Below are positions 1 to 64,000 of a stretch of 64,000 bases of DNA, piece after piece. Every line of letters starts with the position of its first letter. The first letter of the stretch is position 1. The notes beneath the pieces are model-generated. The model was not told the DNA's origin. It saw only the letters and a program-made list of their open reading frames with translations, and searched no databases. Location: contig JADHVL010000006.1 of NCBI GenBank assembly GCA_016784025.1, positions 86,910 to 150,909 of the forward strand. Reading direction: 5' to 3'. The translations under genes and the position numbers were made by a program. Origin of the DNA: Fidelibacterota bacterium (GTDB lineage Bacteria; Fidelibacterota; UBA8477; JABMPR01).

Positions 1-1
1 A

Positions 2-1015
2 AATCATAGTCCATATTCTGATACTTATGGCGTCCGTCTAAATAGTACTCAACCAACCCTCCTTATTGTTGATGGTTTTGATCGCACTGATGGGTCATGG
101 ACCTCTACTCAACATGATTTCGCAACCTATTACTCCCAGGCTATTGTGAATAGTGGCTCAGAAGCAGCCATAGCAACTGTGAGCAATGAATGGGTAACAA
201 CAGCTCAAAATCTCGATGATTACTCCCATGTGTTCTGGTTTATAGGTGATGATAGCAGGACCTCAGAAACATTTAGCGCTTCAGAGCAGAATGTTATCTC
301 CGCGTATTTGTCTGGGGGTGGGAACTTATTCGCATCAGGTGCTGAAATTGGCTATGACCTCAGTGCAGGCTCACCTGCTGATATGCAATTTATGAATCAG
401 GTACTCCATCTGAATTACGACGGAGACAACGCCAATGACACCCATGTTGATGGTGTACCCAACTACTTCCAGGGGATCAGCTTTGATTATGGCAGCAGCC
501 CGTATATCGAAGATTGGCCAGATTATTTTACACCCAGCTCCGGGGGTGAGGTCGCACTGAGATATGGAAATGCTTTGACTGCCGGCATTAGTTACCGGGA
601 CGACAATTCAGCAACTTTTACCATGGGCCTGGCCTTTGAAACCATTGATACAGAGACTCAACGAGCCGATTTGATAGGTCGCGTTCTGGCCTACTTTAAC
701 AGAACAACCGATATCATAGACATTCAAATTCCTGAGCAAATGTCCATATCCCGAGCATATCCAAACCCATTTAACGCCTCTGTCACTATCGAGTATCATT
801 TAGACCAATATGCTGATGGTCAATTACTCATTTACGATTTACGAGGAGCTCTGATTGTAGACAAAGATTTGGTGAATAATTCACCTGGCACTTATCAGTG
901 GACCTGGAATGCTGAAAATAAAACCGGACGGAGTTTTCCAAGTGGCGCTTATTTTGTGCAGTTACTCCAGGGTGAAGCTCGCAGTGAGACATATAAAGTG
1001 GTTTTACTGAAATAG
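2..1015 (+). CDS. Secreted protein, 5'-truncated by the window edge, with a C-terminal T9SS (Por) sorting domain
   Basis: The frame is open from nt 2, with no stop upstream of the GTG at 146 used in the ORF track, so the gene starts outside the window. The last ~85 aa (YPNPFNASVTIEY...GAYFVQL...YKVVLLK) fit the T9SS C-terminal sorting-domain pattern. Confidence 0.75.
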   Translation, partial: NHSPYSDTYGVRLNSTQPTLLIVDGFDRTDGSWTSTQHDFATYYSQAIVNSGSEAAIATVSNEWVTTAQNLDDYSHVFWFIGDDSRTSETFSASEQNVISAYLSGGGNLFASGAEIGYDLSAGSPADMQFMNQVLHLNYDGDNANDTHVDGVPNYFQGISFDYGSSPYIEDWPDYFTPSSGGEVALRYGNALTAGISYRDDNSATFTMGLAFETIDTETQRADLIGRVLAYFNRTTDIIDIQIPEQMSISRAYPNPFNASVTIEYHLDQYADGQLLIYDLRGALIVDKDLVNNSPGTYQWTWNAENKTGRSFPSGAYFVQLLQGEARSETYKVVLLK

Positions 1016-1019
1016 GTGA

Positions 1020-2210
1020 ATGGTGAAAAATAAGTATCTGATAATATTTTTAGGATTGCTGCAAATTGCCAGAGCTGATATCCTGCATATTGAGCCCTAT
1101 GCACAATGGACCTTTGACACCCCGCTGGAGCAGGTCATTTTTAGATCAGGTACCAGTGGTTTCCCGATCATGTATACTGTCACAGAGAATCAGATTTCCT
1201 ATTACGACAGTCTGGGCAACCATGTCATCCAAATTGCCCGCACATCAAATGATGTGTTTAAAATAAATCGGGATCTCTCAAGCTTTATGTTGATTCAAGA
1301 AAATGAATCCATCGAGATTTCCAAACCACAAAGACTTTACTCCTTTCAAGTGTATGACTCTCAAGGTAATCCAAAATACACCTTGGTTCATGGTGTTCCC
1401 CTGGGTGGGGGAGAACTCAATTCAAGTCTCACCAATCATGGCAGTATTCTGCTATCACAGGAGGATCAACCCTGGATTCTTGAATTGAGCAATGAGGACA
1501 CTCTGCTCTTTTTGGAGAATGTGGTACCTGGTGATCAGGGCAATTGTGAATTAACCCTTGTCATGGATAAATTGATCAACCGCAATGAATTCATCACCGC
1601 TTCTTCTTGCGTGACACGTTCCCAGCCCGACTCGACTGCATCCATCGATATTCATCTATGGAATCATAACAAACTTTTGAGTGACCCTGTTAGTGTTCCA
1701 GGTAGGCTAGTGGGGCTTGAGGCTATGCCAGGTACAGATTACTACTTTCTAGAGATTCATGATGGTTATGAGTCAAGCCTGACGCTATTTAACCGAGATA
1801 GAATGATGGGTCAATTCCCCTGGAAGACCTGGGAAATTAACTCGCTTGGACGTGAAGCAGCCTTTATCATTTCAGAAAAAGATTTGAATGTGGTTAATCT
1901 GGGAGATGCTACCCTAATTTCCAGTTACCATCCTATTGATATATCCACAATAAGTGATGCAGACTATCTGCCTCTCTGGGGTTTGTTTCTTTATATTCGC
2001 TATGAAGCATTCTTCACAGAAAATGGTGTGCAGGCTTACCGCAATTTCGAACTGGAAGGTGTGAGTAAAACCGGACAGATCGCCCACCGTAGCTCATTTG
2101 GGAGCTGGACAACTACATTACCAAAATTATCTCAAATTGGAAAAGATCTATTTGCAATTCATATGCACAATGCTGTTCTTTTGTATCGTGTTGAATTGGA
2201 AAAGAAATAG
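1020..2210 (+). CDS. Hypothetical exported protein
   Basis: 396-aa ORF starting 4 nt after the preceding stop. It has a hydrophobic signal-like N-terminus (YLIIFLGLLQIARA). No motif I can assign. Confidence 0.6.
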   Translation: MVKNKYLIIFLGLLQIARADILHIEPYAQWTFDTPLEQVIFRSGTSGFPIMYTVTENQISYYDSLGNHVIQIARTSNDVFKINRDLSSFMLIQENESIEISKPQRLYSFQVYDSQGNPKYTLVHGVPLGGGELNSSLTNHGSILLSQEDQPWILELSNEDTLLFLENVVPGDQGNCELTLVMDKLINRNEFITASSCVTRSQPDSTASIDIHLWNHNKLLSDPVSVPGRLVGLEAMPGTDYYFLEIHDGYESSLTLFNRDRMMGQFPWKTWEINSLGREAAFIISEKDLNVVNLGDATLISSYHPIDISTISDADYLPLWGLFLYIRYEAFFTENGVQAYRNFELEGVSKTGQIAHRSSFGSWTTTLPKLSQIGKDLFAIHMHNAVLLYRVELEKK

Positions 2211-2251
2211 GTTTTTTTCAGAATCAACTAAAACAAAATCAGGAGTGTAAC

Positions 2252-3310
2252 TTGAAAATAAAGTTTTATATATTATTGGTGCTAAGCATGGCAATTTTGA
2301 GCTGTAGTACCCAGCAGGAAACCATGGTTGAAGAAAAGCCATTTGGTCTTTCTAATGTGGAACAATTGACATTCAAAGGTGACAACGGGGAAGCATATTG
2401 GGGTCCCCAGGGCCAGCAGATTATCTTCCAGAGTAAGCGTGATGGTAATGGTTGTGATAAAATCTACATCATGAATGCAGATGGCAGCGAACAGCACATG
2501 GTGAGTCCTGACCTTGGCGCAAATACCTGTTCCTATTTTAGCATGGAAAAGGATAGAATTATTTTTGCCTCTACCTTTGGTGTCGTGGACAGTTGTCCAC
2601 CCCGACCTAAACCACAGGGGAATAAATACCTCTGGCCACTTTTCCCCTATGATATCTATTCAGCCAATCCAGATGGATCTGATCTGGTACGAATCAGGGA
2701 AAATGCAGGTTATGATGCTGAGCCCACGGTTTCCTTTCTCACAGGTAAAGTGATTTTTACCTCTGAAGTAGATGATGATCTAGAATTATTCACCATGAAC
2801 ATGGATGGATCTGATGTCCAGAGAGTCACCAATCACCTAGGTTATGATGGTGGACCCTATTTTAGCCCCGATGCAAAAAAGATTGTCTGGCGCGCCTGGT
2901 ATCCAGAAAATGCCGAAGACACCTTGCGCTGGCAGGAAAATATGTCTTTAGATCAGGTTGAAGCCGTGCCGCTATCCATTTATACCATGGATGTAGATGG
3001 TCAGAATAAGGTACGATTGACCAACAATGGCGCCACCAACTGGGCTCCATCCTGGCATCCTGATGGCAAGCATGTAGTCTTCTCATCCAACATGGATGAC
3101 TGGAATGAAGAAGCCGCTGCCTATGGTCATAACTTTGAGCTATATATGATAGCTATTGATGGTACAGGACTAAAACGCCTGACAAACAATACCTTCTTCG
3201 ATAGTTTCCCCATGTTTAGCCCTGATGGAAAATTTATGGCTTTTGCTTCCAATCGTGATGCTGATAATCCAAGAGCGACTCATATTTTTAAAGCAGAATG
3301 GAACGACTAA
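2252..3310 (+). CDS. PD40/TolB-like beta-propeller lipoprotein
   Basis: TTG start preceded by AGGAG. Lipobox-like LSMAILSC. Repeated PD40-type units (IIFQSKRDGNG..IYIMNADGS, SANPDGSDLV, MNMDGSDVQRVT, FSPDAKKIVW, WHPDGKHVVFSS, FSPDGKFMAFASNRD). Confidence 0.75.
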   Translation: MKIKFYILLVLSMAILSCSTQQETMVEEKPFGLSNVEQLTFKGDNGEAYWGPQGQQIIFQSKRDGNGCDKIYIMNADGSEQHMVSPDLGANTCSYFSMEKDRIIFASTFGVVDSCPPRPKPQGNKYLWPLFPYDIYSANPDGSDLVRIRENAGYDAEPTVSFLTGKVIFTSEVDDDLELFTMNMDGSDVQRVTNHLGYDGGPYFSPDAKKIVWRAWYPENAEDTLRWQENMSLDQVEAVPLSIYTMDVDGQNKVRLTNNGATNWAPSWHPDGKHVVFSSNMDDWNEEAAAYGHNFELYMIAIDGTGLKRLTNNTFFDSFPMFSPDGKFMAFASNRDADNPRATHIFKAEWND

Positions 3311-3326
3311 CTAGCGACCACCAAAT

Positions 3327-3399
3327 TTCGAATCCTTTCCAAGCGCGGATTCGAAACGAAGTAAGACGAGAGCGAAGCTCGATGTCAATCCGCGCCTGG
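3327..3399. repeat. Intergenic element with two mutually exclusive hairpins
   Basis: TTCGAATCC (3327-3335) pairs with GGATTCGAA (3347-3355). CCAAGCGCGGATT (3339-3351) pairs with AATCCGCGCCTGG (3387-3399, one mismatch). The two helices share GGATT at 3347-3351. Confidence 0.5.
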
Positions 3400-3429
3400 A
3401 ATAGCATTAATTCGTGCTTTGGATAAAAC

Positions 3430-3615
3430 ATGAATAAACTCCTCCTCACATATTTGCCCTATGGTGCCATTGATCTTTTACTTGGTATTGCCATCATTAG
3501 TGAATTGGTCAATAAACGTTATGATCTGCTCTGGGCCAATCTGCCAATATTGATCTGGGGTTTGGTTTCACTCAATAAACAAGTCAGAAGAATGCAAGAT
3601 GATCTGGTTGATTGA
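3430..3615 (+). CDS. Small hydrophobic protein (hypothetical)
   Basis: 61-aa ORF with two hydrophobic stretches. It overlaps the next membrane-protein ORF by 17 nt. No homology recognisable. Confidence 0.4.
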   Translation: MNKLLLTYLPYGAIDLLLGIAIISELVNKRYDLLWANLPILIWGLVSLNKQVRRMQDDLVD

Positions 3616-4216
3616 AATCAGCATCATCCTGGTGACTGTCATTCTGGTGATCCACGCCAGAACTGTTTACAATTTATCATTTGTGAAAGTTCTCTGGATA
3701 TCTGGGATGATTTTGGGATTTCTCAGAGAATATGCACTCAGTGAAATCATGAAAATCTATAGTTATGGGGACTTCCACATCACCCTCTTTGGCTTACCCC
3801 TCATTTATATGCTCTTCTGGACGAATATCGCCTATATAGGGTTAATCTGGAGCAATAATTTTCTGGAACGTGAATATCTGAAAGCCAAACCATTTGATTA
3901 TCATTTGCCGCTCATATTTCTAACCATGGTTTTAATCGCTTTTTTCTTTGAAGCACTGCTCTCACAATATGGTCTACTCATCTGGAACCTTGACTCCAGT
4001 TCAAAGTTGTGGGGAAACACACCGATCCTGGCACCTTTTGCCTATGGATGGACCTCAGTATTATTTATAAAAAGTTTGAAATTACTTTCCAGAGAGCCTG
4101 AACAAAATTGGCAAGTGCTCGTTCTTAAACTCAGCCTGGCTCAACCCTTGGTGGTTCTAATTCTTGCAGGTATGCTGCTCTTGTCAAACCTGGCGATTAT
4201 TCTTGTTTTTTCCTGA
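3599..4216 (+). CDS. Multi-pass integral membrane protein (hypothetical)
   Basis: 205-aa ORF with about 6 hydrophobic segments. No family assigned. Confidence 0.6.
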   Translation: MIWLIEISIILVTVILVIHARTVYNLSFVKVLWISGMILGFLREYALSEIMKIYSYGDFHITLFGLPLIYMLFWTNIAYIGLIWSNNFLEREYLKAKPFDYHLPLIFLTMVLIAFFFEALLSQYGLLIWNLDSSSKLWGNTPILAPFAYGWTSVLFIKSLKLLSREPEQNWQVLVLKLSLAQPLVVLILAGMLLLSNLAIILVFS

Positions 4217-4298
4217 TTGACAGAGGTTGAGAGGAGAATTACATTAGCCCGCTTTTTCAAGTCATGGCGAAGCTACAGTAAGTAGCGAAGTCAGAGAT

Positions 4299-4384
4299 GC
4301 CCGGGTGGCGGAATTGGTAGACGCGCTAGGTTCAGGTCCTAGTGTACTCTTTTGTACGTGCTGGTTCGACTCCAGTCTCGGGCA
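4299..4384 (+). tRNA. tRNA-Leu (anticodon CAG), type II with long variable arm
   Basis: The acceptor GCCCGGG pairs with CTCGGGC. The anticodon stem is CTAGG/CCTAG with loop TTCAGGT (CAG). The variable arm is GTAC..GTAC. The T arm contains GGTTCGACTCC. The discriminator is A and no CCA is encoded. Confidence 0.9.
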
Positions 4385-4427
4385 CTTCCAGTTAAAAGTT
4401 AAAAATGAAAAGTTAAAAGTTGCCATC
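4376..4427. repeat. Direct repeat copy 1 (tRNA-Leu 3' end plus A/T-rich AAGTTAAAA tract)
   Basis: TCTCGGGCACTTC...AGTTAAAAATGAAAAGTTAAAAGTTGCCATC recurs at 4674..4738. It is followed by a weak hairpin and a T-run (4420-4450). Confidence 0.8.
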
Positions 4428-4476
4428 GCAGAGATGTGGTGGTTTTTTTTGTCCTTCCTCAAAAGGATCAATGGAT

Positions 4477-4552
4477 CGTCATCCCGAGCGGAGTCGAGGG
4501 ATATCATCACTTCGTCAAATGTTGAGGCCCCTCGACTCCGCTCGGGGAGACG
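4477..4552. repeat. Palindromic intergenic element (CCCGAGCGGAGTCGAGGG core)
   Basis: The left arm CGTCATCCCGAGCGGAGTCGAGGGA (4477-4501) and right arm CCCCTCGACTCCGCTCGGGGAGACG (4528-4552) share a perfect 18-bp core with a 26-nt spacer. The same core occurs at 30500..30580. Confidence 0.9.
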
Positions 4553-4673
4553 AAACCCCGGGCACATGGAGACAATTCTCAATTGCCATTCGAAGGGAAG
4601 GATAATGGGTCTATCCATCGTAGCCGTAGACGCAGATAGACCTGGCCGGCGTAGCTCAGAGAGTGGGGAGGGT

Positions 4674-4738
4674 TCTCGGGCACTTCTAAAAAAAGTTAAA
4701 AATGAAAAGTTAAAAATGAAAAGTTAAAAGTTGCCATC
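4674..4738. repeat. Direct repeat copy 2 (orphan tRNA-Leu 3'-end fragment plus A/T-rich tract)
   Basis: TCTCGGGCACTTC followed by AGTTAAAAATGAAAAGTTAAAA(ATGAAAAGTTAAAA)GTTGCCATC, i.e. copy 1 with one extra 14-nt unit. A GCCAT/ATGGC hairpin and T-run follow. Confidence 0.8.
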
Positions 4739-4971
4739 ACCACAGCTTAATGGCTTTTTTGTATAGAGGAGTCGAACTAATTGAACCTGTCATAGTCGTA
4801 GCGTCTTCCTGAGGCTCTCGAAGGATGGAGCGGATCACATTCATGATCTTGTGAAGCGCACAACAAAATAATCATTTAATTTCTGCAAACACCTGACGTC
4901 CGAACAATCAGCTTCAATCCTGAGAAGTTCTCATTAGCTTATGTGCAATCTATTGAGGAGTATAGTAGCAG

Positions 4972-5463
4972 ATGGTTCACTATGAGCAGCTTGAGAACAC
5001 CATAGCAATTGAATTTGGCAAACAGTTCATCTCATTTATAACTGGTGAACATAATGACCGTCGTATTTCTCTGAAATATCACTTTAATGAAACAAGTGGG
5101 TCAGTCTATGCTGAGGTCAAGTTTGGGAAACTGGCACAGGGACCACCAGGGCACACACATGGTGGCGCTATCTCAGCAGTCTTTGATGAGCTTATGGGTG
5201 CTTGCTGTTGGGTGAATGGTTATCCTGCCATGACAGCCCAATACACAACCCGCTTCTTCAAACCATTACCTCTCGAAAAGGATGTGTTGTATTGTGCCAA
5301 AATTAAAATCATTGATGGCAATAAAATAAACCTTAGAGCAAAATTGATTGATGAAACCAAAACTAAATATGCCAGTGCACGTGGACTTTTTATCCTCCAG
5401 GATATGGAAAAGTTTAAACAAATGAATTTGGAGACAGGTGATAAAGTGCCATCACTGGCCTAG
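4972..5463 (+). CDS. PaaI-family hotdog-fold thioesterase
   Basis: GPPGHTHGGAISAVFDELMG is the typical PaaI/4HBT active-site stretch. The 163-aa size fits. Confidence 0.7.
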   Translation: MVHYEQLENTIAIEFGKQFISFITGEHNDRRISLKYHFNETSGSVYAEVKFGKLAQGPPGHTHGGAISAVFDELMGACCWVNGYPAMTAQYTTRFFKPLPLEKDVLYCAKIKIIDGNKINLRAKLIDETKTKYASARGLFILQDMEKFKQMNLETGDKVPSLA

Positions 5464-5501
5464 ACACACCAATATTGAGATGACGAGAAAAGGAGTACAT
5501 C

Positions 5502-5693
5502 ATGGCTTGGACATTTAAATTTGATCTGGATAAATATGAAATTGAGGACCTCAAAATCGTCCTGGAAAAACTGAAAAAGAAAGACGTGCGCAAAGTTGAA
5601 GTCGCTGTAAATGGAGATGTCAGAAAATTGGCAACCAATATGTTGAAGGCCGTTTATGATCAGGAAGATTTTTTTAAGGATGAACGTTGGTAA
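5502..5693 (+). CDS. Small charged hypothetical protein
   Basis: 63-aa ORF with AAGGAG 6 nt upstream of the ATG. No homology recognisable. Confidence 0.45.
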   Translation: MAWTFKFDLDKYEIEDLKIVLEKLKKKDVRKVEVAVNGDVRKLATNMLKAVYDQEDFFKDERW

Positions 5694-5720
5694 ATCGAAT
5701 CTTTTCATGAAACATCTATC

Positions 5721-6626
5721 TTGAAAAACATGAATCCAAAAATATTCCTGCCTGTTCTGCTGTTCCTCCTGTGCTTTGGAATATCCTATGTATTCATCAT
5801 GGATATTGAAACTCCCATACCTGAACCAACACCCAAAGCTGATAAGAAGACAGAGACTATCTATTTTGGTGTGATTTCCAGGTATTCTCCCAGATCCATA
5901 GTGAGTGGCTACCAACCATTAATGGAATACCTCACAAACAATACACCATACAATTTCAAGTTGAAACTTAGCCGTAATTATTTAGAGACCGTTGACCAAT
6001 TGGCAGGTGGTCGTATTGATTTCGCATCACTTGGGAATTATACCTACATCCATGCCCATAAGAATCATGGGGTTCGGTGTATTGCAATGCCCATTAATGA
6101 CGATGGTAATATTGAAAATTATGATGATATCATCGTTCCCCAAAATTCAGATATTGAAAACCTCGTAGAACTAGCAGGTAAATCCTTTGCCTTCGCCTCA
6201 AAGCAATCATTCAGTTCCTGGATGGGTATCTGGATGTTGAAACAAGCCGGCGTAGAATTATCAGATTTATCACACTACGAAAATTTGAGTTATCATGATC
6301 TGGTGGCTGAAAAAGTCCTCAGAGGCGATTTCGATGCGGGGATGGTTAAATCTGTTGTTGCTCAATCCTATGAAGAATCGGGAATTCGGATCCTGGCCAG
6401 GTCACCAGCCATTCCCAGTGTCCCTCTCGTTGCAGCTTCCCATGTTGATACCTCTCGTATTCGCATTGTTCAAGCAGCCCTCCTAAAACTGAGCTCACTA
6501 ATAGAGAATGGTGATATATCTACTTCTGGATGGGATACTGAAGTAGCAAATGGATTTGTGGCAGGTCATGATAGCCTCTTTACTTTTCCCAGGCAGCTCT
6601 TAGATGATATAGAACAAGAGATGTGA
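5721..6626 (+). CDS. PhnD-like (phosphate/phosphonate-type) periplasmic substrate-binding protein, probable co-sensor
   Basis: N-terminal anchor or signal. Motifs IYFGVISRYSP, YQPLMEYL, GRIDFASLGNYTY, GKSFAFASKQSFSSW and GDFDAGMV follow the PhnD-family layout. No ABC permease or ATPase is adjacent. The stop overlaps the kinase start. Confidence 0.65.
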   Translation: MKNMNPKIFLPVLLFLLCFGISYVFIMDIETPIPEPTPKADKKTETIYFGVISRYSPRSIVSGYQPLMEYLTNNTPYNFKLKLSRNYLETVDQLAGGRIDFASLGNYTYIHAHKNHGVRCIAMPINDDGNIENYDDIIVPQNSDIENLVELAGKSFAFASKQSFSSWMGIWMLKQAGVELSDLSHYENLSYHDLVAEKVLRGDFDAGMVKSVVAQSYEESGIRILARSPAIPSVPLVAASHVDTSRIRIVQAALLKLSSLIENGDISTSGWDTEVANGFVAGHDSLFTFPRQLLDDIEQEM

Positions 6627-8083
6627 TGAAACCAATTAACAGCATCCATGATAAACTGGTGATCAGGATTGGGTTAAGCCTCTCCATTGTCCTCCTCATA
6701 CTTTTCTTTGCCATCATGACTTCGCAAAAAGAAGCTATTATTGCCAAGCATCGAACTGTTGCTACAACCATGGTTCAAACTGCCATCATTCCCATTAATG
6801 ATGCTCTCTATCTCGCTGGCTCAGAAAACGATGATTTTTTACAATCATTTCTCAAAAATTTTGTACTGGAATATCAGGATGAGATCAAGTTTGCGCTCAT
6901 CCTCGGTGAAGGAGGGCGGGTAATTGCCCACTCTGATATTTCACAGATAAATGAGATATACAGTGACGTTTACAGTAATTCTGCCCTTGAGTCTCTGGAT
7001 CCCCAATTTCACATCTACAGGGACAACCAATTCGGCGGGGTAATGGAAATATCTGCTCCCCTTGGTTTAATCACACTTTCACACGGTGCAGTGAGATTGG
7101 GTCTCGATTCTAAGCCCCTGGAAAGTGAACTCCGCAGCACCATGCTCTTTATCATTGGTATGATTCTACTCACCCTGGTGCTTGTAATATTTATTGTCTT
7201 AAGAATTAGTCGAAGTGTTACACGGGGATTGAGACATACTGCTGAAGCCATTGATGCCATTGATTTTCAAACTTCAGAGCCACTGGAGCTCCTTGAGACT
7301 GACGATGAAATTGGGTTATTAAATGACCGCTTTAAACGTCTTCAAGAGCGTCTTATCAATACCCGATCCAGCATGGAAATAACCAATAAAAATCTGGTGC
7401 AAACCGAAAAACTGGCTGCTATGGGGCGTATGGCTGCTGGTGTGGCGCATGAGATCAATAATCCACTTATGGGTTTAAAGAATTGTCTTCATTTATTACA
7501 CATCGATCCGGAGAATCAGGCCGATCATATTCGTCTTCTAAAAGATGGATTTGATCGTATTGAGATTATTGTGTCCCGTTTGCTGGAAGGTGCCCGAAAA
7601 AAAACCGGCACCATTAAAGACTATGATTTTAACAGAAGTGTGAGAGATGTTCTGAATCTGGTAGGGCATCGACTTTCCAAAGAGAAGATTATCACTCAGG
7701 TACACTTGAACGACACAATCCCACCTGTCTATAATAATAAATCGGGATTTGAAGAGGCTCTTTTAAATATCTGCATGAATGCACTTGATGCCATTGGCAG
7801 CGTGGGAACCATCCACCTGGAAACAGAAATCAGGGGCAGCAATGTCGCCGTTATTGTTGGTGATTCTGGTCCGGGAATTGCCAGCGAAGAAAGGTCAAGA
7901 ATGTTTGAACCCTTTGTCACCTCAAAAGAAGTAGGGAAAGGGACCGGGTTGGGATTGTATGTATCACGGGAGATTATTGGGGCTATGGGTGGAGAAATAA
8001 GCTACTCAACCAGTGATCTCGGGGGAGCAGAATTTACCATTGAACTCCCAATCCGAATTGAGATCGATGAGGAAATGGAATAA
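6623..8083 (+). CDS. Sensor histidine kinase (2 TM, extracytoplasmic domain, HAMP, HisKA, HATPase_c)
   Basis: H-box GVAHEINNPL. N-box ICMNALDA. G-boxes GDSGPGI and GTGLGL. The start is GTG 6623 or ATG 6626, overlapping the upstream stop. Confidence 0.9.
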   Translation: MMKPINSIHDKLVIRIGLSLSIVLLILFFAIMTSQKEAIIAKHRTVATTMVQTAIIPINDALYLAGSENDDFLQSFLKNFVLEYQDEIKFALILGEGGRVIAHSDISQINEIYSDVYSNSALESLDPQFHIYRDNQFGGVMEISAPLGLITLSHGAVRLGLDSKPLESELRSTMLFIIGMILLTLVLVIFIVLRISRSVTRGLRHTAEAIDAIDFQTSEPLELLETDDEIGLLNDRFKRLQERLINTRSSMEITNKNLVQTEKLAAMGRMAAGVAHEINNPLMGLKNCLHLLHIDPENQADHIRLLKDGFDRIEIIVSRLLEGARKKTGTIKDYDFNRSVRDVLNLVGHRLSKEKIITQVHLNDTIPPVYNNKSGFEEALLNICMNALDAIGSVGTIHLETEIRGSNVAVIVGDSGPGIASEERSRMFEPFVTSKEVGKGTGLGLYVSREIIGAMGGEISYSTSDLGGAEFTIELPIRIEIDEEME

Positions 8084-8084
8084 G

Positions 8085-9437
8085 ATGTTGAAAATATTAC
8101 TGGTTGAAGATGAACGTATAAATCGAATTACCCTACAGAAGTTACTGGAGCACGCTGGTTATGCCGTAACCGCAGTAGAGGACGGGACTGCGGGTCTGGA
8201 GGCCGTTCAAACTGAAAGCTGGGACGTAGTCCTCACTGACTATCGACTCCCCGGTGCTGACGGTCTGGAGATCCTTGAGGAAGTCAAACGAATTTCACCT
8301 GATACTCAAGTATTAATCATGACTGCGTTTGCCACAGTTGAAAATGCGCTTTCCGCCTTGAAGAAGGGTGCCTTTGACTATCTCACAAAACCTTTTGACC
8401 CTGATGAATTATTCCATCATTTGGCCAGGATATCTGCAATAAGAGCTTTGAACTCTGAGAACAAAGTATTGCGAGCTTCATTGGCCGAGTTGAAAGTCTC
8501 TCCAGATCTTATTGGGCAATCTGAGATTATGCGTGATCTTTTCGAAAAGGTGAAGATCGTAGCGGAGAGCGAACATACCGTCCTGATCCAGGGAGCCAGC
8601 GGAACCGGCAAAGAAAAAATTGCCAATGCAGTCCAGTCATTGAGTCAACGACGGGAAAACCCTTATGTGAAAATTAATTGCTCAGCCCTCAGTGAAACTC
8701 TTTTTGAGACTGAAATGTTTGGTCATGAGAAAGGAGCATTTACTGGAGCTGTGAAACGATCCATTGGCCGCTTCGAGAGAGCCAAAGGTGGTACTATTCT
8801 CCTGGATGATATTGATGATTTAAGCATGCGGCTGCAAACCAAACTTCTGCGAGTGATTCAAGAAGGCGAAATTGAGAGAGTAGGGGGAACTGAAGTAATT
8901 CCAGTAGATGTCAGAATTATTGCAGCGACCAAAATTGATTTGAAATCCCTTGTTGAAAAAAAGTCATTTCGCGAGGACCTGTATTATCGCCTGAATGTGA
9001 TTAGACTTATTGTCCCAGCGCTGAACGAACGGAAATCGGACATACCCTTATTGGCTCACTTCTTTTTGTCCAAACTGAATGCAGATAAACAGCTCTCACC
9101 GGAGCTGATCAAGTATCTCATGGATCTGGATTGGCCAGGTAATGTGCGAGAGTTGGAACACTTGATCATGCAAATGTCAGTATTTTGCCGAAAAACTGTG
9201 ATAGACTTGAATGATATCCCTGATTCTTATCTTCCCATTCAGCGAAATATGGATACAAAGAATGATGGTGAGTCGTCCTTGACCACACAGGTGAACGAGT
9301 TTGAGATGCAGATAATTAATGACAGCATGGACAAATACTCGGGGAATCAGCAAAAGGTTGCTGATTCACTGGGAATTCCCAGGACCACCTTGAGGAGTAA
9401 ACTGTTAAAACATGGTCTTATCGATCTAAAAGATTAA
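8085..9437 (+). CDS. Sigma-54-dependent response regulator (NtrC-type bEBP: REC + AAA+ + HTH)
   Basis: REC domain MLKILLVEDE...VLTDYRLPG. Walker A GASGTGKE. The sigma-54 contact motif GAFTGA is present, with a C-terminal HTH. ATG 8085 sits 1 nt after the kinase stop, so the ORF-track start 8013 lies inside the kinase gene and is rejected. Confidence 0.9.
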   Translation: MLKILLVEDERINRITLQKLLEHAGYAVTAVEDGTAGLEAVQTESWDVVLTDYRLPGADGLEILEEVKRISPDTQVLIMTAFATVENALSALKKGAFDYLTKPFDPDELFHHLARISAIRALNSENKVLRASLAELKVSPDLIGQSEIMRDLFEKVKIVAESEHTVLIQGASGTGKEKIANAVQSLSQRRENPYVKINCSALSETLFETEMFGHEKGAFTGAVKRSIGRFERAKGGTILLDDIDDLSMRLQTKLLRVIQEGEIERVGGTEVIPVDVRIIAATKIDLKSLVEKKSFREDLYYRLNVIRLIVPALNERKSDIPLLAHFFLSKLNADKQLSPELIKYLMDLDWPGNVRELEHLIMQMSVFCRKTVIDLNDIPDSYLPIQRNMDTKNDGESSLTTQVNEFEMQIINDSMDKYSGNQQKVADSLGIPRTTLRSKLLKHGLIDLKD

Positions 9438-9528
9438 CCATAATTCTTGCTGCCTGGAGACGATAAGCTTCGTTTCACATTCTAACAAAAATCTTATACC
9501 TAAGATGTAGATTTCCCCTGTTAGCTAG

Positions 9529-9592
9529 TGGGAATAGACGATATCTCGTCTATAGTGACGATATCTGGTCGGTGATATAGTGAATATTCCCA
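9529..9592. promoter_or_regulatory. Dyad-symmetric candidate activator-binding region (UAS)
   Basis: TGGGAATA (9529-9536) faces TATTCCCA (9585-9592). Inside lie the palindrome TAGACGA-TATC-TCGTCTA (9535-9552) and a repeated GACGATATCT (9538-9547, 9557-9566). Confidence 0.3.
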
Positions 9593-9658
9593 GATAGTCG
9601 TGACAACTCGAAGCTGTAAGTATAATATAAACAGTAGTGAAGATTCATAGACCGTTTA

Positions 9659-9674
9659 TGGCATAGCATTTGGA
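9659..9674 (+). promoter_or_regulatory. Possible sigma-54 (-24/-12) promoter
   Basis: TGGCAT-N5-TTGGA versus consensus TGGCAC-N5-TTGCW, 55 nt upstream of ATG 9729. The -12 element reads GG rather than GC, so it is weak. Confidence 0.25.
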
Positions 9675-9728
9675 ATACATAAAGGCTGTGAATTAAAGAT
9701 AGAACCATCCAAATAAAGGACAACGAAC

Positions 9729-10328
9729 ATGGCAAAGATCGAATTAGGCAAGATTATCCCTAGATGGGAATGGCGAACTTTTGGTGATGAGTTTGGTGTT
9801 GCTGAAGAGAATATCAAAGCCCACGAATGCACCCGCGAAATTGAGAGTAGCGAAGTGTATATCCTTTCCAAGAAAAGCGGTGAGAATATCAAGATCAGAG
9901 ATACCCTCATGGATATCAAGGTATTGAGAAATGCTAAGAATGATCTGGAACAATGGTTCCCAATCATGAAAGCTACTTTTCCCATCGGAGCAGAGGAAGC
10001 TGCAGAAGTATTTAAGGCCGCTGGCATTGAGGTTGGGCTAAATGAAGCTGATACCTGGGAATATGATGCCTTCATCTCAAAAATGGTTGATACTAATTCT
10101 GATCTCAAGGCTGTTGGTGTTTTCAAAAAACGCTATGGCTATATGATTGAGGGAGCAACAGTTGAAATCGCAGACCTCACCATTGATGGCAAAGAAATCA
10201 GAACCACAGCAGTTGAAGATGCTGACCCCGAATTGGTAACGAGGCTTGTTGCAAAACTTGGTCTCAATGGTTATGAAAATATCAGCTACATCAAAGCCAT
10301 GCGTCGCATGGTGGGATTTGAGGATTAA
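9729..10328 (+). CDS. CYTH-like (triphosphate tunnel fold) protein with a degenerate ExExK motif
   Basis: The layout parallels CYTH. It has an N-terminal WEWRTF where ExExK is expected, then ENIKIRD, then KKRYGYMIEGATVEIADLTIDGKEIRTTAVE (compare the K.R..Y....V.LD.V..LG.F.EIE pattern). Confidence 0.45.
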   Translation: MAKIELGKIIPRWEWRTFGDEFGVAEENIKAHECTREIESSEVYILSKKSGENIKIRDTLMDIKVLRNAKNDLEQWFPIMKATFPIGAEEAAEVFKAAGIEVGLNEADTWEYDAFISKMVDTNSDLKAVGVFKKRYGYMIEGATVEIADLTIDGKEIRTTAVEDADPELVTRLVAKLGLNGYENISYIKAMRRMVGFED

Positions 10329-10331
10329 ACC

Positions 10332-10796
10332 ATGGGTCAAGAAATAGAACGTAAGTTTCTGGTCACAGCGACTACCTATCGTGATTTAGCAAAAGGCACG
10401 CATTACAAACAGGGCTACCTGAATAGTCAGAAAGAACGTGTTGTACGCGTTCGGACCATTGACGCCACAGGGTATATGACAGTCAAGGGAATCACAAAAG
10501 GGGCAACCCGCCTCGAATACGAATATGAAATCCCAGCTAAAGATGCTGATGAATTGTTAGATATGCTCTGTGAACAACCCATTATTGATAAACATCGTTA
10601 TAAGGTGAAAATGGGTGAATTCGTGTGGGAAATCGATGAATTCCATGGAGAAAATGAAGGTCTCACAGTTGCAGAGGTGGAATTGCTTTCTGAAGATCAG
10701 GAATTTCCAAAACCTGATTGGATAGGAGAGGAAGTCACTGGAGATCCCCGCTATTACAATTCGAATTTAATCGCCAATCCTTTCAAGAAATGGTAA
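10332..10796 (+). CDS. CYTH domain protein (triphosphate tunnel metalloenzyme, inorganic triphosphatase/class IV cyclase family)
   Basis: Canonical N-terminal EIERKFLV (ExExK). RVRT, TVKG, LEYEYEI, KHRYKV and VAEVEL beta-strand motifs follow. 154 aa. Confidence 0.8.
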   Translation: MGQEIERKFLVTATTYRDLAKGTHYKQGYLNSQKERVVRVRTIDATGYMTVKGITKGATRLEYEYEIPAKDADELLDMLCEQPIIDKHRYKVKMGEFVWEIDEFHGENEGLTVAEVELLSEDQEFPKPDWIGEEVTGDPRYYNSNLIANPFKKW

Positions 10797-10813
10797 TAGA
10801 TCCCTTTTAGCCT

Positions 10814-12364
10814 ATGAAACAAATGTTGAATGACACGAAGGTGAAAATCACCCTCCGAGTAATTGGTTTAATATTACTCGTAATGGCTTTTCTACTATTG
10901 GTGCCTTCAGCCAAGGCAGCCTTCCCTGAAAAGCCAATCAAAATTGTGGTATACACAGGTCCCGGCGGACTTATTGATATCAGTGCCAGGAAGTTTGCAG
11001 GAATCGCCGCAAAATATGTAGATGTAAATTTTGTTGTTGAGAATAAACCTGGGGCCGGTGGCATAGTTGCACTCAAAAAGGTTATTCAGGCACCTGCAGA
11101 CGGTTACAATCTTTATGCCTGCACAAAATCCAATATTGCCAAGTTCGTTCAGGTAGGGGGCGAGGGATATGTCGATGCTCTACACTGGACGGCTATGCTC
11201 ATGGCTGACCCAGAATGCGTCATTACCAATCGGAAATTGGCGATCTATGAATGGAACGATATTGTTTTAGACGCCCTGGCCACCCCAGGAGAACAAACCT
11301 GGGTAGGTCCTGCCGCTGGGGGACTGGATCATGTTACTGCATTGAAGATATGGGACAAATATGGGATGGATGCAAAGTGGATTCCATTTAAAAGCGGTGG
11401 AAAAGCACTTGCTGCACTCCTGGGAGAGCAGGGGGTAGCCTATGTTGGAAATCCCCGCGATGCCCTTGGTAATCCCGACTTGTTTATTGCTGCCGTATCT
11501 GCACCACAACGCCTAGAAGCCTTCCCAGATGTGCCAACCTTTACTGAACTCGGTATGCCTGACCTGGAGAATGAATTCATGTGGAGAGGTTTTGCTCTGA
11601 AGAAGGGAACTCCCCCCGACGTAATCCAATGGTATGATGATCTTTTCAAAAAAGTATCTGCTGATTCGGAATGGAGAGATTTTTGGGCTAAAGGTGGGAT
11701 AGATGTTGCCTATGTGGCTGAACCTGAATTCTCTAAGCTTGTGGCAGAAGATGCAAAGGTCTTTGAATATTATTTGAAGAAGAGTGACATTCTTCCCGGA
11801 GAGGCTGTTGGATTTATGGCGAAAATGGCAAGTGGCTCAGCCTTTAAAATACTTGCGCTAATACTCGTATGTATCTGGTTATCAGGCTCATACATGGTTC
11901 ACAAATCACAATATTCGGCCATATTAGGGAGAGTGTTGGTTATTGGCTTCTTTTTAATCGTGAGCATTCTTTTTCTTATACAATCAATGAATTTTCCAAG
12001 TAGCTCAGCTGTGGGACCGGCCGCTGTCCCGCGTCTTTGGATCTTTATGTTAGTCCCTCTTAATATCTTACTTCTGGTCAAGACATTTCGCAAAAACGAA
12101 GCAGTTGCGGAGACTGGTCCTCGAGTAGATATCGTGCTCAGCTTTATTGGATTTCTAGTGATTTACCTGTTTGCCATGCAATTATTTGGTTATTTCCTCA
12201 GCACATTTGCATTCATTATCGTAGGTCTTTACTATCTTGGATATCGTAAATGGCGCAACACCTTTATCATAGCTGGTGCCTGGATATTGTTCTCCTATAT
12301 CATCTTTTATAAAACCCTATACGTTCCGCTTCCTTTGGGAATGCTATTCGAAAACCTCTTCTAA
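10814..12364 (+). CDS. Tripartite tricarboxylate transporter TctC (Bug-family binding protein) fused to a TctB-like 4-TM domain
   Basis: The N-terminal ~330 aa carry FPEKPIKIVVYTGPGGLIDISAR and VVENKPGAGGIVA...APADGYNL (Bug/TctC signature). The C-terminal ~170 aa have four hydrophobic helices of TctB size and sit directly before TctA. Confidence 0.7.
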   Translation: MKQMLNDTKVKITLRVIGLILLVMAFLLLVPSAKAAFPEKPIKIVVYTGPGGLIDISARKFAGIAAKYVDVNFVVENKPGAGGIVALKKVIQAPADGYNLYACTKSNIAKFVQVGGEGYVDALHWTAMLMADPECVITNRKLAIYEWNDIVLDALATPGEQTWVGPAAGGLDHVTALKIWDKYGMDAKWIPFKSGGKALAALLGEQGVAYVGNPRDALGNPDLFIAAVSAPQRLEAFPDVPTFTELGMPDLENEFMWRGFALKKGTPPDVIQWYDDLFKKVSADSEWRDFWAKGGIDVAYVAEPEFSKLVAEDAKVFEYYLKKSDILPGEAVGFMAKMASGSAFKILALILVCIWLSGSYMVHKSQYSAILGRVLVIGFFLIVSILFLIQSMNFPSSSAVGPAAVPRLWIFMLVPLNILLLVKTFRKNEAVAETGPRVDIVLSFIGFLVIYLFAMQLFGYFLSTFAFIIVGLYYLGYRKWRNTFIIAGAWILFSYIIFYKTLYVPLPLGMLFENLF

Positions 12365-12375
12365 GGATCTGAGCA

Positions 12376-13857
12376 GTGGAATTATTAAGCAATTTAGGAG
12401 ACGGTTTAGCATTTGTTCTGGGTGTAGTCCCCATCCTGACTATTACACTTGGTGTAGCTATGGGAATTGTGGCTGGCGCCACACCCGGCTTATCACCATC
12501 AATGGGTGTAGCTTTGCTAGTACCCTTTACCTATGCCATGTCTCCAACACTGGCATTGATTCTTCTCGTGGCTATTTACATTGCCGCTAACTATGGTGGC
12601 TCCATTACGGCTGTCACCATTAATGCTCCTGGCACACCTTCATCAGTCGTTACAGCCTTCGATGGCTACCCACTAACAAAGAAGGGCAAGCCGGGGATGG
12701 CACTCGGTGTTTCATTGGTTTCCTCTACAGTTGGAGGTATCATTGGAACGCTAATTTTAATCTTCTTTTCAGGACCCTTAGCAAGGTTTGCGTTGAAATT
12801 TCATCCCGCAGAATACTTTGCTCTGGCTATTTTTGGTCTTACCACGGTCGCATCCCTTGGTGGAAAAAATTGGATTAAAGCCTTTATAGCGGCAATGTTT
12901 GGCCTCCTGTTGAATACAATTGGCATCGACCCAATTTCTGGCGTGAGTCGTTTTACTTTTGGCATTTCATTTTTATACGATGGTTTTGCATTGATCCCGG
13001 CCTTGATCGGTCTCTTTGCCCTCAGCGAGATATTCAAGCAACTGGAGGGTGGTGATTTCTCCAGTCAGCAAGTTGAGTCAGGTAAACAAGAATGGCCAAC
13101 GGCTGGTGCATACTGGAAGTTGAAGAATACTATCATGCGATCCTCTCTCATGGGAACCATCATCGGTATATTCCCCGGGGCTGGAGCCACCATTGCAGCC
13201 TTCATTTCCTATGATGTAGCCAAACGAGTCAGTAAACATCCAGAAGAATTTGGACATGGCAGCCTGGAAGGCGTGGCTGCCGCTGAAGGTGCCAACAGTA
13301 GCTCCGTTGGTGGTGCACTCATTCCATTACTCACACTGGGTATACCGGGCAGCGCCTCCACGGCAGTACTTATTGGTGCCCTGATGATACATGACCTTAC
13401 ACCTGGTCCACAGCTATTCATTTCCAATCCTGATATTATATACGGACTTCTCGCCAGTCTCTTGCTGGCAAATATTATCCTGCTGGTTCTGGGATTCTTT
13501 GGAAGCCGCTTATGGATCAAAGTAACTACCATCCCAAAAACTGTCTTATTCCCACTGATATTTGCTGTATCAATCATCGGTAGTTTTGCTGTGAGGAATT
13601 CATTTTTTGATGTAGCGGCCTGTCTGGCCTTTGGAGTATTTGGATGGATTTTACGTAGATACAACTATCCAGTTGCCCCCATTATCCTTGGTATGGTTCT
13701 GGGTAATATTGCCGAAACAAATTTCATACGCGCCATCATGATGGGGGGGTGGACAGTCTTTTTTACCCGCCCACTAAGTTTGGGAATGCTCGTGGTCGCT
13801 GCAGCAAGTTTTGCTGTACCCTTAATTCAAGCTCGAAAACAGAAAACCAGCTCTTAG
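12376..13857 (+). CDS. tctA: Tripartite tricarboxylate transporter large permease TctA
   Basis: 493 aa and highly hydrophobic. GTG start with AAGGA upstream. Motifs GATPGLSPSMGVALL, NYGGSITA, PGTPSS and IFPGAGATIAAF are typical of TctA. Confidence 0.8.
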   Translation: MELLSNLGDGLAFVLGVVPILTITLGVAMGIVAGATPGLSPSMGVALLVPFTYAMSPTLALILLVAIYIAANYGGSITAVTINAPGTPSSVVTAFDGYPLTKKGKPGMALGVSLVSSTVGGIIGTLILIFFSGPLARFALKFHPAEYFALAIFGLTTVASLGGKNWIKAFIAAMFGLLLNTIGIDPISGVSRFTFGISFLYDGFALIPALIGLFALSEIFKQLEGGDFSSQQVESGKQEWPTAGAYWKLKNTIMRSSLMGTIIGIFPGAGATIAAFISYDVAKRVSKHPEEFGHGSLEGVAAAEGANSSSVGGALIPLLTLGIPGSASTAVLIGALMIHDLTPGPQLFISNPDIIYGLLASLLLANIILLVLGFFGSRLWIKVTTIPKTVLFPLIFAVSIIGSFAVRNSFFDVAACLAFGVFGWILRRYNYPVAPIILGMVLGNIAETNFIRAIMMGGWTVFFTRPLSLGMLVVAAASFAVPLIQARKQKTSS

Positions 13858-13879
13858 AGCTGAACGGAGGCTTTGCTAC

Positions 13880-15673
13880 TTGTACTTGTTGACCAAATTC
13901 AGACCACTGCTAATTTTACTAGCCCTATTTACCTTCAATTCCACAGTAATGGCTGCTGAGCCCCATGGACAGTCAGAAATTTCATGGTGGGTCTTGATAA
14001 TGACCCTGCTTGGTGGACTCGCTCTATTCCTTTATGGAATGGAAAAAATGAGTTCAGGTATGAAGAAGGCAGCAGGGGATAAAATGCGCTCGATTCTATC
14101 GGCCCTGACAAATAATCGGTATATGGGTCTCATGGTAGGTGCATTTGTTACCATGGTCATCCAGAGTAGCAGTGCCACCACAGTTATGCTGGTAAGTTTT
14201 GTCCAAGCTGGTCTCATGACCTTTGTTCAGAGCCTGGGTGTGATTCTGGGTGCCGACATCGGTACGACTGTCACAGCTCAACTCGTAGCCTTTAAGTTGA
14301 CTGATTATGCATTATTGATGATTGCCATTGGTTTTGGCCTCATGATGTTTGGTAGGAATGAGAGCCAGAAGAACATTGGCGAGTCGGTACTGGGTTTTGG
14401 TATTCTATTCTATGGTATGAAACTCATGTCGGATGCAATGTACCCATTGAGAACTTATGAACCCTTTATCACTACCCTATCACATTTAGAAAATCCCATT
14501 CTGGGTCTCTTGGTTGGAGCAGCCTTTACTGCTTTGATCCAAAGCAGTAGTGCCTTCACAGGTATCATCATTGTTCTTTCCCAACAAGGTTTGCTGAGTC
14601 TCGATGCAGGTATCCCGCTCATTATGGGAGCCAATATTGGAACCTGTGTTACAGCAGGTTTGGCCAGTATAGGTGCATCCCGGGAAGCTAAGCGCGTTGC
14701 CATGGCACACGTGATGTTCAAGATTGTTGGCGTCATGCTATTTATTTTCTGGATCCCCTGGTTCGCTGATATCATTCGTGCCATATCACCAACTTCAACT
14801 GAAACAGGTATGGCCAACCTTAGTGCAGTGGTTCCTCGCCAAATAGCCAATGCCCATACTATCTTCAATGTGGGGCTAGCGTTTGTGTTTATTCCCTTCA
14901 CTGGCATTTTTGCCAACATTATTCTAAGGATATTCCCGGATGTGGAGGACGAGAGGGATCTTACAATTGCTACCTGGCACCTGGATGAGTCTGCCATTGA
15001 GACCCCTGCCATGGCATTGGATCTCGCCAGATCAGAAATAGCTCGAATGGCCAAGATTACGGGTAGAATGCTAGATGGTTTCATACAGCCATTTCTCGAA
15101 AATGATCCCGGGCAGGATTCGGTGCATCCACAACTCACCGTCATGGAAGGCATCGAGATGCGAGAGCGGAAACTGGATTTTCTGGAGAAGAAAATAAAGA
15201 AGTATCTGCTTCAGATCGGTCAGGAAGAACTCTCAGACACTCAGATTGCTGAAGTATTTGGTATGATCACCATCTCCAGTCAAATGGAAAGTATTGGCGA
15301 TATCATGGAGCGGAATTTGAGACCGCTCGTGACCAAAAAGCGTGGGCTCCAACTGGATTTCTCTGATGAAGGCAAAAAAGAACTAATCAAATACAATACA
15401 AAAGTATGCAAACAGTTCAGTCGTCTGGAAAAAACGTTTTCTGAGCTCGACCCCAAACGCGCCAAAAAGGTAATGGTCAAAGAGGAAAAGTACCTCAACC
15501 TGGAGGCTCAATACCGGGAATCCCATTTCCAGCGTCTCCATGCTGCCCGTGAAGAATCTGTGGAAACAGATGCCATTCATACAGAGCTACTGGAAATGAT
15601 GAAGCAGATCAACCTCCATACTGGTGAAATAGCAAAGATCATCCTGGAACTTTCTGACCATGAGGAGGGTTAA
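13880..15673 (+). CDS. Na/Pi-cotransporter family protein with C-terminal PhoU-like domain (paralog 1)
   Basis: Duplicated Na_Pi_cotrans repeats (VIQSSSATTVMLVSF and LIQSSSAFTGIIIVL). The C-terminal ~200-aa helical region with SIGDIMERN fits PhoU-type repeats. Confidence 0.85.
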   Translation: MYLLTKFRPLLILLALFTFNSTVMAAEPHGQSEISWWVLIMTLLGGLALFLYGMEKMSSGMKKAAGDKMRSILSALTNNRYMGLMVGAFVTMVIQSSSATTVMLVSFVQAGLMTFVQSLGVILGADIGTTVTAQLVAFKLTDYALLMIAIGFGLMMFGRNESQKNIGESVLGFGILFYGMKLMSDAMYPLRTYEPFITTLSHLENPILGLLVGAAFTALIQSSSAFTGIIIVLSQQGLLSLDAGIPLIMGANIGTCVTAGLASIGASREAKRVAMAHVMFKIVGVMLFIFWIPWFADIIRAISPTSTETGMANLSAVVPRQIANAHTIFNVGLAFVFIPFTGIFANIILRIFPDVEDERDLTIATWHLDESAIETPAMALDLARSEIARMAKITGRMLDGFIQPFLENDPGQDSVHPQLTVMEGIEMRERKLDFLEKKIKKYLLQIGQEELSDTQIAEVFGMITISSQMESIGDIMERNLRPLVTKKRGLQLDFSDEGKKELIKYNTKVCKQFSRLEKTFSELDPKRAKKVMVKEEKYLNLEAQYRESHFQRLHAAREESVETDAIHTELLEMMKQINLHTGEIAKIILELSDHEEG

Positions 15674-15682
15674 GCTGTCTTT

Positions 15683-17449
15683 ATGAGGTATCTTGTACCC
15701 ATCTTGCTGTTCTCAGCCAGACCATTGCTTGCCAATGATCATGTGACAACAGATATAGAATGGACCTTTCTGGTCATGGGGTTGTTTGGTGGTCTATCTC
15801 TCTTCCTATATGGGATGGACAAGATGAGTGATGGAATGAAGAAAGCTGCCGGGGATAGGATGAGAAACATCCTCGCTGCCTTAACCAGACATCGAATAGT
15901 GGGACTGACCCTTGGTGCCTTTGTAACCATGGTCATTCAAAGCTCAAGCGCCACAACAGTAATGCTCGTCAGTTTTGTACAGGCTGGACTAATGGGTTTT
16001 GCTCAATCACTCGCAGTGATTATGGGTGCCAATATTGGAACCACAATTACGGCTCAACTCGTGGCTTTTAAACTCACAGACTATGCTCTTGCAATGATCA
16101 CAATAGGCTTTCTCATGAATCTATTTTCAAAGCAAGAATCAATAAAGCATTTGGGACAGGCGTTGCTGGGTTTTGGAATCCTGTTCTTCGGAATGAAACT
16201 CATGTCAGACTCCATGAAACCACTCCGGACTTTTGAACCATTCATCGGACTAATGGAAGGTCTAGAAAATCCAATCTATGGACTTTTAATTGGTGCCCTC
16301 TTTACCGGTCTTATTCAAAGCAGTAGTGCCTTTACAGGTATTGTTATCGTTCTTGCCCAGCAGGGTCTGCTTTCTCTTGATGCGGGTATTCCTTTAATTA
16401 TGGGTGCCAATATCGGGACCTGTATCACGGCAGGTCTGGCGAGTATTGGAACGATTCGTGGGGCTAAACGAGTAGCCATTGCCCATGTCCTGTTCAATCT
16501 TGGAGGGGTATTCATTTTTATCTGGTTTATTCCTCAATTGGCTGATCTGGTCAGGTGGATGTCTCCAGTTGCTCATGCTACTGGGGTAGAAAAACTGGCT
16601 ATGGAAACCCCTCGCCAGATAGCAAATGCACACACCATATTCAATATTACCGTCGGGCTTGTTTTTCTACCTTTCACCTCCTTCCTGGCAACCCTCATAT
16701 TAAAGATTCTGCCTGATGAGGAGATCGAAAAGGGAATTGTGCCTGTGACCTGGCACCTGGATAATTCCCAGGTATCACACCCCGCTGTTGCCATCGAATT
16801 GGCCCGAACTGAAATGCTCCGCATGATCAAGATTTTGGGACGTATGCTCGATGTATTCCTGCGTCCTTTCCTGGGAGATGAAAAAGAACCTGATCGGTAC
16901 TATCCTCAACTATCCCTCATGGAAGGGATTGATATGCGCGAGGACAAGATCAATTTCCTTGAGCAAAACGTATCTAAATACCTTTTTAGCATCAGTCGGC
17001 AGGAATTGAGTGATATTCAAGCAGCAAAAGTGTTCAGCATGATGTCTATGGTCAAAGACATGGAAAGTATTGGTGATATCATCCATGGCCGAATCAAACT
17101 GCTGGTAGAAAAGAAACGTAAGTTAAAAGAACCATTCTCCGAACAAGGGCAGAATGAATTGACTGATTTCCACGTAAGAGTTATGAAGCAAATCTCCCGG
17201 TTGAGAAGTGCTTTTTCCAAAGAAAAATCCAAAAAAATTGAGAAAGTGATCCGAAAAGATCAAAAATATAGAGACCTTGAATCAGAGTACCGGATGAGGC
17301 ATCTCGAGCGAGTGAAGAGTGAGAGGGCAGATTCTGTTGCAACCCATGACCTTCACATGGAGCTCATGGATCTGCTCAAGCAAATCAACGTTTATACTGG
17401 CGAGATCGCCAAAAACATTGTTGTCATTGAAGAAACTGAAACGGAGTAA
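15683..17449 (+). CDS. Na/Pi-cotransporter family protein with C-terminal PhoU-like domain (paralog 2)
   Basis: Same architecture as paralog 1. Long identical runs are shared (GAFVTMVIQSSSATTVMLVSFVQAGLM, LSLDAGIPLIMGANIGTC). Confidence 0.85.
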   Translation: MRYLVPILLFSARPLLANDHVTTDIEWTFLVMGLFGGLSLFLYGMDKMSDGMKKAAGDRMRNILAALTRHRIVGLTLGAFVTMVIQSSSATTVMLVSFVQAGLMGFAQSLAVIMGANIGTTITAQLVAFKLTDYALAMITIGFLMNLFSKQESIKHLGQALLGFGILFFGMKLMSDSMKPLRTFEPFIGLMEGLENPIYGLLIGALFTGLIQSSSAFTGIVIVLAQQGLLSLDAGIPLIMGANIGTCITAGLASIGTIRGAKRVAIAHVLFNLGGVFIFIWFIPQLADLVRWMSPVAHATGVEKLAMETPRQIANAHTIFNITVGLVFLPFTSFLATLILKILPDEEIEKGIVPVTWHLDNSQVSHPAVAIELARTEMLRMIKILGRMLDVFLRPFLGDEKEPDRYYPQLSLMEGIDMREDKINFLEQNVSKYLFSISRQELSDIQAAKVFSMMSMVKDMESIGDIIHGRIKLLVEKKRKLKEPFSEQGQNELTDFHVRVMKQISRLRSAFSKEKSKKIEKVIRKDQKYRDLESEYRMRHLERVKSERADSVATHDLHMELMDLLKQINVYTGEIAKNIVVIEETETE

Positions 17450-17459
17450 GGAAAGCATT

Positions 17460-18398
17460 ATGAGTTTTACCGCGAGATTTATAAACATAGTACTGATCGC
17501 AACATTTCTTGCATCTTGTGCGAGTAATCAGCCCGCAATAGTAGAGGTAGCACCAGTTGAGACAGTTGAACCAGCACCTGAATATTTTCTCAATTCCAGT
17601 GAGTATAAACTCCTACTCAATGCAGAGATGTTTGGTGACTATGAGAAGGGCTTTGCTGAGTACTGGCAGTTTGTTCAGGAAGTAGCAGCTGCTGAGGGTA
17701 TACCCGTACTGATAAAAGAAGACCCTCTAAAACTTTCTCATAAACAGGTCTCCTTTTGGGATACAGAAGGTCTTGACCTCCGGAAGAACAGTTTTCTATT
17801 ACGCAGGAAATCAAAATATAAGGGGGGAGAAATAGCCCCGGGATATGAGTTTGGTCTGAAATTTCGCCAGCCTGACCCCACGACAACTCTGTCCAAGGAT
17901 CTGACAATGACAGAGGGTTATGTTCCCAAATTCGACCGCATTGAACTCGAATCTGACATTGTGTATTATTCTGCAAAGAATGGTGGCCAAGATCTCACAT
18001 ATGCTGTTTCGAACTCAGTTCAACTTGACGATATGCCCTCAAATACCTATGGCGGTTTTGTAAAAATCTATCCCGTTCTCGCCACACTTGGTATCTCTGA
18101 AGAAGCCGAGCTATCCATGGTTGCAGGCATTGCAGTCGATGAATGGATGGTCAAACCTGGTAAACTTGACTTTGGTGATGGTCTATACGGTCGTATGGAT
18201 ATGAGTGTCTGGATCGTTGAAACTGAAGCAGGGGAAATGCGAATTGCTGAATTCTCCTTCGATCATGATTTCCTCAACGACAGGCAATATGATGCTGAGG
18301 CAATGCAACGTTGTACAACTTTTATCAATAAGCTGAATGATTATAAACCAGAATGGTCAGAAGTTGGTAAGCTCAAGGCTGCCTATCTGTTTGAATAG
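17460..18398 (+). CDS. Exported lipoprotein with a CYTH-like domain (hypothetical)
   Basis: ATG 17460 gives MSFTARFINIVLIATFLASCAS (lipobox). The ORF-track start 17319 lies inside the preceding gene. VSFWDTEGLDLRKNSFLLRRK resembles the CYTH YFDTPD..L...G..LRIR strand pair. YEFGLKFR, RIELESD and IAEFSFD continue the alternating charged-strand pattern. Confidence 0.4.
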   Translation: MSFTARFINIVLIATFLASCASNQPAIVEVAPVETVEPAPEYFLNSSEYKLLLNAEMFGDYEKGFAEYWQFVQEVAAAEGIPVLIKEDPLKLSHKQVSFWDTEGLDLRKNSFLLRRKSKYKGGEIAPGYEFGLKFRQPDPTTTLSKDLTMTEGYVPKFDRIELESDIVYYSAKNGGQDLTYAVSNSVQLDDMPSNTYGGFVKIYPVLATLGISEEAELSMVAGIAVDEWMVKPGKLDFGDGLYGRMDMSVWIVETEAGEMRIAEFSFDHDFLNDRQYDAEAMQRCTTFINKLNDYKPEWSEVGKLKAAYLFE

Positions 18399-18433
18399 CC
18401 GGGTTGTGATTTAATAAACGAACTGATGAACCA

Positions 18434-19942
18434 ATGAATGCTCAAGAAATAAATTTCGATACGAATCTGAACGTTATTGCTCAGAGGGAATCCAGTCGGG
18501 GAGAGAATCTCACCAAATACATTGGTTTTCCATTGGGTATCATCTTCTTTTTGATTCTCTACCTCATGCCCACACCTGATGGCTTAACATTAGAAGCCCA
18601 GGCAGCCATAGCATCCTTTGCCCTGGCTTTAACCTGGTGGGTAACCGAACCCATCCCCACATATGCCACATCCCTGCTACTTATGGGCCTGCTAACCTTT
18701 TTTAATGGTTGGACTGAAGATAAGGTGTTGGGTGTATTCGGATTAGAGGTCATCTGGCTGAATATCCTGGCCTTTATCCTCAGCTCAACCCTGGTGAAAA
18801 GCCAATTGGCCAAACGCTTTGCCTTATGGATTGGTCTGCGTTTTGGACATAGTTCCTATACGATTCTTGGTGCGTTTATCGTTCTTCAACTTTTTCTGGC
18901 ACCTTTTATCCCTGCCACGACAGCCAGGACAGTAATGGTCCTTCCGGTAATGTTGGTGATCTCATCTATCTATGGGTCTACTTCAGGGAATGGAAATAAC
19001 TTTGGTGTAAACCTGTTTATGCAGAATCTACAGGGTATAAGTATTTTTTCATCAGGTTTTATCACAGGAAGCACCTGTAATATCGTCGCAGCTGCCTTCA
19101 TCTTTGAAATGGGCAATGAGAAGGTCTACTATTCTGATTGGATGTTCGGTATGCTGCCCATCACTATTATAGTTATGGCAATATCCTGGTGGCTGGGACC
19201 CAAATACCTGTTCCCCATCAAAAAAGAAGACCAGCAGCCCAAGGTTAAGGGTGGCTTTGAAGTGATGCGTAAAATGCTGGACGAAATGGGTGGGTTTACC
19301 CTGGCTGAAGGAAAATCAGCAGGCGTGTTCCTCTCTGTTCTCTTTCTCTGGGCCACCGATCGCTTTCATGTGGGTTGGTTTGGTTTTGAGATCAGTGCTG
19401 TTATGGCAGCCCTGCTCGGTGTTGTATTCGTCTTTTTGCCAAAAATCGGTCTGTTGAAGTGGAACGATGCAGATATTCCCTGGCATGTGATGATCTTTAG
19501 TGCTGGTGCATATTCCGGTGGACTGGCTTTATTTGATTCAGGAGCTGCACGCTGGCTAGTGGGCAGTGTTTTTGATATGGTCGGTCTGGGTGCAGATCTA
19601 AGCTTTTGGACGGTCTACATCATCATTATTGCCTTCTCAATGTATGCACATCTTTTCTTTACCAGTAAAACAATGCGATCCATTGTGATGATACCCATTA
19701 TTATCGCCATTGCACAGCAGTTCGGTTTTGATCCAGTATCTTTGGCACTGCCAGCGGCATTTACATTGACCTGGGTAATCACTTTACCAACCAATGCCAA
19801 GCCTAACCTGATCCTGTATAGCGCAGGACAATTCTCCATTTCTGACAACTTGAAATATGGACTCACCGTTTCAACCATAGGTGTAGTTGTCATGGTGATA
19901 GCAGGTTTTACCTGGTTCCGCTTTTTGGGGATAACGCCATGA
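18434..19942 (+). CDS. DASS/SLC13-family anion:sodium symporter
   Basis: 502 aa with about 12+ TM segments. TWWVTEPIP near the N-terminus and a second hairpin region (ITLPTNAKPNLI) are typical of DASS/ArsB-NhaD superfamily permeases. Confidence 0.7.
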   Translation: MNAQEINFDTNLNVIAQRESSRGENLTKYIGFPLGIIFFLILYLMPTPDGLTLEAQAAIASFALALTWWVTEPIPTYATSLLLMGLLTFFNGWTEDKVLGVFGLEVIWLNILAFILSSTLVKSQLAKRFALWIGLRFGHSSYTILGAFIVLQLFLAPFIPATTARTVMVLPVMLVISSIYGSTSGNGNNFGVNLFMQNLQGISIFSSGFITGSTCNIVAAAFIFEMGNEKVYYSDWMFGMLPITIIVMAISWWLGPKYLFPIKKEDQQPKVKGGFEVMRKMLDEMGGFTLAEGKSAGVFLSVLFLWATDRFHVGWFGFEISAVMAALLGVVFVFLPKIGLLKWNDADIPWHVMIFSAGAYSGGLALFDSGAARWLVGSVFDMVGLGADLSFWTVYIIIIAFSMYAHLFFTSKTMRSIVMIPIIIAIAQQFGFDPVSLALPAAFTLTWVITLPTNAKPNLILYSAGQFSISDNLKYGLTVSTIGVVVMVIAGFTWFRFLGITP

Positions 19943-20703
19943 AGTATATAAGTATGGTCAAAACACTATTCGGGCTCTCAATATTTTCCAGTTTACTGCT
20001 CGCTCAGCAGATTGATGTATTTGAGCAAACTGTATCTATTTCTGAAGACGGGTCTGCGCAGTTTACATACCAGGTGAATCTCTCAGTTATTGATAGTGTC
20101 AGGTCAGTTCAGATTCCTGCCGGATATGAGAATATGGAGATTACATCAGTCTCATTGGATGATGTTGATATCACGCACCAAACTGCAATTACCATTGACA
20201 GGTCATCGCCAATCTTTGTTATAAATTTTTCCAAGCCAATCTCGGGTGAGCATACCATCGGTATCATCACTGAGATCCACGAATTTCTGGATTGGAGTGC
20301 AGCTGGTCCTGAAGAGTTTAAGACCTACAACTGGGAGGTTCACTATACCAATACATTGCCTGCCTCCATTGGTCAATGTGATTTGACAGTAATTTTACCT
20401 CAGGGATGGAATTTCCATCGGATTACTGGCAGTGATCCAGAATTCAAAAAGAAACAACCCAAACCACCTTATATATTTGCCAAGGTCGGAGACAGAGCCA
20501 GCGTTTCAATATCCAGATCACCAATGGAATACATGCAAAGCGTAGGTATCGAATTTGCATTTAAAAACGAACAGAAACCCAATGTACTTATCTGGGTAGG
20601 GATTCTGTTAGGTATACTCTATCTCTATAACTTTAGACATCTTGTTCTCCGAAGAGATGCTGAATCAACAATTGATACAATTAATGACAAGGAGTCAAAA
20701 TGA
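19939..20703 (+). CDS. Hypothetical exported protein with a C-terminal TM anchor
   Basis: Signal-like N-terminus (LFGLSIFSSLLLAQQ). C-terminal helix VLIWVGILLGILYLY. Start and stop overlap the neighbouring genes (ATGA). Confidence 0.55.
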   Translation: MKYISMVKTLFGLSIFSSLLLAQQIDVFEQTVSISEDGSAQFTYQVNLSVIDSVRSVQIPAGYENMEITSVSLDDVDITHQTAITIDRSSPIFVINFSKPISGEHTIGIITEIHEFLDWSAAGPEEFKTYNWEVHYTNTLPASIGQCDLTVILPQGWNFHRITGSDPEFKKKQPKPPYIFAKVGDRASVSISRSPMEYMQSVGIEFAFKNEQKPNVLIWVGILLGILYLYNFRHLVLRRDAESTIDTINDKESK

Positions 20704-21875
20704 ATATCTTAAAAGTGCTCTTGAGTGGCCTAATACTATTGCCACTCTTCACGTTTGGACAGGGCATTACTGTGAGTACAGGAAGTGGACTAGATCTTGA
20801 ACTCAGTGGTGAAGTCGAATTAGAGTTTATTGATGTAGAGGGAGCTGGTGGATTTGCTAACCAGGATTTAACCTATCAGAAGGTCAGAAACCGCAGTCCC
20901 CACATGCGTATTGATATGGCTGTGCTGGGAGCTCGTGTCAATTACAGCGAAAATCTATCTTATAACATTGAGTTTCGCTTTGATGATGAGAGCGCCTATG
21001 TTGATAAACAATATGCTCGTTTGAACGTCCCCGGCATTAACACCCAATTTGAGATGGGAAAGAATCGCCCCTTTGTGTCCAGGAAAAGACAATCAGAAGG
21101 TTATCCACTTGTGGGAACTGCATTCTGGAAGGGTCGTGAGGCCCACATTAATGGAACTACTGAAATTATGCTGGGTGAGAAAGGAAAGCTCACTGGTGGG
21201 TTGTCATTCGCCATGAAACGGCCTCTGGGTACCGATGATGCTGCTGAAGACAAATCATTCAAAATGATGGTTTATGATGATTATGAGCCTAAAAATGGTC
21301 AAACCTTTGAATATGGTGTCAAAGCCGGAATAGATATAGCCGGCATTTCATTGCTAGGCTGGTACTTCATGGGTGAACTCATTGATGATTGGGACTGGAA
21401 AGCCAGCCTCAAACAATCACTTGCTCCTTATTCAAATATGGGTGATGAAACTGATGTAACCCATTATTGGATGGGTGGCAGAGCGGCATACAAAATTGCC
21501 GGATTGAATTTAGTTGGTGAATATATCCGAGCTCAGGACGGATTATTGACACGTGAGGGTGCCTATGGTGAAGCATCCTATTCAATGAAGGCACCCTCAT
21601 TTTTACATGCCAAGGGTCTTACGTTTCTGGGACGGCAAGGTTTTCTAAATTTGGTTTCAAAAGAGAACAGTGCCGGAGAAGAATTGACATGGGCTTATCT
21701 TAGTGAAGCCATGTCCTGGGATAGACAAATGACCACACTTTCCGCCATGTTGGAAATAAATGACAATTTGACTCTCAAATTCGAACATTACATTCTTGGC
21801 GAAACAACTGGGTCTGATATCGAGTCTAGTGTGGATGATGATCAGACCCTATTACAGATAAACTTCAGATTTTAA
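20700..21875 (+). CDS. Outer-membrane beta-barrel porin-like protein
   Basis: Signal peptide present. Alternating amphipathic strands throughout. The C-terminal LLQINFRF ends in aromatic F, as in OMP sorting signals. Confidence 0.6.
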   Translation: MNILKVLLSGLILLPLFTFGQGITVSTGSGLDLELSGEVELEFIDVEGAGGFANQDLTYQKVRNRSPHMRIDMAVLGARVNYSENLSYNIEFRFDDESAYVDKQYARLNVPGINTQFEMGKNRPFVSRKRQSEGYPLVGTAFWKGREAHINGTTEIMLGEKGKLTGGLSFAMKRPLGTDDAAEDKSFKMMVYDDYEPKNGQTFEYGVKAGIDIAGISLLGWYFMGELIDDWDWKASLKQSLAPYSNMGDETDVTHYWMGGRAAYKIAGLNLVGEYIRAQDGLLTREGAYGEASYSMKAPSFLHAKGLTFLGRQGFLNLVSKENSAGEELTWAYLSEAMSWDRQMTTLSAMLEINDNLTLKFEHYILGETTGSDIESSVDDDQTLLQINFRF

Positions 21876-21926
21876 TAGTAACCAACAAGAAGTGTTAACA
21901 AAAAGTCCTTATAAGGAGGAACAAAC

Positions 21927-23168
21927 ATGAAAAAAGTTACCGTATTACTTATGGTGCTAATGGCTGCCTTTTGGGGTTGCGAAGATGACGCGGTGGATGA
22001 AATTCCAACCTTTGATTCTTTTAACCTTGAAACAGTTATGACTGTTGCGACGGCAACAGATGCTAACCCTGAGATTATTCGAATGGTACCTGGATCAGAG
22101 GATCAGGCCGTATTCGTCGCCTCGGGAACAAACCAGCTCTTCAGTATAGATTACACAACAAGTTCATTTGCTGTCAACGAGCTTGCAGTGCTGGAGACCG
22201 GTTCTTCAACTGCTGAGTTCACATCTATCGATGTTTCACCTGTTATGGGTGGCGAAAATTACATCGCTGTTTGTGTAGCCGAGGCAGATTGTGGCCAAGG
22301 GTCCATTAAGTTTGTAAAACTTTCTGACCCAACCAGTGTTGTTACTGTTGCTGGAATCGGATACAATCCTGATGGTTGTGCATTTACAAAAGACGGTAGT
22401 TATCTCATCGTTGCTTGTGAAGATGATCGCGAGGACCGTACCTGTAAACCAGATACTCGTCATGGTGGTAGTGTATCCATCATCGATCTTCGCAATGGTA
22501 TTGCAGCCGCATCTTTGATTCAGGATTACAAAGTCGATCATGACGTTGATTCTGAGCCAGAGCACTGTGAAACTTCAGCTGATGGAACCGTTGTTGTTTC
22601 CGTTCAGGAAACCAGCCAGATTTTGGTCTTCAACGCCAATGATGCGCCTCTTGATGCCTCTGATGTAACTATTGTAGACCTGCAAGCAGACGCTGGTGAC
22701 AATGAAGCTGAACCAGATGGACTTTATATCTATCCAAGTGGTGGTTTTGCGCTGATCTCAAATGAGAGAAATGGCTCCTTCCAGATCCTCGACCTTACCA
22801 CTTATACAGCAACTGATCCACATACGATCTTGAATGATCTGCCAGATGGATGGCAGCATGATGCTCGTAAATCAACCAAACAGACGGAGCCAGAAGAAGC
22901 TTCTGTGATTGAAAAAGATGGTCATGTCTATGCGCTTATGGCCCTTCAAGAATCACACGCTGTTGTGGCTTATGATGTTACAGATCCTGCGAACATCATT
23001 TTTGATTCATATGCAGCAGCTGGTCTCGATCCTGATTCTGATAACAGCATGGAAAAAAGTGAAGTCGGTTCAGAAGGCTTGGCTGTTCACCCGACAAACG
23101 GTGTAGCATTCAGTGCTAACGAGCGTGAAGGTAGTATTACTATGTTTACTGCAGAGTGGGCACGCTAA
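21927..23168 (+). CDS. Beta-propeller lipoprotein, choice-of-anchor-I-like (phosphatase/phytase-like fold)
   Basis: AAGGAGG RBS. Lipobox AFWGC. GYNPDGCAFTKDGSYLIVACEDD...GGSVSIIDL, SEPEHCETSADG..VSVQE, AEPDGLYIY and GSEGLAV resemble the repeated E-P-E/D-G blade motifs of that family. Confidence 0.45.
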   Translation: MKKVTVLLMVLMAAFWGCEDDAVDEIPTFDSFNLETVMTVATATDANPEIIRMVPGSEDQAVFVASGTNQLFSIDYTTSSFAVNELAVLETGSSTAEFTSIDVSPVMGGENYIAVCVAEADCGQGSIKFVKLSDPTSVVTVAGIGYNPDGCAFTKDGSYLIVACEDDREDRTCKPDTRHGGSVSIIDLRNGIAAASLIQDYKVDHDVDSEPEHCETSADGTVVVSVQETSQILVFNANDAPLDASDVTIVDLQADAGDNEAEPDGLYIYPSGGFALISNERNGSFQILDLTTYTATDPHTILNDLPDGWQHDARKSTKQTEPEEASVIEKDGHVYALMALQESHAVVAYDVTDPANIIFDSYAAAGLDPDSDNSMEKSEVGSEGLAVHPTNGVAFSANEREGSITMFTAEWAR

Positions 23169-23195
23169 TAATCGCTTAAACTGTCTTATGTTTGA

Positions 23196-23230
23196 AAAAC
23201 CAGCCTGGTTCTGCCAGGCTGGTTTGTTTA
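23196..23230 (+). terminator. Rho-independent terminator
   Basis: AAACCAGCCTGG (23197-23208), loop TTCTG, CCAGGCTGGTTT (23214-23225), then a T-rich tail. Confidence 0.75.
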
Positions 23231-23296
23231 ACGTACATCAATATTTTTCGAAATAATAATTGTCAGATGTCATCAATGTCTCAAGAGGGTATAAGC

Positions 23297-24532
23297 ATGC
23301 CAAAAGTGATCTCTTCTCGTCTTCTTATCCTGGTTATAAGTTTTGTAGTATTTGTGGCTTGTGCCTCCAAGGATGAGATATCAGTACCACCGAAAGGTAC
23401 CATCTCTCCACTCAACATTTATCCAAATCCTCAAAGTGGTTATGGTTCTGCCGCTGATCAGTTAGCCCAGCCTGATGATGTGGAATTATTGGAGAACGGA
23501 GATCTCATCGTTTCAGATGTTGACAATAATCGCATCCAAGTCTTTTCACTAAATGGAGACCTACTCAAAACGATTAATGCTGAAACTCTGGGGATGGAAA
23601 CTACGGAAATTGTGCCCACCGGTATCAGTAGCGATGAGGCGGGTTACATTTATGTAACTCTTGAGGGTCTTGGTTCGGTTGCCAGGTTCAATCCTGATAT
23701 GACATTGGATCAATTAATAGGGTATCAGGGAGAAGTTTTAGCAGATGAATACTACCTGGACGAAAATGATGGTCTCCTCATAAAACCCCAGGGGCTCATA
23801 GTTTCCCGCAGTGGTGACATTTATGTCGCTGATATGGATAAAACCATTTTCCGTAAAGATGGTGTTTATAATTTTGGGTTTAGAAAATTTAAGCAAGTTG
23901 TAACTGGAGATTTAACAAGTTACATATATGATAAAGATTTTGCTGCAACCCAGGAAGTAACCATAACAATGCGTAAAAGCGAAGGGATGGCTATCTCAGA
24001 GGAACGAGGATTACTTTTTGTAGCTGAGGAAAAGCCTGAGAAAAGTCAATTCGGGAATTCTGAGAAGTATCGATACATCGGAGTGTTTGATCTTAAGACA
24101 GGAAAATTTCAAAACCGCCTTATCGGTGTTGAAATGGTGGATGGCAAGATTACTTCAGGGTATTCAAAAGACTCAATTGAAGGCTTGAGTATTTTTGGTG
24201 ATTATCTCTTTGCTGTAGATGAAAAGGCCGGTCGAGTTGACTGTTATAACATTGATTCTGGAGAGAGAATCGCTCATTTCGGATCGCGAGCGCCATATTA
24301 TTGTGATGATGAATCAGATTGTGTTATCGATGGTGTGAATTATAATGAGCAAAACATTATGGCAGGCGGCGCACAAGTCCATCTGCTTAATGATTGGCAT
24401 AAAAATGAATTGGCCTCTCCCGATGGCATAAGCACTAAGACTTTGCTAACAGGAGAAAAAATTCTCGCCGTAGTAGATCAGTGGAATTCGCGAATTCTGA
24501 CTTACGATCTGGCTGATATCTTAGAAAAATAA
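23297..24532 (+). CDS. NHL-repeat beta-propeller lipoprotein
   Basis: ATG 23297 gives MPKVISSRLLILVISFVVFVACAS (lipobox). ORF-track start 23192 overlaps the terminator. NHL units present: DVDNNRIQVFSLNGDLL, VADMDKTIF, AVDEKAGRVDCYN, VVDQWNSRILTYDL. Confidence 0.75.
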   Translation: MPKVISSRLLILVISFVVFVACASKDEISVPPKGTISPLNIYPNPQSGYGSAADQLAQPDDVELLENGDLIVSDVDNNRIQVFSLNGDLLKTINAETLGMETTEIVPTGISSDEAGYIYVTLEGLGSVARFNPDMTLDQLIGYQGEVLADEYYLDENDGLLIKPQGLIVSRSGDIYVADMDKTIFRKDGVYNFGFRKFKQVVTGDLTSYIYDKDFAATQEVTITMRKSEGMAISEERGLLFVAEEKPEKSQFGNSEKYRYIGVFDLKTGKFQNRLIGVEMVDGKITSGYSKDSIEGLSIFGDYLFAVDEKAGRVDCYNIDSGERIAHFGSRAPYYCDDESDCVIDGVNYNEQNIMAGGAQVHLLNDWHKNELASPDGISTKTLLTGEKILAVVDQWNSRILTYDLADILEK

Positions 24533-24549
24533 AAAATAGGCTACCACTT

Positions 24550-25542
24550 TTGATTCGAAAATATTCTCTCCCTTTAATTCTACCAATTCTCCTTTCAGGG
24601 ATCTTTTTGAGCTGTGGCGGGTCTGAAGAAACACCGCTGGCAAAAATAATTACAGAACAATCCAGATATCTCAAGGGCTATCCCATAGAGTTTAGTGCAG
24701 ATTTAAAAGCTGGTGAAGATGCCAGTGACTACGAATTCACATTTGATTTTGGTGATAGCATATCAAGTACAGGGGCTGAAGTAGTCCACATATATGATTC
24801 ACCCGGGAGCTACACAATTACACTGACCATTACTGGAGAGACCGGCTCAGAAATAGATACGAGAGACATAAAGGTATTAAACTCCCTGGAACTGATAGCA
24901 ATCTATAGTGTCCGTGTGGATTCACCTTCTGGTTTAAGTTTTGGAAGCGATAAAAGCACGCTCTGGACTGTGAGTGACAAACCAGGTGGACGCATATTTG
25001 AAATCGACACATTGGGCAATCTGATGCGCTCATTGAACTACAGTGGCAATGATCTGGAAGGCGTTAGTTTTGACCCCAGAGACTCTACACTGTGGATGGT
25101 AGATGAGAATCTGGGTCAACTCATTCATCTTGAATCAGATGGTAGCGCTCTTGGGTTTCAGAACATTTCAGGTGTGAGTGATGGGGGAGGCCTGGAGGGG
25201 ATTACTCTGGATGTAATCCATTCCAAAATCTACATGGTAAAAGAAAGAGATTTTGGGGCATTGATTACTCTTGATGAATTATCCCTGACTCATTCTTTAC
25301 AACAAATTGCCTTTGCACCAGATTTCTCAAGTATTTGTTACATCCCCTCCCAGGACAAACTCTGGATTCTTAGTGACGAAGCCTCAAACGTTTATCGAGT
25401 AAACCTGGATGGCAGTTTTCTGGATGTCTATGCCATTGATATGGTTCAACCAGAGGGTCTGGTGTACGATGAGGAACATCAAGTATTCTATATCATAGAT
25501 GACACCACAGAGAAGCTCCATAAATACAAATTCTGGGACTGA
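24550..25542 (+). CDS. Lipoprotein with a PKD domain plus an SdiA-regulated/phytase-like beta-propeller domain
   Basis: TTG start. Lipobox FLSCGG. PKD signature FTFDFGDS...HIYDSPGSYTITLTI. Then SGLSFGSDKSTLWTVSD, NDLEGVSFDPRDSTLWMVDE, GLEGITLD and PEGLVYDE. Confidence 0.65.
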   Translation: MIRKYSLPLILPILLSGIFLSCGGSEETPLAKIITEQSRYLKGYPIEFSADLKAGEDASDYEFTFDFGDSISSTGAEVVHIYDSPGSYTITLTITGETGSEIDTRDIKVLNSLELIAIYSVRVDSPSGLSFGSDKSTLWTVSDKPGGRIFEIDTLGNLMRSLNYSGNDLEGVSFDPRDSTLWMVDENLGQLIHLESDGSALGFQNISGVSDGGGLEGITLDVIHSKIYMVKERDFGALITLDELSLTHSLQQIAFAPDFSSICYIPSQDKLWILSDEASNVYRVNLDGSFLDVYAIDMVQPEGLVYDEEHQVFYIIDDTTEKLHKYKFWD

Positions 25543-25547
25543 TCCAG

Positions 25548-25988
25548 TTGCAACAACCACCGATTATCATATCCGCATGTCTTATGGGCGAAACCTGTCG
25601 CTTCGATGGTCAGGGGAAGCATAATTCGGAATTACTTGACCTTCTAAAAGATAAGACGCTTCTTCCAGTTTGCCCAGAGGTTGAGGGTGGCTTGCCCATC
25701 CCTCGTCCACCGGCTGAAATAAAAGGAGCGGGGGTGTTTAGGGAAAACGGTGAGGATGTTTCCGAAGCATTTCAGAAAGGTGCATCTCGGTGTACTGCCA
25801 AAGCTGTTTCTGTGCATGTTGGTCAAGCCATTCTTAAAAGCCGCAGCCCGGCCTGTGGTTGTGGTAAGATCTATGACGGTTCCTTTTCAAAAACCTTGAT
25901 TGATGGTGATGGTGTTTTCACCCAACACTTGAAGGTTGCTGGAATCACTTGTATCTCAGACGAGGACTTCCTCTCAAACAATTCATAG
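25548..25988 (+). CDS. DUF523-family protein (2-thiouracil desulfurase-like)
   Basis: SACLMGETCRFDG, VCPEVEGGLPIPRPPAE and SPACG match the conserved Cys pattern of DUF523. Confidence 0.7.
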   Translation: MQQPPIIISACLMGETCRFDGQGKHNSELLDLLKDKTLLPVCPEVEGGLPIPRPPAEIKGAGVFRENGEDVSEAFQKGASRCTAKAVSVHVGQAILKSRSPACGCGKIYDGSFSKTLIDGDGVFTQHLKVAGITCISDEDFLSNNS

Positions 25989-25992
25989 AACT

Positions 25993-26042
25993 CCACCCTT
26001 CGAGAGCACTTCGACAAGCTCAGTGTGACACCTCAGGGTGAC
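25993..26042. repeat. Intergenic repeat fragment (CCACCCTTCGAGAGC ... CCTCAGGGTGAC)
   Basis: The reverse complement of 4805-4828 (CCATCCTTCGAGAGC|CTCAGGAAG) matches both ends of this element but lacks the internal 23 nt ACTTCGACAAGCTCAGTGTGACA. A CTAAC-rich tract follows at 26050-26075. Confidence 0.6.
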
Positions 26043-26176
26043 AGAACCCCTAACGCCTAACTTCCAACTTCTAACTCATTTTGTAACCAACATCCCTTCT
26101 CCGCCTCAAAGACCTGTGAGCAAAAGAAATTTGACAACGAAATATATTAAACACGATACTTGTGCAGGTATTATGA

Positions 26177-26557
26177 ATGGGAGAAAAAATGACTGAAAAT
26201 TTGACAAAACAAGATTTCCTTGATAAAGTTTTTGATTACGAAAAAGAGGAAGAATGGAAGTATAAAGGTGATACACCCTGTATTATCGATTTCTGGGCTG
26301 AATGGTGTGGACCTTGTAAAGCTGTAGCTCCAGTACTTGAAGAGCTATCAAACGAGTATGAAGGCAAAGTGAAAGTTTATAAAGTAGATACAGAAACCGA
26401 GCAGGAACTTGCTGGTGTCTTTGGTATCCGCAGTATTCCATCACTGCTGTTTGTCCCCGTGGGTGAAAAACCACAGATGGCCGCAGGCGCCCTTCCAAAA
26501 GAACAATTTGTTCAGGCATTCCAGGATGTTCTGGGAGTAGCACCCGTCACCGCTTAA
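26177..26557 (+). CDS. Thioredoxin
   Basis: WAEWCGPCK active site and a thioredoxin-fold length. The start may instead be ATG 26189. Confidence 0.85.
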   Translation: MGEKMTENLTKQDFLDKVFDYEKEEEWKYKGDTPCIIDFWAEWCGPCKAVAPVLEELSNEYEGKVKVYKVDTETEQELAGVFGIRSIPSLLFVPVGEKPQMAAGALPKEQFVQAFQDVLGVAPVTA

Positions 26558-26577
26558 GTTTTACATAGAAACCTCCT

Positions 26578-26611
26578 AAAAAGCACCAATTTATCGTGGT
26601 GCTTTTTTTTT
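26578..26611 (+). terminator. Rho-independent terminator
   Basis: AGCACCA (26582-26588) pairs with TGGTGCT (26597-26603), followed by a T9 run. Confidence 0.8.
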
Positions 26612-26673
26612 GTCCTGAAATGCAGATTGTTGGTACCTGGTATTGTCGCATCGCGATGCGACACCACAGGACA
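26611..26673. repeat. Nested palindrome
   Basis: Outer pair TGTCCTG (26611-26617) / CAGGACA (26667-26673). Inner perfect 18-nt palindrome GTCGCATCGCGATGCGAC (26645-26662). Confidence 0.6.
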
Positions 26674-26757
26674 CACAAACAATCTATCGCGAAACTCAAA
26701 TCCCTTCCCTCCATGCCTGTATCACCTATATTGAGCGCAAATGGAAGCTGAAGAGAG

Positions 26758-27711
26758 TTGAATCCCAAAGTCATAGCAGGTGTGGACGAAGCCGGTCGGG
26801 GGCCTTTAGCTGGGCCTGTGGTGGCATCTGCAGTAGTCCTGAATCCTTTAGATATTCCTGAAGGATTAAGAGATTCCAAAAAACTCAGTGAAAAGCGACG
26901 AAACATTCTGGCCAAGGCGATTCGGTCAAAAGCTCTGGCCATCGGTGTAGGTATTGTTCATGAACAGGATATAGATCGGAATAACATTCTTCAGGCTACC
27001 TTTGAAGCCATGCGGCAGGCTATCTCAAAGCTGAATTGTGAATTCACACAAGTGCAGGTAGATGGCAATCATAAAATCCCTGGACTGCCACATGCCCAGG
27101 AATGCATTATTGGTGGAGATGATCTGGTGCCAGAAATAAGCGCGGCCAGCATCATTGCCAAGACCACTCGAGATGCCATGATGATCTCCTATGATAAATT
27201 ATTTCCCCATTACAGTTTTAAGTCTCATAAAGGATATGGGTCCAAAGCGCATATGGAAACCCTGAGAGAACATGGACGAACGCCTGTACACCGTCGCAGT
27301 TTTCGGCCTGTTAATTCCTGTCCCAATAAAAATTACCAATATTTTAATCAGGAATCCTCATACGGACGCATGGGGGAGATCATTGCAGGGATGTTTTTGA
27401 TACGCAATGGATACCATCTTCTGGAACATAGCTACCATGCTGGTCGAGACGGCGAGATAGACCTGATTGCTATAAAAGCCGATGAAGTCATCTTTGTTGA
27501 AGTGAAGAGTTTTGCAGGAGAATCGGATGACACCATGGCCCTTGAACGTGTGACTCCTGGAAAACAGAAGCAAATTGCCAGAATTGCTGAACTGTATCTG
27601 GAGAAGCACGAGGTCGATCAACCCGAATGTAGATTTGACATCATCACTGTAAATTTCTCAGAACCCAAACCACAAATAAATCACTACACCGAAGCATTTT
27701 TACCCCTTTAA
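26758..27711 (+). CDS. rnhB: RNase HII fused to a YraN (UPF0102) PD-(D/E)xK endonuclease-like domain
   Basis: TTG start. The N-terminal ~195 aa carry IAGVDEAGRGPLAGPVV and DSKKLS (RNase HII). The C-terminal ~115 aa carry GRMGEIIAGMFL..GYHLLEHSYH.GRDGEIDLIA...VIFVEVKS (YraN signature). Confidence 0.85.
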   Translation: MNPKVIAGVDEAGRGPLAGPVVASAVVLNPLDIPEGLRDSKKLSEKRRNILAKAIRSKALAIGVGIVHEQDIDRNNILQATFEAMRQAISKLNCEFTQVQVDGNHKIPGLPHAQECIIGGDDLVPEISAASIIAKTTRDAMMISYDKLFPHYSFKSHKGYGSKAHMETLREHGRTPVHRRSFRPVNSCPNKNYQYFNQESSYGRMGEIIAGMFLIRNGYHLLEHSYHAGRDGEIDLIAIKADEVIFVEVKSFAGESDDTMALERVTPGKQKQIARIAELYLEKHEVDQPECRFDIITVNFSEPKPQINHYTEAFLPL

Positions 27712-27722
27712 GGAATCATCAA

Positions 27723-29429
27723 ATGAAAATTATATCTACTCTCTGCTTATCCCTGATCCTTTGTGGTGCTGCATTGGCGACCCAGCCCAGCATCTACGGA
27801 GAGAATGGGGTGGTTGTGGCCCATGATCTTGAAGCCTGTGAAGCTGGTATTGAAATCCTCAAAAAGGGTGGCAACGCAGTGGATGCTGCCGTGGCAGTCA
27901 GTTATGCTCTGGCAGTCACTCATCCTCAGGCAGGCAATATTGGTGGCGGGGGTTTTATGCTCATCCACATGGCTGATGGTCAAAAAGTTGCCATTGACTA
28001 TCGCGAAATGGCTCCAGGACAGGCTCATAGGGACATGTTTCTGGATGATAGTGGGAAAGTGGTTCCACAATTGAGTGTTCGTGGTGGCCTGGCAGCAGGT
28101 GTTCCTGGAACGGTGGCCGGTTTACAGCTTGCTCTGGACAAATATGGCTCGATGTCTCGTAAAAAAGTGATGAAACCCGCCATCAAACTGGCACAAAAGG
28201 GTTTTACCATTCCCTACGATCTGGCTTATTCCTTTGGCTGGTTAAATAAAGCAGCTGAAGGTTTTGATGAAACCAGACGGGTATTTTGCAGAGAGGGTGA
28301 GATTTATATGCCTGGAGAAACCTTCAAACAACCCGATCTGGCGAAAACCTTAAAACTGATTCAGAAAAAGGGTAATGCTGGTTTCTACACTGGGCTAGTC
28401 GCCGAAGCCTTGGTGAAAAGTAGTTCAAAATATGGGGGTAAGATCACAGCTCAAGATCTCACCAATTACAAAGCTAAAATGCGGGAGCCCGTTGTGGGTA
28501 ACTATCGCGGTCTGGAAGTCATCTCTATGCCACCACCCAGTTCAGGGGGCATTGCACTTATTTCCATGCTCAATATGATGGAGCCTATGGTCTTTGATTC
28601 AGTGGGCTGGCATTCTGCTCAGCATATTCAGATGTTGAGTGAGGTAGAGAAGCGAGCTTATGCTGATAGGAGTGTATGGCTTGGTGACTCAGATTATTTT
28701 GAAGTTCCTCAGGAAAAGCTGCTTTCAAAGGAGTACGCATCCCTGCGTATGGCAGATTATGATAGTCTTTCAGTAACGCCAAGTGATTCTATTTATCCAT
28801 TGAATGACAAGGACTTAGCAAGTATAGAACTGGCCGGTCATGAAAGCGAAGAGACCACTCATTTTTCTGTGATGGATAAATGGGGGAATGCAGTCAGTGT
28901 TACCACCACCTTAAATTGGTCTTTCGGATCCTATGTAACGGTAGAAGGCTTTGGCTTCCTTTTGAACAACGAAATGGATGACTTCAGCTCAAAACCTGGT
29001 GAACCCAATTCATTTGGACTTATTGGGAACGAGGCCAATGCCATTGAGCCAAAAAAACGTATGCTTTCAAGTATGACTCCTACCATTCTGGCTCAAGATG
29101 GCAAGGTAGTTCTCGTAGTAGGTGCGCCAGGTGGATCAACTATCATTACTACTGTTTTACAGGTCATCCACAATATAGTAGATTTTGGGATGCCTGTACA
29201 TGATGCTGTCAATGTCCCCAGATTTCATCATCAATGGCGTCCAGATGTTATCCACTATGGTCCTGGAGCCATCAGTCCCGATACCAGGGTACTTCTTGAA
29301 GCCATGGGCTATGAATTGGTCCCACGCTATGGTTATGGCGAGGTGAATGCTATTTCTCGTGATAAAATATTTGGGGGCTGGATTGGCGCACCAGATCTGA
29401 AAACTGCTTCACATGGAGCAGCATACTAG
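27723..29429 (+). CDS. ggt: Gamma-glutamyltranspeptidase
   Basis: Signal peptide present. GGNAVDAAVA, GNIGGGGFM and the autoprocessing site ETTHFSVMDKWGNAVS. GAPGGSTIITTV near the C-terminus. Confidence 0.9.
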   Translation: MKIISTLCLSLILCGAALATQPSIYGENGVVVAHDLEACEAGIEILKKGGNAVDAAVAVSYALAVTHPQAGNIGGGGFMLIHMADGQKVAIDYREMAPGQAHRDMFLDDSGKVVPQLSVRGGLAAGVPGTVAGLQLALDKYGSMSRKKVMKPAIKLAQKGFTIPYDLAYSFGWLNKAAEGFDETRRVFCREGEIYMPGETFKQPDLAKTLKLIQKKGNAGFYTGLVAEALVKSSSKYGGKITAQDLTNYKAKMREPVVGNYRGLEVISMPPPSSGGIALISMLNMMEPMVFDSVGWHSAQHIQMLSEVEKRAYADRSVWLGDSDYFEVPQEKLLSKEYASLRMADYDSLSVTPSDSIYPLNDKDLASIELAGHESEETTHFSVMDKWGNAVSVTTTLNWSFGSYVTVEGFGFLLNNEMDDFSSKPGEPNSFGLIGNEANAIEPKKRMLSSMTPTILAQDGKVVLVVGAPGGSTIITTVLQVIHNIVDFGMPVHDAVNVPRFHHQWRPDVIHYGPGAISPDTRVLLEAMGYELVPRYGYGEVNAISRDKIFGGWIGAPDLKTASHGAAY

Positions 29430-29533
29430 ATCATCCTATTTGGACAAAAAAATCTGAACTTTTTAAAATATATACCGTTGAAAGAGAGTCGTCGCATTAA
29501 CATGGCACGCAGCGAAGATCAGGAGATCGAATT

Positions 29534-30430
29534 TTGAGTGAAAAAGAAAAACAAGCCAAACGATCCAGAAATAGCAGTGCTTTTCGGGGGCTCATGCATA
29601 TTATTGTTTCGGTGCTGATCCTCAGGGCTACAGTCATCGAAGCCTACAATGTGCCTACTGGATCCATGGAAACCACCATCAAAATTGGTGACTTCATTCT
29701 CGGTAACAAATTCATCTATGGTATCAGGACGCCCGATTGGATCGGTATACCCTGGACAAATTTTGGATTTTCTGTACCCTACTATCGTCTTCCTGGATTT
29801 GAAGAACCAAAAACCGGTGATGTTGTTATTTTTCGCTATCCCAATGACAAATGGCCGGGGCTACAAATTGGTCCCCATGACCCCAGCTTGAACTATATCA
29901 AGCGGTGTATTGCTGGACCTGGCCAATCTCTGGAAATTATTGAGAAAGATGTTTTCGTGGATGGCGTGCAGTTTGATCTGCCAGAACATGGACGTGCTTC
30001 CAAGTTGAATGTATATGATGACGAGTATGCTGAGCGGATGATTTTCCCGCCGGGAATAGGAAATCGTGATTATTTTGGCCCCCTTCATATCCCTGCAGCA
30101 GGGGATACGCTAATCTTTAGTGAGTTGAACCTCAATCATGCCGTGAATGTGATCTCCCTGGAAGGGCACGAGGTGACTCCGGGCATTTCAGGACGCTTGA
30201 AAGTTGATGGGGAGTCAGTTGATTCCTATATTTGCGAACAGAATCACTATTTCATGATGGGTGACAATCGCGATAATTCCCATGATAGTCGCTATTGGGG
30301 GCTGGTACCAGAATCGAATATTATCGGGGAAGCAATTATAACCTATCTCAGTTGGGAGCAAACCGAGCCAAATTTATTAAAGCGTATCTTCAAAATACGC
30401 CCAAGCAGGATGTTTAGACTCATTGACTAG
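29534..30430 (+). CDS. lepB: Signal peptidase I
   Basis: TTG start with AGGAG 8 nt upstream. Boxes GSMETT, KRCIAGPG and GDNRDNSHDSRYWG. Confidence 0.9.
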   Translation: MSEKEKQAKRSRNSSAFRGLMHIIVSVLILRATVIEAYNVPTGSMETTIKIGDFILGNKFIYGIRTPDWIGIPWTNFGFSVPYYRLPGFEEPKTGDVVIFRYPNDKWPGLQIGPHDPSLNYIKRCIAGPGQSLEIIEKDVFVDGVQFDLPEHGRASKLNVYDDEYAERMIFPPGIGNRDYFGPLHIPAAGDTLIFSELNLNHAVNVISLEGHEVTPGISGRLKVDGESVDSYICEQNHYFMMGDNRDNSHDSRYWGLVPESNIIGEAIITYLSWEQTEPNLLKRIFKIRPSRMFRLID

Positions 30431-30452
30431 TTCCTGCTCACATAATCTCTTA

Positions 30453-30485
30453 CAAAGCACTGCCCTTGGTGGTGCTTTTTTTTAT
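30453..30485 (+). terminator. Rho-independent terminator
   Basis: AAAGCAC ... GTGCTTT stem followed by a T-run immediately after lepB. Confidence 0.7.
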
Positions 30486-30499
30486 CAAAGAAACTATCC

Positions 30500-30580
30500 A
30501 CCGTCATCCCGAGCGGAGTCGAGGGACATCGATCCGATATACCAGGGGTAGTATCCCTCGACTCCGCTCGGGATGACGGT
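30500..30580. repeat. Perfect 27-bp inverted-repeat element (same family as 4477..4552)
   Basis: ACCGTCATCCCGAGCGGAGTCGAGGGA (30500-30526) is the exact reverse complement of 30554-30580. The spacer is 27 nt. Confidence 0.95.
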
Positions 30581-30723
30581 CTGAAGCATACCCCCATGAA
30601 ATGAATTTCTACATAATATGAATTTCCATACTTCCATATTGAGGTGTTGCTAACTATAATAACGCGTTCTTTGCGAAGTATTTAATCATTATTTAAGTAG
30701 TATTGCTAACTCATTGAGGCACA

Positions 30724-33339
30724 ATGACATCACAAGAAATTCGTAATCAGTTTATACAGTTCTTTCAGGATAAAAATCATAAATTCATACGTAGTGCAGG
30801 TGTGGTTCCTTTTGATGATCCCACTTTGCTATTTACCAATGCGGGAATGAATCAGTTTAAAGGCATCTTTCTGGAGACAGAAATAGCAGAACACTCCCGA
30901 GCAGTAAATTCTCAAAAATGTATCCGGGTCAGTGGTAAACACAATGACCTGGAAGAAGTGGGTCTTGACACCTATCACCATACTTTTTTTGAAATGCTGG
31001 GGAATTGGAGTTTTGGCGATTATTACAAATCAGAAGCCATTCAATGGGCCTGGGAATTGTTCACAGAAGTTTGGAAGATTCCTACAGATAAGCTGTATGC
31101 TACAGTATATAAAGATGATGATGAAGCATTCGAACTATGGGAAACTCTAACAGATATTCCTCGAGACCATATATTGCGCTTTGGCAACAAAGACAATTTC
31201 TGGGAAATGGGGGAAACCGGTCCTTGTGGTCCTTGTTCTGAAATTCATGTGGATATTGGTGGGGACCCTGCCATCCATGGCTCTCATCCCGAATTAGGGG
31301 TGAATACTGACAATCCTCGCTTCATGGAGCTGTGGAATCTGGTGTTTATTCAATATTTTCGAGATCAGGCAGGTGAATTGACAGAATTGCCAAATAAGCA
31401 TGTCGATACCGGAGCAGGACTTGAGCGGGTGGTTGCATACCTTCAGGGGAAGGATAGTAACTACGACACAGACTTATTTACTCCCATTCTTGATGAAATA
31501 TCCAGTCTCTCTGAGATTGCCTACAAAAGTGATGAACAGGGTATGGCTCATCGTGTCATTGCTGATCATATTCGAATGTTGACTTTTTCCATCTCTGATG
31601 GCGCTCTGCCCTCCAATGATGGTCGTGGGTATGTCTTGCGTCGCATATTGCGCAGAGCAGCCCGATATGGACGAAATTTGGGTATGGATGATGCCTTCCT
31701 CTATAAACTTGTTCCAACTGTGGTGGCTGTCATGGGTGATGCATATCCAGAGCTCCACGAACGCGTCGCCTATATACAGAAAGTTATCAAATCTGAGGAA
31801 GATTCCTTTAGTCAGACTCTGGGAAGGGGATTACAGATTTTTGCTGGTATGGTAAAAGATGCAAAATCAGCCGGTCAGACCACACTTACTGGTGAAAATG
31901 TCTTCAAACTCTATGATACCTTTGGATTTCCTGTAGATCTGACCAGTCTCATGGCTGATGAAGAAGGCTTTAGTGTTGATCTAGAATCATTCGAAGCCTT
32001 GATGAGTTCTCAACGAGACAAAGCACGTCAGGCCACGCAACTCAAGCAAACCCATACCCAGGGTAGTGATTGGGAATTTGTGAGGGCTGGGGAGCATTCA
32101 GAATTCCTGGGATATACCCATCCAAAATTGGATACCACCATTGCCCAGGTCATGAAGTCCGATAAAGAAATTTATATCGTCTTGACTCAGACACCCTTTT
32201 ACGCAGAAAGCGGTGGTCAGGTAGGTGATACAGGCCGTATCTATAATGCAAATATGGAATTAGAGGTTCTGGATACTCGCCGTGAGGGTGATGCCATAGT
32301 CCATGTGACAAACCTGGTTTCAGGTGAATTCAATACAGATTCTGTGATTGCCATAATCGACTCAACGCGACGTGGCGATATTATCCGAAATCACTCTGCT
32401 ACCCATTTATTAAATGCTGCCCTGAGAAAAATTCTCGGTGACCATGTCAAACAAGCTGGTTCTCTGGTGGATGATAAGCATCTACGATTTGACTTTAACC
32501 ATTTTGAAAAAATGACGACAGAAGAAATTAACAAAGCCGAACGACTGGTGAATGCTGAAATCAGAAAGAATAACCCTGCCAGCATTCGCAATATGAGTTT
32601 TGACGATGCCAGGACTGAAGGTGCTCTGGCCTTCTTTGGTGAGAAATATGGTGATGAGGTCCGCACTGTCAAGTTTGGTGAATACAGTCATGAACTGTGT
32701 GGTGGTGTCCATGTACAGGCTACAGGGGATATCGGGTTTTTCCGTATCGAATTTGAAGCTGCCATTGCAGCAGGAGTCCGCAGAATTGAAGCAGTTACAG
32801 GAAAAATCGCTGAAGAAAATGCCCGGGTGGAAAGATCAGCCATTAATCATCTCCGTCATTTACTCACCTCAGATGTTGAAGATTTAGCTGAAAAGACTCA
32901 ACATTTGATGGATGAAAAGAAAGCATTGGAAAAACAGGTCAAAGTTTTGTCCTTTGATCAGGCTGCTTCTGTTCTCACTGATATTCTTGGAAATTCACAA
33001 TCCATCGGAGGGGTGAACGTATTAAGTGAGGTAGTGGAAGTATCTGACACAGAGGCACTTAAGGATCTTGGCTCAGAGCTCATTCGACAAATGAAAAGTG
33101 GTTTGGGAGTGTTAGGCACGGTCATTGATGGATCACCTTATGTGGTCTGTGTTGTTTCTGATGATGTGATTGCGCAACATAAATTGAAGGCTGGAGACAT
33201 CGTACGTGAACTGGGCCAGAAGTTGGGTGGTGGCGGTGGTGGAAAACCACAAATGGCCACGGCTGGTGGTAAGGATGCCACTGCACTAAATTCAGTAATT
33301 GCAGGTGTGTTTGAATTGATAGGAGAACGTTTGGGATGA
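30724..33339 (+). CDS. alaS: Alanine--tRNA ligase
   Basis: FTNAGMNQFK, HHTFFEMLGNWSFGDYYK, editing-domain HSATHLL and the C-terminal GGGGGKPQMATAGG. Confidence 0.95.
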   Translation: MTSQEIRNQFIQFFQDKNHKFIRSAGVVPFDDPTLLFTNAGMNQFKGIFLETEIAEHSRAVNSQKCIRVSGKHNDLEEVGLDTYHHTFFEMLGNWSFGDYYKSEAIQWAWELFTEVWKIPTDKLYATVYKDDDEAFELWETLTDIPRDHILRFGNKDNFWEMGETGPCGPCSEIHVDIGGDPAIHGSHPELGVNTDNPRFMELWNLVFIQYFRDQAGELTELPNKHVDTGAGLERVVAYLQGKDSNYDTDLFTPILDEISSLSEIAYKSDEQGMAHRVIADHIRMLTFSISDGALPSNDGRGYVLRRILRRAARYGRNLGMDDAFLYKLVPTVVAVMGDAYPELHERVAYIQKVIKSEEDSFSQTLGRGLQIFAGMVKDAKSAGQTTLTGENVFKLYDTFGFPVDLTSLMADEEGFSVDLESFEALMSSQRDKARQATQLKQTHTQGSDWEFVRAGEHSEFLGYTHPKLDTTIAQVMKSDKEIYIVLTQTPFYAESGGQVGDTGRIYNANMELEVLDTRREGDAIVHVTNLVSGEFNTDSVIAIIDSTRRGDIIRNHSATHLLNAALRKILGDHVKQAGSLVDDKHLRFDFNHFEKMTTEEINKAERLVNAEIRKNNPASIRNMSFDDARTEGALAFFGEKYGDEVRTVKFGEYSHELCGGVHVQATGDIGFFRIEFEAAIAAGVRRIEAVTGKIAEENARVERSAINHLRHLLTSDVEDLAEKTQHLMDEKKALEKQVKVLSFDQAASVLTDILGNSQSIGGVNVLSEVVEVSDTEALKDLGSELIRQMKSGLGVLGTVIDGSPYVVCVVSDDVIAQHKLKAGDIVRELGQKLGGGGGGKPQMATAGGKDATALNSVIAGVFELIGERLG

Positions 33340-34772
33340 AAAAAGCTCAATTAATCATTGAAAAATCCACGACTGGACAGGTTGCTACATCCATCCCAGC
33401 TTTAGATGTGCCAGAAAAAGTCATAAGTGATCTCATTCCCTCAAAGTACCTAAGAGCAAACGCTCCACGCCTTCCAGAAGTTTCTGAACCAGAACTGGTT
33501 CGCCATTATATTGGTATTTCAACCAAGAATCATCATGTGGACAAAGATCTCTATCCTCTTGGTTCCTGTACAATGAAATACAACCCCAAAATTAATGATT
33601 GGACCGCCTCAGTTCTGGCAGAAGTTCATCCCTATCAACCCGAAGAATTGAGTCAGGGCTTACTTGGGGTCTACCATGAGTTGGAACAGCAGTTATGTGC
33701 TATCACGGGTATGACGGCATTTACACTCCAACCCGCCGCTGGATCACAGGGTGAACTGGTGGGTGTACTGCTTATGCGGAAATATCATGAATTGCGAGGA
33801 AATGACAAAGATGTCATCCTCATTCCATCAGCAGCCCACGGTACCAATCCAGCTTCTGTTGCCATGGCCGGGTATAAGGTCGTTGAGATTAAGAGTAACT
33901 CAAAGGGGCTGGTAGATCTGGAAGATTTCGAATCCAAAATTAATGATCGTGTCGCCGGATTTATGCTGACCAATCCCAATACTCTGGGACTATTTGAGGA
34001 AAACATTAGCAAAATTTCAGAGCTCATTCATGCTGTGGATGGTATCATGTACATGGATGGGGCCAATATGAATGCCCTTCTGGGTATCACACGCCCGGCA
34101 GACCTGGGATTTGATATCACCCATCTGAATCTTCACAAAACTTTTTCAACTCCCCACGGAGGTGGTGGTCCCGGAGCTGGTCCCATTGGTGTAACTGATA
34201 AACTTGCAGCCTATCTCCCCAGACCCCGTGTTGAGCTGCATGAGGATAAATATCATTTAGAATATGGCTATGAACAGAGTATTGGGCGAGTACATGGGTT
34301 CTATGGAAATTTTGGCATCTTACTGCGTGCCTGGACCTATATCAGAATGTTGGGTCCAGATGGTCTAAAGAATATTTCAGAAATTGCCATTTCCAACGCC
34401 AACTACATGATGCACAAACTGAAAGATGTTTTTGAGCTGGCCTACGATAGAACCTGCCTCCATGAATTTGTTCTCTCTGCTCAAGCACAGAAGGAAAAGG
34501 GGACCAACGCCCTCCATATAGCCAAACGTCTTCTGGACTTTGGATTTCACTCACCAACCATGTATTTCCCCCTCATTGTGAAAGAAGCCCTCATGATTGA
34601 ACCCACTGAGAGTGAGAATAAGGAAACTATGGATCGATTTATCTCAGTCATGAAACAAATTGCTGAAGAAGTGGAAACAAATCCTGAAATGGTACAATCC
34701 GCACCACATTCCACACCTATTGGGAAGGTCGATGAAACCTATGCCAACCGCAATTTGAACGTTCGCTGGTAG
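33336..34772 (+). CDS. gcvPB: Glycine dehydrogenase (decarboxylating) subunit 2
   Basis: LPEVSEPELVRHY, YPLGSCTMKYNPKIN and NLHKTFSTPHGGGGPG (PLP lysine region). ATGA overlap with alaS. Confidence 0.9.
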   Translation: MKKAQLIIEKSTTGQVATSIPALDVPEKVISDLIPSKYLRANAPRLPEVSEPELVRHYIGISTKNHHVDKDLYPLGSCTMKYNPKINDWTASVLAEVHPYQPEELSQGLLGVYHELEQQLCAITGMTAFTLQPAAGSQGELVGVLLMRKYHELRGNDKDVILIPSAAHGTNPASVAMAGYKVVEIKSNSKGLVDLEDFESKINDRVAGFMLTNPNTLGLFEENISKISELIHAVDGIMYMDGANMNALLGITRPADLGFDITHLNLHKTFSTPHGGGGPGAGPIGVTDKLAAYLPRPRVELHEDKYHLEYGYEQSIGRVHGFYGNFGILLRAWTYIRMLGPDGLKNISEIAISNANYMMHKLKDVFELAYDRTCLHEFVLSAQAQKEKGTNALHIAKRLLDFGFHSPTMYFPLIVKEALMIEPTESENKETMDRFISVMKQIAEEVETNPEMVQSAPHSTPIGKVDETYANRNLNVRW

Positions 34773-34773
34773 A

Positions 34774-36021
34774 ATGGCCTTCAACTACATAAATAAACGG
34801 CTCCACTGTGATGGAGTTGATTTGGCTGACCTTGCTGAGAAATACGGAACCCCTGGGTACATCTATTCAGAACAAATCCTCAGACGCAATGCCGAGGTGC
34901 TAAAAAAGCTATTTATTGATCGTGGATTTAAGGTTTCCTACGCCATGAAAGCCAATTCCAATCCCAACATCCTAAACCTTTTTAAAGAATACGGAATGGG
35001 TGTAGACATCGTCTCTGAAGGCGAATTCAAGATGGCACAGCACTGTGGCTTTGAAGGTTCGGAGATCAATTTTGCCGGTGTAGGCAAGACCATGGACGAA
35101 TTGGATATGGCGCTGAAATTTGATATTGATCATTTTAATGTGGAAAGTCGCTTTGAGTTGGAGTTGCTTGAGACACGAGCCAAAATAGTTGGCAAAAAAG
35201 CAGCGGTCCTGCTCCGCTTGAATCCTGATATCGATCCACAGACCCATCCCCATATCTCAACTGGATTAAAACAGAATAAATTTGGGATGAGCCCTGAAAA
35301 GGTAAGGCATATCCTTACCCATGCAGAATCATATCCCCATATAGAGTTTGATGGCATTCATTGTCACATCGGCTCGCAAATCGTTCAACCACAACCGTTT
35401 TTTGATCTCATTGACTATCTACAACAATTCACATCCTCACTACGCGCAGAAGGTGTTGAATTCTCACATATCGACCTAGGTGGTGGTTTTGGCGTAAACT
35501 ATGAGGATCCATTCGAGGATATCCTAGAAACCACGCCCTTTCTTGAATCGATTGCAGATCTAGCCCTGGAGAAATTAGGTGAATACCAGCTTCATATTCA
35601 ACCTGGGCGGGTTCTGGTAGCTAATGCTGGTCTCCTGTTAGCCCGTGTCCTGGGAAACAAGGAAAATGGTGGACATCATTTTGTCATCATCGATGGTGCC
35701 ACGACGGATCTGATCCGTCCAGCCTTGTATGGCGCCTACCATGCGGTTTATTCACACCTGGAAGATCGCCCCATGCTGATGGGAGATGTTGTTGGACCAG
35801 TTTGTGAAAGTTCTGATGCTTTAGCGAGAAACCGAGAAATACCTGAGTTTGAGAAAGATGATCTCATAATTATTGGGTCAGCTGGTGCTTACGCCAGTTC
35901 CATGGGATCTACATACAATATGCGACCCTTATCACCCGAAATAATGGTTCGGTTATCAGGAGCAACACAACTCCTGCGTAAACGTCAGTCTTTTGACGAA
36001 ATGATTTCGCTCTACCCTTAG
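34774..36021 (+). CDS. lysA: Diaminopimelate decarboxylase
   Basis: YAMKANSNPNIL (PLP Lys), HCHIGSQI, DLGGGFGV, GPVCESSD and GAYASSMGSTYN. Confidence 0.9.
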   Translation: MAFNYINKRLHCDGVDLADLAEKYGTPGYIYSEQILRRNAEVLKKLFIDRGFKVSYAMKANSNPNILNLFKEYGMGVDIVSEGEFKMAQHCGFEGSEINFAGVGKTMDELDMALKFDIDHFNVESRFELELLETRAKIVGKKAAVLLRLNPDIDPQTHPHISTGLKQNKFGMSPEKVRHILTHAESYPHIEFDGIHCHIGSQIVQPQPFFDLIDYLQQFTSSLRAEGVEFSHIDLGGGFGVNYEDPFEDILETTPFLESIADLALEKLGEYQLHIQPGRVLVANAGLLLARVLGNKENGGHHFVIIDGATTDLIRPALYGAYHAVYSHLEDRPMLMGDVVGPVCESSDALARNREIPEFEKDDLIIIGSAGAYASSMGSTYNMRPLSPEIMVRLSGATQLLRKRQSFDEMISLYP

Positions 36022-36179
36022 ATTAATCGCCATGCTTAGACTCTCGCTGTTACCCTAAGGGAGAAGTTGACAATGACTAAAGCAAGTGCTTACTTATATT
36101 ATAAGCCAATTAGGTAGCCAGAATGCTTTACCATTATCTTGTAACTGACTGAGTAACAACAATATAATAGGATGTTATC

Positions 36180-36560
36180 ATGAAAAATATAATTCACACA
36201 GATGCGGCTCCAGCTGCCATAGGGCCATATAATCAGGCTGTTGAGATTAATGGATTGATTTACACTGCAGGCCAGATTCCATTGGATCCGGCAACAGGGA
36301 AACTGGTTGAGACTTCATTTTCTGACCGTGTGTATCAGGTTATGAATAACCTCAAGGCTATCCTGGAAGCTGCTGGCAGCGATTTTTCCAAAGTGGTTAA
36401 AACTAATATTTATGTTACGGATCTGGGACAATATGCAGAGCTTAATCGCATATATGGTGAATTCTTTCCAGGTGATGACGCACCAGCCAGAGCCGCTGTT
36501 CAGGTAGCTGGATTACCACTAGGGACTGATGTCGAAATAGAGATGGTTGCTTATAAATAG
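36180..36560 (+). CDS. RidA/YjgF-family reactive-intermediate deaminase
   Basis: 126 aa. PAAIGPYNQA, GQIPLDP and PARAAVQVAGLPLG..VEIE. Confidence 0.85.
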   Translation: MKNIIHTDAAPAAIGPYNQAVEINGLIYTAGQIPLDPATGKLVETSFSDRVYQVMNNLKAILEAAGSDFSKVVKTNIYVTDLGQYAELNRIYGEFFPGDDAPARAAVQVAGLPLGTDVEIEMVAYK

Positions 36561-36565
36561 AGAAA

Positions 36566-37015
36566 ATGAATCATTTTTTGAAACAATTAATTCTTTTAGT
36601 TCTGGCATTGGGAATGTTGAATGGCCAATCTCATATTCAGGGGCAGGTTGACTCAACCAATGTGAAAAGCCCAGGTAAAGCGCTCTTATTCTCAGTCATT
36701 CCAGGGGGTGGTCAGCTCTATAATCGCCGCCCTTTGAAAGCTATTTTGTTTGCAGGTGCCTTTGCTTATTATGGCTATGGATATACAGTTGCTCAGCAGG
36801 ATTATCAAGATGATCTATCCAGCGAATCACTCCATAGAACCAGGAACGATAAGGTCTGGATGATGTCTTTAGTATGGACATTGAATATTATTGATGCTTA
36901 TGTCGATGCCCAGCTCTGGGATTTTGGCAAGTACGAAATTGAAGGTGCCCAAGAGATAAAAGATGAAAACATGATTAAACCAAAAAAGGCAGGATCAATA
37001 GATGACACAGACTAG
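36566..37015 (+). CDS. Hypothetical exported protein (DUF5683-like)
   Basis: Signal peptide present. SVIPGGGQLYNRRPLKA followed by an aromatic-rich segment, as in DUF5683 proteins. Weak call. Confidence 0.45.
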   Translation: MNHFLKQLILLVLALGMLNGQSHIQGQVDSTNVKSPGKALLFSVIPGGGQLYNRRPLKAILFAGAFAYYGYGYTVAQQDYQDDLSSESLHRTRNDKVWMMSLVWTLNIIDAYVDAQLWDFGKYEIEGAQEIKDENMIKPKKAGSIDDTD

Positions 37016-38363
37016 AGAATCGTGGGGATCGAAATTTGGTTTCATACTGGCTGCTGCAGGTTCTGCAGTTGGACTGGGAAATATCTGGAAGTTCCCATAT
37101 ATCGCTGGAGAAAACGGTGGCGCTGCCTTCATCTTTGTCTATCTGATCTGTATAGGCATCATAGGTTTTCCAGTGCTCATTGCCGAAGTACTCATTGGAA
37201 GAACGACTCAACGCAATCCTGTAGGTGCTTTTGCTGCTCTCACGCCATCTAAAATGTGGTTATCAGTAGGTTTCCTGGGTGTGCTTGCTGGTTTTATGAT
37301 CTTATCATTTTATAGTGTCATCGGTGGCTGGACTATTGGATATGTGGTTGAAACCCTGCGCGGTTCGCTTTCCAATTTTCATTCACCTGAAGAGGCTGGA
37401 GTGTTGTTTGGAGCCCTTTCAGGCAACGCAACGTGGACCTTAGGGTATCATACGTTATTCTTTGGGTTGACTATGTTCATTGTGGTCAGAGGAGTCCAGG
37501 GTGGCATAGAGAAATCCAGCAAGATTATGATGCCAATTTTACTCTCTATTCTGGTTATTCTCATGATTCGCGGGATGACCCTACCTGGTGCTGACAAGGG
37601 CTTAGCCTTTCTATTGGTACCTGATTGGGCAAAAATAAATGGTCAATCCATTCTCATCGCACTGGGGCATGCATTTTTTACCCTCAGTCTTGGTATGGGC
37701 GCAATGATGACCTATGGTAGCTATATGTCCAAAAAGGACAGCGTCATAACAGCTTCAGCCCAGATTGTCTTTCTGGACACCATTATCGCCATCATGGCCG
37801 GTGTCGCCATATTCACTGCTGTATTTGCTTCAGGTCTGAATCCAGCTGCAGGTCCGGGATTAATTTTTCAAACTCTACCTGCGGTTTTTTCCAGTATGAC
37901 AGGTGGTGTATATTTCTCGTTTCTCTTTTTCTTGTTGTTGGCAATCGCAGCGCTTACGTCGGCCATTTCACTTCTGGAAGTGGTTGTGGCCTATTTTGTA
38001 GATGAGAAGGGCTGGAATCGCAAAGGGGCGGTGTTGATTTTTGGTGGATCGATTTATCTATTGGGAATCCCTTCAGCTCTATCCTTTAACCTCATGTCAG
38101 ATGTGACGCTGTTTGGAAAAACATTTTTTGATATTGTTGACTTTATTGCTTCCAATGTGCTGTTGCCCTTTGGTGGCTTGATGATAGCTATTTTCGTGGG
38201 ATGGGTGTGGACACGGACTTCTGTCATGACGGCAGTGAAGGAGGGTGCAGAACAATTGTTTGAAACCTATCCATGGTTTGAAAGTGTATGGTTCGTCTTC
38301 CTGCGATTTGTGGCTCCCGTGCTCATCACTTTGGTTCTTTTAAGCAGTTTGGGTTTAGTGTAA
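37002..38363 (+). CDS. Neurotransmitter:sodium symporter (NSS/SNF) family transporter
   Basis: N-terminal WGSKFGFILAAAGSAVGLGNIWKFPY is the NSS signature. About 11-12 TM segments. Confidence 0.9.
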   Translation: MTQTRESWGSKFGFILAAAGSAVGLGNIWKFPYIAGENGGAAFIFVYLICIGIIGFPVLIAEVLIGRTTQRNPVGAFAALTPSKMWLSVGFLGVLAGFMILSFYSVIGGWTIGYVVETLRGSLSNFHSPEEAGVLFGALSGNATWTLGYHTLFFGLTMFIVVRGVQGGIEKSSKIMMPILLSILVILMIRGMTLPGADKGLAFLLVPDWAKINGQSILIALGHAFFTLSLGMGAMMTYGSYMSKKDSVITASAQIVFLDTIIAIMAGVAIFTAVFASGLNPAAGPGLIFQTLPAVFSSMTGGVYFSFLFFLLLAIAALTSAISLLEVVVAYFVDEKGWNRKGAVLIFGGSIYLLGIPSALSFNLMSDVTLFGKTFFDIVDFIASNVLLPFGGLMIAIFVGWVWTRTSVMTAVKEGAEQLFETYPWFESVWFVFLRFVAPVLITLVLLSSLGLV

Positions 38364-38553
38364 ACTATTCGTAATAAAATATCCCGGATGGGCGAGGAGA
38401 AACTGATGCGCCCATCTCCGGAAATTCCAGTGCATTTAATCATTTAGAATGCACCTTTGATTCCTATTTTAACAGGTTAATTCTGAATCGATCATCTCTG
38501 GTGGAAAGGAAAATCCTCAGAAGTGATGGAGAATTTATAAAAGGGGTTTATAT

Positions 38554-38751
38554 ATGATCCTTGTAAAAGATAATCGATGTGACTTTTGTGGTACCTGCGT
38601 GGCAGTCTGTCCTGTTGATGCCATTGAGTTGCGCGAAGCTGATATATCAATCATTCATGACACCTGTATCGACTGTGATATCTGTATTTGGGTGTGTCCC
38701 ATAGATGTGCTCTCTTCCGATGAGAAAAAGGAGGAGGTAAAGCATGACTGA
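38554..38751 (+). CDS. 2x[4Fe-4S] ferredoxin
   Basis: CDFCGTCVAVCP and CIDCDICIWVCP motifs. 65 aa. It overlaps the next gene by 8 nt. Confidence 0.85.
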   Translation: MILVKDNRCDFCGTCVAVCPVDAIELREADISIIHDTCIDCDICIWVCPIDVLSSDEKKEEVKHD

Positions 38752-39916
38752 TTTTGATGTCATTGTGGTTGGAGGGGGACCTGCAGGATCCATGGCTGCC
38801 GAAGCCGCAGCAAAGGGAGGGGCAAAGACCCTTCTGCTAGAAAAAGATAGAGATATTGGATACCCCGTGCGTTGTGGTGAAGGTGTGGGAGCTTCTGGAT
38901 TAAAACAATTTATTGAACCAGATCCACAATGGATTGCTGCTACTATCTCCAAGGTACGTATGCGCTCTCCCGACAATACCAAGGTGGATTTTGGGATGAA
39001 GGATGCCGGATATGTCCTCCATCGAAGATTGTTCGATTATGCTCTCGCTAACCGCGCAGGTCGTGCCGGTGCGGAGATACAGACTCGAGCTTATGTGGAT
39101 GGCCTTATGGTGGAAGACGATGTCGTGAAAGGTGTCAAATACCAATACATGGGGGAGAATCGGGAATTATCGGCCAAGATTGTCATTGCCGCCGACGGTG
39201 TTGAATCAAGAGTCGGACGAATGGCTGGGATGCGCACAGCCACTAAGCTCAGAGATATGGACTCCGGCTATCAGGCGACTGTCGGAAATGTTGATATTGA
39301 TCAGGAGTTGATTGATTTCTTTATAGGATCTAACTGGGCGCCAGGTGGGTATCTCTGGATATTTCCCAAGGGTAATGGCATGGCCAATATTGGATTGGGA
39401 GTGAATGGAAAGGTAGCAAAAGATTTTAGTGCCCATGATCTCACCCACAAATTCTTAAAAGATCATTTCCCCAAAGCTAGTATTTTGACCAGCGTTTGCG
39501 GTGGTATTCCCATCGCCAAAACATTGAAAACTATCACCAAAGAAGGTATCATGCTGACTGGGGACGCAGCCAGAATGGTAAATCCCGTGACTGGAGGTGG
39601 TATTATCACAGGAATGGTTGGGGGTCGAATCGCTGGAGAGGTTGCTGCAGCAGCACTTCAGACTGGAGATCTAACATCCAAGGGCTTTAAGGATTACCCT
39701 GCGAGATGGCAAAAAGCCGAGGGGAAAACACACGATGGACTTCATCGCGTCGCCGATGCCATTTTTGAGATCACTGATGAAAAATTGAATAAGATGGCCC
39801 ACCGTCTGGCAAAGATACCCCCTGATGAACTCTCACTTATGAAGATTTTCACAGCAGTTGCACGACAAAAACCATCCATACTGATTGATGTGACCCGCGC
39901 CTTTGCCGGCGTTTGA
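38744..39916 (+). CDS. Geranylgeranyl reductase family flavoprotein (archaeal GGR-like)
   Basis: DVIVVGGGPAGSMAA (FAD). PVRCGEG (conserved Cys). GGYLWIFPKGNGMANIGLG fits YxWxFPx7-8GxG. Confidence 0.8.
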   Translation: MTDFDVIVVGGGPAGSMAAEAAAKGGAKTLLLEKDRDIGYPVRCGEGVGASGLKQFIEPDPQWIAATISKVRMRSPDNTKVDFGMKDAGYVLHRRLFDYALANRAGRAGAEIQTRAYVDGLMVEDDVVKGVKYQYMGENRELSAKIVIAADGVESRVGRMAGMRTATKLRDMDSGYQATVGNVDIDQELIDFFIGSNWAPGGYLWIFPKGNGMANIGLGVNGKVAKDFSAHDLTHKFLKDHFPKASILTSVCGGIPIAKTLKTITKEGIMLTGDAARMVNPVTGGGIITGMVGGRIAGEVAAAALQTGDLTSKGFKDYPARWQKAEGKTHDGLHRVADAIFEITDEKLNKMAHRLAKIPPDELSLMKIFTAVARQKPSILIDVTRAFAGV

Positions 39917-39986
39917 TCCATCGATATTAGAAAGCACAGGAAGATTTGATCAAAACATACACAATCACGATAGCGGGTTGGCTCGC

Positions 39987-42854
39987 ATGAGTTTTTCAGA
40001 CTATTTACAGGGAATTGGTCTTGGTACCTTTGTTTCCTTTGACCTAGAAACTACGGGCCTTGACCCCAAGGTAGATTTCGTCATTGAATTTGGAGCAGTC
40101 AAAGTTGTTAATGGCGTTGCCACAGAACGATATCAACAGTTTATTAAACCCCCTGTGAGAATTCCTAAATTCATCACCAAGCTCACCGGTATCACCAATG
40201 AAATGGTGGCTGATGCTCCCACTTTTGAAGAAGTGGTGGATGACCTTTACGATTTCCTGGGGAACCATCCTCTGGTAGCTCATAATATCTACTTCGATCA
40301 CAATTTTTTAAATGTCAAACGCGAAGCCATAGATGGCATACCTCTCAAGAATCAGCGCATAGATACTTTAAGTCTGGTCCGAACTCTCAGATACGATATG
40401 ATTAACCACAAACTGGGGACAGCAGCTGAATTTTACGGCCTGTCAAAAGAAGGTGCTCATCGTGCTGACTATGACGCCGACATGGTGGCAGAAATTCTGC
40501 TCATTCTGATTTCCGAAATGAAACGACTCTCACCCGATGTGATTAAGACCATCGTGGATGTTCTCCATGGCACTGATTTGCCCAACGAAGATTTATATAA
40601 GTCCATATTGGACTGGACAGCTACTGGTCGAGCTCTGGAAGAATTGGATGAATATCCCAAAATTCCTTTACCTCAGAAACCGAATATTCGTCATTCTACC
40701 GTCGAGGGTGGCTATCCCGATCTTGATCAAATATTTTCCGATGAGGGTCTCCTGTCAGAACATCTTGATGGATATGAACCACGGGAAACTCAGGTTACTC
40801 TCGCCCATGATATTCAGTATGCCATGCGCAATGATGAGTTTCTTATGGGTGAGGCAGGCACGGGTGTGGGGAAGAGTCTGGCCTATACCATTCCCGCTGT
40901 ACTGACGCGACATGAGCTCAAAGAAGATGAGCCTATTCTTATCAGTTGTAACACCAAGAATTTACAGGATCAGCTATTCCATAAGGAAATACCCTTTATT
41001 CAAGAGAAGCTTGGATTACCAGTCCGGGCCTTACTCCTCAAGGGACGGAATAATTACATCTGCAAAACCAAATGGCAACGGGGCATTCGCGATGTGAGTT
41101 GGCGATTCAGTCGTCGTGAGAAAGAAGCACTCCAAACTCTTGTGGTCTGGGCTCATGAGACACCTACCGGCGATATCGACGAGCACAATGGGTTTCATAC
41201 CGTTGGAAATGCACTGGTCTGGTCTAAGCTGAATAGCGAACCCGGCTTTTGTACCACCAATGTATGCTCACATAATGATTTCTGTTATCTCGGCAAATTA
41301 CGTCAGGAATCTGCCAAGGCAGATATCGTTGTGGTCAATCATTCGCTCCTATTGGCTGATGCCGCTGCTGATCATGCCATTTTGCCCAGCTATCAACGAC
41401 TTATTGTAGATGAAGCCCATCTGCTTGAGAAAACAGCCTATCAATTTTTCGCAGCAGAGTTCTCATACAAAAGTCTCCGAATCCAGATGGATCAGTTGTT
41501 CTATAAAGGACGCAATAAAAGTGGTATGTCCATTGAACTGAGGCATCTTTTAGTTCCCGTTGATGAGAAGCAAAAAACGGGTCTTACTGCTCAGTTGGAT
41601 CAACTGGAAACTGACATACAAGAATTTGACAAAACCCTGCTGGCATTCTTTACTGAATTCAAAGCAACCAGACAGCGTGATATCGAACGGGCTACTTTTA
41701 CTTACAAAGAGTTATATACTGGAGAAAAGGATCCCTTTGCACCTGTCCGGGGAATCTGGTACACAGTCATTACCAGTTTAACCTCACTGAACAACCTGGT
41801 CAGAGATGTGGAAAAATCACTGGATGATCTCGATGATGAATCATTGCCAGGTCTCTCTGAGATAAGCTCAAGATTCCACTCATGGCGTGAGATGATGGTC
41901 TACACCCTTGAAATAATGGACAAACAAGCTGCCGCTGACAATCCCGAATTGATTTATTGGTTTGAGATCCTGCCTAAAAGCGAGGTGGTGGCTGTAAAAT
42001 TTGTCCAGGTTCCCCTGGAGATCGGCAAGCAAATGCAGGATCGTATCTATGAAGATCTGGCATGTGCCATTTTTACGTCAGGAACCCTTAATATCGATGG
42101 AAGTTTTAACTATCTTAAGCAACGCCTGGGATTGAAGGGTCATGCCCGACTGAAAGAAATGACTTATCCATCACCATTCTATTACGAGGACCAGGCCAGA
42201 ATTTTCGTACCCACATTTATGGGACCCCAAAACGCTGAGAATTACACGATTGAGGTGCTGTTTCTCCTTGAAAAAATCTGGAAAACACATCCTGTGGGAA
42301 CCATGATTTTATTCACAAGCTACACCATGCTCTTAAACTGGCAGGAAGAGCTGGAGGATCGCATTAAAGGCTCTGGCCGTAGGTTGCTGGTGCAATCAAG
42401 TCGTGTTTCCAGAATGGATTTGATTAATCAGTTCAGAAAATATCCCGGCAGCATTCTTCTGGCCACTGACAGCTTCTGGCAGGGCGTGGATATCCGCGGT
42501 GATGCCCTTCAATTGCTGGTAATTGCTAAACTACCTTTCCTTGTGCCCTCTGATCCTATTGTACGAGCCAATAGCGATGCCCTGAAGGCCGCGGGTGAGA
42601 ATGATTTCATGGGTTACAGCGTCCCTGAGGCAGCGATTAAATACAAACAGGGGGTCGGGCGACTCATCCGCAGTACCACAGATTTTGGCGCTATTCTTTC
42701 TTTGGATGAACGCATATTCACCAAACGTTATGGTGACTGCTTTCGCAATTCTACCCCTATACCTCATGTTCCAGCTAATTCAGAGAGAGAACTGGTTGAT
42801 TCCATACGCGCCTGGTATCGATCACATGGAATACCAGATGCCAACACAAATTAA
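39987..42854 (+). CDS. dinG: DnaQ-type 3'-5' exonuclease fused to a DinG/XPD-family Fe-S helicase
   Basis: Exo motifs FDLETTGL, HNIYFDHNFL and HRADYDADM. Walker A GEAGTGVGKS. Cys cluster NYIC...FCTTNVCSHNDFC. DEAH box VDEAH. The start is set at ATG 39987 (ORF-track 39903 overlaps the upstream gene) and is uncertain. Confidence 0.85.
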   Translation: MSFSDYLQGIGLGTFVSFDLETTGLDPKVDFVIEFGAVKVVNGVATERYQQFIKPPVRIPKFITKLTGITNEMVADAPTFEEVVDDLYDFLGNHPLVAHNIYFDHNFLNVKREAIDGIPLKNQRIDTLSLVRTLRYDMINHKLGTAAEFYGLSKEGAHRADYDADMVAEILLILISEMKRLSPDVIKTIVDVLHGTDLPNEDLYKSILDWTATGRALEELDEYPKIPLPQKPNIRHSTVEGGYPDLDQIFSDEGLLSEHLDGYEPRETQVTLAHDIQYAMRNDEFLMGEAGTGVGKSLAYTIPAVLTRHELKEDEPILISCNTKNLQDQLFHKEIPFIQEKLGLPVRALLLKGRNNYICKTKWQRGIRDVSWRFSRREKEALQTLVVWAHETPTGDIDEHNGFHTVGNALVWSKLNSEPGFCTTNVCSHNDFCYLGKLRQESAKADIVVVNHSLLLADAAADHAILPSYQRLIVDEAHLLEKTAYQFFAAEFSYKSLRIQMDQLFYKGRNKSGMSIELRHLLVPVDEKQKTGLTAQLDQLETDIQEFDKTLLAFFTEFKATRQRDIERATFTYKELYTGEKDPFAPVRGIWYTVITSLTSLNNLVRDVEKSLDDLDDESLPGLSEISSRFHSWREMMVYTLEIMDKQAAADNPELIYWFEILPKSEVVAVKFVQVPLEIGKQMQDRIYEDLACAIFTSGTLNIDGSFNYLKQRLGLKGHARLKEMTYPSPFYYEDQARIFVPTFMGPQNAENYTIEVLFLLEKIWKTHPVGTMILFTSYTMLLNWQEELEDRIKGSGRRLLVQSSRVSRMDLINQFRKYPGSILLATDSFWQGVDIRGDALQLLVIAKLPFLVPSDPIVRANSDALKAAGENDFMGYSVPEAAIKYKQGVGRLIRSTTDFGAILSLDERIFTKRYGDCFRNSTPIPHVPANSERELVDSIRAWYRSHGIPDANTN

Positions 42855-42866
42855 AGTGAGACGGAT

Positions 42867-44384
42867 ATGATTCTAGATGGTAACTCATTGACGCTTGAGG
42901 GGATCTTTGAAGAACTTGAATCTCCTACAAAATTATCACTTACTATTGAATCGAAGCAACTTGTGCGGAAATCGCGAGAAGTTGTGGAAAACGTCCTGGA
43001 GACTGGCAAAACGGTATATGGTGTGAATACGGGATTTGGCAAACTGGCAAATCAAAGAATCTCCAGCGATAATTTGCGTCAACTTCAGGTTAATCTGTTG
43101 AGGAGTCATGCTGCCGGGACCGGTGGATACCTTCCTCGCAAGACAGTGCAGTTGATTCTGCTCCTGAAGATAAATAGCCTACTTAGAGGGTATTCCGGGA
43201 TCAGACTTGAGATTATTGAAGCTTTGATGGATTTGTACAACAATAATCTTACTCCGGCCATCCGGGAAAGAGGAAGTGTAGGAGCCAGCGGAGATCTGGC
43301 CCCCTTGGCTGATCTGGCATTGCCCCTCATAGGGGAAGGTCAATTTCTCATGCCGGACGGGTCAATCAAATCCGCTTCAGAGATATTGAAACAACACGGT
43401 CTTTCAATTATGGAGTTAAAAGAAAAAGAAGGTCTTTCCCTTATTAACGGGACGCAGGTGAGCACTGCTTTTGCAATTGAATCATTGAAAAAAATCAAAG
43501 ATTTATTCTTTACCATCTCAGCCACAGGAGCTTTTAGCACCGAAGTCATGCTTGGTACTGATACTGCATTCAGGAAAGAGATTCAGGAAGCGCGCAATCA
43601 ACCGGGACAGGCCTATGCCGGAGAATTACTATATACTTTGATGACCGATAGTGGGTATCGGGATGCTCATCTTGACTGTGACCGAGTCCAGGACTTCTAC
43701 AGTCTGCGCTGTATGCCTCAGGTTCATGGCTCTTGGTATGATCTCATTGTTCATGCTGAAAGAATACTGACCCAGGAGACCAACAGCACCACTGATAATC
43801 CGGTAACATTAATTAAAGAGGATATCATTGTCTCCGGGGGCAATTTTCATGCAGCTCCCCTTGCACATACCATGGATTACCTTGCCATAGCTCTTTCAGA
43901 TGTGGCAGCAATGAGTGAACGGCGGATAGCTGCTTTTCAGGAAACAAGTCAGAGCAATTTGCCCATGTTTCTCATGAAAGAGGCTGGTTTGAACTCTGGT
44001 TTTATGATAGCCCATGTCACTGCCGCAGCTTTAGCCAGTGAAAATAAATCACTCAGTCATCCTGCTTCCGTAGATACCATTCCCACTTCAGCCAACCAGG
44101 AAGATCATGTGAGTATGGCCCCGAATGCCGGACATCAACTCAAGCAGGTTATATCCAATACTTCAAGAATTATTGCCATCGAGCTCATGTGTGATGCTCA
44201 AGCCAGGGATTTAAATCCGCAGTATCATTTAGCGCCATGCAGTGAAGCCATTTATCAACTGATACGCAACGAGGTACCTTATCTTGAGGTAGATGGTCCG
44301 TTAAGTGCCCATATCGAAGCGATACACCGAATGGTTTCTTCAGGAGCCATCTCGGAAATTGTTCAACAACAATTGGAGGCATAG
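42867..44384 (+). CDS. hutH: Histidine ammonia-lyase-like MIO enzyme
   Basis: YGVNTGFGKLA, RSHAAG, and GSVGASGDLAPLA (the Ala-Ser-Gly MIO triad). 505 aa. Confidence 0.8.
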   Translation: MILDGNSLTLEGIFEELESPTKLSLTIESKQLVRKSREVVENVLETGKTVYGVNTGFGKLANQRISSDNLRQLQVNLLRSHAAGTGGYLPRKTVQLILLLKINSLLRGYSGIRLEIIEALMDLYNNNLTPAIRERGSVGASGDLAPLADLALPLIGEGQFLMPDGSIKSASEILKQHGLSIMELKEKEGLSLINGTQVSTAFAIESLKKIKDLFFTISATGAFSTEVMLGTDTAFRKEIQEARNQPGQAYAGELLYTLMTDSGYRDAHLDCDRVQDFYSLRCMPQVHGSWYDLIVHAERILTQETNSTTDNPVTLIKEDIIVSGGNFHAAPLAHTMDYLAIALSDVAAMSERRIAAFQETSQSNLPMFLMKEAGLNSGFMIAHVTAAALASENKSLSHPASVDTIPTSANQEDHVSMAPNAGHQLKQVISNTSRIIAIELMCDAQARDLNPQYHLAPCSEAIYQLIRNEVPYLEVDGPLSAHIEAIHRMVSSGAISEIVQQQLEA

Positions 44385-44386
44385 GC

Positions 44387-44917
44387 ATGAGAATCCAGAG
44401 TAAGACATTCCTGCTATCCCTGTTGATGATACTCATCGTTGGATGTGCTTCTGAATCAGTAAAATATGTTCTCCCCAGTGCAGGTACCAGCAAAGCACCG
44501 AAATGGGTCGACACACACCGAGCAGTCAGAGATACCATATTCATAGTCATTCACTTGCCAGAAGAACATTCTCTAGATATGGACATCTCAGTTCAAAAGG
44601 CCCAGTCCGAGTTGAACACCATGTTGATGAGTGAAATCGAAGTCATCCTGCGTGACTATTGGGAAGAAAAACAAATTAGATATTCGGAGAAGGAAGAATT
44701 CCAGCTCTTATCAGGACTCCCCATAACACTTGAGCAAATCATGAATCATGTGGAGGTGACTGATGGCTGGGAGAAAAATGGTGAAGTCTCAATTCTATGT
44801 GCTCTTGATTATGAAGATGTCGCAGAGGTTCTCATTCAGGATATGGAAATTGAAGATCGTGCTTTTCTTCCTTATTTGAAGAGAAGAATGGATGATCTGG
44901 CGCAACGCTACCGCTAG
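44387..44917 (+). CDS. Hypothetical lipoprotein
   Basis: Lipobox LIVGCAS. No recognisable domain. Confidence 0.55.
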   Translation: MRIQSKTFLLSLLMILIVGCASESVKYVLPSAGTSKAPKWVDTHRAVRDTIFIVIHLPEEHSLDMDISVQKAQSELNTMLMSEIEVILRDYWEEKQIRYSEKEEFQLLSGLPITLEQIMNHVEVTDGWEKNGEVSILCALDYEDVAEVLIQDMEIEDRAFLPYLKRRMDDLAQRYR

Positions 44918-44925
44918 GATAATAG

Positions 44926-45897
44926 ATGAGATTTGTTGATTATGTAAAGATTAAGGTCATCCCAGGTAAAGGGGGAGATGGCATTATTGCGTTTCGCCGC
45001 GAAAAATTTGTTCCTAAAGGTGGTCCTTCAGGTGGGAACGGTGGAAGAGGCGGCAGTATTATCCTCAAGGTGGACGCTCAACTCCACACACTTCAGGATA
45101 TTCGTTACCACCGGATATATAAAGCTAACAGGGGTAAACACGGTGAGGGCAGTCTCCGTCACGGTAAAAAAGGGGAGGACATTACTGTCAAAGTTCCTGC
45201 TGGAACCATTGTCAAGGATCTACACAATGGCGAAGTGGTTGCCGATTTGCAAATTGATGGTGAATCTATTGTCGTGGCACAAGGTGGCAGGGGTGGTAGA
45301 GGCAATGCCGAATTCGCCACACCAACTCACCAGGCTCCCCGTGAATTTGAATATGGTCGTGAGGGTCGGGATCGTGAGCTGGAGCTAGAGTTAAAGGTCC
45401 TGGCTGATGTGGGGCTGGTTGGATTTCCCAATGCTGGCAAATCTACTTTGTTGTCCAGAGTCTCCCGTGCCAAACCAAAGATTGCAGATTATCCCTTTAC
45501 AACATTAACACCAAATCTTGGCATTGTGAAGTCTGGTGCTTATTCCAGCTTTGTTATGGCCGATATTCCAGGACTTATTGAAGGTGCTCACAAAGGCAAG
45601 GGCCTTGGTATTCAGTTCCTGAAGCATGTCGAACGTTGTAGCGTGTTGTTGTTTCTGGTGGATGCCAACGATGAAGATCCAGCAGAATCATATCGACTCC
45701 TTTTCGAGGAGGTAAAAAAATACAGTCCTGGACTCATTCAGCGGAAACGCATGCTGGCTATCACCAAGATGGACTCTTTTGTCGGAGTACCTAAAATGGC
45801 AACCTTCGAACCCGTCGAACTATTTCCTATTTCCTCTGTTTCAGGAGAGGGACTTGAGGATTTGATCAAGGCCCTTTCAACCAGTATAAGTGAATAA
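44926..45897 (+). CDS. obg: GTPase Obg
   Basis: MRFVDYVKI..GKGGDGIIAFRREKFVPKGGPSGGNGGRGG (Obg fold). G1 GFPNAGKST. G3 DIPGLIEGA. Confidence 0.95.
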   Translation: MRFVDYVKIKVIPGKGGDGIIAFRREKFVPKGGPSGGNGGRGGSIILKVDAQLHTLQDIRYHRIYKANRGKHGEGSLRHGKKGEDITVKVPAGTIVKDLHNGEVVADLQIDGESIVVAQGGRGGRGNAEFATPTHQAPREFEYGREGRDRELELELKVLADVGLVGFPNAGKSTLLSRVSRAKPKIADYPFTTLTPNLGIVKSGAYSSFVMADIPGLIEGAHKGKGLGIQFLKHVERCSVLLFLVDANDEDPAESYRLLFEEVKKYSPGLIQRKRMLAITKMDSFVGVPKMATFEPVELFPISSVSGEGLEDLIKALSTSISE

Positions 45898-46987
45898 TAA
45901 ACTATTTAATATCATCAGGATGCTCAGCATCCCTGGAGTTGGTCCCCGAAAAACCTTAGACCTAATTTCAGAATTTGGCTCTCTTAAAGACATCTTTTCA
46001 GTTGGTTACAAAGAGCTCACAAGAATTCCTGGCATAAAAGACAAAATTGCCAGATCCATATTAGGTGATCCCGATGAGGAATTGATTGCCGGACAAGCCA
46101 AGCTCATCGAAAAATTTCAGGTTGAAATGGTCACGCTCTGGGATGAATCCTATCCCGACCAATTGAAACAAATCTATGATCCACCCATAGCTCTGTTTTG
46201 CAGGGGAAATATTGAGCTGCTGGGTTCAGATAGCCTTGGGATGGTTGGAACCCGAACCCCCAGCGGATACGGTAAGGAAATAACCAAGGAATTCAGCAGG
46301 GACCTCGCCCAAAGAGGGTTGACTGTAGTTTCAGGTGCCGCAAAAGGTGTAGATACCTTAACACATGAGGCTTGTCTCAATGCTGGTGGACAAACTATTG
46401 CTGTGCTTGGAAATGGTGTTGACAGAATTTATCCAGCCGAGAATCGCCCTCTTTTTGATGAGATATCAGACAAAGGATTATTGATTTCAGAATTTCTCAT
46501 GGGTAGCAAACCTGACGCTCAAAATTTTCCTAGGCGGAATCGAATTATTTCTGGACTCAGCATGGGGACCATTGTGGTCGAAGCCGCAGAACGCAGTGGC
46601 TCATTAATTACTGCCTATTTTGCACTGGACCAGAACCGAGAGGTCTTTTCTGTGCCGGGTCCAGTGAACAGCCGCCAGAGTCGCGGAACCAATCTTTTAA
46701 TCAAACAGGGAGCCAAGCTGGTTGAGAATGTAGCGGATATTCTAGAGGAACTTGGGGAGAAGTTTAAAATGGGTAGCTCCCAGGGTCAGCAGGAGCTCCT
46801 CATTGCAGCTGATCCTGGAGAGAAGGCACTTCTTGAACACCTCTCAGACTCAGAAGAAATTCATATTGATAATTTGTCCATGTTGGCTGGACAAACTACC
46901 TTCGCACTTCTGGGAACCTTGCTACAGCTAGAAATGAAAGGTCTGGTTCAACAATTACCCGGCAAATATTTTAAACGAAGATTTTGA
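45890..46987 (+). CDS. dprA: DNA-processing protein DprA
   Basis: GMVGTRTPSGYG, VVSGAAKGVDTLTHEA and FPRRNRIISGLS. Confidence 0.9.
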   Translation: MNNKLFNIIRMLSIPGVGPRKTLDLISEFGSLKDIFSVGYKELTRIPGIKDKIARSILGDPDEELIAGQAKLIEKFQVEMVTLWDESYPDQLKQIYDPPIALFCRGNIELLGSDSLGMVGTRTPSGYGKEITKEFSRDLAQRGLTVVSGAAKGVDTLTHEACLNAGGQTIAVLGNGVDRIYPAENRPLFDEISDKGLLISEFLMGSKPDAQNFPRRNRIISGLSMGTIVVEAAERSGSLITAYFALDQNREVFSVPGPVNSRQSRGTNLLIKQGAKLVENVADILEELGEKFKMGSSQGQQELLIAADPGEKALLEHLSDSEEIHIDNLSMLAGQTTFALLGTLLQLEMKGLVQQLPGKYFKRRF

Positions 46988-47028
46988 AATATCTTTTTCT
47001 GATGGTAAGTATGGTAAGTAGGGTACTG

Positions 47029-47641
47029 TAATCCCAAAGGGATGAAATTTAAATAACATTGTTAGACGCAAAGTATAAATAATCCTGAAAGGATGAAATA
47101 GTAAGGCAAGTGGCTGGTACCTATTCGCAATTATATATTCAAATTGTTTTCGCCGTGAACGGACGAAAGAATATGCTTCACAAACCTTGGAGATCTGAAT
47201 TGTTTAAATACATGGCTGGGATCATCAATGGTAAAGGTCAAAAAACAATAATTGTAAACGGTGTTTCCGACCATGTTCACATATTGATAGGATTGAAGCC
47301 TTCCATGGCTATATCAGATTTGGTACGGGATGTGAAAAATAACTCAACAAACTTCATAAATAGTCAAAAAATTACCAGAGGAAAATTTTCATGGCAAGCC
47401 GGATATGGTGCCTTTTCCTATGGTAAATCCCAACTTAATCACGTGTATGGATATGTACTCAATCAGGAAAAACATCACTCAAAAACTTCATTTAGAGAAG
47501 AATATCACGAGTTTTTGAGGAAATATGAAATTGAACATGATGATAAATATTTGTTCCAGTGGATAGAAGAATGTCACCCCTCCGGGGTTCAATAATAGCT
47601 CAAAATTAGAACAATAATAATTTTACCCCTTCGGGGTTGAA
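47029..47641 (+). mobile_element. IS200/RAYT-like unit: Y1 (HUH) transposase gene bracketed by paired short hairpin repeats
   Basis: Upstream are TAATCCCAAAGGGATGAAAT (47029-47048) and TAATCCTGAAAGGATGAAAT (47080-47099). Downstream are ACCCCTCCGGGGTTCAA (47576-47592, overlapping the stop) and ACCCCTTCGGGGTTGAA (47625-47641). Confidence 0.6.
47110..47595 (+). CDS. IS200-like / REP-associated tyrosine (Y1, HUH) transposase
   Basis: GTG start. YSQLYIQIVFAVNGR. HUH motif DHVHILIG. FSWQAGYGAFSY. YVLNQEKHH. Confidence 0.8.
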   Translation: MAGTYSQLYIQIVFAVNGRKNMLHKPWRSELFKYMAGIINGKGQKTIIVNGVSDHVHILIGLKPSMAISDLVRDVKNNSTNFINSQKITRGKFSWQAGYGAFSYGKSQLNHVYGYVLNQEKHHSKTSFREEYHEFLRKYEIEHDDKYLFQWIEECHPSGVQ

Positions 47642-47677
47642 CTATGTTGAAAACAATGATTAGTCAAAGGAAGAGCA

Positions 47678-48988
47678 ATGAATGGATCTATAATTACAGA
47701 ATTAATTAGTTATCTAAATCAAAGCGTCACCGCCTACCATGCTGTAATAACAGCAGAAGCAACCCTCAAATCAAATGGATTTATTCGATTGGATGAGCAG
47801 GATGTGTGGGACTTAAAACCCAATCAAAAGTACTATGTAATCAGGAGTCAATCAGCTCTGGCAGCCTGGCAAATGGGTAGGGGTGATAAATCAGGTATAC
47901 GTCTTGTTGGAGCTCATACCGATTCTCCCGGGCTTCATTTAAAACCCAAGGCTCAATATTCTAAGAGTGGATATGTTCAACTTGGAGTTGAGGTCTACGG
48001 GGGACCACTTCTGGCAAGTTGGACAGATCGTGATCTATCTCTGGCGGGTCGGGTTATACTGAAAGAGGCTGGTAAGCTTAAAGTCGTTCCATTTAAATCG
48101 AATAAAGTTTTGCTGAGGATTCCTCAATTGGCAATTCACCTCAATAGAGAAGTGAATGAGAAAGGCTTGATGCTCAATAAGCAAACCCACATGCCACCTA
48201 TTCTGGCTCTTGAGAGTACAGATGGCCCCTCAATTGATGCAGAATTGATCGAAGGTCTCATCGCTGATGAATTGAAAGTGACGCGAGATGAAATCGCCAG
48301 TTGGCAACTTGAATGCTATGATACTCAATCCGCCAATACAAGTGGGTTAAATGATGAATTCATCGTGAGTGGAAGAATCGACAATCTCACCATGTGCCAC
48401 GCATCCATTCAGGCCCTGACTTCAACAGCATTCTCAGCTCCCCAAACTGCTATGATTGCCCTGTTTGACAATGAGGAGATTGGTAGCTCAACTGAGAATG
48501 GTGCCGCCTCAGGTTTTATCCGCGATATTATCACCAGGGTAGTAGGATCAGATGATTCCAATCATATGACGCAAAGGACCTTGGCCAATAGCGCCTGTAT
48601 TTCAGCCGATGGAGCTCATGCCATCCATCCCAATTATATTGAGTTTCATGATCCCCAGCATGCAGTAAAAATGAATCAGGGACCAGTAATAAAGGTGAAT
48701 GCAAATCATCGCTATGCAACCAGTGCCTTTACCTCAGCAATCTTTGAACAATTGTGTAAAGATGTGGATGTTCCAGTCCAGCACTACGTCCATAAAACCG
48801 ATTTGCCGTGTGGGTCTACCATTGGACCCATAACAGCAACTGGATTGGGTATACCCGTAGTTGATGTTGGCAATGCCATGCTTTCTATGCACTCCATCCG
48901 AGAAACAGCTGGCGCGAAAGATCATGAAATGATGATCAAAGTGCTGGAGCGGTTTTTCTCAAAAGCAGATTTGGTATCGGTTTCATAA
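47678..48988 (+). CDS. M18-family (aspartyl) aminopeptidase
   Basis: GAHTDSPGLHLKP, FDNEEIGS and MHSIRE motifs. 436 aa. Confidence 0.8.
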   Translation: MNGSIITELISYLNQSVTAYHAVITAEATLKSNGFIRLDEQDVWDLKPNQKYYVIRSQSALAAWQMGRGDKSGIRLVGAHTDSPGLHLKPKAQYSKSGYVQLGVEVYGGPLLASWTDRDLSLAGRVILKEAGKLKVVPFKSNKVLLRIPQLAIHLNREVNEKGLMLNKQTHMPPILALESTDGPSIDAELIEGLIADELKVTRDEIASWQLECYDTQSANTSGLNDEFIVSGRIDNLTMCHASIQALTSTAFSAPQTAMIALFDNEEIGSSTENGAASGFIRDIITRVVGSDDSNHMTQRTLANSACISADGAHAIHPNYIEFHDPQHAVKMNQGPVIKVNANHRYATSAFTSAIFEQLCKDVDVPVQHYVHKTDLPCGSTIGPITATGLGIPVVDVGNAMLSMHSIRETAGAKDHEMMIKVLERFFSKADLVSVS

Positions 48989-49112
48989 TCAGGAATAATA
49001 TTTCAACACCCCAGCTGTATTCAATATAGAATAATAAGATCAAATCAGACTTCCTTCACCCCTGATAATTGATACATTATTCTGCTTTTTTTATGAGTTT
49101 TAAACATCGACT

Positions 49113-49245
49113 GATCTTGAAGATGCGTTGTGCTTTCAGGTCCTGCAATGAGAGCGAGCCGAACCCCGTCAGATCCGGAAGGAAGCAGCGGTAAGCATTG
49201 TAATCGTGTGTCGGAATTGCCTGAGGCACGCGCATCTTTGAGATC
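49113..49245 (+). ncRNA. ffs: Signal recognition particle RNA (small bacterial 4.5S type)
   Basis: GTCAGATCCGGAAGGAAGCAGC matches the conserved domain IV GUCAGGUCCGGAAGGAAGCAGC of E. coli 4.5S. The 3' side CGTGTGTCGG..TGCCTGAGG parallels GCGUGUGCCGG..GCUGGCAGG. The terminal helix is GATCTTGAAGATGCG / CGCATCTTTGAGATC. The position just upstream of dnaX is classic. Confidence 0.85.
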
Positions 49246-49279
49246 AGCTATTAGTCAACCAACGGGAAAGTCCAATATC

Positions 49280-51118
49280 GTGTCTGATCAAGAATCTGCA
49301 TATATAGTTTCCTCGCTAAAATATCGTCCTCAGACATTTGAGGATGTCGTAGGTCAGGATCATGTTTCCAGAACACTGAGAAATGCACTTGTCAGGCATA
49401 GACTAGCCAATGGTTATATTTTTACTGGTCCAAGGGGCGTTGGTAAAACAACCTGTGCCCGAATTCTGGCCAAGGCCATCAATTGTGAAAATCCCAACGA
49501 TGGGAATCCCTGTAATACATGTAACCACTGCATTGAAATTACCGGCGGTCGGAGTCTTGATGTTCTGGAAGTTGATGGAGCATCCACTCGTGGTATTGAT
49601 GCCATCAGGGAACTGCGAGAGGTGGTTAAATATCCACCTACAAATTCAAATTACCGTGTCTACATCATCGATGAAGTACACATGCTCACCAAAGAAGCCT
49701 TCAATGCACTTCTGAAAACCTTGGAGGAACCACCACCTCAAGTCCTATTTATCTTTGCTACTACGGAACCTCAAAAAGTTCCTATCACCATACTTTCTCG
49801 CTGTCAACGCTACGATTTTCGCATGATTTCCACAGAAACCATGGTGGCGCGTTTAAAAATGATCAGTGACAAAGAGGGCATTTCAATTTCCGAAGAAGGT
49901 TTGGCGCTTATTGCCCGTAAGGCAGCAGGAAGTCTGCGAGATTCTTTGAGTCTATTGGATCAGGTTTCAGCATTTGCTGAAGATGAAGCTTCAATTGATC
50001 TTGTGAGAAGAGTATTGGGGGTTCTGGACGCCACCATATATTTCGAATTAATGCACAATGTGGCCAGTCAATCTGCTGAGAACCTTATGAATCAAGCAAA
50101 TTTGCTTTTTTCAAGAGGGATCAGCATTTCTGAATTCTTGCATGGTCTCAGTGAACATATTAGAAATCTTCTCATTGTGAAGGTGGCTGGAATTACAGAT
50201 TATCTTGATGTCTCAGATACTGATGCAAAGGCACTCGAGGAGCAAACCGCATATCTTGAGGAACGTGATCTACTACGCATGCAAAATATTGTTCTGGAAA
50301 CCATCAGGGAACAACGCTTTGTAAGCAACCAATTGGTTTCTGTTGAACTCATGTTGCTAAAGCTGTCTAGAAGTACACGTGCACTTGATTTGGATGCAAT
50401 TCTTTCTGGGAAAAGCATCCCAGCACCTGTTATACCAAAGGCTACGCCTTCAAATTTAGCTCCATCACCTGACAAGGGTGATTTAGCCTCAAAAAAGTCA
50501 ACACCTCAACCGAAACCGATTCCCGTTCCTGATCCTGAGCCACTTCCGGAGACTCCTAAAGCAGTTGAACCTGAACCCGAGCCCACAACTGAAAGACCTG
50601 AGGTAGCTGAGCCTGTAGAGGAAGCGGTCAAAAAATCCGAGTCAGTACCTCCACCAGAGCCGGAAGTTGTTGAAGAAATTGTACCCGAATCCACTCCCGA
50701 GCCTGTTCCTGAAGTTGAGGAAGTACTGGTAGTTGAGAGTAATCCACCTGCCGATGATAAATTCCATGATATAACTATTGAAAAACTCTTACCACACTGG
50801 GAAAAATTTATCGAAAGTCTGGGTAAGATTAGCAGATCCACCAGTGCATTTATGAGTGAAGGGACACCAGCTGGGTTTGAAAAGGGCTGTCTCACCGTTT
50901 CATTTGCTCCAGAACAAAAATATCATATTCAGACCTTAAGTAAGAATACAGAGGAAATTCACAAAATTGCCTCGGAAGTATTTGGAACAAAAATGACTAT
51001 TCTGCTATTAGAAGAAAATGGTCGTAAACCAAAACAACGCAAAGAAGATGAAATTCTGGCTCATCCAACCTCACAACATCTCCTGGATATATTTGATGGT
51101 GAGATCATTGATGAGTAG
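49280..51118 (+). CDS. dnaX: DNA polymerase III subunit tau (gamma by possible frameshift)
   Basis: YRPQTFEDVVGQ, GPRGVGKTT, Zn module CENPNDGNPCNTCNHC and SRC motif LSRCQRYDF. The start is moved to GTG 49280 because the listed 49130 start overlaps the SRP RNA. The start is uncertain. Confidence 0.85.
   Translation: MSDQESAYIVSSLKYRPQTFEDVVGQDHVSRTLRNALVRHRLANGYIFTGPRGVGKTTCARILAKAINCENPNDGNPCNTCNHCIEITGGRSLDVLEVDGASTRGIDAIRELREVVKYPPTNSNYRVYIIDEVHMLTKEAFNALLKTLEEPPPQVLFIFATTEPQKVPITILSRCQRYDFRMISTETMVARLKMISDKEGISISEEGLALIARKAAGSLRDSLSLLDQVSAFAEDEASIDLVRRVLGVLDATIYFELMHNVASQSAENLMNQANLLFSRGISISEFLHGLSEHIRNLLIVKVAGITDYLDVSDTDAKALEEQTAYLEERDLLRMQNIVLETIREQRFVSNQLVSVELMLLKLSRSTRALDLDAILSGKSIPAPVIPKATPSNLAPSPDKGDLASKKSTPQPKPIPVPDPEPLPETPKAVEPEPEPTTERPEVAEPVEEAVKKSESVPPPEPEVVEEIVPESTPEPVPEVEEVLVVESNPPADDKFHDITIEKLLPHWEKFIESLGKISRSTSAFMSEGTPAGFEKGCLTVSFAPEQKYHIQTLSKNTEEIHKIASEVFGTKMTILLLEENGRKPKQRKEDEILAHPTSQHLLDIFDGEIIDE
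50474..50532 (+). other. Candidate programmed -1 ribosomal frameshift cassette in dnaX
   Basis: In-frame tcA AAA AAG heptamer (50491-50497). SD-like AGGGTG ends 10 nt upstream. The -1 frame reads 11 codons and then TGA at 50530-50532. Confidence 0.45.
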
Positions 51119-51147
51119 AATTTGAACACCTATAGGAGAAAACTCCA

Positions 51148-51486
51148 ATGATGCCAAAAGGCGGAATGGGCAACCTTTTAAAGCAAGCCCAGAAAATGCA
51201 AAAAGATATGGAAATCGCTCAGAATGAGCTCGCTACCATTGAGGTAGAAGGATCTGCCGGTGGTGGTATGGTTAACGTGAAGGCCAATGCCAAGATGCAG
51301 ATATTATCCATCAAAATCGAGCCAGATGTACTGGAAGATGATGTTGATATGGTTGAAGATCTTGTGCTTGCTGCAGTAAATCAAGCCCTGACAAATGCCC
51401 AGGATGCTGCCAACTCAAGAATGTCACAAGTTACTGGTGGTATGATGGGTGGAATGGGTGGACTAAATATTCCCGGACTTGGATGA
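51148..51486 (+). CDS. ybaB: YbaB/EbfC nucleoid-associated protein
   Basis: [12 protein letters not shown]...[10 protein letters not shown]..., 112 aa, in the conserved dnaX-ybaB-recR order. Confidence 0.9.
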
Positions 51487-52079
51487 AAATTCTTCCTGAT
51501 AGTCTGGAGCGCATTACCGAACAGTTCTCACGATTCCCTGGAATCGGCAAGAAAACTGCACAAAGAATGGCTTTTCAGTTGATTGAATGGAATCCCGAAG
51601 ATGTTCAACGGCTTGGAGATGTCATCATCCAGAGTACTGAAAAATTGCGACAATGCTCCATTTGCAACCTGATTACAGAAGCCGATCCATGCCCGGTCTG
51701 TCTTGATACTCGCAGGGATGAATCCATCCTGTGCGTGGTTGAAGATTCCAGGGATGTCGTTGCCATTGAAGAGACAAGTCGCTTCAGTGGGAAGTATCAC
51801 ATATTGGGTGGGGTTCTTTCACCCCTTGAAGGTGTGGGTCCAGATCAGTTGAATATTCGGAATCTGCTCACACGATTGGAAGATGTCACGGAGATAGTGA
51901 TAGCAATGAATCCCAGCGTTGAAGGGGAGACAACTTCATTGTATTTAGCTCGACTGTTACAGGAAAAAGATATAAAAGTGACCCGCCTTGCAAGAGGAAT
52001 TCCCAGCGGGGGTGATCTTGAGTATATTGATGGTATAACTTTAGGGAGAGCTCTGGACGACAGGCATGAATTAACATGA
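51483..52079 (+). CDS. recR: Recombination protein RecR
   Basis: [14 protein letters not shown] (HhH). Zn finger [16 protein letters not shown]. Toprim region [12 protein letters not shown]. Confidence 0.95.
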
Positions 52080-52669
52080 TACATAATTTACCAAATATCC
52101 TGACTATTTTTCGAATCGTAATTACACCCCTAATCGTATGGTTGCTCATAGGATTTGATGGCCTGGCTCTCCACGCATTGGCTCTGGTATTGTTTCTCAT
52201 CGCATCACTCACAGACCTATTTGATGGAATAATTGCACGGAAGCTCCAGGTGGTTAGTGAGTTTGGCAAATTTATGGATCCACTCGCTGACAAGATTTTG
52301 GTAAATAGTACCTTCATTACTCTAAATATTTTAGATGTCATGCCAATCTGGATTACTGCAGTAATCATCCTGAGAGATGGTATGGTTACGCTATTGCGCT
52401 GGGCTATGTTGGCCAATGGTGCTTCAATGAATACCAGCCGTATGGCCAAATTGAAAACAGTCTTTCAATACATTTCCATGTATGTGGGTTTGATCTTTAT
52501 CCTTCTCGGGCATTTTGAATCTCTGGATATAATAGTGGCCTGGGTAGAAGAGTGGTTCGTCACAGAGACTATTTTTACACTTACTGGTCTGGTCACCGCC
52601 TTTACAGGTTTCAATTATTTATGGATAAATCGCGCTTTCTTGAATTCCGTATTTACGGAAAGCGAATGA
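52076..52669 (+). CDS. pgsA: CDP-diacylglycerol--glycerol-3-phosphate 3-phosphatidyltransferase
   Basis: CDP-alcohol transferase motif DLFDGIIARKLQVVSEFGKFMDPLADK (DGx2ARx8Gx3Dx3D). Confidence 0.85.
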   Translation: MIHNLPNILTIFRIVITPLIVWLLIGFDGLALHALALVLFLIASLTDLFDGIIARKLQVVSEFGKFMDPLADKILVNSTFITLNILDVMPIWITAVIILRDGMVTLLRWAMLANGASMNTSRMAKLKTVFQYISMYVGLIFILLGHFESLDIIVAWVEEWFVTETIFTLTGLVTAFTGFNYLWINRAFLNSVFTESE

Positions 52670-53121
52670 TCCAAGTTTTACGCGCTTTTACCTCAGTTGG
52701 ATATGTAGGTCTTATACCCGGTGCTCCTGGTACGTATGGATCATTGGTGACCCTTCCCATTGCATATTTTTGGAGTACACTGGTTACAGATAATCCTTTT
52801 ATAACATTGGGACTCATTGCAATAATAACTGTGATGGGTGTATTTGCCTCAAACAAGGTGGGAGAATCTCTGGGTGTTGAAGATCCTGGAGAAATTGTCA
52901 TCGACGAATTAGTTGGTCAATGGATAGCTGTGTTAGCCATCCCGGCACATTGGGGTTTCTGGTTGGCTGCGTTCATTCTTTTTAGAGTTTTTGATATCTG
53001 GAAACCCTGGATAATCGATAAATCTCAGCAGTTACCTCGTGGTATTGGTGTCATGATGGATGATGTGTTGGCTGGTTTGCTGGCATTGGCTATTATTCAA
53101 GGGGCAGCAGCATTTATATGA
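52666..53121 (+). CDS. pgpA: Phosphatidylglycerophosphatase A
   Basis: ATG 52666 forms an ATGA overlap with the pgsA stop. PGAPGTYGS, DPGEIVIDE and FRVFDIWKPW. ORF-track start 52552 lies inside pgsA. Confidence 0.8.
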   Translation: MIQVLRAFTSVGYVGLIPGAPGTYGSLVTLPIAYFWSTLVTDNPFITLGLIAIITVMGVFASNKVGESLGVEDPGEIVIDELVGQWIAVLAIPAHWGFWLAAFILFRVFDIWKPWIIDKSQQLPRGIGVMMDDVLAGLLALAIIQGAAAFI

Positions 53122-54368
53122 AGCATCTGAATGCCATCACAATATCTATTGGTGATGAATTATTATCAGGCAAGACCGTGGATTCAAATAATGCCTTTAT
53201 ATCGAAGCAATTGGATCTAATTGGCATTCCTGTCATCAAGAAAATAATTATCGGTGACACTGCTCAGGATATAAAGGATTCGTTGGACTGGGCCTTTACT
53301 CAAGCGGATGTGATCACCCTGACTGGTGGACTGGGACCAACTCATGATGATATTACCAAGTCGGTTCTATGTGACTACTTCCATGTGGGATTGAAGTTAT
53401 ATCCAGATTTACTTGAGAATCTGAAAGACCGCTTTGCGCGTAGAGGATTTAAATTTTCAGAAGCCAATACCTCGCAAGCTGAATATCCTGACAATGCAGC
53501 ACTTCTTGACAACCCTTTTGGAACTGCTCAGGGCATGCACATCAAGCATAATGGGAATCATTTGTTTGTAATGGCTGGTGTGCCTAGAGAAATGGAAGCT
53601 GTTACCACAGAACAAATTATCCCCATTCTCTCCAAATTAACGCAGACTTCCATTTCCAAGATTGATATCCACTCCATCGGTGTACCCGAATCTACCCTTT
53701 ATGAATTTAGCAAACCTGTCTTGGATAAATATTCTGATCTTAAAATCGCGTATTTGCCAAAACAGGGCATGGTGACTATCCGAGTATCATATCCATCCAA
53801 ATCTCCTCATGAGGATCAGAAGTTTAAAGATGAGATTTTTGGTAGAATTCGCAATCTGAAACCCAAAAATATTTATGGTCGAGACGAAGAAGTCCTTCCT
53901 GTTCTCATTGGCAAGCTCCTCAAGAAGAATCGCGCAACGGTAGCCACGGCTGAATCCTGTACCGGGGGACTGGTAGCTAGCCTCATCACTGATATCAGTG
54001 GCAGCAGTGAATATTTTCAAACTGGATTTGTGACTTACGCCAACGAGACAAAAATGTCTATGCTGGGAGTTCAGGAGCAGACCTTGATTGACCACGGGGC
54101 AGTAAGTGAAGAAACCGTCTCTGAAATGCTTTCTGGAACCTTGAGTAAAAGTGGTGCTGATTATGCACTTGCCATCTCAGGTATAGCTGGACCCACTGGT
54201 GGAACAGAAGAAAAACCAGTTGGAACCGTATTCATTGGTGTTGCTCATAGCGAGCACCAAAATATCAAACGATTCCAGTTTGGGACGAATCGTATCCTAA
54301 ATAAGGAAATGAGTGCCTTCTCAGCACTCAATTTATTGAGGCTCCTGATTGAGGAGACCAATCAATGA
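53118..54368 (+). CDS. cinA: Competence/damage-inducible protein CinA (MoCF-like + PncC NMN deamidase domains)
   Basis: SIGDELLSGKTVDSN, TGGLGPTHDDITK and ATAESCTGGL. Confidence 0.9.
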   Translation: MKHLNAITISIGDELLSGKTVDSNNAFISKQLDLIGIPVIKKIIIGDTAQDIKDSLDWAFTQADVITLTGGLGPTHDDITKSVLCDYFHVGLKLYPDLLENLKDRFARRGFKFSEANTSQAEYPDNAALLDNPFGTAQGMHIKHNGNHLFVMAGVPREMEAVTTEQIIPILSKLTQTSISKIDIHSIGVPESTLYEFSKPVLDKYSDLKIAYLPKQGMVTIRVSYPSKSPHEDQKFKDEIFGRIRNLKPKNIYGRDEEVLPVLIGKLLKKNRATVATAESCTGGLVASLITDISGSSEYFQTGFVTYANETKMSMLGVQEQTLIDHGAVSEETVSEMLSGTLSKSGADYALAISGIAGPTGGTEEKPVGTVFIGVAHSEHQNIKRFQFGTNRILNKEMSAFSALNLLRLLIEETNQ

Positions 54369-54940
54369 ACGAAATAAGAACCTTCTTGGCATTCCCAATT
54401 CCCAAAGAAATTAAAGGTTACTTTAAAAACATGCTTGAGCCTATCATCGATAGGCAGGATAAAATCAATTGGGTCAAACGTGAAAATATTCATATCACGT
54501 TGAATTATTTGGGTGAAACTGATTCAGAAAAAATTGAAGAACATGCCAGAAAAATAGAGTCAGTGGTTAATGAGTTCCCACCCTTTAAACTGGGAACCAC
54601 CGATACGGGGATTTATCCACATGCCAATGAGCCAAGGGTTTTATGGGTTGGATCTGCGCCATTCGACCTCACTCTGAGCAAGTTTAAGCAAAAACTGGAT
54701 AGAGAATTAACACATTTAGGATATAGACTTGATAATCGTCAATTTCAACCTCATATTACGCTCGCTCGCGTCAAAACAATCTCACGCAAAAGCTCCTTTA
54801 TCCATAAATTTCTGACAAAAGAAGTGCGTGAATTTAATTTTGAAGTTGATACGGTTTTATGGATGAAGAGTACATTGACGACGACGGGTGCAGAGTATGA
54901 AGAATTGAAATCATTTAAATTTAATAGTGGAGGTCAGTGA
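54365..54940 (+). CDS. thpR: RNA 2',3'-cyclic phosphodiesterase (2H family, LigT/ThpR)
   Basis: Two HxT/S motifs are present: HITLNYLG and HITLARV. Confidence 0.85.
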
Positions 54941-55971
54941 TGAGTGCTGCTCAAGGAAAATCAAAAGACAAAGATAAAGCGATAGAATTAGCGGTCTCCC
55001 AGATTGAACGACAATTTGGTGCAGGGGCTGTCATGAGAATGGGTGAAGACCAGATGAACCTGGCAGTAGAATCCATTTCCACAGGAGCGCTATCATTGGA
55101 TGCTGCCTTGGGAGTGGGTGGGGTGCCCAGGGGACGCATAATTGAAGTTTATGGACCGGAATCATCGGGTAAAACCACATTGGCTCTTCATATCGTAGCC
55201 AGTGCCCAGAAAAGCGGAGGTTATGCTGCCTTCGTTGATGCCGAGCATGCACTTGATCCCAAATATGCCAGTCAACTAGGAGTTGATGTTAAAAATCTAC
55301 TTATCTCCCAGCCCGATTCTGGTGAGCAGGCATTGGAAATTACTGAAACACTGGTTCGGAGTAACGCATTGGATGTCATAGTTATTGATTCCGTTGCTGC
55401 ACTGGTTCCACGCGCAGAGCTGGAAGGAGAAATGGGAGACAGCCATATGGGTCTCCATGCTCGCCTCATGTCGCAGGCACTGAGGAAATTGACAGGAGCC
55501 GTCTCAAAGTCTAACACCTCTGTCATCTTTATCAATCAAATCCGCGAGAAAATTGGTGTTATGTTTGGAAGTCCTGAAACTACTACAGGTGGAAGAGCAC
55601 TGAAATTTTACGCCTCAGTTAGAATGGATATTCGGCGCATAGGATCATTAAAAGATGGTCAGGATAATATCGGTAATCGTGTTCGTGTGAAAGTGGTGAA
55701 GAATAAGATGGCACCACCTTTCAGGGAAACAGAGCTAGATATCATGTTTGGAAGGGGATTCTCTTTTGAAGGTGATATTTTGGATCTGGCATTACAGGCC
55801 AATCTGGTACAAAAAAGTGGATCATGGTTTAGCTATGGTGAGGAACGTTTAGGGCAGGGTAAAGAAAATGTTAAAAATTTCTTTATCGAAAACCCAGATC
55901 TTCTGGCCAAGGTGGTCGGTGAAGTCCGTCTCTTTCTAGGAATGGATTCCGCAGACGAAAAAGCCGAATAA
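54937..55971 (+). CDS. recA: Recombinase RecA
   Basis: [34 protein letters not shown] and [23 protein letters not shown]. Confidence 0.97.
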
Positions 55972-55993
55972 ACAGATGTAGATTTTCAATAAA

Positions 55994-56026
55994 GGGGCTT
56001 CCAAATATACATGGGAGCCCTTTTTT
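55994..56026 (+). terminator. Rho-independent terminator after recA
   Basis: GGGCTTCC (55995-56002) pairs with GGGAGCCC (56013-56020), followed by T6. Confidence 0.75.
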
Positions 56027-56060
56027 ACCGCTAAGTGCACAAAGATCGCAAAGATTATTA

Positions 56061-56450
56061 ATGGTGAATGTTTTATCCGAAAATGAATTATCTGAGAAGA
56101 TAATTGGTGCTGCGATAGAGGTTCATAAAGAACTCGGCCCCGGATTACTTGAATCGGCATATGAAGCTGCACTTTTCTTTTAGTTAAGCTCATTGGATTT
56201 ATTGGTTCAAAAACAGGTGCCTGTTGAAACATTATATAAAGGTCATAGCCTAAATGTGGGCTTCCGGCTGGATTTATTAGTGGAAGAGAAAGTAATTATC
56301 GAGTTAAAAGCTGTGGATAACATATCTAACATCCATTTAGCACAAATGTTAACATATTTGAAAATATGTAACAAAAAGTTAGGATTGATATTGAATTTCA
56401 ATGTGAGATACTTGAACTCAGGAATCAAAAGAGTTGTTAATAATCTTTGA
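56061..56450 (+). pseudogene. GxxExxY-family (PD-(D/E)xK-like) gene interrupted by an in-frame TAG
   Basis: ATG 56061 gives ...GPGLLESAYEAALFF, then TAG at 56181-56183. The same frame continues LSSLDLLVQKQVPVETLYKG...DLLVEEKVIIELKAV...AQMLTYLK...LILNFN, which is a full family-length protein. TAG sits where the family has E (YEL). Confidence 0.7.
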
Positions 56451-56521
56451 ATCCACTTACATAAATAGAGCAGTTTAGCGTCCTTTGCGACTTTTGCGGT
56501 TATTTATTTTAGATCTGTATT

Positions 56522-57163
56522 ATGCCCAAAATCACTAAAATCACACAACAGAAGAAACTCAGCGAAAGATTTAATCTATTCGTAGATGGAAAATTTGAGC
56601 TAGGTGTTGATGGATCCCTCATCGTTAAGTATGACATCAAGGTTGGAGATGCGTATACTGACGAACTCAAACACGATCTTGAAAACGATGATCGTATCGA
56701 AATTGCCTATATAGGTCTCATCAATTTTATTGCCTTTCGTGAGCGATGTGAGCAGGAAGTCAAGGAATGGTTATACAAAAAGAAATATCATGATTTGGCT
56801 GACGAATTGATTGCCCGATTAACAGATCGAAACTATTTGAATAACGAAAGATTTGCCCGATTATTCATTAAAGATCGTGTGAAGATCCAGGGCTGGGGTC
56901 CTATTAGACTCAGACACGAGCTGAATGCAAAACGAATATCCAAACAGATTATTGAATCCGAAATTGAAGCCATCCGAGAAGATTTTGATTTCAATCAAAT
57001 GGCCCATGATCTGGCCTCGAAAAAATTAAAGAACATAGAGAAACCAACTTACAAAGATAAAAAACGGCTCTGGAGTCAACTCCAACGCCGCGGTTTCGAA
57101 GGGCCATCCATTTCTTTTGCTCTCCAGGGCTATACTTTTGTCAGCGATGACAAACCTTCCTGA
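56522..57163 (+). CDS. recX: RecA regulator RecX
   Basis: Three-repeat helical pattern (FRERCEQEVKEWL, LIARLTDRNYLNNERFARLFI, GWGPIRLRHELNAKRI) in the recA-proximal position. Confidence 0.75.
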   Translation: MPKITKITQQKKLSERFNLFVDGKFELGVDGSLIVKYDIKVGDAYTDELKHDLENDDRIEIAYIGLINFIAFRERCEQEVKEWLYKKKYHDLADELIARLTDRNYLNNERFARLFIKDRVKIQGWGPIRLRHELNAKRISKQIIESEIEAIREDFDFNQMAHDLASKKLKNIEKPTYKDKKRLWSQLQRRGFEGPSISFALQGYTFVSDDKPS

Positions 57164-57220
57164 TCTCCTGATCAACTAATTCATATTTCTATTTGGTGAA
57201 TTGACTTTCACCTCCTATGT

Positions 57221-59623
57221 TTGGTCAACCCCAAACATGTAGGTAAGATGTACAAAAGTGTCATGAACTTTGTGATGCCGCGTCCTATGATATTGGTATC
57301 GCTTCTATTTATCCTTGGAATACTGATTCAATGGAATCTCAATATGCCCATCGGGTTCCTAGGTATAATGACAGGCGTATTTATAGCTTTCGCCTTATTC
57401 CGTGGTGAATCTGATATATTACTCCTTCTAATCATCTTGTCCGGGTGCTTAAGAGTCGCTCTCCATGAGATGGTCCCATTAACTCATCTCTCCAATTTTA
57501 TAGCCAGGGCTGATTCTGTCTATGAGGTGAGGGGAGTCGTGCTCGCTGTAGGTGAAACACGGAGAGGTACCCCAAGATACCTGCTAAGCCCTAAGGCTAT
57601 CAATCAGCGGATTATTTCTGATGGATCGGTGATTCTCTATTCCAAAGATATTGAGCAAGCTGTAAATCCAGGTGACACTCTAATTGGACATATGCTATTG
57701 AACAGGCCCCGTGACAACCGAAACCCTCATGAGTTCAATTATCGTGAGTATTTGGAAGGAAAGAAAATCTATTATGAAGCCTTTCTTGAGGATGCTACAG
57801 GTGTGATCATTTCTAGTAGGGATGCCAGCTCCATATCCCTATTACTACTAGATATGCAGGACTTGATTTCCAGCCACTTTCACAAATATTTGTCCCCACG
57901 ATCAGCCGGGATTCTATCTGCTCTAATCCTTGGTGAAAAGAGCGAGATTGAAGAATCGACCAGAAATGATTTTGCCAATACTGGTGTCATTCATGTTCTG
58001 GCTGTGAGTGGACTGCATGTTGGTTATGTTTCGTTAATTCTGATAACAATATTTGGGCTATTTCGACTACCGCATCAAATGCAAATGGGCAGCGTGATAG
58101 TCGGATTAGTATTCTATGTTGGACTCACGGGTGCGGCACCCTCAGTCATGCGAGCATCCATCATGGCTTCGCTGATGATTATTGGCGGTATACTTGAGCG
58201 AAAATCTGATATCCTCAACCTCCTTGCCTCTGCGGCCTTCATCATATTAGTTATTTCTCCTGCACAACTAGATAATATCGGATTCCAGCTCTCCTTTTTA
58301 GCAGTTTTGAGTATTGTGACTCTATTTCCAATCTTCAAAACGGTAGTGAGTGGACTTCCAATTTGTAAAACGGGTGTTTTTGGAAATATTCTTAATCCAA
58401 TCCTCGATCTCTTCCTGGTTTCACTGGCAGCACAATTAGGAACCTTAGCCATCACTATCTTTTACTTTAATAAGATTCCTATCGTAAGTCTTGTGGCGAA
58501 CCTGGTAGTGGTTCCACTGATAGGTGTGATCGTGGCTACTGGCATGAGTTTTCTTATCCTGGGGTCCCTTTTTCCTATCCTGGCTCGGCTGTGGGCTGCA
58601 ACCATCGAGGGTGCCGTTGACTTTATGCTCTGGTTTGTTCAAATCTGTGCGCAAGTTGATTGGGCATATATAACAATACGATCAATCCAGCATTTTGAGT
58701 TAGTACTTCTTTTGATCGGTATCTTTGCCATAACAGTTATGGAATACCGAAAAGTCATCAGGCTATGGGTAATCCTTGTATTGCTTTGGATGGTTATTCA
58801 ATCCTGGCAATCACTACTTAAACCTGCAAATCTCGAACTAGTTGTATTAGATGTGGGCCAGGGTGATGCCATCCTTATTCACGCACCCAATGGAAAGACA
58901 ATGCTCATTGATACTGGCTTACGATTTGGAGGAAAAGATATGGGGAAGGATGTGATCATTCCCTATCTAAATTATCGTAATTGGCCTGAGATAGACATCC
59001 TCGTTTTGACACATCCACACAATGATCACATTGGCGGAGCCCAGTATCTTATCGAAAATATTGATGTGGGGAAGGTGCTAATGCCTGACATTGAATACGA
59101 ATCATATGGCTACAATGTGTTGTGTGATATCATCCATTCTAAAAATATTCCTACAACGCCAGTATTTACTGGTTACATCGATTCAACGCTTAAACCAATC
59201 TATTTCAGGGTAACTGGACCAAAGTGGTATGATCATTCATCCCGCCCTTCAAACATCAATAATACATCAATCGTTATCCAACTATTCTATGGTGAATCAA
59301 GTGTGTTGCTCACTGGTGATGGAGAGGAAAACATGGAGCACGAACAGGTGCACCTCGGTCGGTTGTTAAAAAGTGATTTGATCAAAGCACCCCACCATGG
59401 TTCAAAAACCAGTTCAAGTCAAGCATACATCAATCTCGTGGATCCCCAGGTTTGCCTGATAAGTCTGGGAAAGAAGAACAAATTCAGACATCCATCAAAG
59501 ATTACACTGGAGAAATACACAGAGCTTGGGGCAGATATACACAGAACTGACCTGGAAGGTGCCCAAGTCTTTAGAAGTGATGGAAAAGTATGGCATCGAG
59601 TTGACTGGAAAGATGATAATTAG
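57221..59623 (+). CDS. comEC: DNA internalization competence protein ComEC/Rec2 (with C-terminal metallo-beta-lactamase domain)
   Basis: Multi-TM competence domain (TGVIHVLAVSGLHVG). MBL motifs VLDVGQGDA and THPHNDHIGG. The start could be ATG 57248. Confidence 0.9.
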   Translation: MVNPKHVGKMYKSVMNFVMPRPMILVSLLFILGILIQWNLNMPIGFLGIMTGVFIAFALFRGESDILLLLIILSGCLRVALHEMVPLTHLSNFIARADSVYEVRGVVLAVGETRRGTPRYLLSPKAINQRIISDGSVILYSKDIEQAVNPGDTLIGHMLLNRPRDNRNPHEFNYREYLEGKKIYYEAFLEDATGVIISSRDASSISLLLLDMQDLISSHFHKYLSPRSAGILSALILGEKSEIEESTRNDFANTGVIHVLAVSGLHVGYVSLILITIFGLFRLPHQMQMGSVIVGLVFYVGLTGAAPSVMRASIMASLMIIGGILERKSDILNLLASAAFIILVISPAQLDNIGFQLSFLAVLSIVTLFPIFKTVVSGLPICKTGVFGNILNPILDLFLVSLAAQLGTLAITIFYFNKIPIVSLVANLVVVPLIGVIVATGMSFLILGSLFPILARLWAATIEGAVDFMLWFVQICAQVDWAYITIRSIQHFELVLLLIGIFAITVMEYRKVIRLWVILVLLWMVIQSWQSLLKPANLELVVLDVGQGDAILIHAPNGKTMLIDTGLRFGGKDMGKDVIIPYLNYRNWPEIDILVLTHPHNDHIGGAQYLIENIDVGKVLMPDIEYESYGYNVLCDIIHSKNIPTTPVFTGYIDSTLKPIYFRVTGPKWYDHSSRPSNINNTSIVIQLFYGESSVLLTGDGEENMEHEQVHLGRLLKSDLIKAPHHGSKTSSSQAYINLVDPQVCLISLGKKNKFRHPSKITLEKYTELGADIHRTDLEGAQVFRSDGKVWHRVDWKDDN

Positions 59624-59696
59624 TTGATAAACGGTTTCGATATGAAGGACATTGTACGATATTGAAGGCCAACAGTTTTACTAAATGGAGCAATAA

Positions 59697-61013
59697 ATGT
59701 CTACCCCGATTCTCATTAAAAATGCTAGATGTGTCTCATCCAAAGGTATCGTTAAACAGGACGTTCTTCTCAGAGATGGAAAAATTGCTCAGCTAGGTGA
59801 AATAGGTGAGTCAACTGCTGAAAGGGTTATCGATGGAACACACCTGTATTTATTGCCTGGTGCTCTTGATCCCCAGGTCCATTTTCGTGATCCAGGACTT
59901 ACTCATAAAGAGGATTTAAGGACGGGTTCCATGGCGGCTGCTTCAGGAGGTGTCACCAGCTTTTTTGACATGCCTAACACCAAACCATCTACGATCACGA
60001 TTGAAGGTATGGCCGACCGAAAACGAAATGCTGCTGAAAAATGCGTGGTGAACTATAACTTTTTTATTGGAGCCACCAATACCAATCTTGAGGTCCTTAA
60101 TGGTGTAGAGAATGTGCCTGGTATTAAAATATTTATGGGTTCTTCAACCGGGGATTTGCTGGTCAGTGATACTAAGGATCTTGATAATATCTTTGGGAAT
60201 GGATCCCGCCTCATCGCTGTCCATGCTGAGGATGATGACATTATTAATGCTGCTCAGGAAATTTACAAGAATTCCACCGATTTTAATCATCACCAATTTG
60301 TCAGACCAGCCGATGCCGCTTTAAAAGCTACAACTCTGGCTGTTGAGCTCTCTATCAAATATCAGCGTCGTCTCCATATTTTACATCTGACCACCCTGGA
60401 TGAGGTGAGGTATCTTGAAATCCAGAAATCCAAGGCTCCTATATCTGCAGAAGTTTGCCCCCAACATTTTCTTTTGAGTGCACCCCATGTTTATCAGAAA
60501 TTAGGCGCCTATGCCCAGATGAATCCTCCTATCAGGGATTTGCAGCATGGTGAAGCCCTCTGGGATGGTCTGGTAAATGGAGTGATCGACTGTATAGCCA
60601 CCGATCATGCGCCCCACACCCATGAAGAGAAAGCCAAACCCTTTGGACAGGCACCTTCAGGTATGCCAGGTGTAGAGACTTCCTTACCGATGTTACTTGA
60701 CCGGGCCAACCGTGGATTGTGCAAAATTGAGGATGTTGTGAAGTGGATGTGTGAGAAGCCGGTGGAATTGTACAAAGTAAAAAACAAGGGTCATATCAAA
60801 GTAGGTTACGATGCAGATCTCGTATTGGTTGATATGGGTATAAAACGATCTATTGAGAATGGCAAGCTCTGGACCAAAGTCAATTGGAGTCCCTATGATG
60901 GCTGGACCACACAGGGCTGGCCAGTTACCACCATTGTAAATGGACATGTGGTTTATCAGGATGGTGAAATTGATGAGAGCGTCAAGGGTCGGGAAGTCCT
61001 GATTGACGCTTAG
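59697..61013 (+). CDS. pyrC: Dihydroorotase (cyclic amidohydrolase)
   Basis: DPQVHFRDPG, metal ligands in VHAED and CIATDHAPH, and a C-terminal composite domain. Allantoinase or dihydropyrimidinase cannot be excluded by eye. Confidence 0.75.
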   Translation: MSTPILIKNARCVSSKGIVKQDVLLRDGKIAQLGEIGESTAERVIDGTHLYLLPGALDPQVHFRDPGLTHKEDLRTGSMAAASGGVTSFFDMPNTKPSTITIEGMADRKRNAAEKCVVNYNFFIGATNTNLEVLNGVENVPGIKIFMGSSTGDLLVSDTKDLDNIFGNGSRLIAVHAEDDDIINAAQEIYKNSTDFNHHQFVRPADAALKATTLAVELSIKYQRRLHILHLTTLDEVRYLEIQKSKAPISAEVCPQHFLLSAPHVYQKLGAYAQMNPPIRDLQHGEALWDGLVNGVIDCIATDHAPHTHEEKAKPFGQAPSGMPGVETSLPMLLDRANRGLCKIEDVVKWMCEKPVELYKVKNKGHIKVGYDADLVLVDMGIKRSIENGKLWTKVNWSPYDGWTTQGWPVTTIVNGHVVYQDGEIDESVKGREVLIDA

Positions 61014-61633
61014 CTCTTAGCAATATGCCTTTTTAGAAATGTAAATGCAGCTTTGGCAATGAGGGCATGACCCTCATGATGGGGATGTATCTGATCATCA
61101 GCCCACTCCCGGGCAGGTTTTTGTTTTACAGCAATATCAAAAACAGATTGAATATCAAGTACAGGAATTGTGTACTTTTGCGCTACTGACTTGACGACAT
61201 CGCAATACTCACTCATTCTCAAGTAAAATGTCTCAGATTTCGAATCCGAAATTAGATAGGGCGTAAATAAGAAAAATTGAGCCATGGGTAGGCCAGTGTG
61301 TAGGTTCTGGACTAGTTTATCCAGCCCGGTTGCATTCTTCCGAATATGACGACTCCCTCCACCAGAGATGAAATCATTGTACGCATCATTAATCCCTATC
61401 TTTATGACTACTGCATCAGGCTTGTGATCCAGGACATCCTCCTGATAACGATTAAGTAAATCTCCAACCATATGTCCATTGACACCAGAATTGACAAACT
61501 GGATTCCATCGAGCTCAGTATCAAATGAAAACAAATCCTTCAACATTGAAACATAGCCGTCACCCAGAGGATTGTGAAGGTTTCGATTGGCGGCAGTAAT
61601 GCTGTCACCAAAAAAGACGATTTTTGATATCAT
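61010..61633 (-). CDS. SGNH/GDSL-family hydrolase
   Basis: Block I FFGDSIT. Block III GINDA. Block V DQIHPH. The 3' end converges on pyrC with a 4-nt overlap. Confidence 0.8.
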   Translation of the reverse strand: MISKIVFFGDSITAANRNLHNPLGDGYVSMLKDLFSFDTELDGIQFVNSGVNGHMVGDLLNRYQEDVLDHKPDAVVIKIGINDAYNDFISGGGSRHIRKNATGLDKLVQNLHTGLPMAQFFLFTPYLISDSKSETFYLRMSEYCDVVKSVAQKYTIPVLDIQSVFDIAVKQKPAREWADDQIHPHHEGHALIAKAAFTFLKRHIAKS

Positions 61634-61641
61634 TTGAGCGC

Positions 61642-62313
61642 CTAGAATTGACTTGAGATGTCTTTGAGACTCTTCTTATCTATATCTGGTACTTCTACAT
61701 CCTCTGCGGGGTGACCCACAACCAAGAGGAGAAATGGTTTTTCCCCCTCAGGTCGCTTCAATATTTTTGTCAGGAAATTCATAGGACTGGGTGTATGAGT
61801 GATTGTCACAAGTCCTACATTATGGAGAGCAGTGATAAGTACCCCCGTAGCGATGCCAACTGATTCTTTGGCATAATAGTGCTTTGTTTTATTACCCTGC
61901 TCATCAATGGCATATTTTTGCTCAAAAATAGCAATGAGCACAGGTGCTGTCTCCAAAAAAGGTTTATCTGCATTCGTACCCAAAGGTTCGAGCGCTTCTA
62001 ACCAGGAATCTCCAGCACGTCCAGCATAAAAATTTCGTTCTTCTTCCTCGGCAGCTTCACGAATTTGTGCTTTGATGGATGAATCTCGAATGATGACAAA
62101 ATACCATGGCTGTTGATTAGCACCACTGGGTGCTGTGCCAGCAGTCTTAAGGCAATTATCGATAACCTCTTGTGACACTTCCTCGTTTGAAAACTCACGT
62201 ATGGTTCTTCGGGATTTCATGAATTCATAAAATTCAGCAGATCGCCGAAGCATTTCAGATCGGGTTAGATCAATAGGTTTACTAAATGGAATGAACTTTT
62301 TTGTCATATACAC
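61642..62313 (-). CDS. Nitroreductase-superfamily flavoprotein, iodotyrosine deiodinase (IYD)-like
   Basis: SRRTIREF, TAGTAPSGANQQPWYFV, EEEERNFY...(+21)K and GLVTITHTP. The layout parallels IYD end to end. Confidence 0.75.
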   Translation of the reverse strand: MYMTKKFIPFSKPIDLTRSEMLRRSAEFYEFMKSRRTIREFSNEEVSQEVIDNCLKTAGTAPSGANQQPWYFVIIRDSSIKAQIREAAEEEERNFYAGRAGDSWLEALEPLGTNADKPFLETAPVLIAIFEQKYAIDEQGNKTKHYYAKESVGIATGVLITALHNVGLVTITHTPSPMNFLTKILKRPEGEKPFLLLVVGHPAEDVEVPDIDKKSLKDISSQF

Positions 62314-62409
62314 CCTAACACTGTGATTCTATTTTTCCAGTAAAGTAATCAGACGCATCTGGGGCATCCATAGCCAAATTGGGTTTGAGCATAAAATGTG
62401 AGAGACATT

Positions 62410-62538
62410 TGCCTGCTACGACGTAGTTCGATTAGGTCGTTGGATGAATACTTCTCGTATTCGCGTTATGTTCATCAGCGGAGTTTATCCCGAGCAGGTC
62501 GCGGGGACGCGGTCGACTTCTCTATGTTAGAGCGAAGT
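62410..62538. repeat. ~128-bp direct repeat, copy A (flanks the GIY-YIG gene)
   Basis: TTGCCTGCTACGACGTAG...TCAGCGGAGTTTATCCCGAGCAGGTCGCGGGGACGCGGTCGACTTCTC...GAGCGAAGT aligns with 62789..62916. The ends are near-identical and the centre is diverged. Confidence 0.8.
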
Positions 62539-62783
62539 TATAGTCTTTTTTTAGCAAATGCACGCCCAGATGGAGTCTTTAAATAATGCTCAAAGGCAAT
62601 GGCCTGCTCCTTGGACTTAAAGGCGAGATAAGTTTTAATCATCCATGGTTTGTACCTTGATGAATATTCATCTTCATGACGATGGTGTTCTGATAACCTT
62701 CGCTTTAAATCTTTAGTAGCTCCTGTGTAGAATCGATCAGGATGCGAAACAGATTGAATTATGTAAACATAATGCATGCTCAC
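62538..62783 (-). CDS. Small GIY-YIG nuclease-family protein
   Basis: HYVYIIQS...FYTGATKDLKRRLSEH (GIY-YIG N-terminal half). 81 aa. GTG 62783 or more likely ATG 62777 is the start. Confidence 0.8.
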   Translation of the reverse strand: MSMHYVYIIQSVSHPDRFYTGATKDLKRRLSEHHRHEDEYSSRYKPWMIKTYLAFKSKEQAIAFEHYLKTPSGRAFAKKRL

Positions 62784-62788
62784 TCCAG

Positions 62789-62916
62789 TTGCCTGCTGCG
62801 ACGTAGCTCAAATATATAATTGATTGATAATACCCGTCTTCGCTTCATGTTATTCAGCGGAGTTTATCCCGAGCGGTCGAGGGGACGCGGTCGACTTCTC
62901 GCCGTTGGAGCGAAGT
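62789..62916. repeat. ~128-bp direct repeat, copy B (between the tRNA-Leu 3' end and the GIY-YIG start)
   Basis: See copy A. It contains CCCGAGCGGTCGAGGGG, related to the CCCGAGCGGAGTCGAGGG palindromic-element core. Confidence 0.8.
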
Positions 62917-62920
62917 CGAG

Positions 62921-63004
62921 TACCAGGGGGGGGAGTCGAACCCCCACAGTGTTGCCACCGGTGGATTTTGAGTCCACTGCGTCTACCAATTCCGCCACCC
63001 TGGC
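62921..63004 (-). tRNA. tRNA-Leu (anticodon CAA), type II
   Basis: The reverse complement is GCCAGGGTGGCGGAATTGGTAGACGCAGTGGACTCAAAATCCAC...GGGGGTTCGACTCCCCCCCCTGGTA. The anticodon loop is CTCAAAA. The T arm is GGGGG/CCCCC. The 1-72 pair would be G-U. Confidence 0.85.
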
Positions 63005-63127
63005 TGTTTCTAAAAGCGCGCCATGATACATTCTGTCAGCGTGGGTGTCAATAAAATGCTGTGCTTTTAAAAGAAAATGTTTATCATTGACGAAACTGAA
63101 AAATAATCCCAAGAAGGAGGAGCTGTC

Positions 63128-64000
63128 GTGGAATTCAAGACGATTGCAGAAATGTTTCTTAATGTCACAAAAAGCCATGCTGACGCAGAATTATTTACTG
63201 AAAAAGTTAATGGTGAATGGGTGGGAGATAAGGGCAAAGATATATATGAAATGGTTAAGAATGCATCATACGGTATGGCATCTCTAGGGATTCAACCTAA
63301 GGATAATGTAGCGATTCTTTCCACGAACTGTCGGCGCTGGGCATATTCAGACTATGCCATCGCTACCAGAGGTGCTACTTCTGTGACGGTTTATCCTACC
63401 TTGATCGCGAGTCAGGTACAATACATCGTCGCTCACTCAGATTCAAAACTGGTCTTTGCTCAGGATGCCAGTCAGATGGATAAGGTTCTCCAGATTAAAG
63501 CAGACTGTCCTGAATTGAAGTCAGTGGTCTATTTTGATGAATCACTTTCCTATGACGATGCCGATGTTATTTCCTTTAATGAACTCATGGAAAAGGGCAA
63601 GGCATTTGCTTCATCTGATGGTGCCTATGATTTCGAGACTCAGGCACGTAGCGTAAAACCTGATGATATTTTAACCCTTATATATACCAGTGGTACAACA
63701 GGAAATCCCAAGGGTGTGATGTTAAAGCATAGCAATCTTGTGAGCAATATTCTGTCTTGTAATGCACGCCTGGGTATTAGTGATGAAGATAAATTTTTAT
63801 CATTCTTACCTCTGAGTCATAGTTTTGAAAGATTGGGTGACTATGTAGGTACTCATGTGGGTGCAAATATCACTTACGCCGAATCAATGGAGCAGGTTAT
63901 TGCTAACCTTTCAGAAGTTAATCCTACTGTTGCAATGTCAGTACCAAGGCTCTACGAAAAAATGTACGCTGGAGTCCAGGCCAAATTTGCAGGTGGCTCT
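63128..64000 (+). CDS. AMP-dependent long-chain acyl-CoA synthetase (FadD-like), 3'-truncated by the window edge
   Basis: Not in the ORF track because there is no stop in the window. GTG 63128 follows AAGGAGGAG. The translation contains the AMP-binding signature LIYTSGTTGNPKGVML and FLPLSHSFER. The frame is open to nt 64000. Confidence 0.85.
   Translation, partial: MEFKTIAEMFLNVTKSHADAELFTEKVNGEWVGDKGKDIYEMVKNASYGMASLGIQPKDNVAILSTNCRRWAYSDYAIATRGATSVTVYPTLIASQVQYIVAHSDSKLVFAQDASQMDKVLQIKADCPELKSVVYFDESLSYDDADVISFNELMEKGKAFASSDGAYDFETQARSVKPDDILTLIYTSGTTGNPKGVMLKHSNLVSNILSCNARLGISDEDKFLSFLPLSHSFERLGDYVGTHVGANITYAESMEQVIANLSEVNPTVAMSVPRLYEKMYAGVQAKFAGGS

Follow-up and report, generated by a model that had tools for sequence, protein, structure and literature searches.

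Three-component systems of the ArrXSR/AioXSR type sense oxyanions with a binding protein (X), a sensor kinase (S) and a regulator (R); ArrX binds arsenate as well as phosphate and signals via the kinase and the regulator of its module. In PgtC/PgtB/PgtA, a carrier of phospho-anions is under the control of a modulator protein together with a kinase and a response regulator (PMC9306846). Among the enzymes of the triphosphate-tunnel (CYTH/TTM) fold, NeuTTM hydrolyses PPPi with high specificity, and the authors of that study proposed that specific PPPases might serve in metabolite proofreading (PMC3440374).

The locus described here lies in a window of 64,000 nucleotides, the whole stretch of DNA analysed, from a Fidelibacterota bacterium. 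It combines a sensor trio of the ArrXSR/AioXSR type with three tunnel-fold proteins and several anion transporters. No paper on an operon of the same composition came up in full-text searches, which agrees with an earlier note on this DNA, and no published description of a condensed-phosphate uptake pathway of such make-up was found.

Organization of the locus

Gene calls and junction measurement reproduced the layout given in the earlier note (Table 1). A PhnD-like/kinase/bEBP trio (5721-9437) on the + strand is followed by a gap of 291 bp, from the stop of the bEBP gene (9437) to the ATG of the gene after it (9729), and then by ten genes (9729-21875) whose junctions measure 3, 17, 11, 22, 9, 10, 35, -4 and -4 nt. 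The spacing of these ten same-strand genes stands, but the conserved block does not end with them: it reaches beyond 21875 as far as 25542, taking in three further genes for lipoprotein beta-propellers. Co-orientation carries little weight because the + strand holds nearly all genes of the window. That the genes lie so close together and that the locus is conserved across phyla is, however, beyond chance. In a scan of the + strand no terminator-like site was found upstream of 26578, the junctions being short.

Table 1. Features of the locus, with positions in the window.
Position	Strand	Feature	Evidence
5721..6626	+	PhnD-family binding protein, periplasmic or membrane-anchored, without ABC partner	Pfam Phosphonate-bd 8e-50
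6623..8083	+	Membrane sensor histidine kinase (S)	HAMP, HisKA, HATPase_c
8013..9437	+	NtrC-type sigma-54 enhancer-binding response regulator (R)	Response_reg, Sigma54_activat 4e-67, AAA_lid_14, HTH_8
9536..9571	.	Candidate upstream activator site, two palindromes	AGACGATATCTCGTCT 9536-9551; TGACGATATCTGGTCG 9556-9571
9659..9673	+	Predicted sigma-54-type promoter TGGCAT-N5-TTGG	-24 GG, -12 TTGG; ~70 nt before ATG 9729
9729..10328	+	CYTHl1, cytoplasmic, 199 aa, tunnel fold (modelled)	R-x-E-x-R replaces ExExK; AlphaFold2 + Foldseek
10332..10796	+	Canonical cytoplasmic CYTH enzyme, NeuTTM type	Pfam CYTH 1.6e-16, 61 bits; EIERK
10814..12364	+	TctC binding domain fused to TctB membrane subunit (TTT family)	Pfam TctC 1e-25 (residues 58-315), TctB 1e-15 (376-507)
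12376..13857	+	TctA large permease subunit	Pfam TctA 1e-158
13880..15673	+	Na/Pi-cotransporter-family permease, C-terminal PhoU, paralogue 1	Na_Pi_cotrans 6e-70, PhoU; NCBIfam Na_Pi_symport 245 bits
15683..17449	+	Na/Pi-cotransporter-family permease, C-terminal PhoU, paralogue 2	Na_Pi_cotrans 1.6e-68, PhoU
17460..18398	+	LipoCYTH, exported lipoprotein, tunnel fold (modelled)	Lipobox FLASC; S-x-E-x-K replaces ExExK; AlphaFold2 + Foldseek
18434..19942	+	DASS/SLC13-family anion:Na+ symporter	Pfam Na_sulph_symp 8e-65; NCBIfam dass 217 bits
19939..20703	+	254-aa exported protein, C-terminal membrane anchor	Signal peptide, C-terminal hydrophobic helix
20700..21875	+	Probable outer-membrane beta-barrel porin, 391 aa	Signal peptide, C-terminal ...NFRF
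21927..23168	+	Lipoprotein, choice-of-anchor I (MSP130-like) beta-propeller	choice_anch_I Pfam 1.5e-9, NCBIfam 3e-24; lipobox FWGC
23192..24532	+	Lipoprotein, NHL-repeat beta-propeller	Pfam NHL 1e-10; lipobox FVAC
24550..25542	+	Lipoprotein, PKD + SdiA-regulated/phytase-like beta-propeller	PKD_4 5e-15, SdiA-regulated 2.5e-16, Phytase-like 3e-7; lipobox FLSC

The sensor-regulator genes and their promoter

Pfam domains agree with the earlier reading of the trio, and a domain search of the neighbouring genes revealed no ABC transporter genes. Judged from its sequence, the PhnD-like protein, which has a hydrophobic N-terminus, is the X component of an XSR-type three-component system. Its nearest solved relative is the arsenate/phosphate-sensing ArrX (6x6b, E 1.8e-12), and in the alignment with this structure the pocket positions S-x-S, His, Tyr and Asp appear to be kept. 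The kinase gene, whose start overlaps the stop of the sensor gene by 4 nt, encodes a weak sCache_3_2 match flanked by two hydrophobic segments. The GAFTGA noted before lies at residue 241 of the bEBP, whose real start is probably Met25 (~8085).

Within the gap the two palindromes stand 20 bp apart, centre to centre, ~110 bp upstream of the promoter, and form a probable upstream activator site (UAS). GACGA-N4-TCGTC with at most one mismatch occurs at these two places only in 64 kb, and the paired site is kept in sister loci. Among metagenome loci this motif precedes the first gene in 14 of 21 with a bEBP versus 5 of 48 without (background 0.02 per kb). The same promoter element is found at the same distance in L001, L003, L004, L007 and L011, L009 and L016 have variants of it, and the sigma-54 motif is present in 11/21 loci with a bEBP versus 4/49 without. 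Both motifs are thus enriched in loci that carry a bEBP. The -12 element is TTGG, where the consensus is TTGC.

Three proteins of the triphosphate-tunnel fold

The ExExK protein was confirmed as CYTH by Pfam. It matches the NeuTTM structures 2fbl and 3typ at E 1e-16, and EIERK, Tyr29, Lys52 and Lys87 align with ExExK, Tyr28, Lys52 and Lys85 of NeuTTM; it is predicted to be an inorganic triphosphatase. For CYTHl1 and LipoCYTH, Pfam, NCBIfam, PDB sequence profiles and hhalign gave no CYTH match. The AlphaFold2 model of CYTHl1 (pLDDT 94.6) has eight strands, all with invariant charged residues, and its best Foldseek matches are ThTPase, AtTTM3, YgiF and SaTTM (E 4e-7 to 1e-4, probability 1.0). 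That of LipoCYTH (pLDDT 90.1) matches AtTTM3, HpAC1, YgiF and similar proteins (E 7e-8 to 1e-4, probability 1.0). For both proteins the top ~30 PDB matches are all TTM enzymes. According to these models both adopt the CYTH/TTM fold, as the earlier note had proposed. As the first Glu of ExExK is missing from both, it is possible that neither is a hydrolase.

In the operon CYTHl1 invariably comes first. Its relatives comprise 1946 cluster representatives at E<=1e-3, and in several proteins its domain is fused N-terminally to Ppx-GppA. LipoCYTH has the invariant motifs SEYK, IELESD and EFSFDH, and distant homologues retain the signal peptide and SxExK.

Transporters and exported proteins

Pfam bore out the TctC-TctB fusion, TctA, the two Na/Pi-PhoU paralogues and DASS of the earlier note. 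The TctC part is 49-55% identical to TctC genes adjoining the CYTH pair in Magnetospira and CYTHl1 in Cloacimonadota, where Ppx stands in for CYTH. TctA shows 61% identity to the Magnetospira protein next to the CYTH pair, and DASS 58-59% to those adjoining this pair in Aminicenantes and another bacterium. Sister loci have one to three Na/Pi-PhoU copies, or PhoU_div and PHO4 in their place. The known TTT ligands are carboxylates, and we know of no TTT, DASS or NaPi transporter shown to carry tri- or polyphosphate.

The gene of the 254-aa protein is coupled translationally to that of DASS (ATGA overlap). The protein has no Pfam match and is homologous (E 1e-6 to 3e-13) to the products of 246-250 aa that other phyla encode 3' of DASS. 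The next protein, called a porin before, likewise has no Pfam match, but its signal peptide, its C-terminal Phe, a weak profile match to the Porin_O_P proteins of sister loci (hhalign probability 50%, E 1.6e-4) and the position of those genes 3' of the transporter genes make a porin probable; the position is kept in 15 loci.

Members of the choice-of-anchor I family are described as propellers of 7 blades for which Ca2+ sites are predicted (PMC11878542), and the one found here is kept 3' of the porin in 14 loci. The NHL propeller, which probably starts at an internal Met ahead of the lipobox, keeps its position in 11 loci. A homologue of the last propeller, the final conserved gene of the locus, lies 3' of the porin in 13 of the 42 census loci.

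Conservation across phyla

In keeping with the idea of the earlier note, the neighbourhood is conserved: the gene order is held across Marinimicrobia at identities down to 31-50%, and six or more lineages besides have modular versions, among them KSB1, Aminicenantes, Cloacimonadota, Desulfovibrio, Magnetospira and a Citrobacter plasmid. Between phyla the orthologues are unusually similar (CYTH 62-73%, DASS 58%, TctA 61%, TctC 49-55% identity). A census anchored on CYTHl1 covered 42 metagenome loci with at least 5 kb downstream, which are not phylogenetically independent. CYTHl1 is accompanied by a NeuTTM-like CYTH in 21 of them and by Ppx in the other 21, never by both. These Ppx proteins are short (~300 aa), cytoplasmic and without signal peptide. 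This alternation, together with the Ppx-GppA fusions of CYTHl1, indicates that two different P-O-P chain hydrolases are interchangeable partners.

TTT or DASS is present in 40/42 loci (DASS in 17), PiT (PHO4, with PhoU_div) or NaPi in 31 and a porin in 25, of which 24 are Porin_O_P. In 14/42 the sensor gene adjoins the kinase and bEBP genes. The three transporter classes under a bEBP that the earlier note had singled out are all there; however, they are swappable modules, not a fixed set, and the regulatory trio belongs to a type already known. Some versions are reduced to a regulator, CYTH, CYTHl1 and a set of transporters: LysR followed by CYTH-CYTHl1-DASS-PhoU_div-PHO4 in Desulfovibrio; LysR, CYTH, CYTHl1 and an SLC13 permease on a Citrobacter freundii plasmid; and CYTHl1-CYTH adjoining TctABC in Magnetospira. 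The latter two thus combine the tunnel-fold pair with one TTT/DASS-type transporter and no recognised Pi transporter. Carriers of the genes include Citrobacter freundii FDAARGOS_73, Magnetospira sp. QH-2 and Desulfovibrio sp. Huiquan2017.

Possible functions of the locus

In our estimate there is an even chance that the locus is induced by its substrate and takes up tri- or short polyphosphate (probably pyrophosphate too) as well as Pi, with hydrolysis following in the cytoplasm. Import followed by hydrolysis predicts a transporter plus cytoplasmic P-anhydride hydrolases, and the minimal versions fit this. The earlier note had named condensed phosphate, phospho- or carboxy-anions, and its overall interpretation is supported. 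The (poly)phosphate link is now stronger, because CYTH and Ppx are alternate partners, CYTHl1 is fused to Ppx, and PiT/PhoU_div and Porin_O_P occur in sister loci; the substrate itself we still infer. Among the points counted against condensed phosphate are the TTGG -12 element, the absence of the first Glu from CYTHl1 and LipoCYTH, and the substrate precedents of TTT, DASS and NaPi transporters.

The several Pi transporters are equally compatible with plain Pi uptake. A regulon for Pi homeostasis or starvation, in which orthophosphate alone enters by the transporters and the porin while cytoplasmic CYTH/Ppx and CYTHl1, once the operon is on, draw on polyphosphate stored by the cell itself or clear toxic PPPi, seems to us rather unlikely, though worth serious consideration. 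NaPi-PhoU, PhoU_div-PHO4 and Porin_O_P all belong to families of Pi uptake, endogenous polyphosphate is the classical substrate of Ppx, and the yeast carriers Pho87/90/91 are DASS-family proteins able to move Pi. The proofreading role suggested for specific PPPases (PMC3440374) would also fit. However, ppk is absent from every neighbourhood examined, the tunnel-fold pair goes with TTT or DASS in nearly all loci, and the Citrobacter and Magnetospira versions manage without a recognised Pi transporter. Pi homeostasis also leaves the exported tunnel-fold protein without a role, and the sensor belongs to the type that detects external ligands.

That the locus imports an organic phospho-anion (an inositol phosphate, phosphoglycerate, PEP or a phosphorylated carboxylate), as Salmonella PgtABC-PgtP does, with the propellers as extracellular phosphoesterases, is improbable in our view. 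The control of such a carrier by PgtC/PgtB/PgtA offers a precedent. Carboxylates are the classical TTT/DASS cargo and one propeller matches SdiA-regulated/Phytase-like models. Moreover, an OPA-family MFS (GlpT/UhpC/PgtP-like) replaces the DASS pair in some Marinimicrobia and KSB1 loci, which points to organophosphate:Pi exchange and away from condensed phosphate. On the other hand, P-anhydride hydrolases (NeuTTM-like CYTH or Ppx) are the sole cytoplasmic enzymes to be conserved, and the census loci share no gene for a phosphomonoesterase, a kinase or carbon catabolism. The propeller domains have no diagnostic phosphatase model, and the NCBIfam scores for PgtA (183) and PgtB (90) lie far under the cut-offs of 650 and 1000.

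That the sensor detects arsenate and turns on phosphate-type carriers is very unlikely: arsenate does enter through Pi carriers and ArrX is the best solved relative, but the sensor shares little identity with ArrX, which binds phosphate as well, and the window and ~100 related loci hold no arsC, acr3/arsB, arr, aio or arx. An assembly of unrelated neighbours on a strongly one-stranded chromosome, where co-orientation is uninformative, has next to no likelihood, as the reading frames overlap or nearly abut and the synteny census, with the same families recurring in Marinimicrobia and beyond, already contradicts it.

For the scavenging of condensed phosphate, where we infer substrate, transport direction and what the individual tunnel-fold proteins and propellers do, the following pathway may be drawn. 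The periplasmic PhnD/ArrX-like protein would detect an external phosphate-type oxyanion and signal via the histidine kinase to the NtrC-type activator, which, bound to the two GACGA-N4-TCGTC sites, would open the sigma-54 promoter of a 13-gene unit (9729-25542). The three propellers and the porin would give the substrate access, and LipoCYTH may bind or trim it in the periplasm. The anions would then pass the inner membrane via TTT, DASS with its 254-aa partner and the two Na/Pi-PhoU permeases. Finally, the NeuTTM-type triphosphatase and CYTHl1, the latter possibly handling leftover pyrophosphate, would turn the imported condensed phosphate into cytoplasmic Pi.

Organisation of the locus

ORF calls placed the genes where the earlier note had put them and confirmed the 291-bp gap after the regulator gene. 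The window has a G+C content of 43% and, judged from its closest protein matches, belongs to a member of Candidatus Marinimicrobia / Neomarinimicrobiota. The ten genes behind the gap are as tightly packed as claimed, with spacings of 3, 17, 11, 22, 9, 10, 35, -4 and -4 nt; ATGA stop/start overlaps at 19939-19942 and 20700-20703 join the last three genes. Upstream of the gap, the binding-protein gene shares 4 nt with the kinase gene, and Met25, immediately 3' of the kinase stop, is the most likely start of the regulator. The families assigned from the sequence alone were recovered with Pfam and NCBIfam, including the two Na_Pi_cotrans+PhoU proteins, and no family model of either collection was matched by the 199-aa, 312-aa, 254-aa and 391-aa proteins.

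That all these genes lie on the same strand is correct as an observation. By itself it says little, because nearly every gene of the 64-kb window is an ordinary housekeeping gene on the + strand. The cumulative GC skew climbs steadily over 1-64000, and together with the co-orientation this fits a single replichore segment, read on the leading strand, in a genome whose genes are strongly co-oriented.

The end of the block at position 21875 could not be maintained, as three propeller genes encoding lipoproteins also belong to the conserved block. The genes behind them, encoding a PF04463 protein, a thioredoxin and an RNase HII fusion, were matched only in close relatives with at least 84% identity (tblastn, related loci). 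A scan for terminators and sigma-70 promoters gave nothing above shuffled expectation inside the locus, and the first convincing + strand terminator lies at 26578. Only 5 nt separate the PF04463 gene from the last propeller gene, and the two may share a transcript. The two domains of the RNase HII fusion are normally encoded by separate genes. The upstream genes for the Por_Secre_tail and PD40 proteins are not conserved with the locus.

Features of the locus and its surroundings (window positions)
Feature	Coordinates	Remarks
Por_Secre_tail protein	146-1015	type IX secretion C-terminal sorting domain
PD40 beta-propeller protein	2252-3310	
PhnD-like binding protein	5721-6626	Phosphonate-bd
Histidine kinase	6623-8083	HAMP/HisKA/HATPase
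Regulator (bEBP)	8013-9437	Response_reg-Sigma54_activat-HTH_8; GAFTGA at residue 241
Palindromes	9536-9551, 9556-9571	GACGA-N4-TCGTC, 20 bp apart
Sigma-54 promoter	9659-9673	TGGCAT-N5-TTGG (putative)
CYTHl1	9729-10328	199 aa, cytoplasmic, RxExR
Second sigma-54-like string	10022-10036	rejected
CYTH protein	10332-10796	ExExK
TctCB fusion	10814-12364	Pfam: TctC 90.9 bits, TctB 58.5 bits
TctA	12376-13857	Pfam: 529 bits
Na_Pi_cotrans+PhoU proteins (NaPi)	13880-15673, 15683-17449	
LipoCYTH	17460-18398	312 aa, exported lipoprotein, SxExK
DASS permease	18434-19942	
254-aa protein	19939-20703	
Porin	20700-21875	391 aa, putative
Three propeller lipoproteins	21927-25542	
PF04463 protein	25548-25988	2-thiouracil desulfurase family
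Terminator	26578	+ strand
RNase HII fusion	26758-27711	complete RNase HII domain (residues 4-187) and YraN/UPF0102 nuclease-like domain (residues 197-314) in one frame
DinG-like helicase	39903-42854	983 aa; DEAD, Helicase_C_2 and N-terminal RNase_T-type exonuclease domain

Three tunnel-fold proteins

The earlier note had attributed the CYTH/TTM fold to three proteins. For the CYTH protein this follows from direct sequence matches, to PF01928 (61 bits, cut-off 23.2) and to the NeuTTM structures 2fbl/3typ (E 1e-16). For the other two, CYTHl1 and LipoCYTH, homologue sets were collected and aligned, and AlphaFold2 models were compared with the PDB using Foldseek. The fold was recovered in both cases. 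The CYTHl1 model (pLDDT 94.6) has eight strands and 5a64 as best match (E 4e-7); the 32 top matches are all CYTH-type TTM enzymes, followed at ranks 33-35 by Pct1 RNA triphosphatase. The LipoCYTH model (pLDDT 90.1) is closest to 5a68 (E 7e-8), with TM scores up to 0.62, normalised to the target. For both proteins the top lists consist almost entirely of TTMs (thiamine triphosphatase, AtTTM3, YgiF, SaTTM, class IV adenylyl cyclases and Cet1/Pct1), and the top matches have probability 1.0 and TM scores of about 0.5-0.6. By fold, all three proteins are predicted members of the CYTH/TTM superfamily with its eight-stranded beta-barrel tunnel, the two divergent ones via their models.

Neither CYTHl1 nor LipoCYTH matched PF01928 at E<=0.01 or any other Pfam or NCBIfam model, and searches with PDB sequence profiles were also empty. 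Alignment of the divergent families by hhalign with a single CYTH protein and with an 18-sequence CYTH profile gave probabilities below 1%, and the comparison of the two families with each other was negative. The kinship of both to CYTH is visible only in the predicted structures.

The ExExK motif is the metal- and substrate-binding hallmark of the superfamily on the N-terminal strand 1 (PMC8233210). It is found only in the CYTH protein, as E4-I-E6-R-K8. In its place CYTHl1 carries R12-W-E14-W-R16, which is invariant in the homologue alignment, and LipoCYTH carries S46-S-E48-Y-K50, with SxExK also in distant homologues. The first Glu is lost in both families, and because they lack ExExK we file them as fold relatives and not as canonical members. 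Invariant charged residues are spread over the predicted strands in both. Plant TTM1/2, which are likewise without ExExK, are pyrophosphatases (PMC8233210). On these models, the locus defines two predicted tunnel-fold families, one of which is exported, and Pfam has a model for neither.

The alignment of the CYTH protein with NeuTTM keeps EIERK, QGY(29)L, T(V/L)K(52) and (D/E)K(87)xRY. The positions of the Tyr28/Lys52 dyad and of Lys8/Lys85, residues named for NeuTTM (PMC3440374), are conserved, so that similarity and key residues both point to a NeuTTM-type protein, predicted to be an inorganic triphosphatase. NeuTTM itself is a highly specific inorganic triphosphatase without known physiological role (PMC3440374). 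The CYTHl1 family comprises 1946 cluster representatives at E<=1e-3. Several members are N-terminal fusions to Ppx-GppA; these fusions are a plausible reason why CYTHl1 members are called "exopolyphosphatase" in one source.

Conservation in Marinimicrobia and other phyla

A search of the genome collection with the LipoCYTH family yielded 20 loci, which were compared with all window proteins by tblastn. One gene order, which extends that of the earlier note, is kept by Marinimicrobia even where identity falls to 31-50%, and a KSB1 bin has it as well. It reads CYTHl1 - CYTH - TctCB - TctA - NaPi (one to three copies) - LipoCYTH - DASS and 254-aa protein (a replaceable pair) - porin - propellers, the latter in the order choice-of-anchor-I, NHL and PKD/SdiA-regulated. 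In several loci an OPA-family MFS carrier takes the place of the DASS pair, in some of them with a DUF2490 protein elsewhere in the locus. In two such loci (L009, 10863-12239, and L010, 4926-6266) the carrier is GlpT/UhpC/PgtP-like and lies between the LipoCYTH and porin genes; in L010 the DUF2490 gene separates MFS and porin, and in L009 it follows the propeller genes. Four more loci (L014, L017, L018 and L020) have a gap of similar size at this position.

Versions of the module also occur in other phyla, with cross-phylum identities of 62-73% for CYTH, 58% for DASS, 61% for TctA and 49-55% for TctC.

Related gene arrangements outside Marinimicrobia
Organism	Regulatory genes	Gene arrangement
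Aminicenantes	HisKA_3 kinase, GerE regulator	CYTHl1 - Porin_O_P - CYTH - DASS - ~248 aa - PhoU_div - PHO4
Unclassified bacterium		CYTHl1 - CYTH - DASS - 247 aa - PhoU_div - PHO4 - Porin_O_P - LTD - SdiA-regulated propeller
Cloacimonadota	HTH	CYTHl1 - Ppx - PhoU_div - PHO4 - TctCB
Magnetospira sp. QH-2		CYTHl1 - CYTH adjoining TctABC
Desulfovibrio sp. Huiquan2017	LysR	CYTH - CYTHl1 - DASS - PhoU_div - PHO4
Citrobacter freundii plasmid	LysR	CYTH, CYTHl1, SLC13 permease

The Citrobacter locus (L108) lies on a mobilizable plasmid of strain FDAARGOS_73 (NZ_CP026058.1, 225384-229669; plasmid genes MC62_RS26845-26865). Its CYTH protein is 64% identical to that of the window, and it also encodes a 486-aa protein without Pfam match; a truncated TTT permease (the TctCBA-type carrier family) beside IS26 follows about 2 kb further. 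A megablast search of 5,426 complete E. coli genomes did not recover the CYTH-CYTHl1-SLC13 segment. Two metagenome loci whose first gene is 91-94% identical to that of the window (L030 and L032) carry PhoU_div-PHO4 instead of the second NaPi-PhoU, and Porin_O_P plus an SdiA-regulated propeller where the window has the 391-aa porin. As such close relatives differ in their cargo, module exchange must be recent.

To obtain a census, metagenomes were scanned with CYTHl1 as anchor. This gave 80 loci with 43-97% identity, in which ORFs were labelled by reference proteins and profiles, and the 42 loci with at least 5 kb downstream were counted. Since the loci are phylogenetically non-independent, the counts are descriptive and not statistics: CYTH or Ppx lies beside CYTHl1 in all 42 loci (21 each, never both), TTT or DASS is present in 40, PHO4 or NaPi in 31, a porin in 25 (24 of these Porin_O_P), the bEBP in 17, PhnD-like protein and kinase in 14, the SdiA-regulated propeller in 13 and the exported tunnel-fold protein in 10. 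The census Ppx is cytoplasmic, judged from its length of about 300 aa and the ASKHA motif right at the start. The transporter-rich module is invariably joined to a cytoplasmic phosphoanhydride-chain hydrolase, either a triphosphatase or a short exopolyphosphatase, and to a divergent tunnel-fold partner, and orthophosphate carriers and an anion porin usually accompany it.

Transporters, porin and propellers

The TTT components of the window, with TctC and TctB in one polypeptide, have a phosphate-related genomic context. Homologues of the 254-aa protein, ~248 aa long, are encoded after DASS elsewhere. Aminicenantes and further phyla thus show the same pairing of DASS with an exported, anchored protein of ~250 aa, a hint at a so far undescribed DASS accessory subunit. 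The putative 391-aa porin gave no Pfam match to PF07396 (Porin_O_P). Compared by hhalign with Porin_O_P genes from sister loci, its family profile aligned weakly over 292 columns, with a probability of 50% and E 1.6e-4. For the three propellers, sequence searches against the PDB returned just generic propeller, PKD and NHL matches, so that no catalytic identity was assigned. The MSP130-like family to which one of them belongs has predicted Ca2+ sites (PMC11878542).

Predicted regulation by an XSR-like trio and sigma-54

Among proteins of solved structure, ArrX comes closest to the PhnD-like protein. The relationship is distant (E 1.8e-12), and the oxyanion-pocket residues appear conserved in the alignment. 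ArrX, AioX and ArxX are non-transporting binding proteins that signal via an XSR kinase and regulator, and ArrX binds both arsenate and phosphate (PMC5908839). The window has the same architecture, as the PhnD-family protein has no ABC partner and its gene adjoins those of a histidine kinase and of a response regulator for sigma-54. One of the genome loci (L016) and 14 census loci likewise combine the trio with the operon. It would work like an XSR system but outside the arsenic-sensing group.

AioR/ArrR regulators are sigma-54 dependent. In the gap of the window, a sigma-54-type promoter was predicted whose -12 element, TTGG, deviates from TTGC. About 110 bp upstream of it lie two palindromes that occur nowhere else in the window. 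Six loci keep the promoter element at its place and two others have variants of it, and both regulatory elements hold their position in sister loci while the flanking sequence has diverged. In the descriptive census counts the sigma-54 motif is present in 11 of 21 loci with visible bEBP vs 4 of 49 without, and the palindrome in 14 of 21 vs 5 of 48 (background 0.02 per kb); in most of these five the sensor genes lie at a contig edge. A second sigma-54-like string, inside the first gene, is within chance expectation and was discarded. A correctly spaced -24/-12 element, a probable upstream activator site and a GAFTGA-containing bEBP are all present, and the operon is therefore predicted to be sigma-54 dependent. 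Other lineages run the same genes under GerE-type, LysR or ArsR-like HTH regulators, indicating that the cargo module is older than its regulator.

Discussion

We rate the locus as a putative substrate-induced phosphorus-scavenging operon, and in this lineage a sensor of external oxyanions would switch the module on. The reading that accounts most simply for every part is an inducible system that takes up tri- or short polyphosphate, plus Pi freed outside, and hydrolyses it in the cytoplasm. The chain would be imported intact through the TTT and/or DASS carriers, aided in some lineages by the exported tunnel-fold protein, and would then be split by the NeuTTM-type triphosphatase or the short Ppx together with the RxExR partner. 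A phosphate sensor related to the XSR sensors for arsenic would induce the pathway. NeuTTM-type CYTH and Ppx both leave pyrophosphate as end product, and for this reason the RxExR partner may be a tunnel-fold pyrophosphatase or a subunit that binds the chain end. The exported SxExK protein may be a binding protein or a periplasmic hydrolase; the accessory role of the 254-aa DASS partner and the roles of the three propellers are likewise putative. That many bacterial phyla own such a dedicated pathway for uptake and splitting of intact chains, built from TTT/DASS carriers, tunnel-fold partners and XSR-like induction, is a tentative proposal which we hold to be possible rather than probable.

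The module could instead combine Pi uptake with mobilisation of internal polyphosphate. Against mere mobilisation of an internal store speak the minimal versions in Citrobacter, Desulfovibrio and Magnetospira, which consist of a regulator, two tunnel-fold proteins and one or two carriers, and which argue for import followed by hydrolysis. The locus resembles ppk-ppx and CHAD-TTM modules in that a polyphosphate hydrolase is paired or fused with a polyphosphate-handling accessory domain, here as CYTHl1-Ppx fusions and gene pairs. It differs from them by the absence of ppk and CHAD, by a divergent tunnel fold as accessory domain and by the linkage to transport genes.

Organophosphate uptake in the manner of Salmonella PgtABC-PgtP has its best argument in the swap of the DASS pair for an OPA-family carrier in sister loci. 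In the Pgt system, too, an accessory kinase-modulating protein and a response regulator induce a carrier for a phosphorylated anion upon external substrate. The window itself has no OPA carrier, its scores with the NCBIfam models PgtA and PgtB (183 and 90 bits) fall far short of the cut-offs of 650 and 1000 bits, and the Pgt system has no associated hydrolases, unlike this locus. An arsenate response, prompted by the ArrX match, was rejected, as aio, arx, arr and ars genes are absent from the window and the related loci.

Returning to uptake of tri- or short polyphosphate, the ligand of the sensor is more likely a phosphate species than an arsenic oxyanion. The targets of the arsenic systems AioXSR, ArxXSR and ArrXSR are molybdoenzymes of arsenic respiration or oxidation, whereas here they are anion transporters and tunnel-fold proteins. 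The AioX orthologues have been stated to be the only signalling members of this binding-protein family (PMC5908839); sensors of the window type would therefore form a second, much wider group. With the Pho regulon (PhoBR, PstSCAB-PhoU, OprO/OprP, PiT) the locus shares a probable outer-membrane anion porin and inner-membrane Pi carriers with PhoU-type domains, and sister loci share Porin_O_P and PhoU_div-PHO4 with Pho-type scavenging. OprO of Pseudomonas prefers pyro- and polyphosphate. The control is different, with an XSR-type sensor and sigma-54 instead of PhoB/PhoR; no PhoB, PhoR or Pst genes are found in the window, and TTT and DASS carriers and tunnel-fold proteins are outside described Pho regulons. 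The tricarboxylate uptake system TctDE-TctCBA likewise has TctA, TctB and TctC homologues and two-component control of an uptake operon. The window differs in its TctC-TctB fusion and in its regulator, a sigma-54 bEBP served by a binding protein as a sensor of its own and not an OmpR-type TctD. Its neighbourhood is phosphate-related, and in several phyla genes of this TctC/TctA clade are found together with the CYTH pair.

The characterised enzymes NeuTTM, YgiF and CthTTM share ExExK and the Tyr/Lys dyad positions with the CYTH protein and the eight-stranded tunnel fold with the two other proteins, which bear RxExR and SxExK instead. The characterised enzymes have no known physiological context, whereas the window enzyme sits in a transporter operon, with one partner exported as a lipoprotein. 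We know of no characterised TTM protein that is exported in this way, and LipoCYTH would be, to our knowledge, the first periplasmic TTM-fold member.

Every component family is already known, the trio being XSR-type and the canonical enzyme NeuTTM-like. The literature search agreed with the earlier note in finding no operon of this composition, and it returned no description of the gene combination or its modular conservation across phyla, of the alternation of CYTH and Ppx, of two tunnel-fold families without ExExK, one exported, of an XSR-type sensor outside arsenic metabolism, or of such a tri-/short-polyphosphate uptake pathway.

With this locus, binding-protein sensors of the XSR type would reach beyond arsenic, and non-carboxylate substrates are suggested for one TTT clade and one DASS clade. 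YgiF, like NeuTTM, has no known physiological role, and whether free PPPi exists as a metabolite at all is under debate (PMC3440374). With a NeuTTM-type enzyme linked to anion importers in a conserved operon, the role of specific triphosphatases becomes directly testable, and the Citrobacter freundii plasmid, Magnetospira sp. QH-2 and the Desulfovibrio isolate are tractable carriers. Polyphosphate accounts for a considerable share of the phosphorus in the sea and in sediments, and its use by heterotrophs such as Marinimicrobia is poorly known. If the proposed pathway is true, the long unexplained specific triphosphatases would gain a physiological role, and the phosphorus cycle of sea and sediment a further route.
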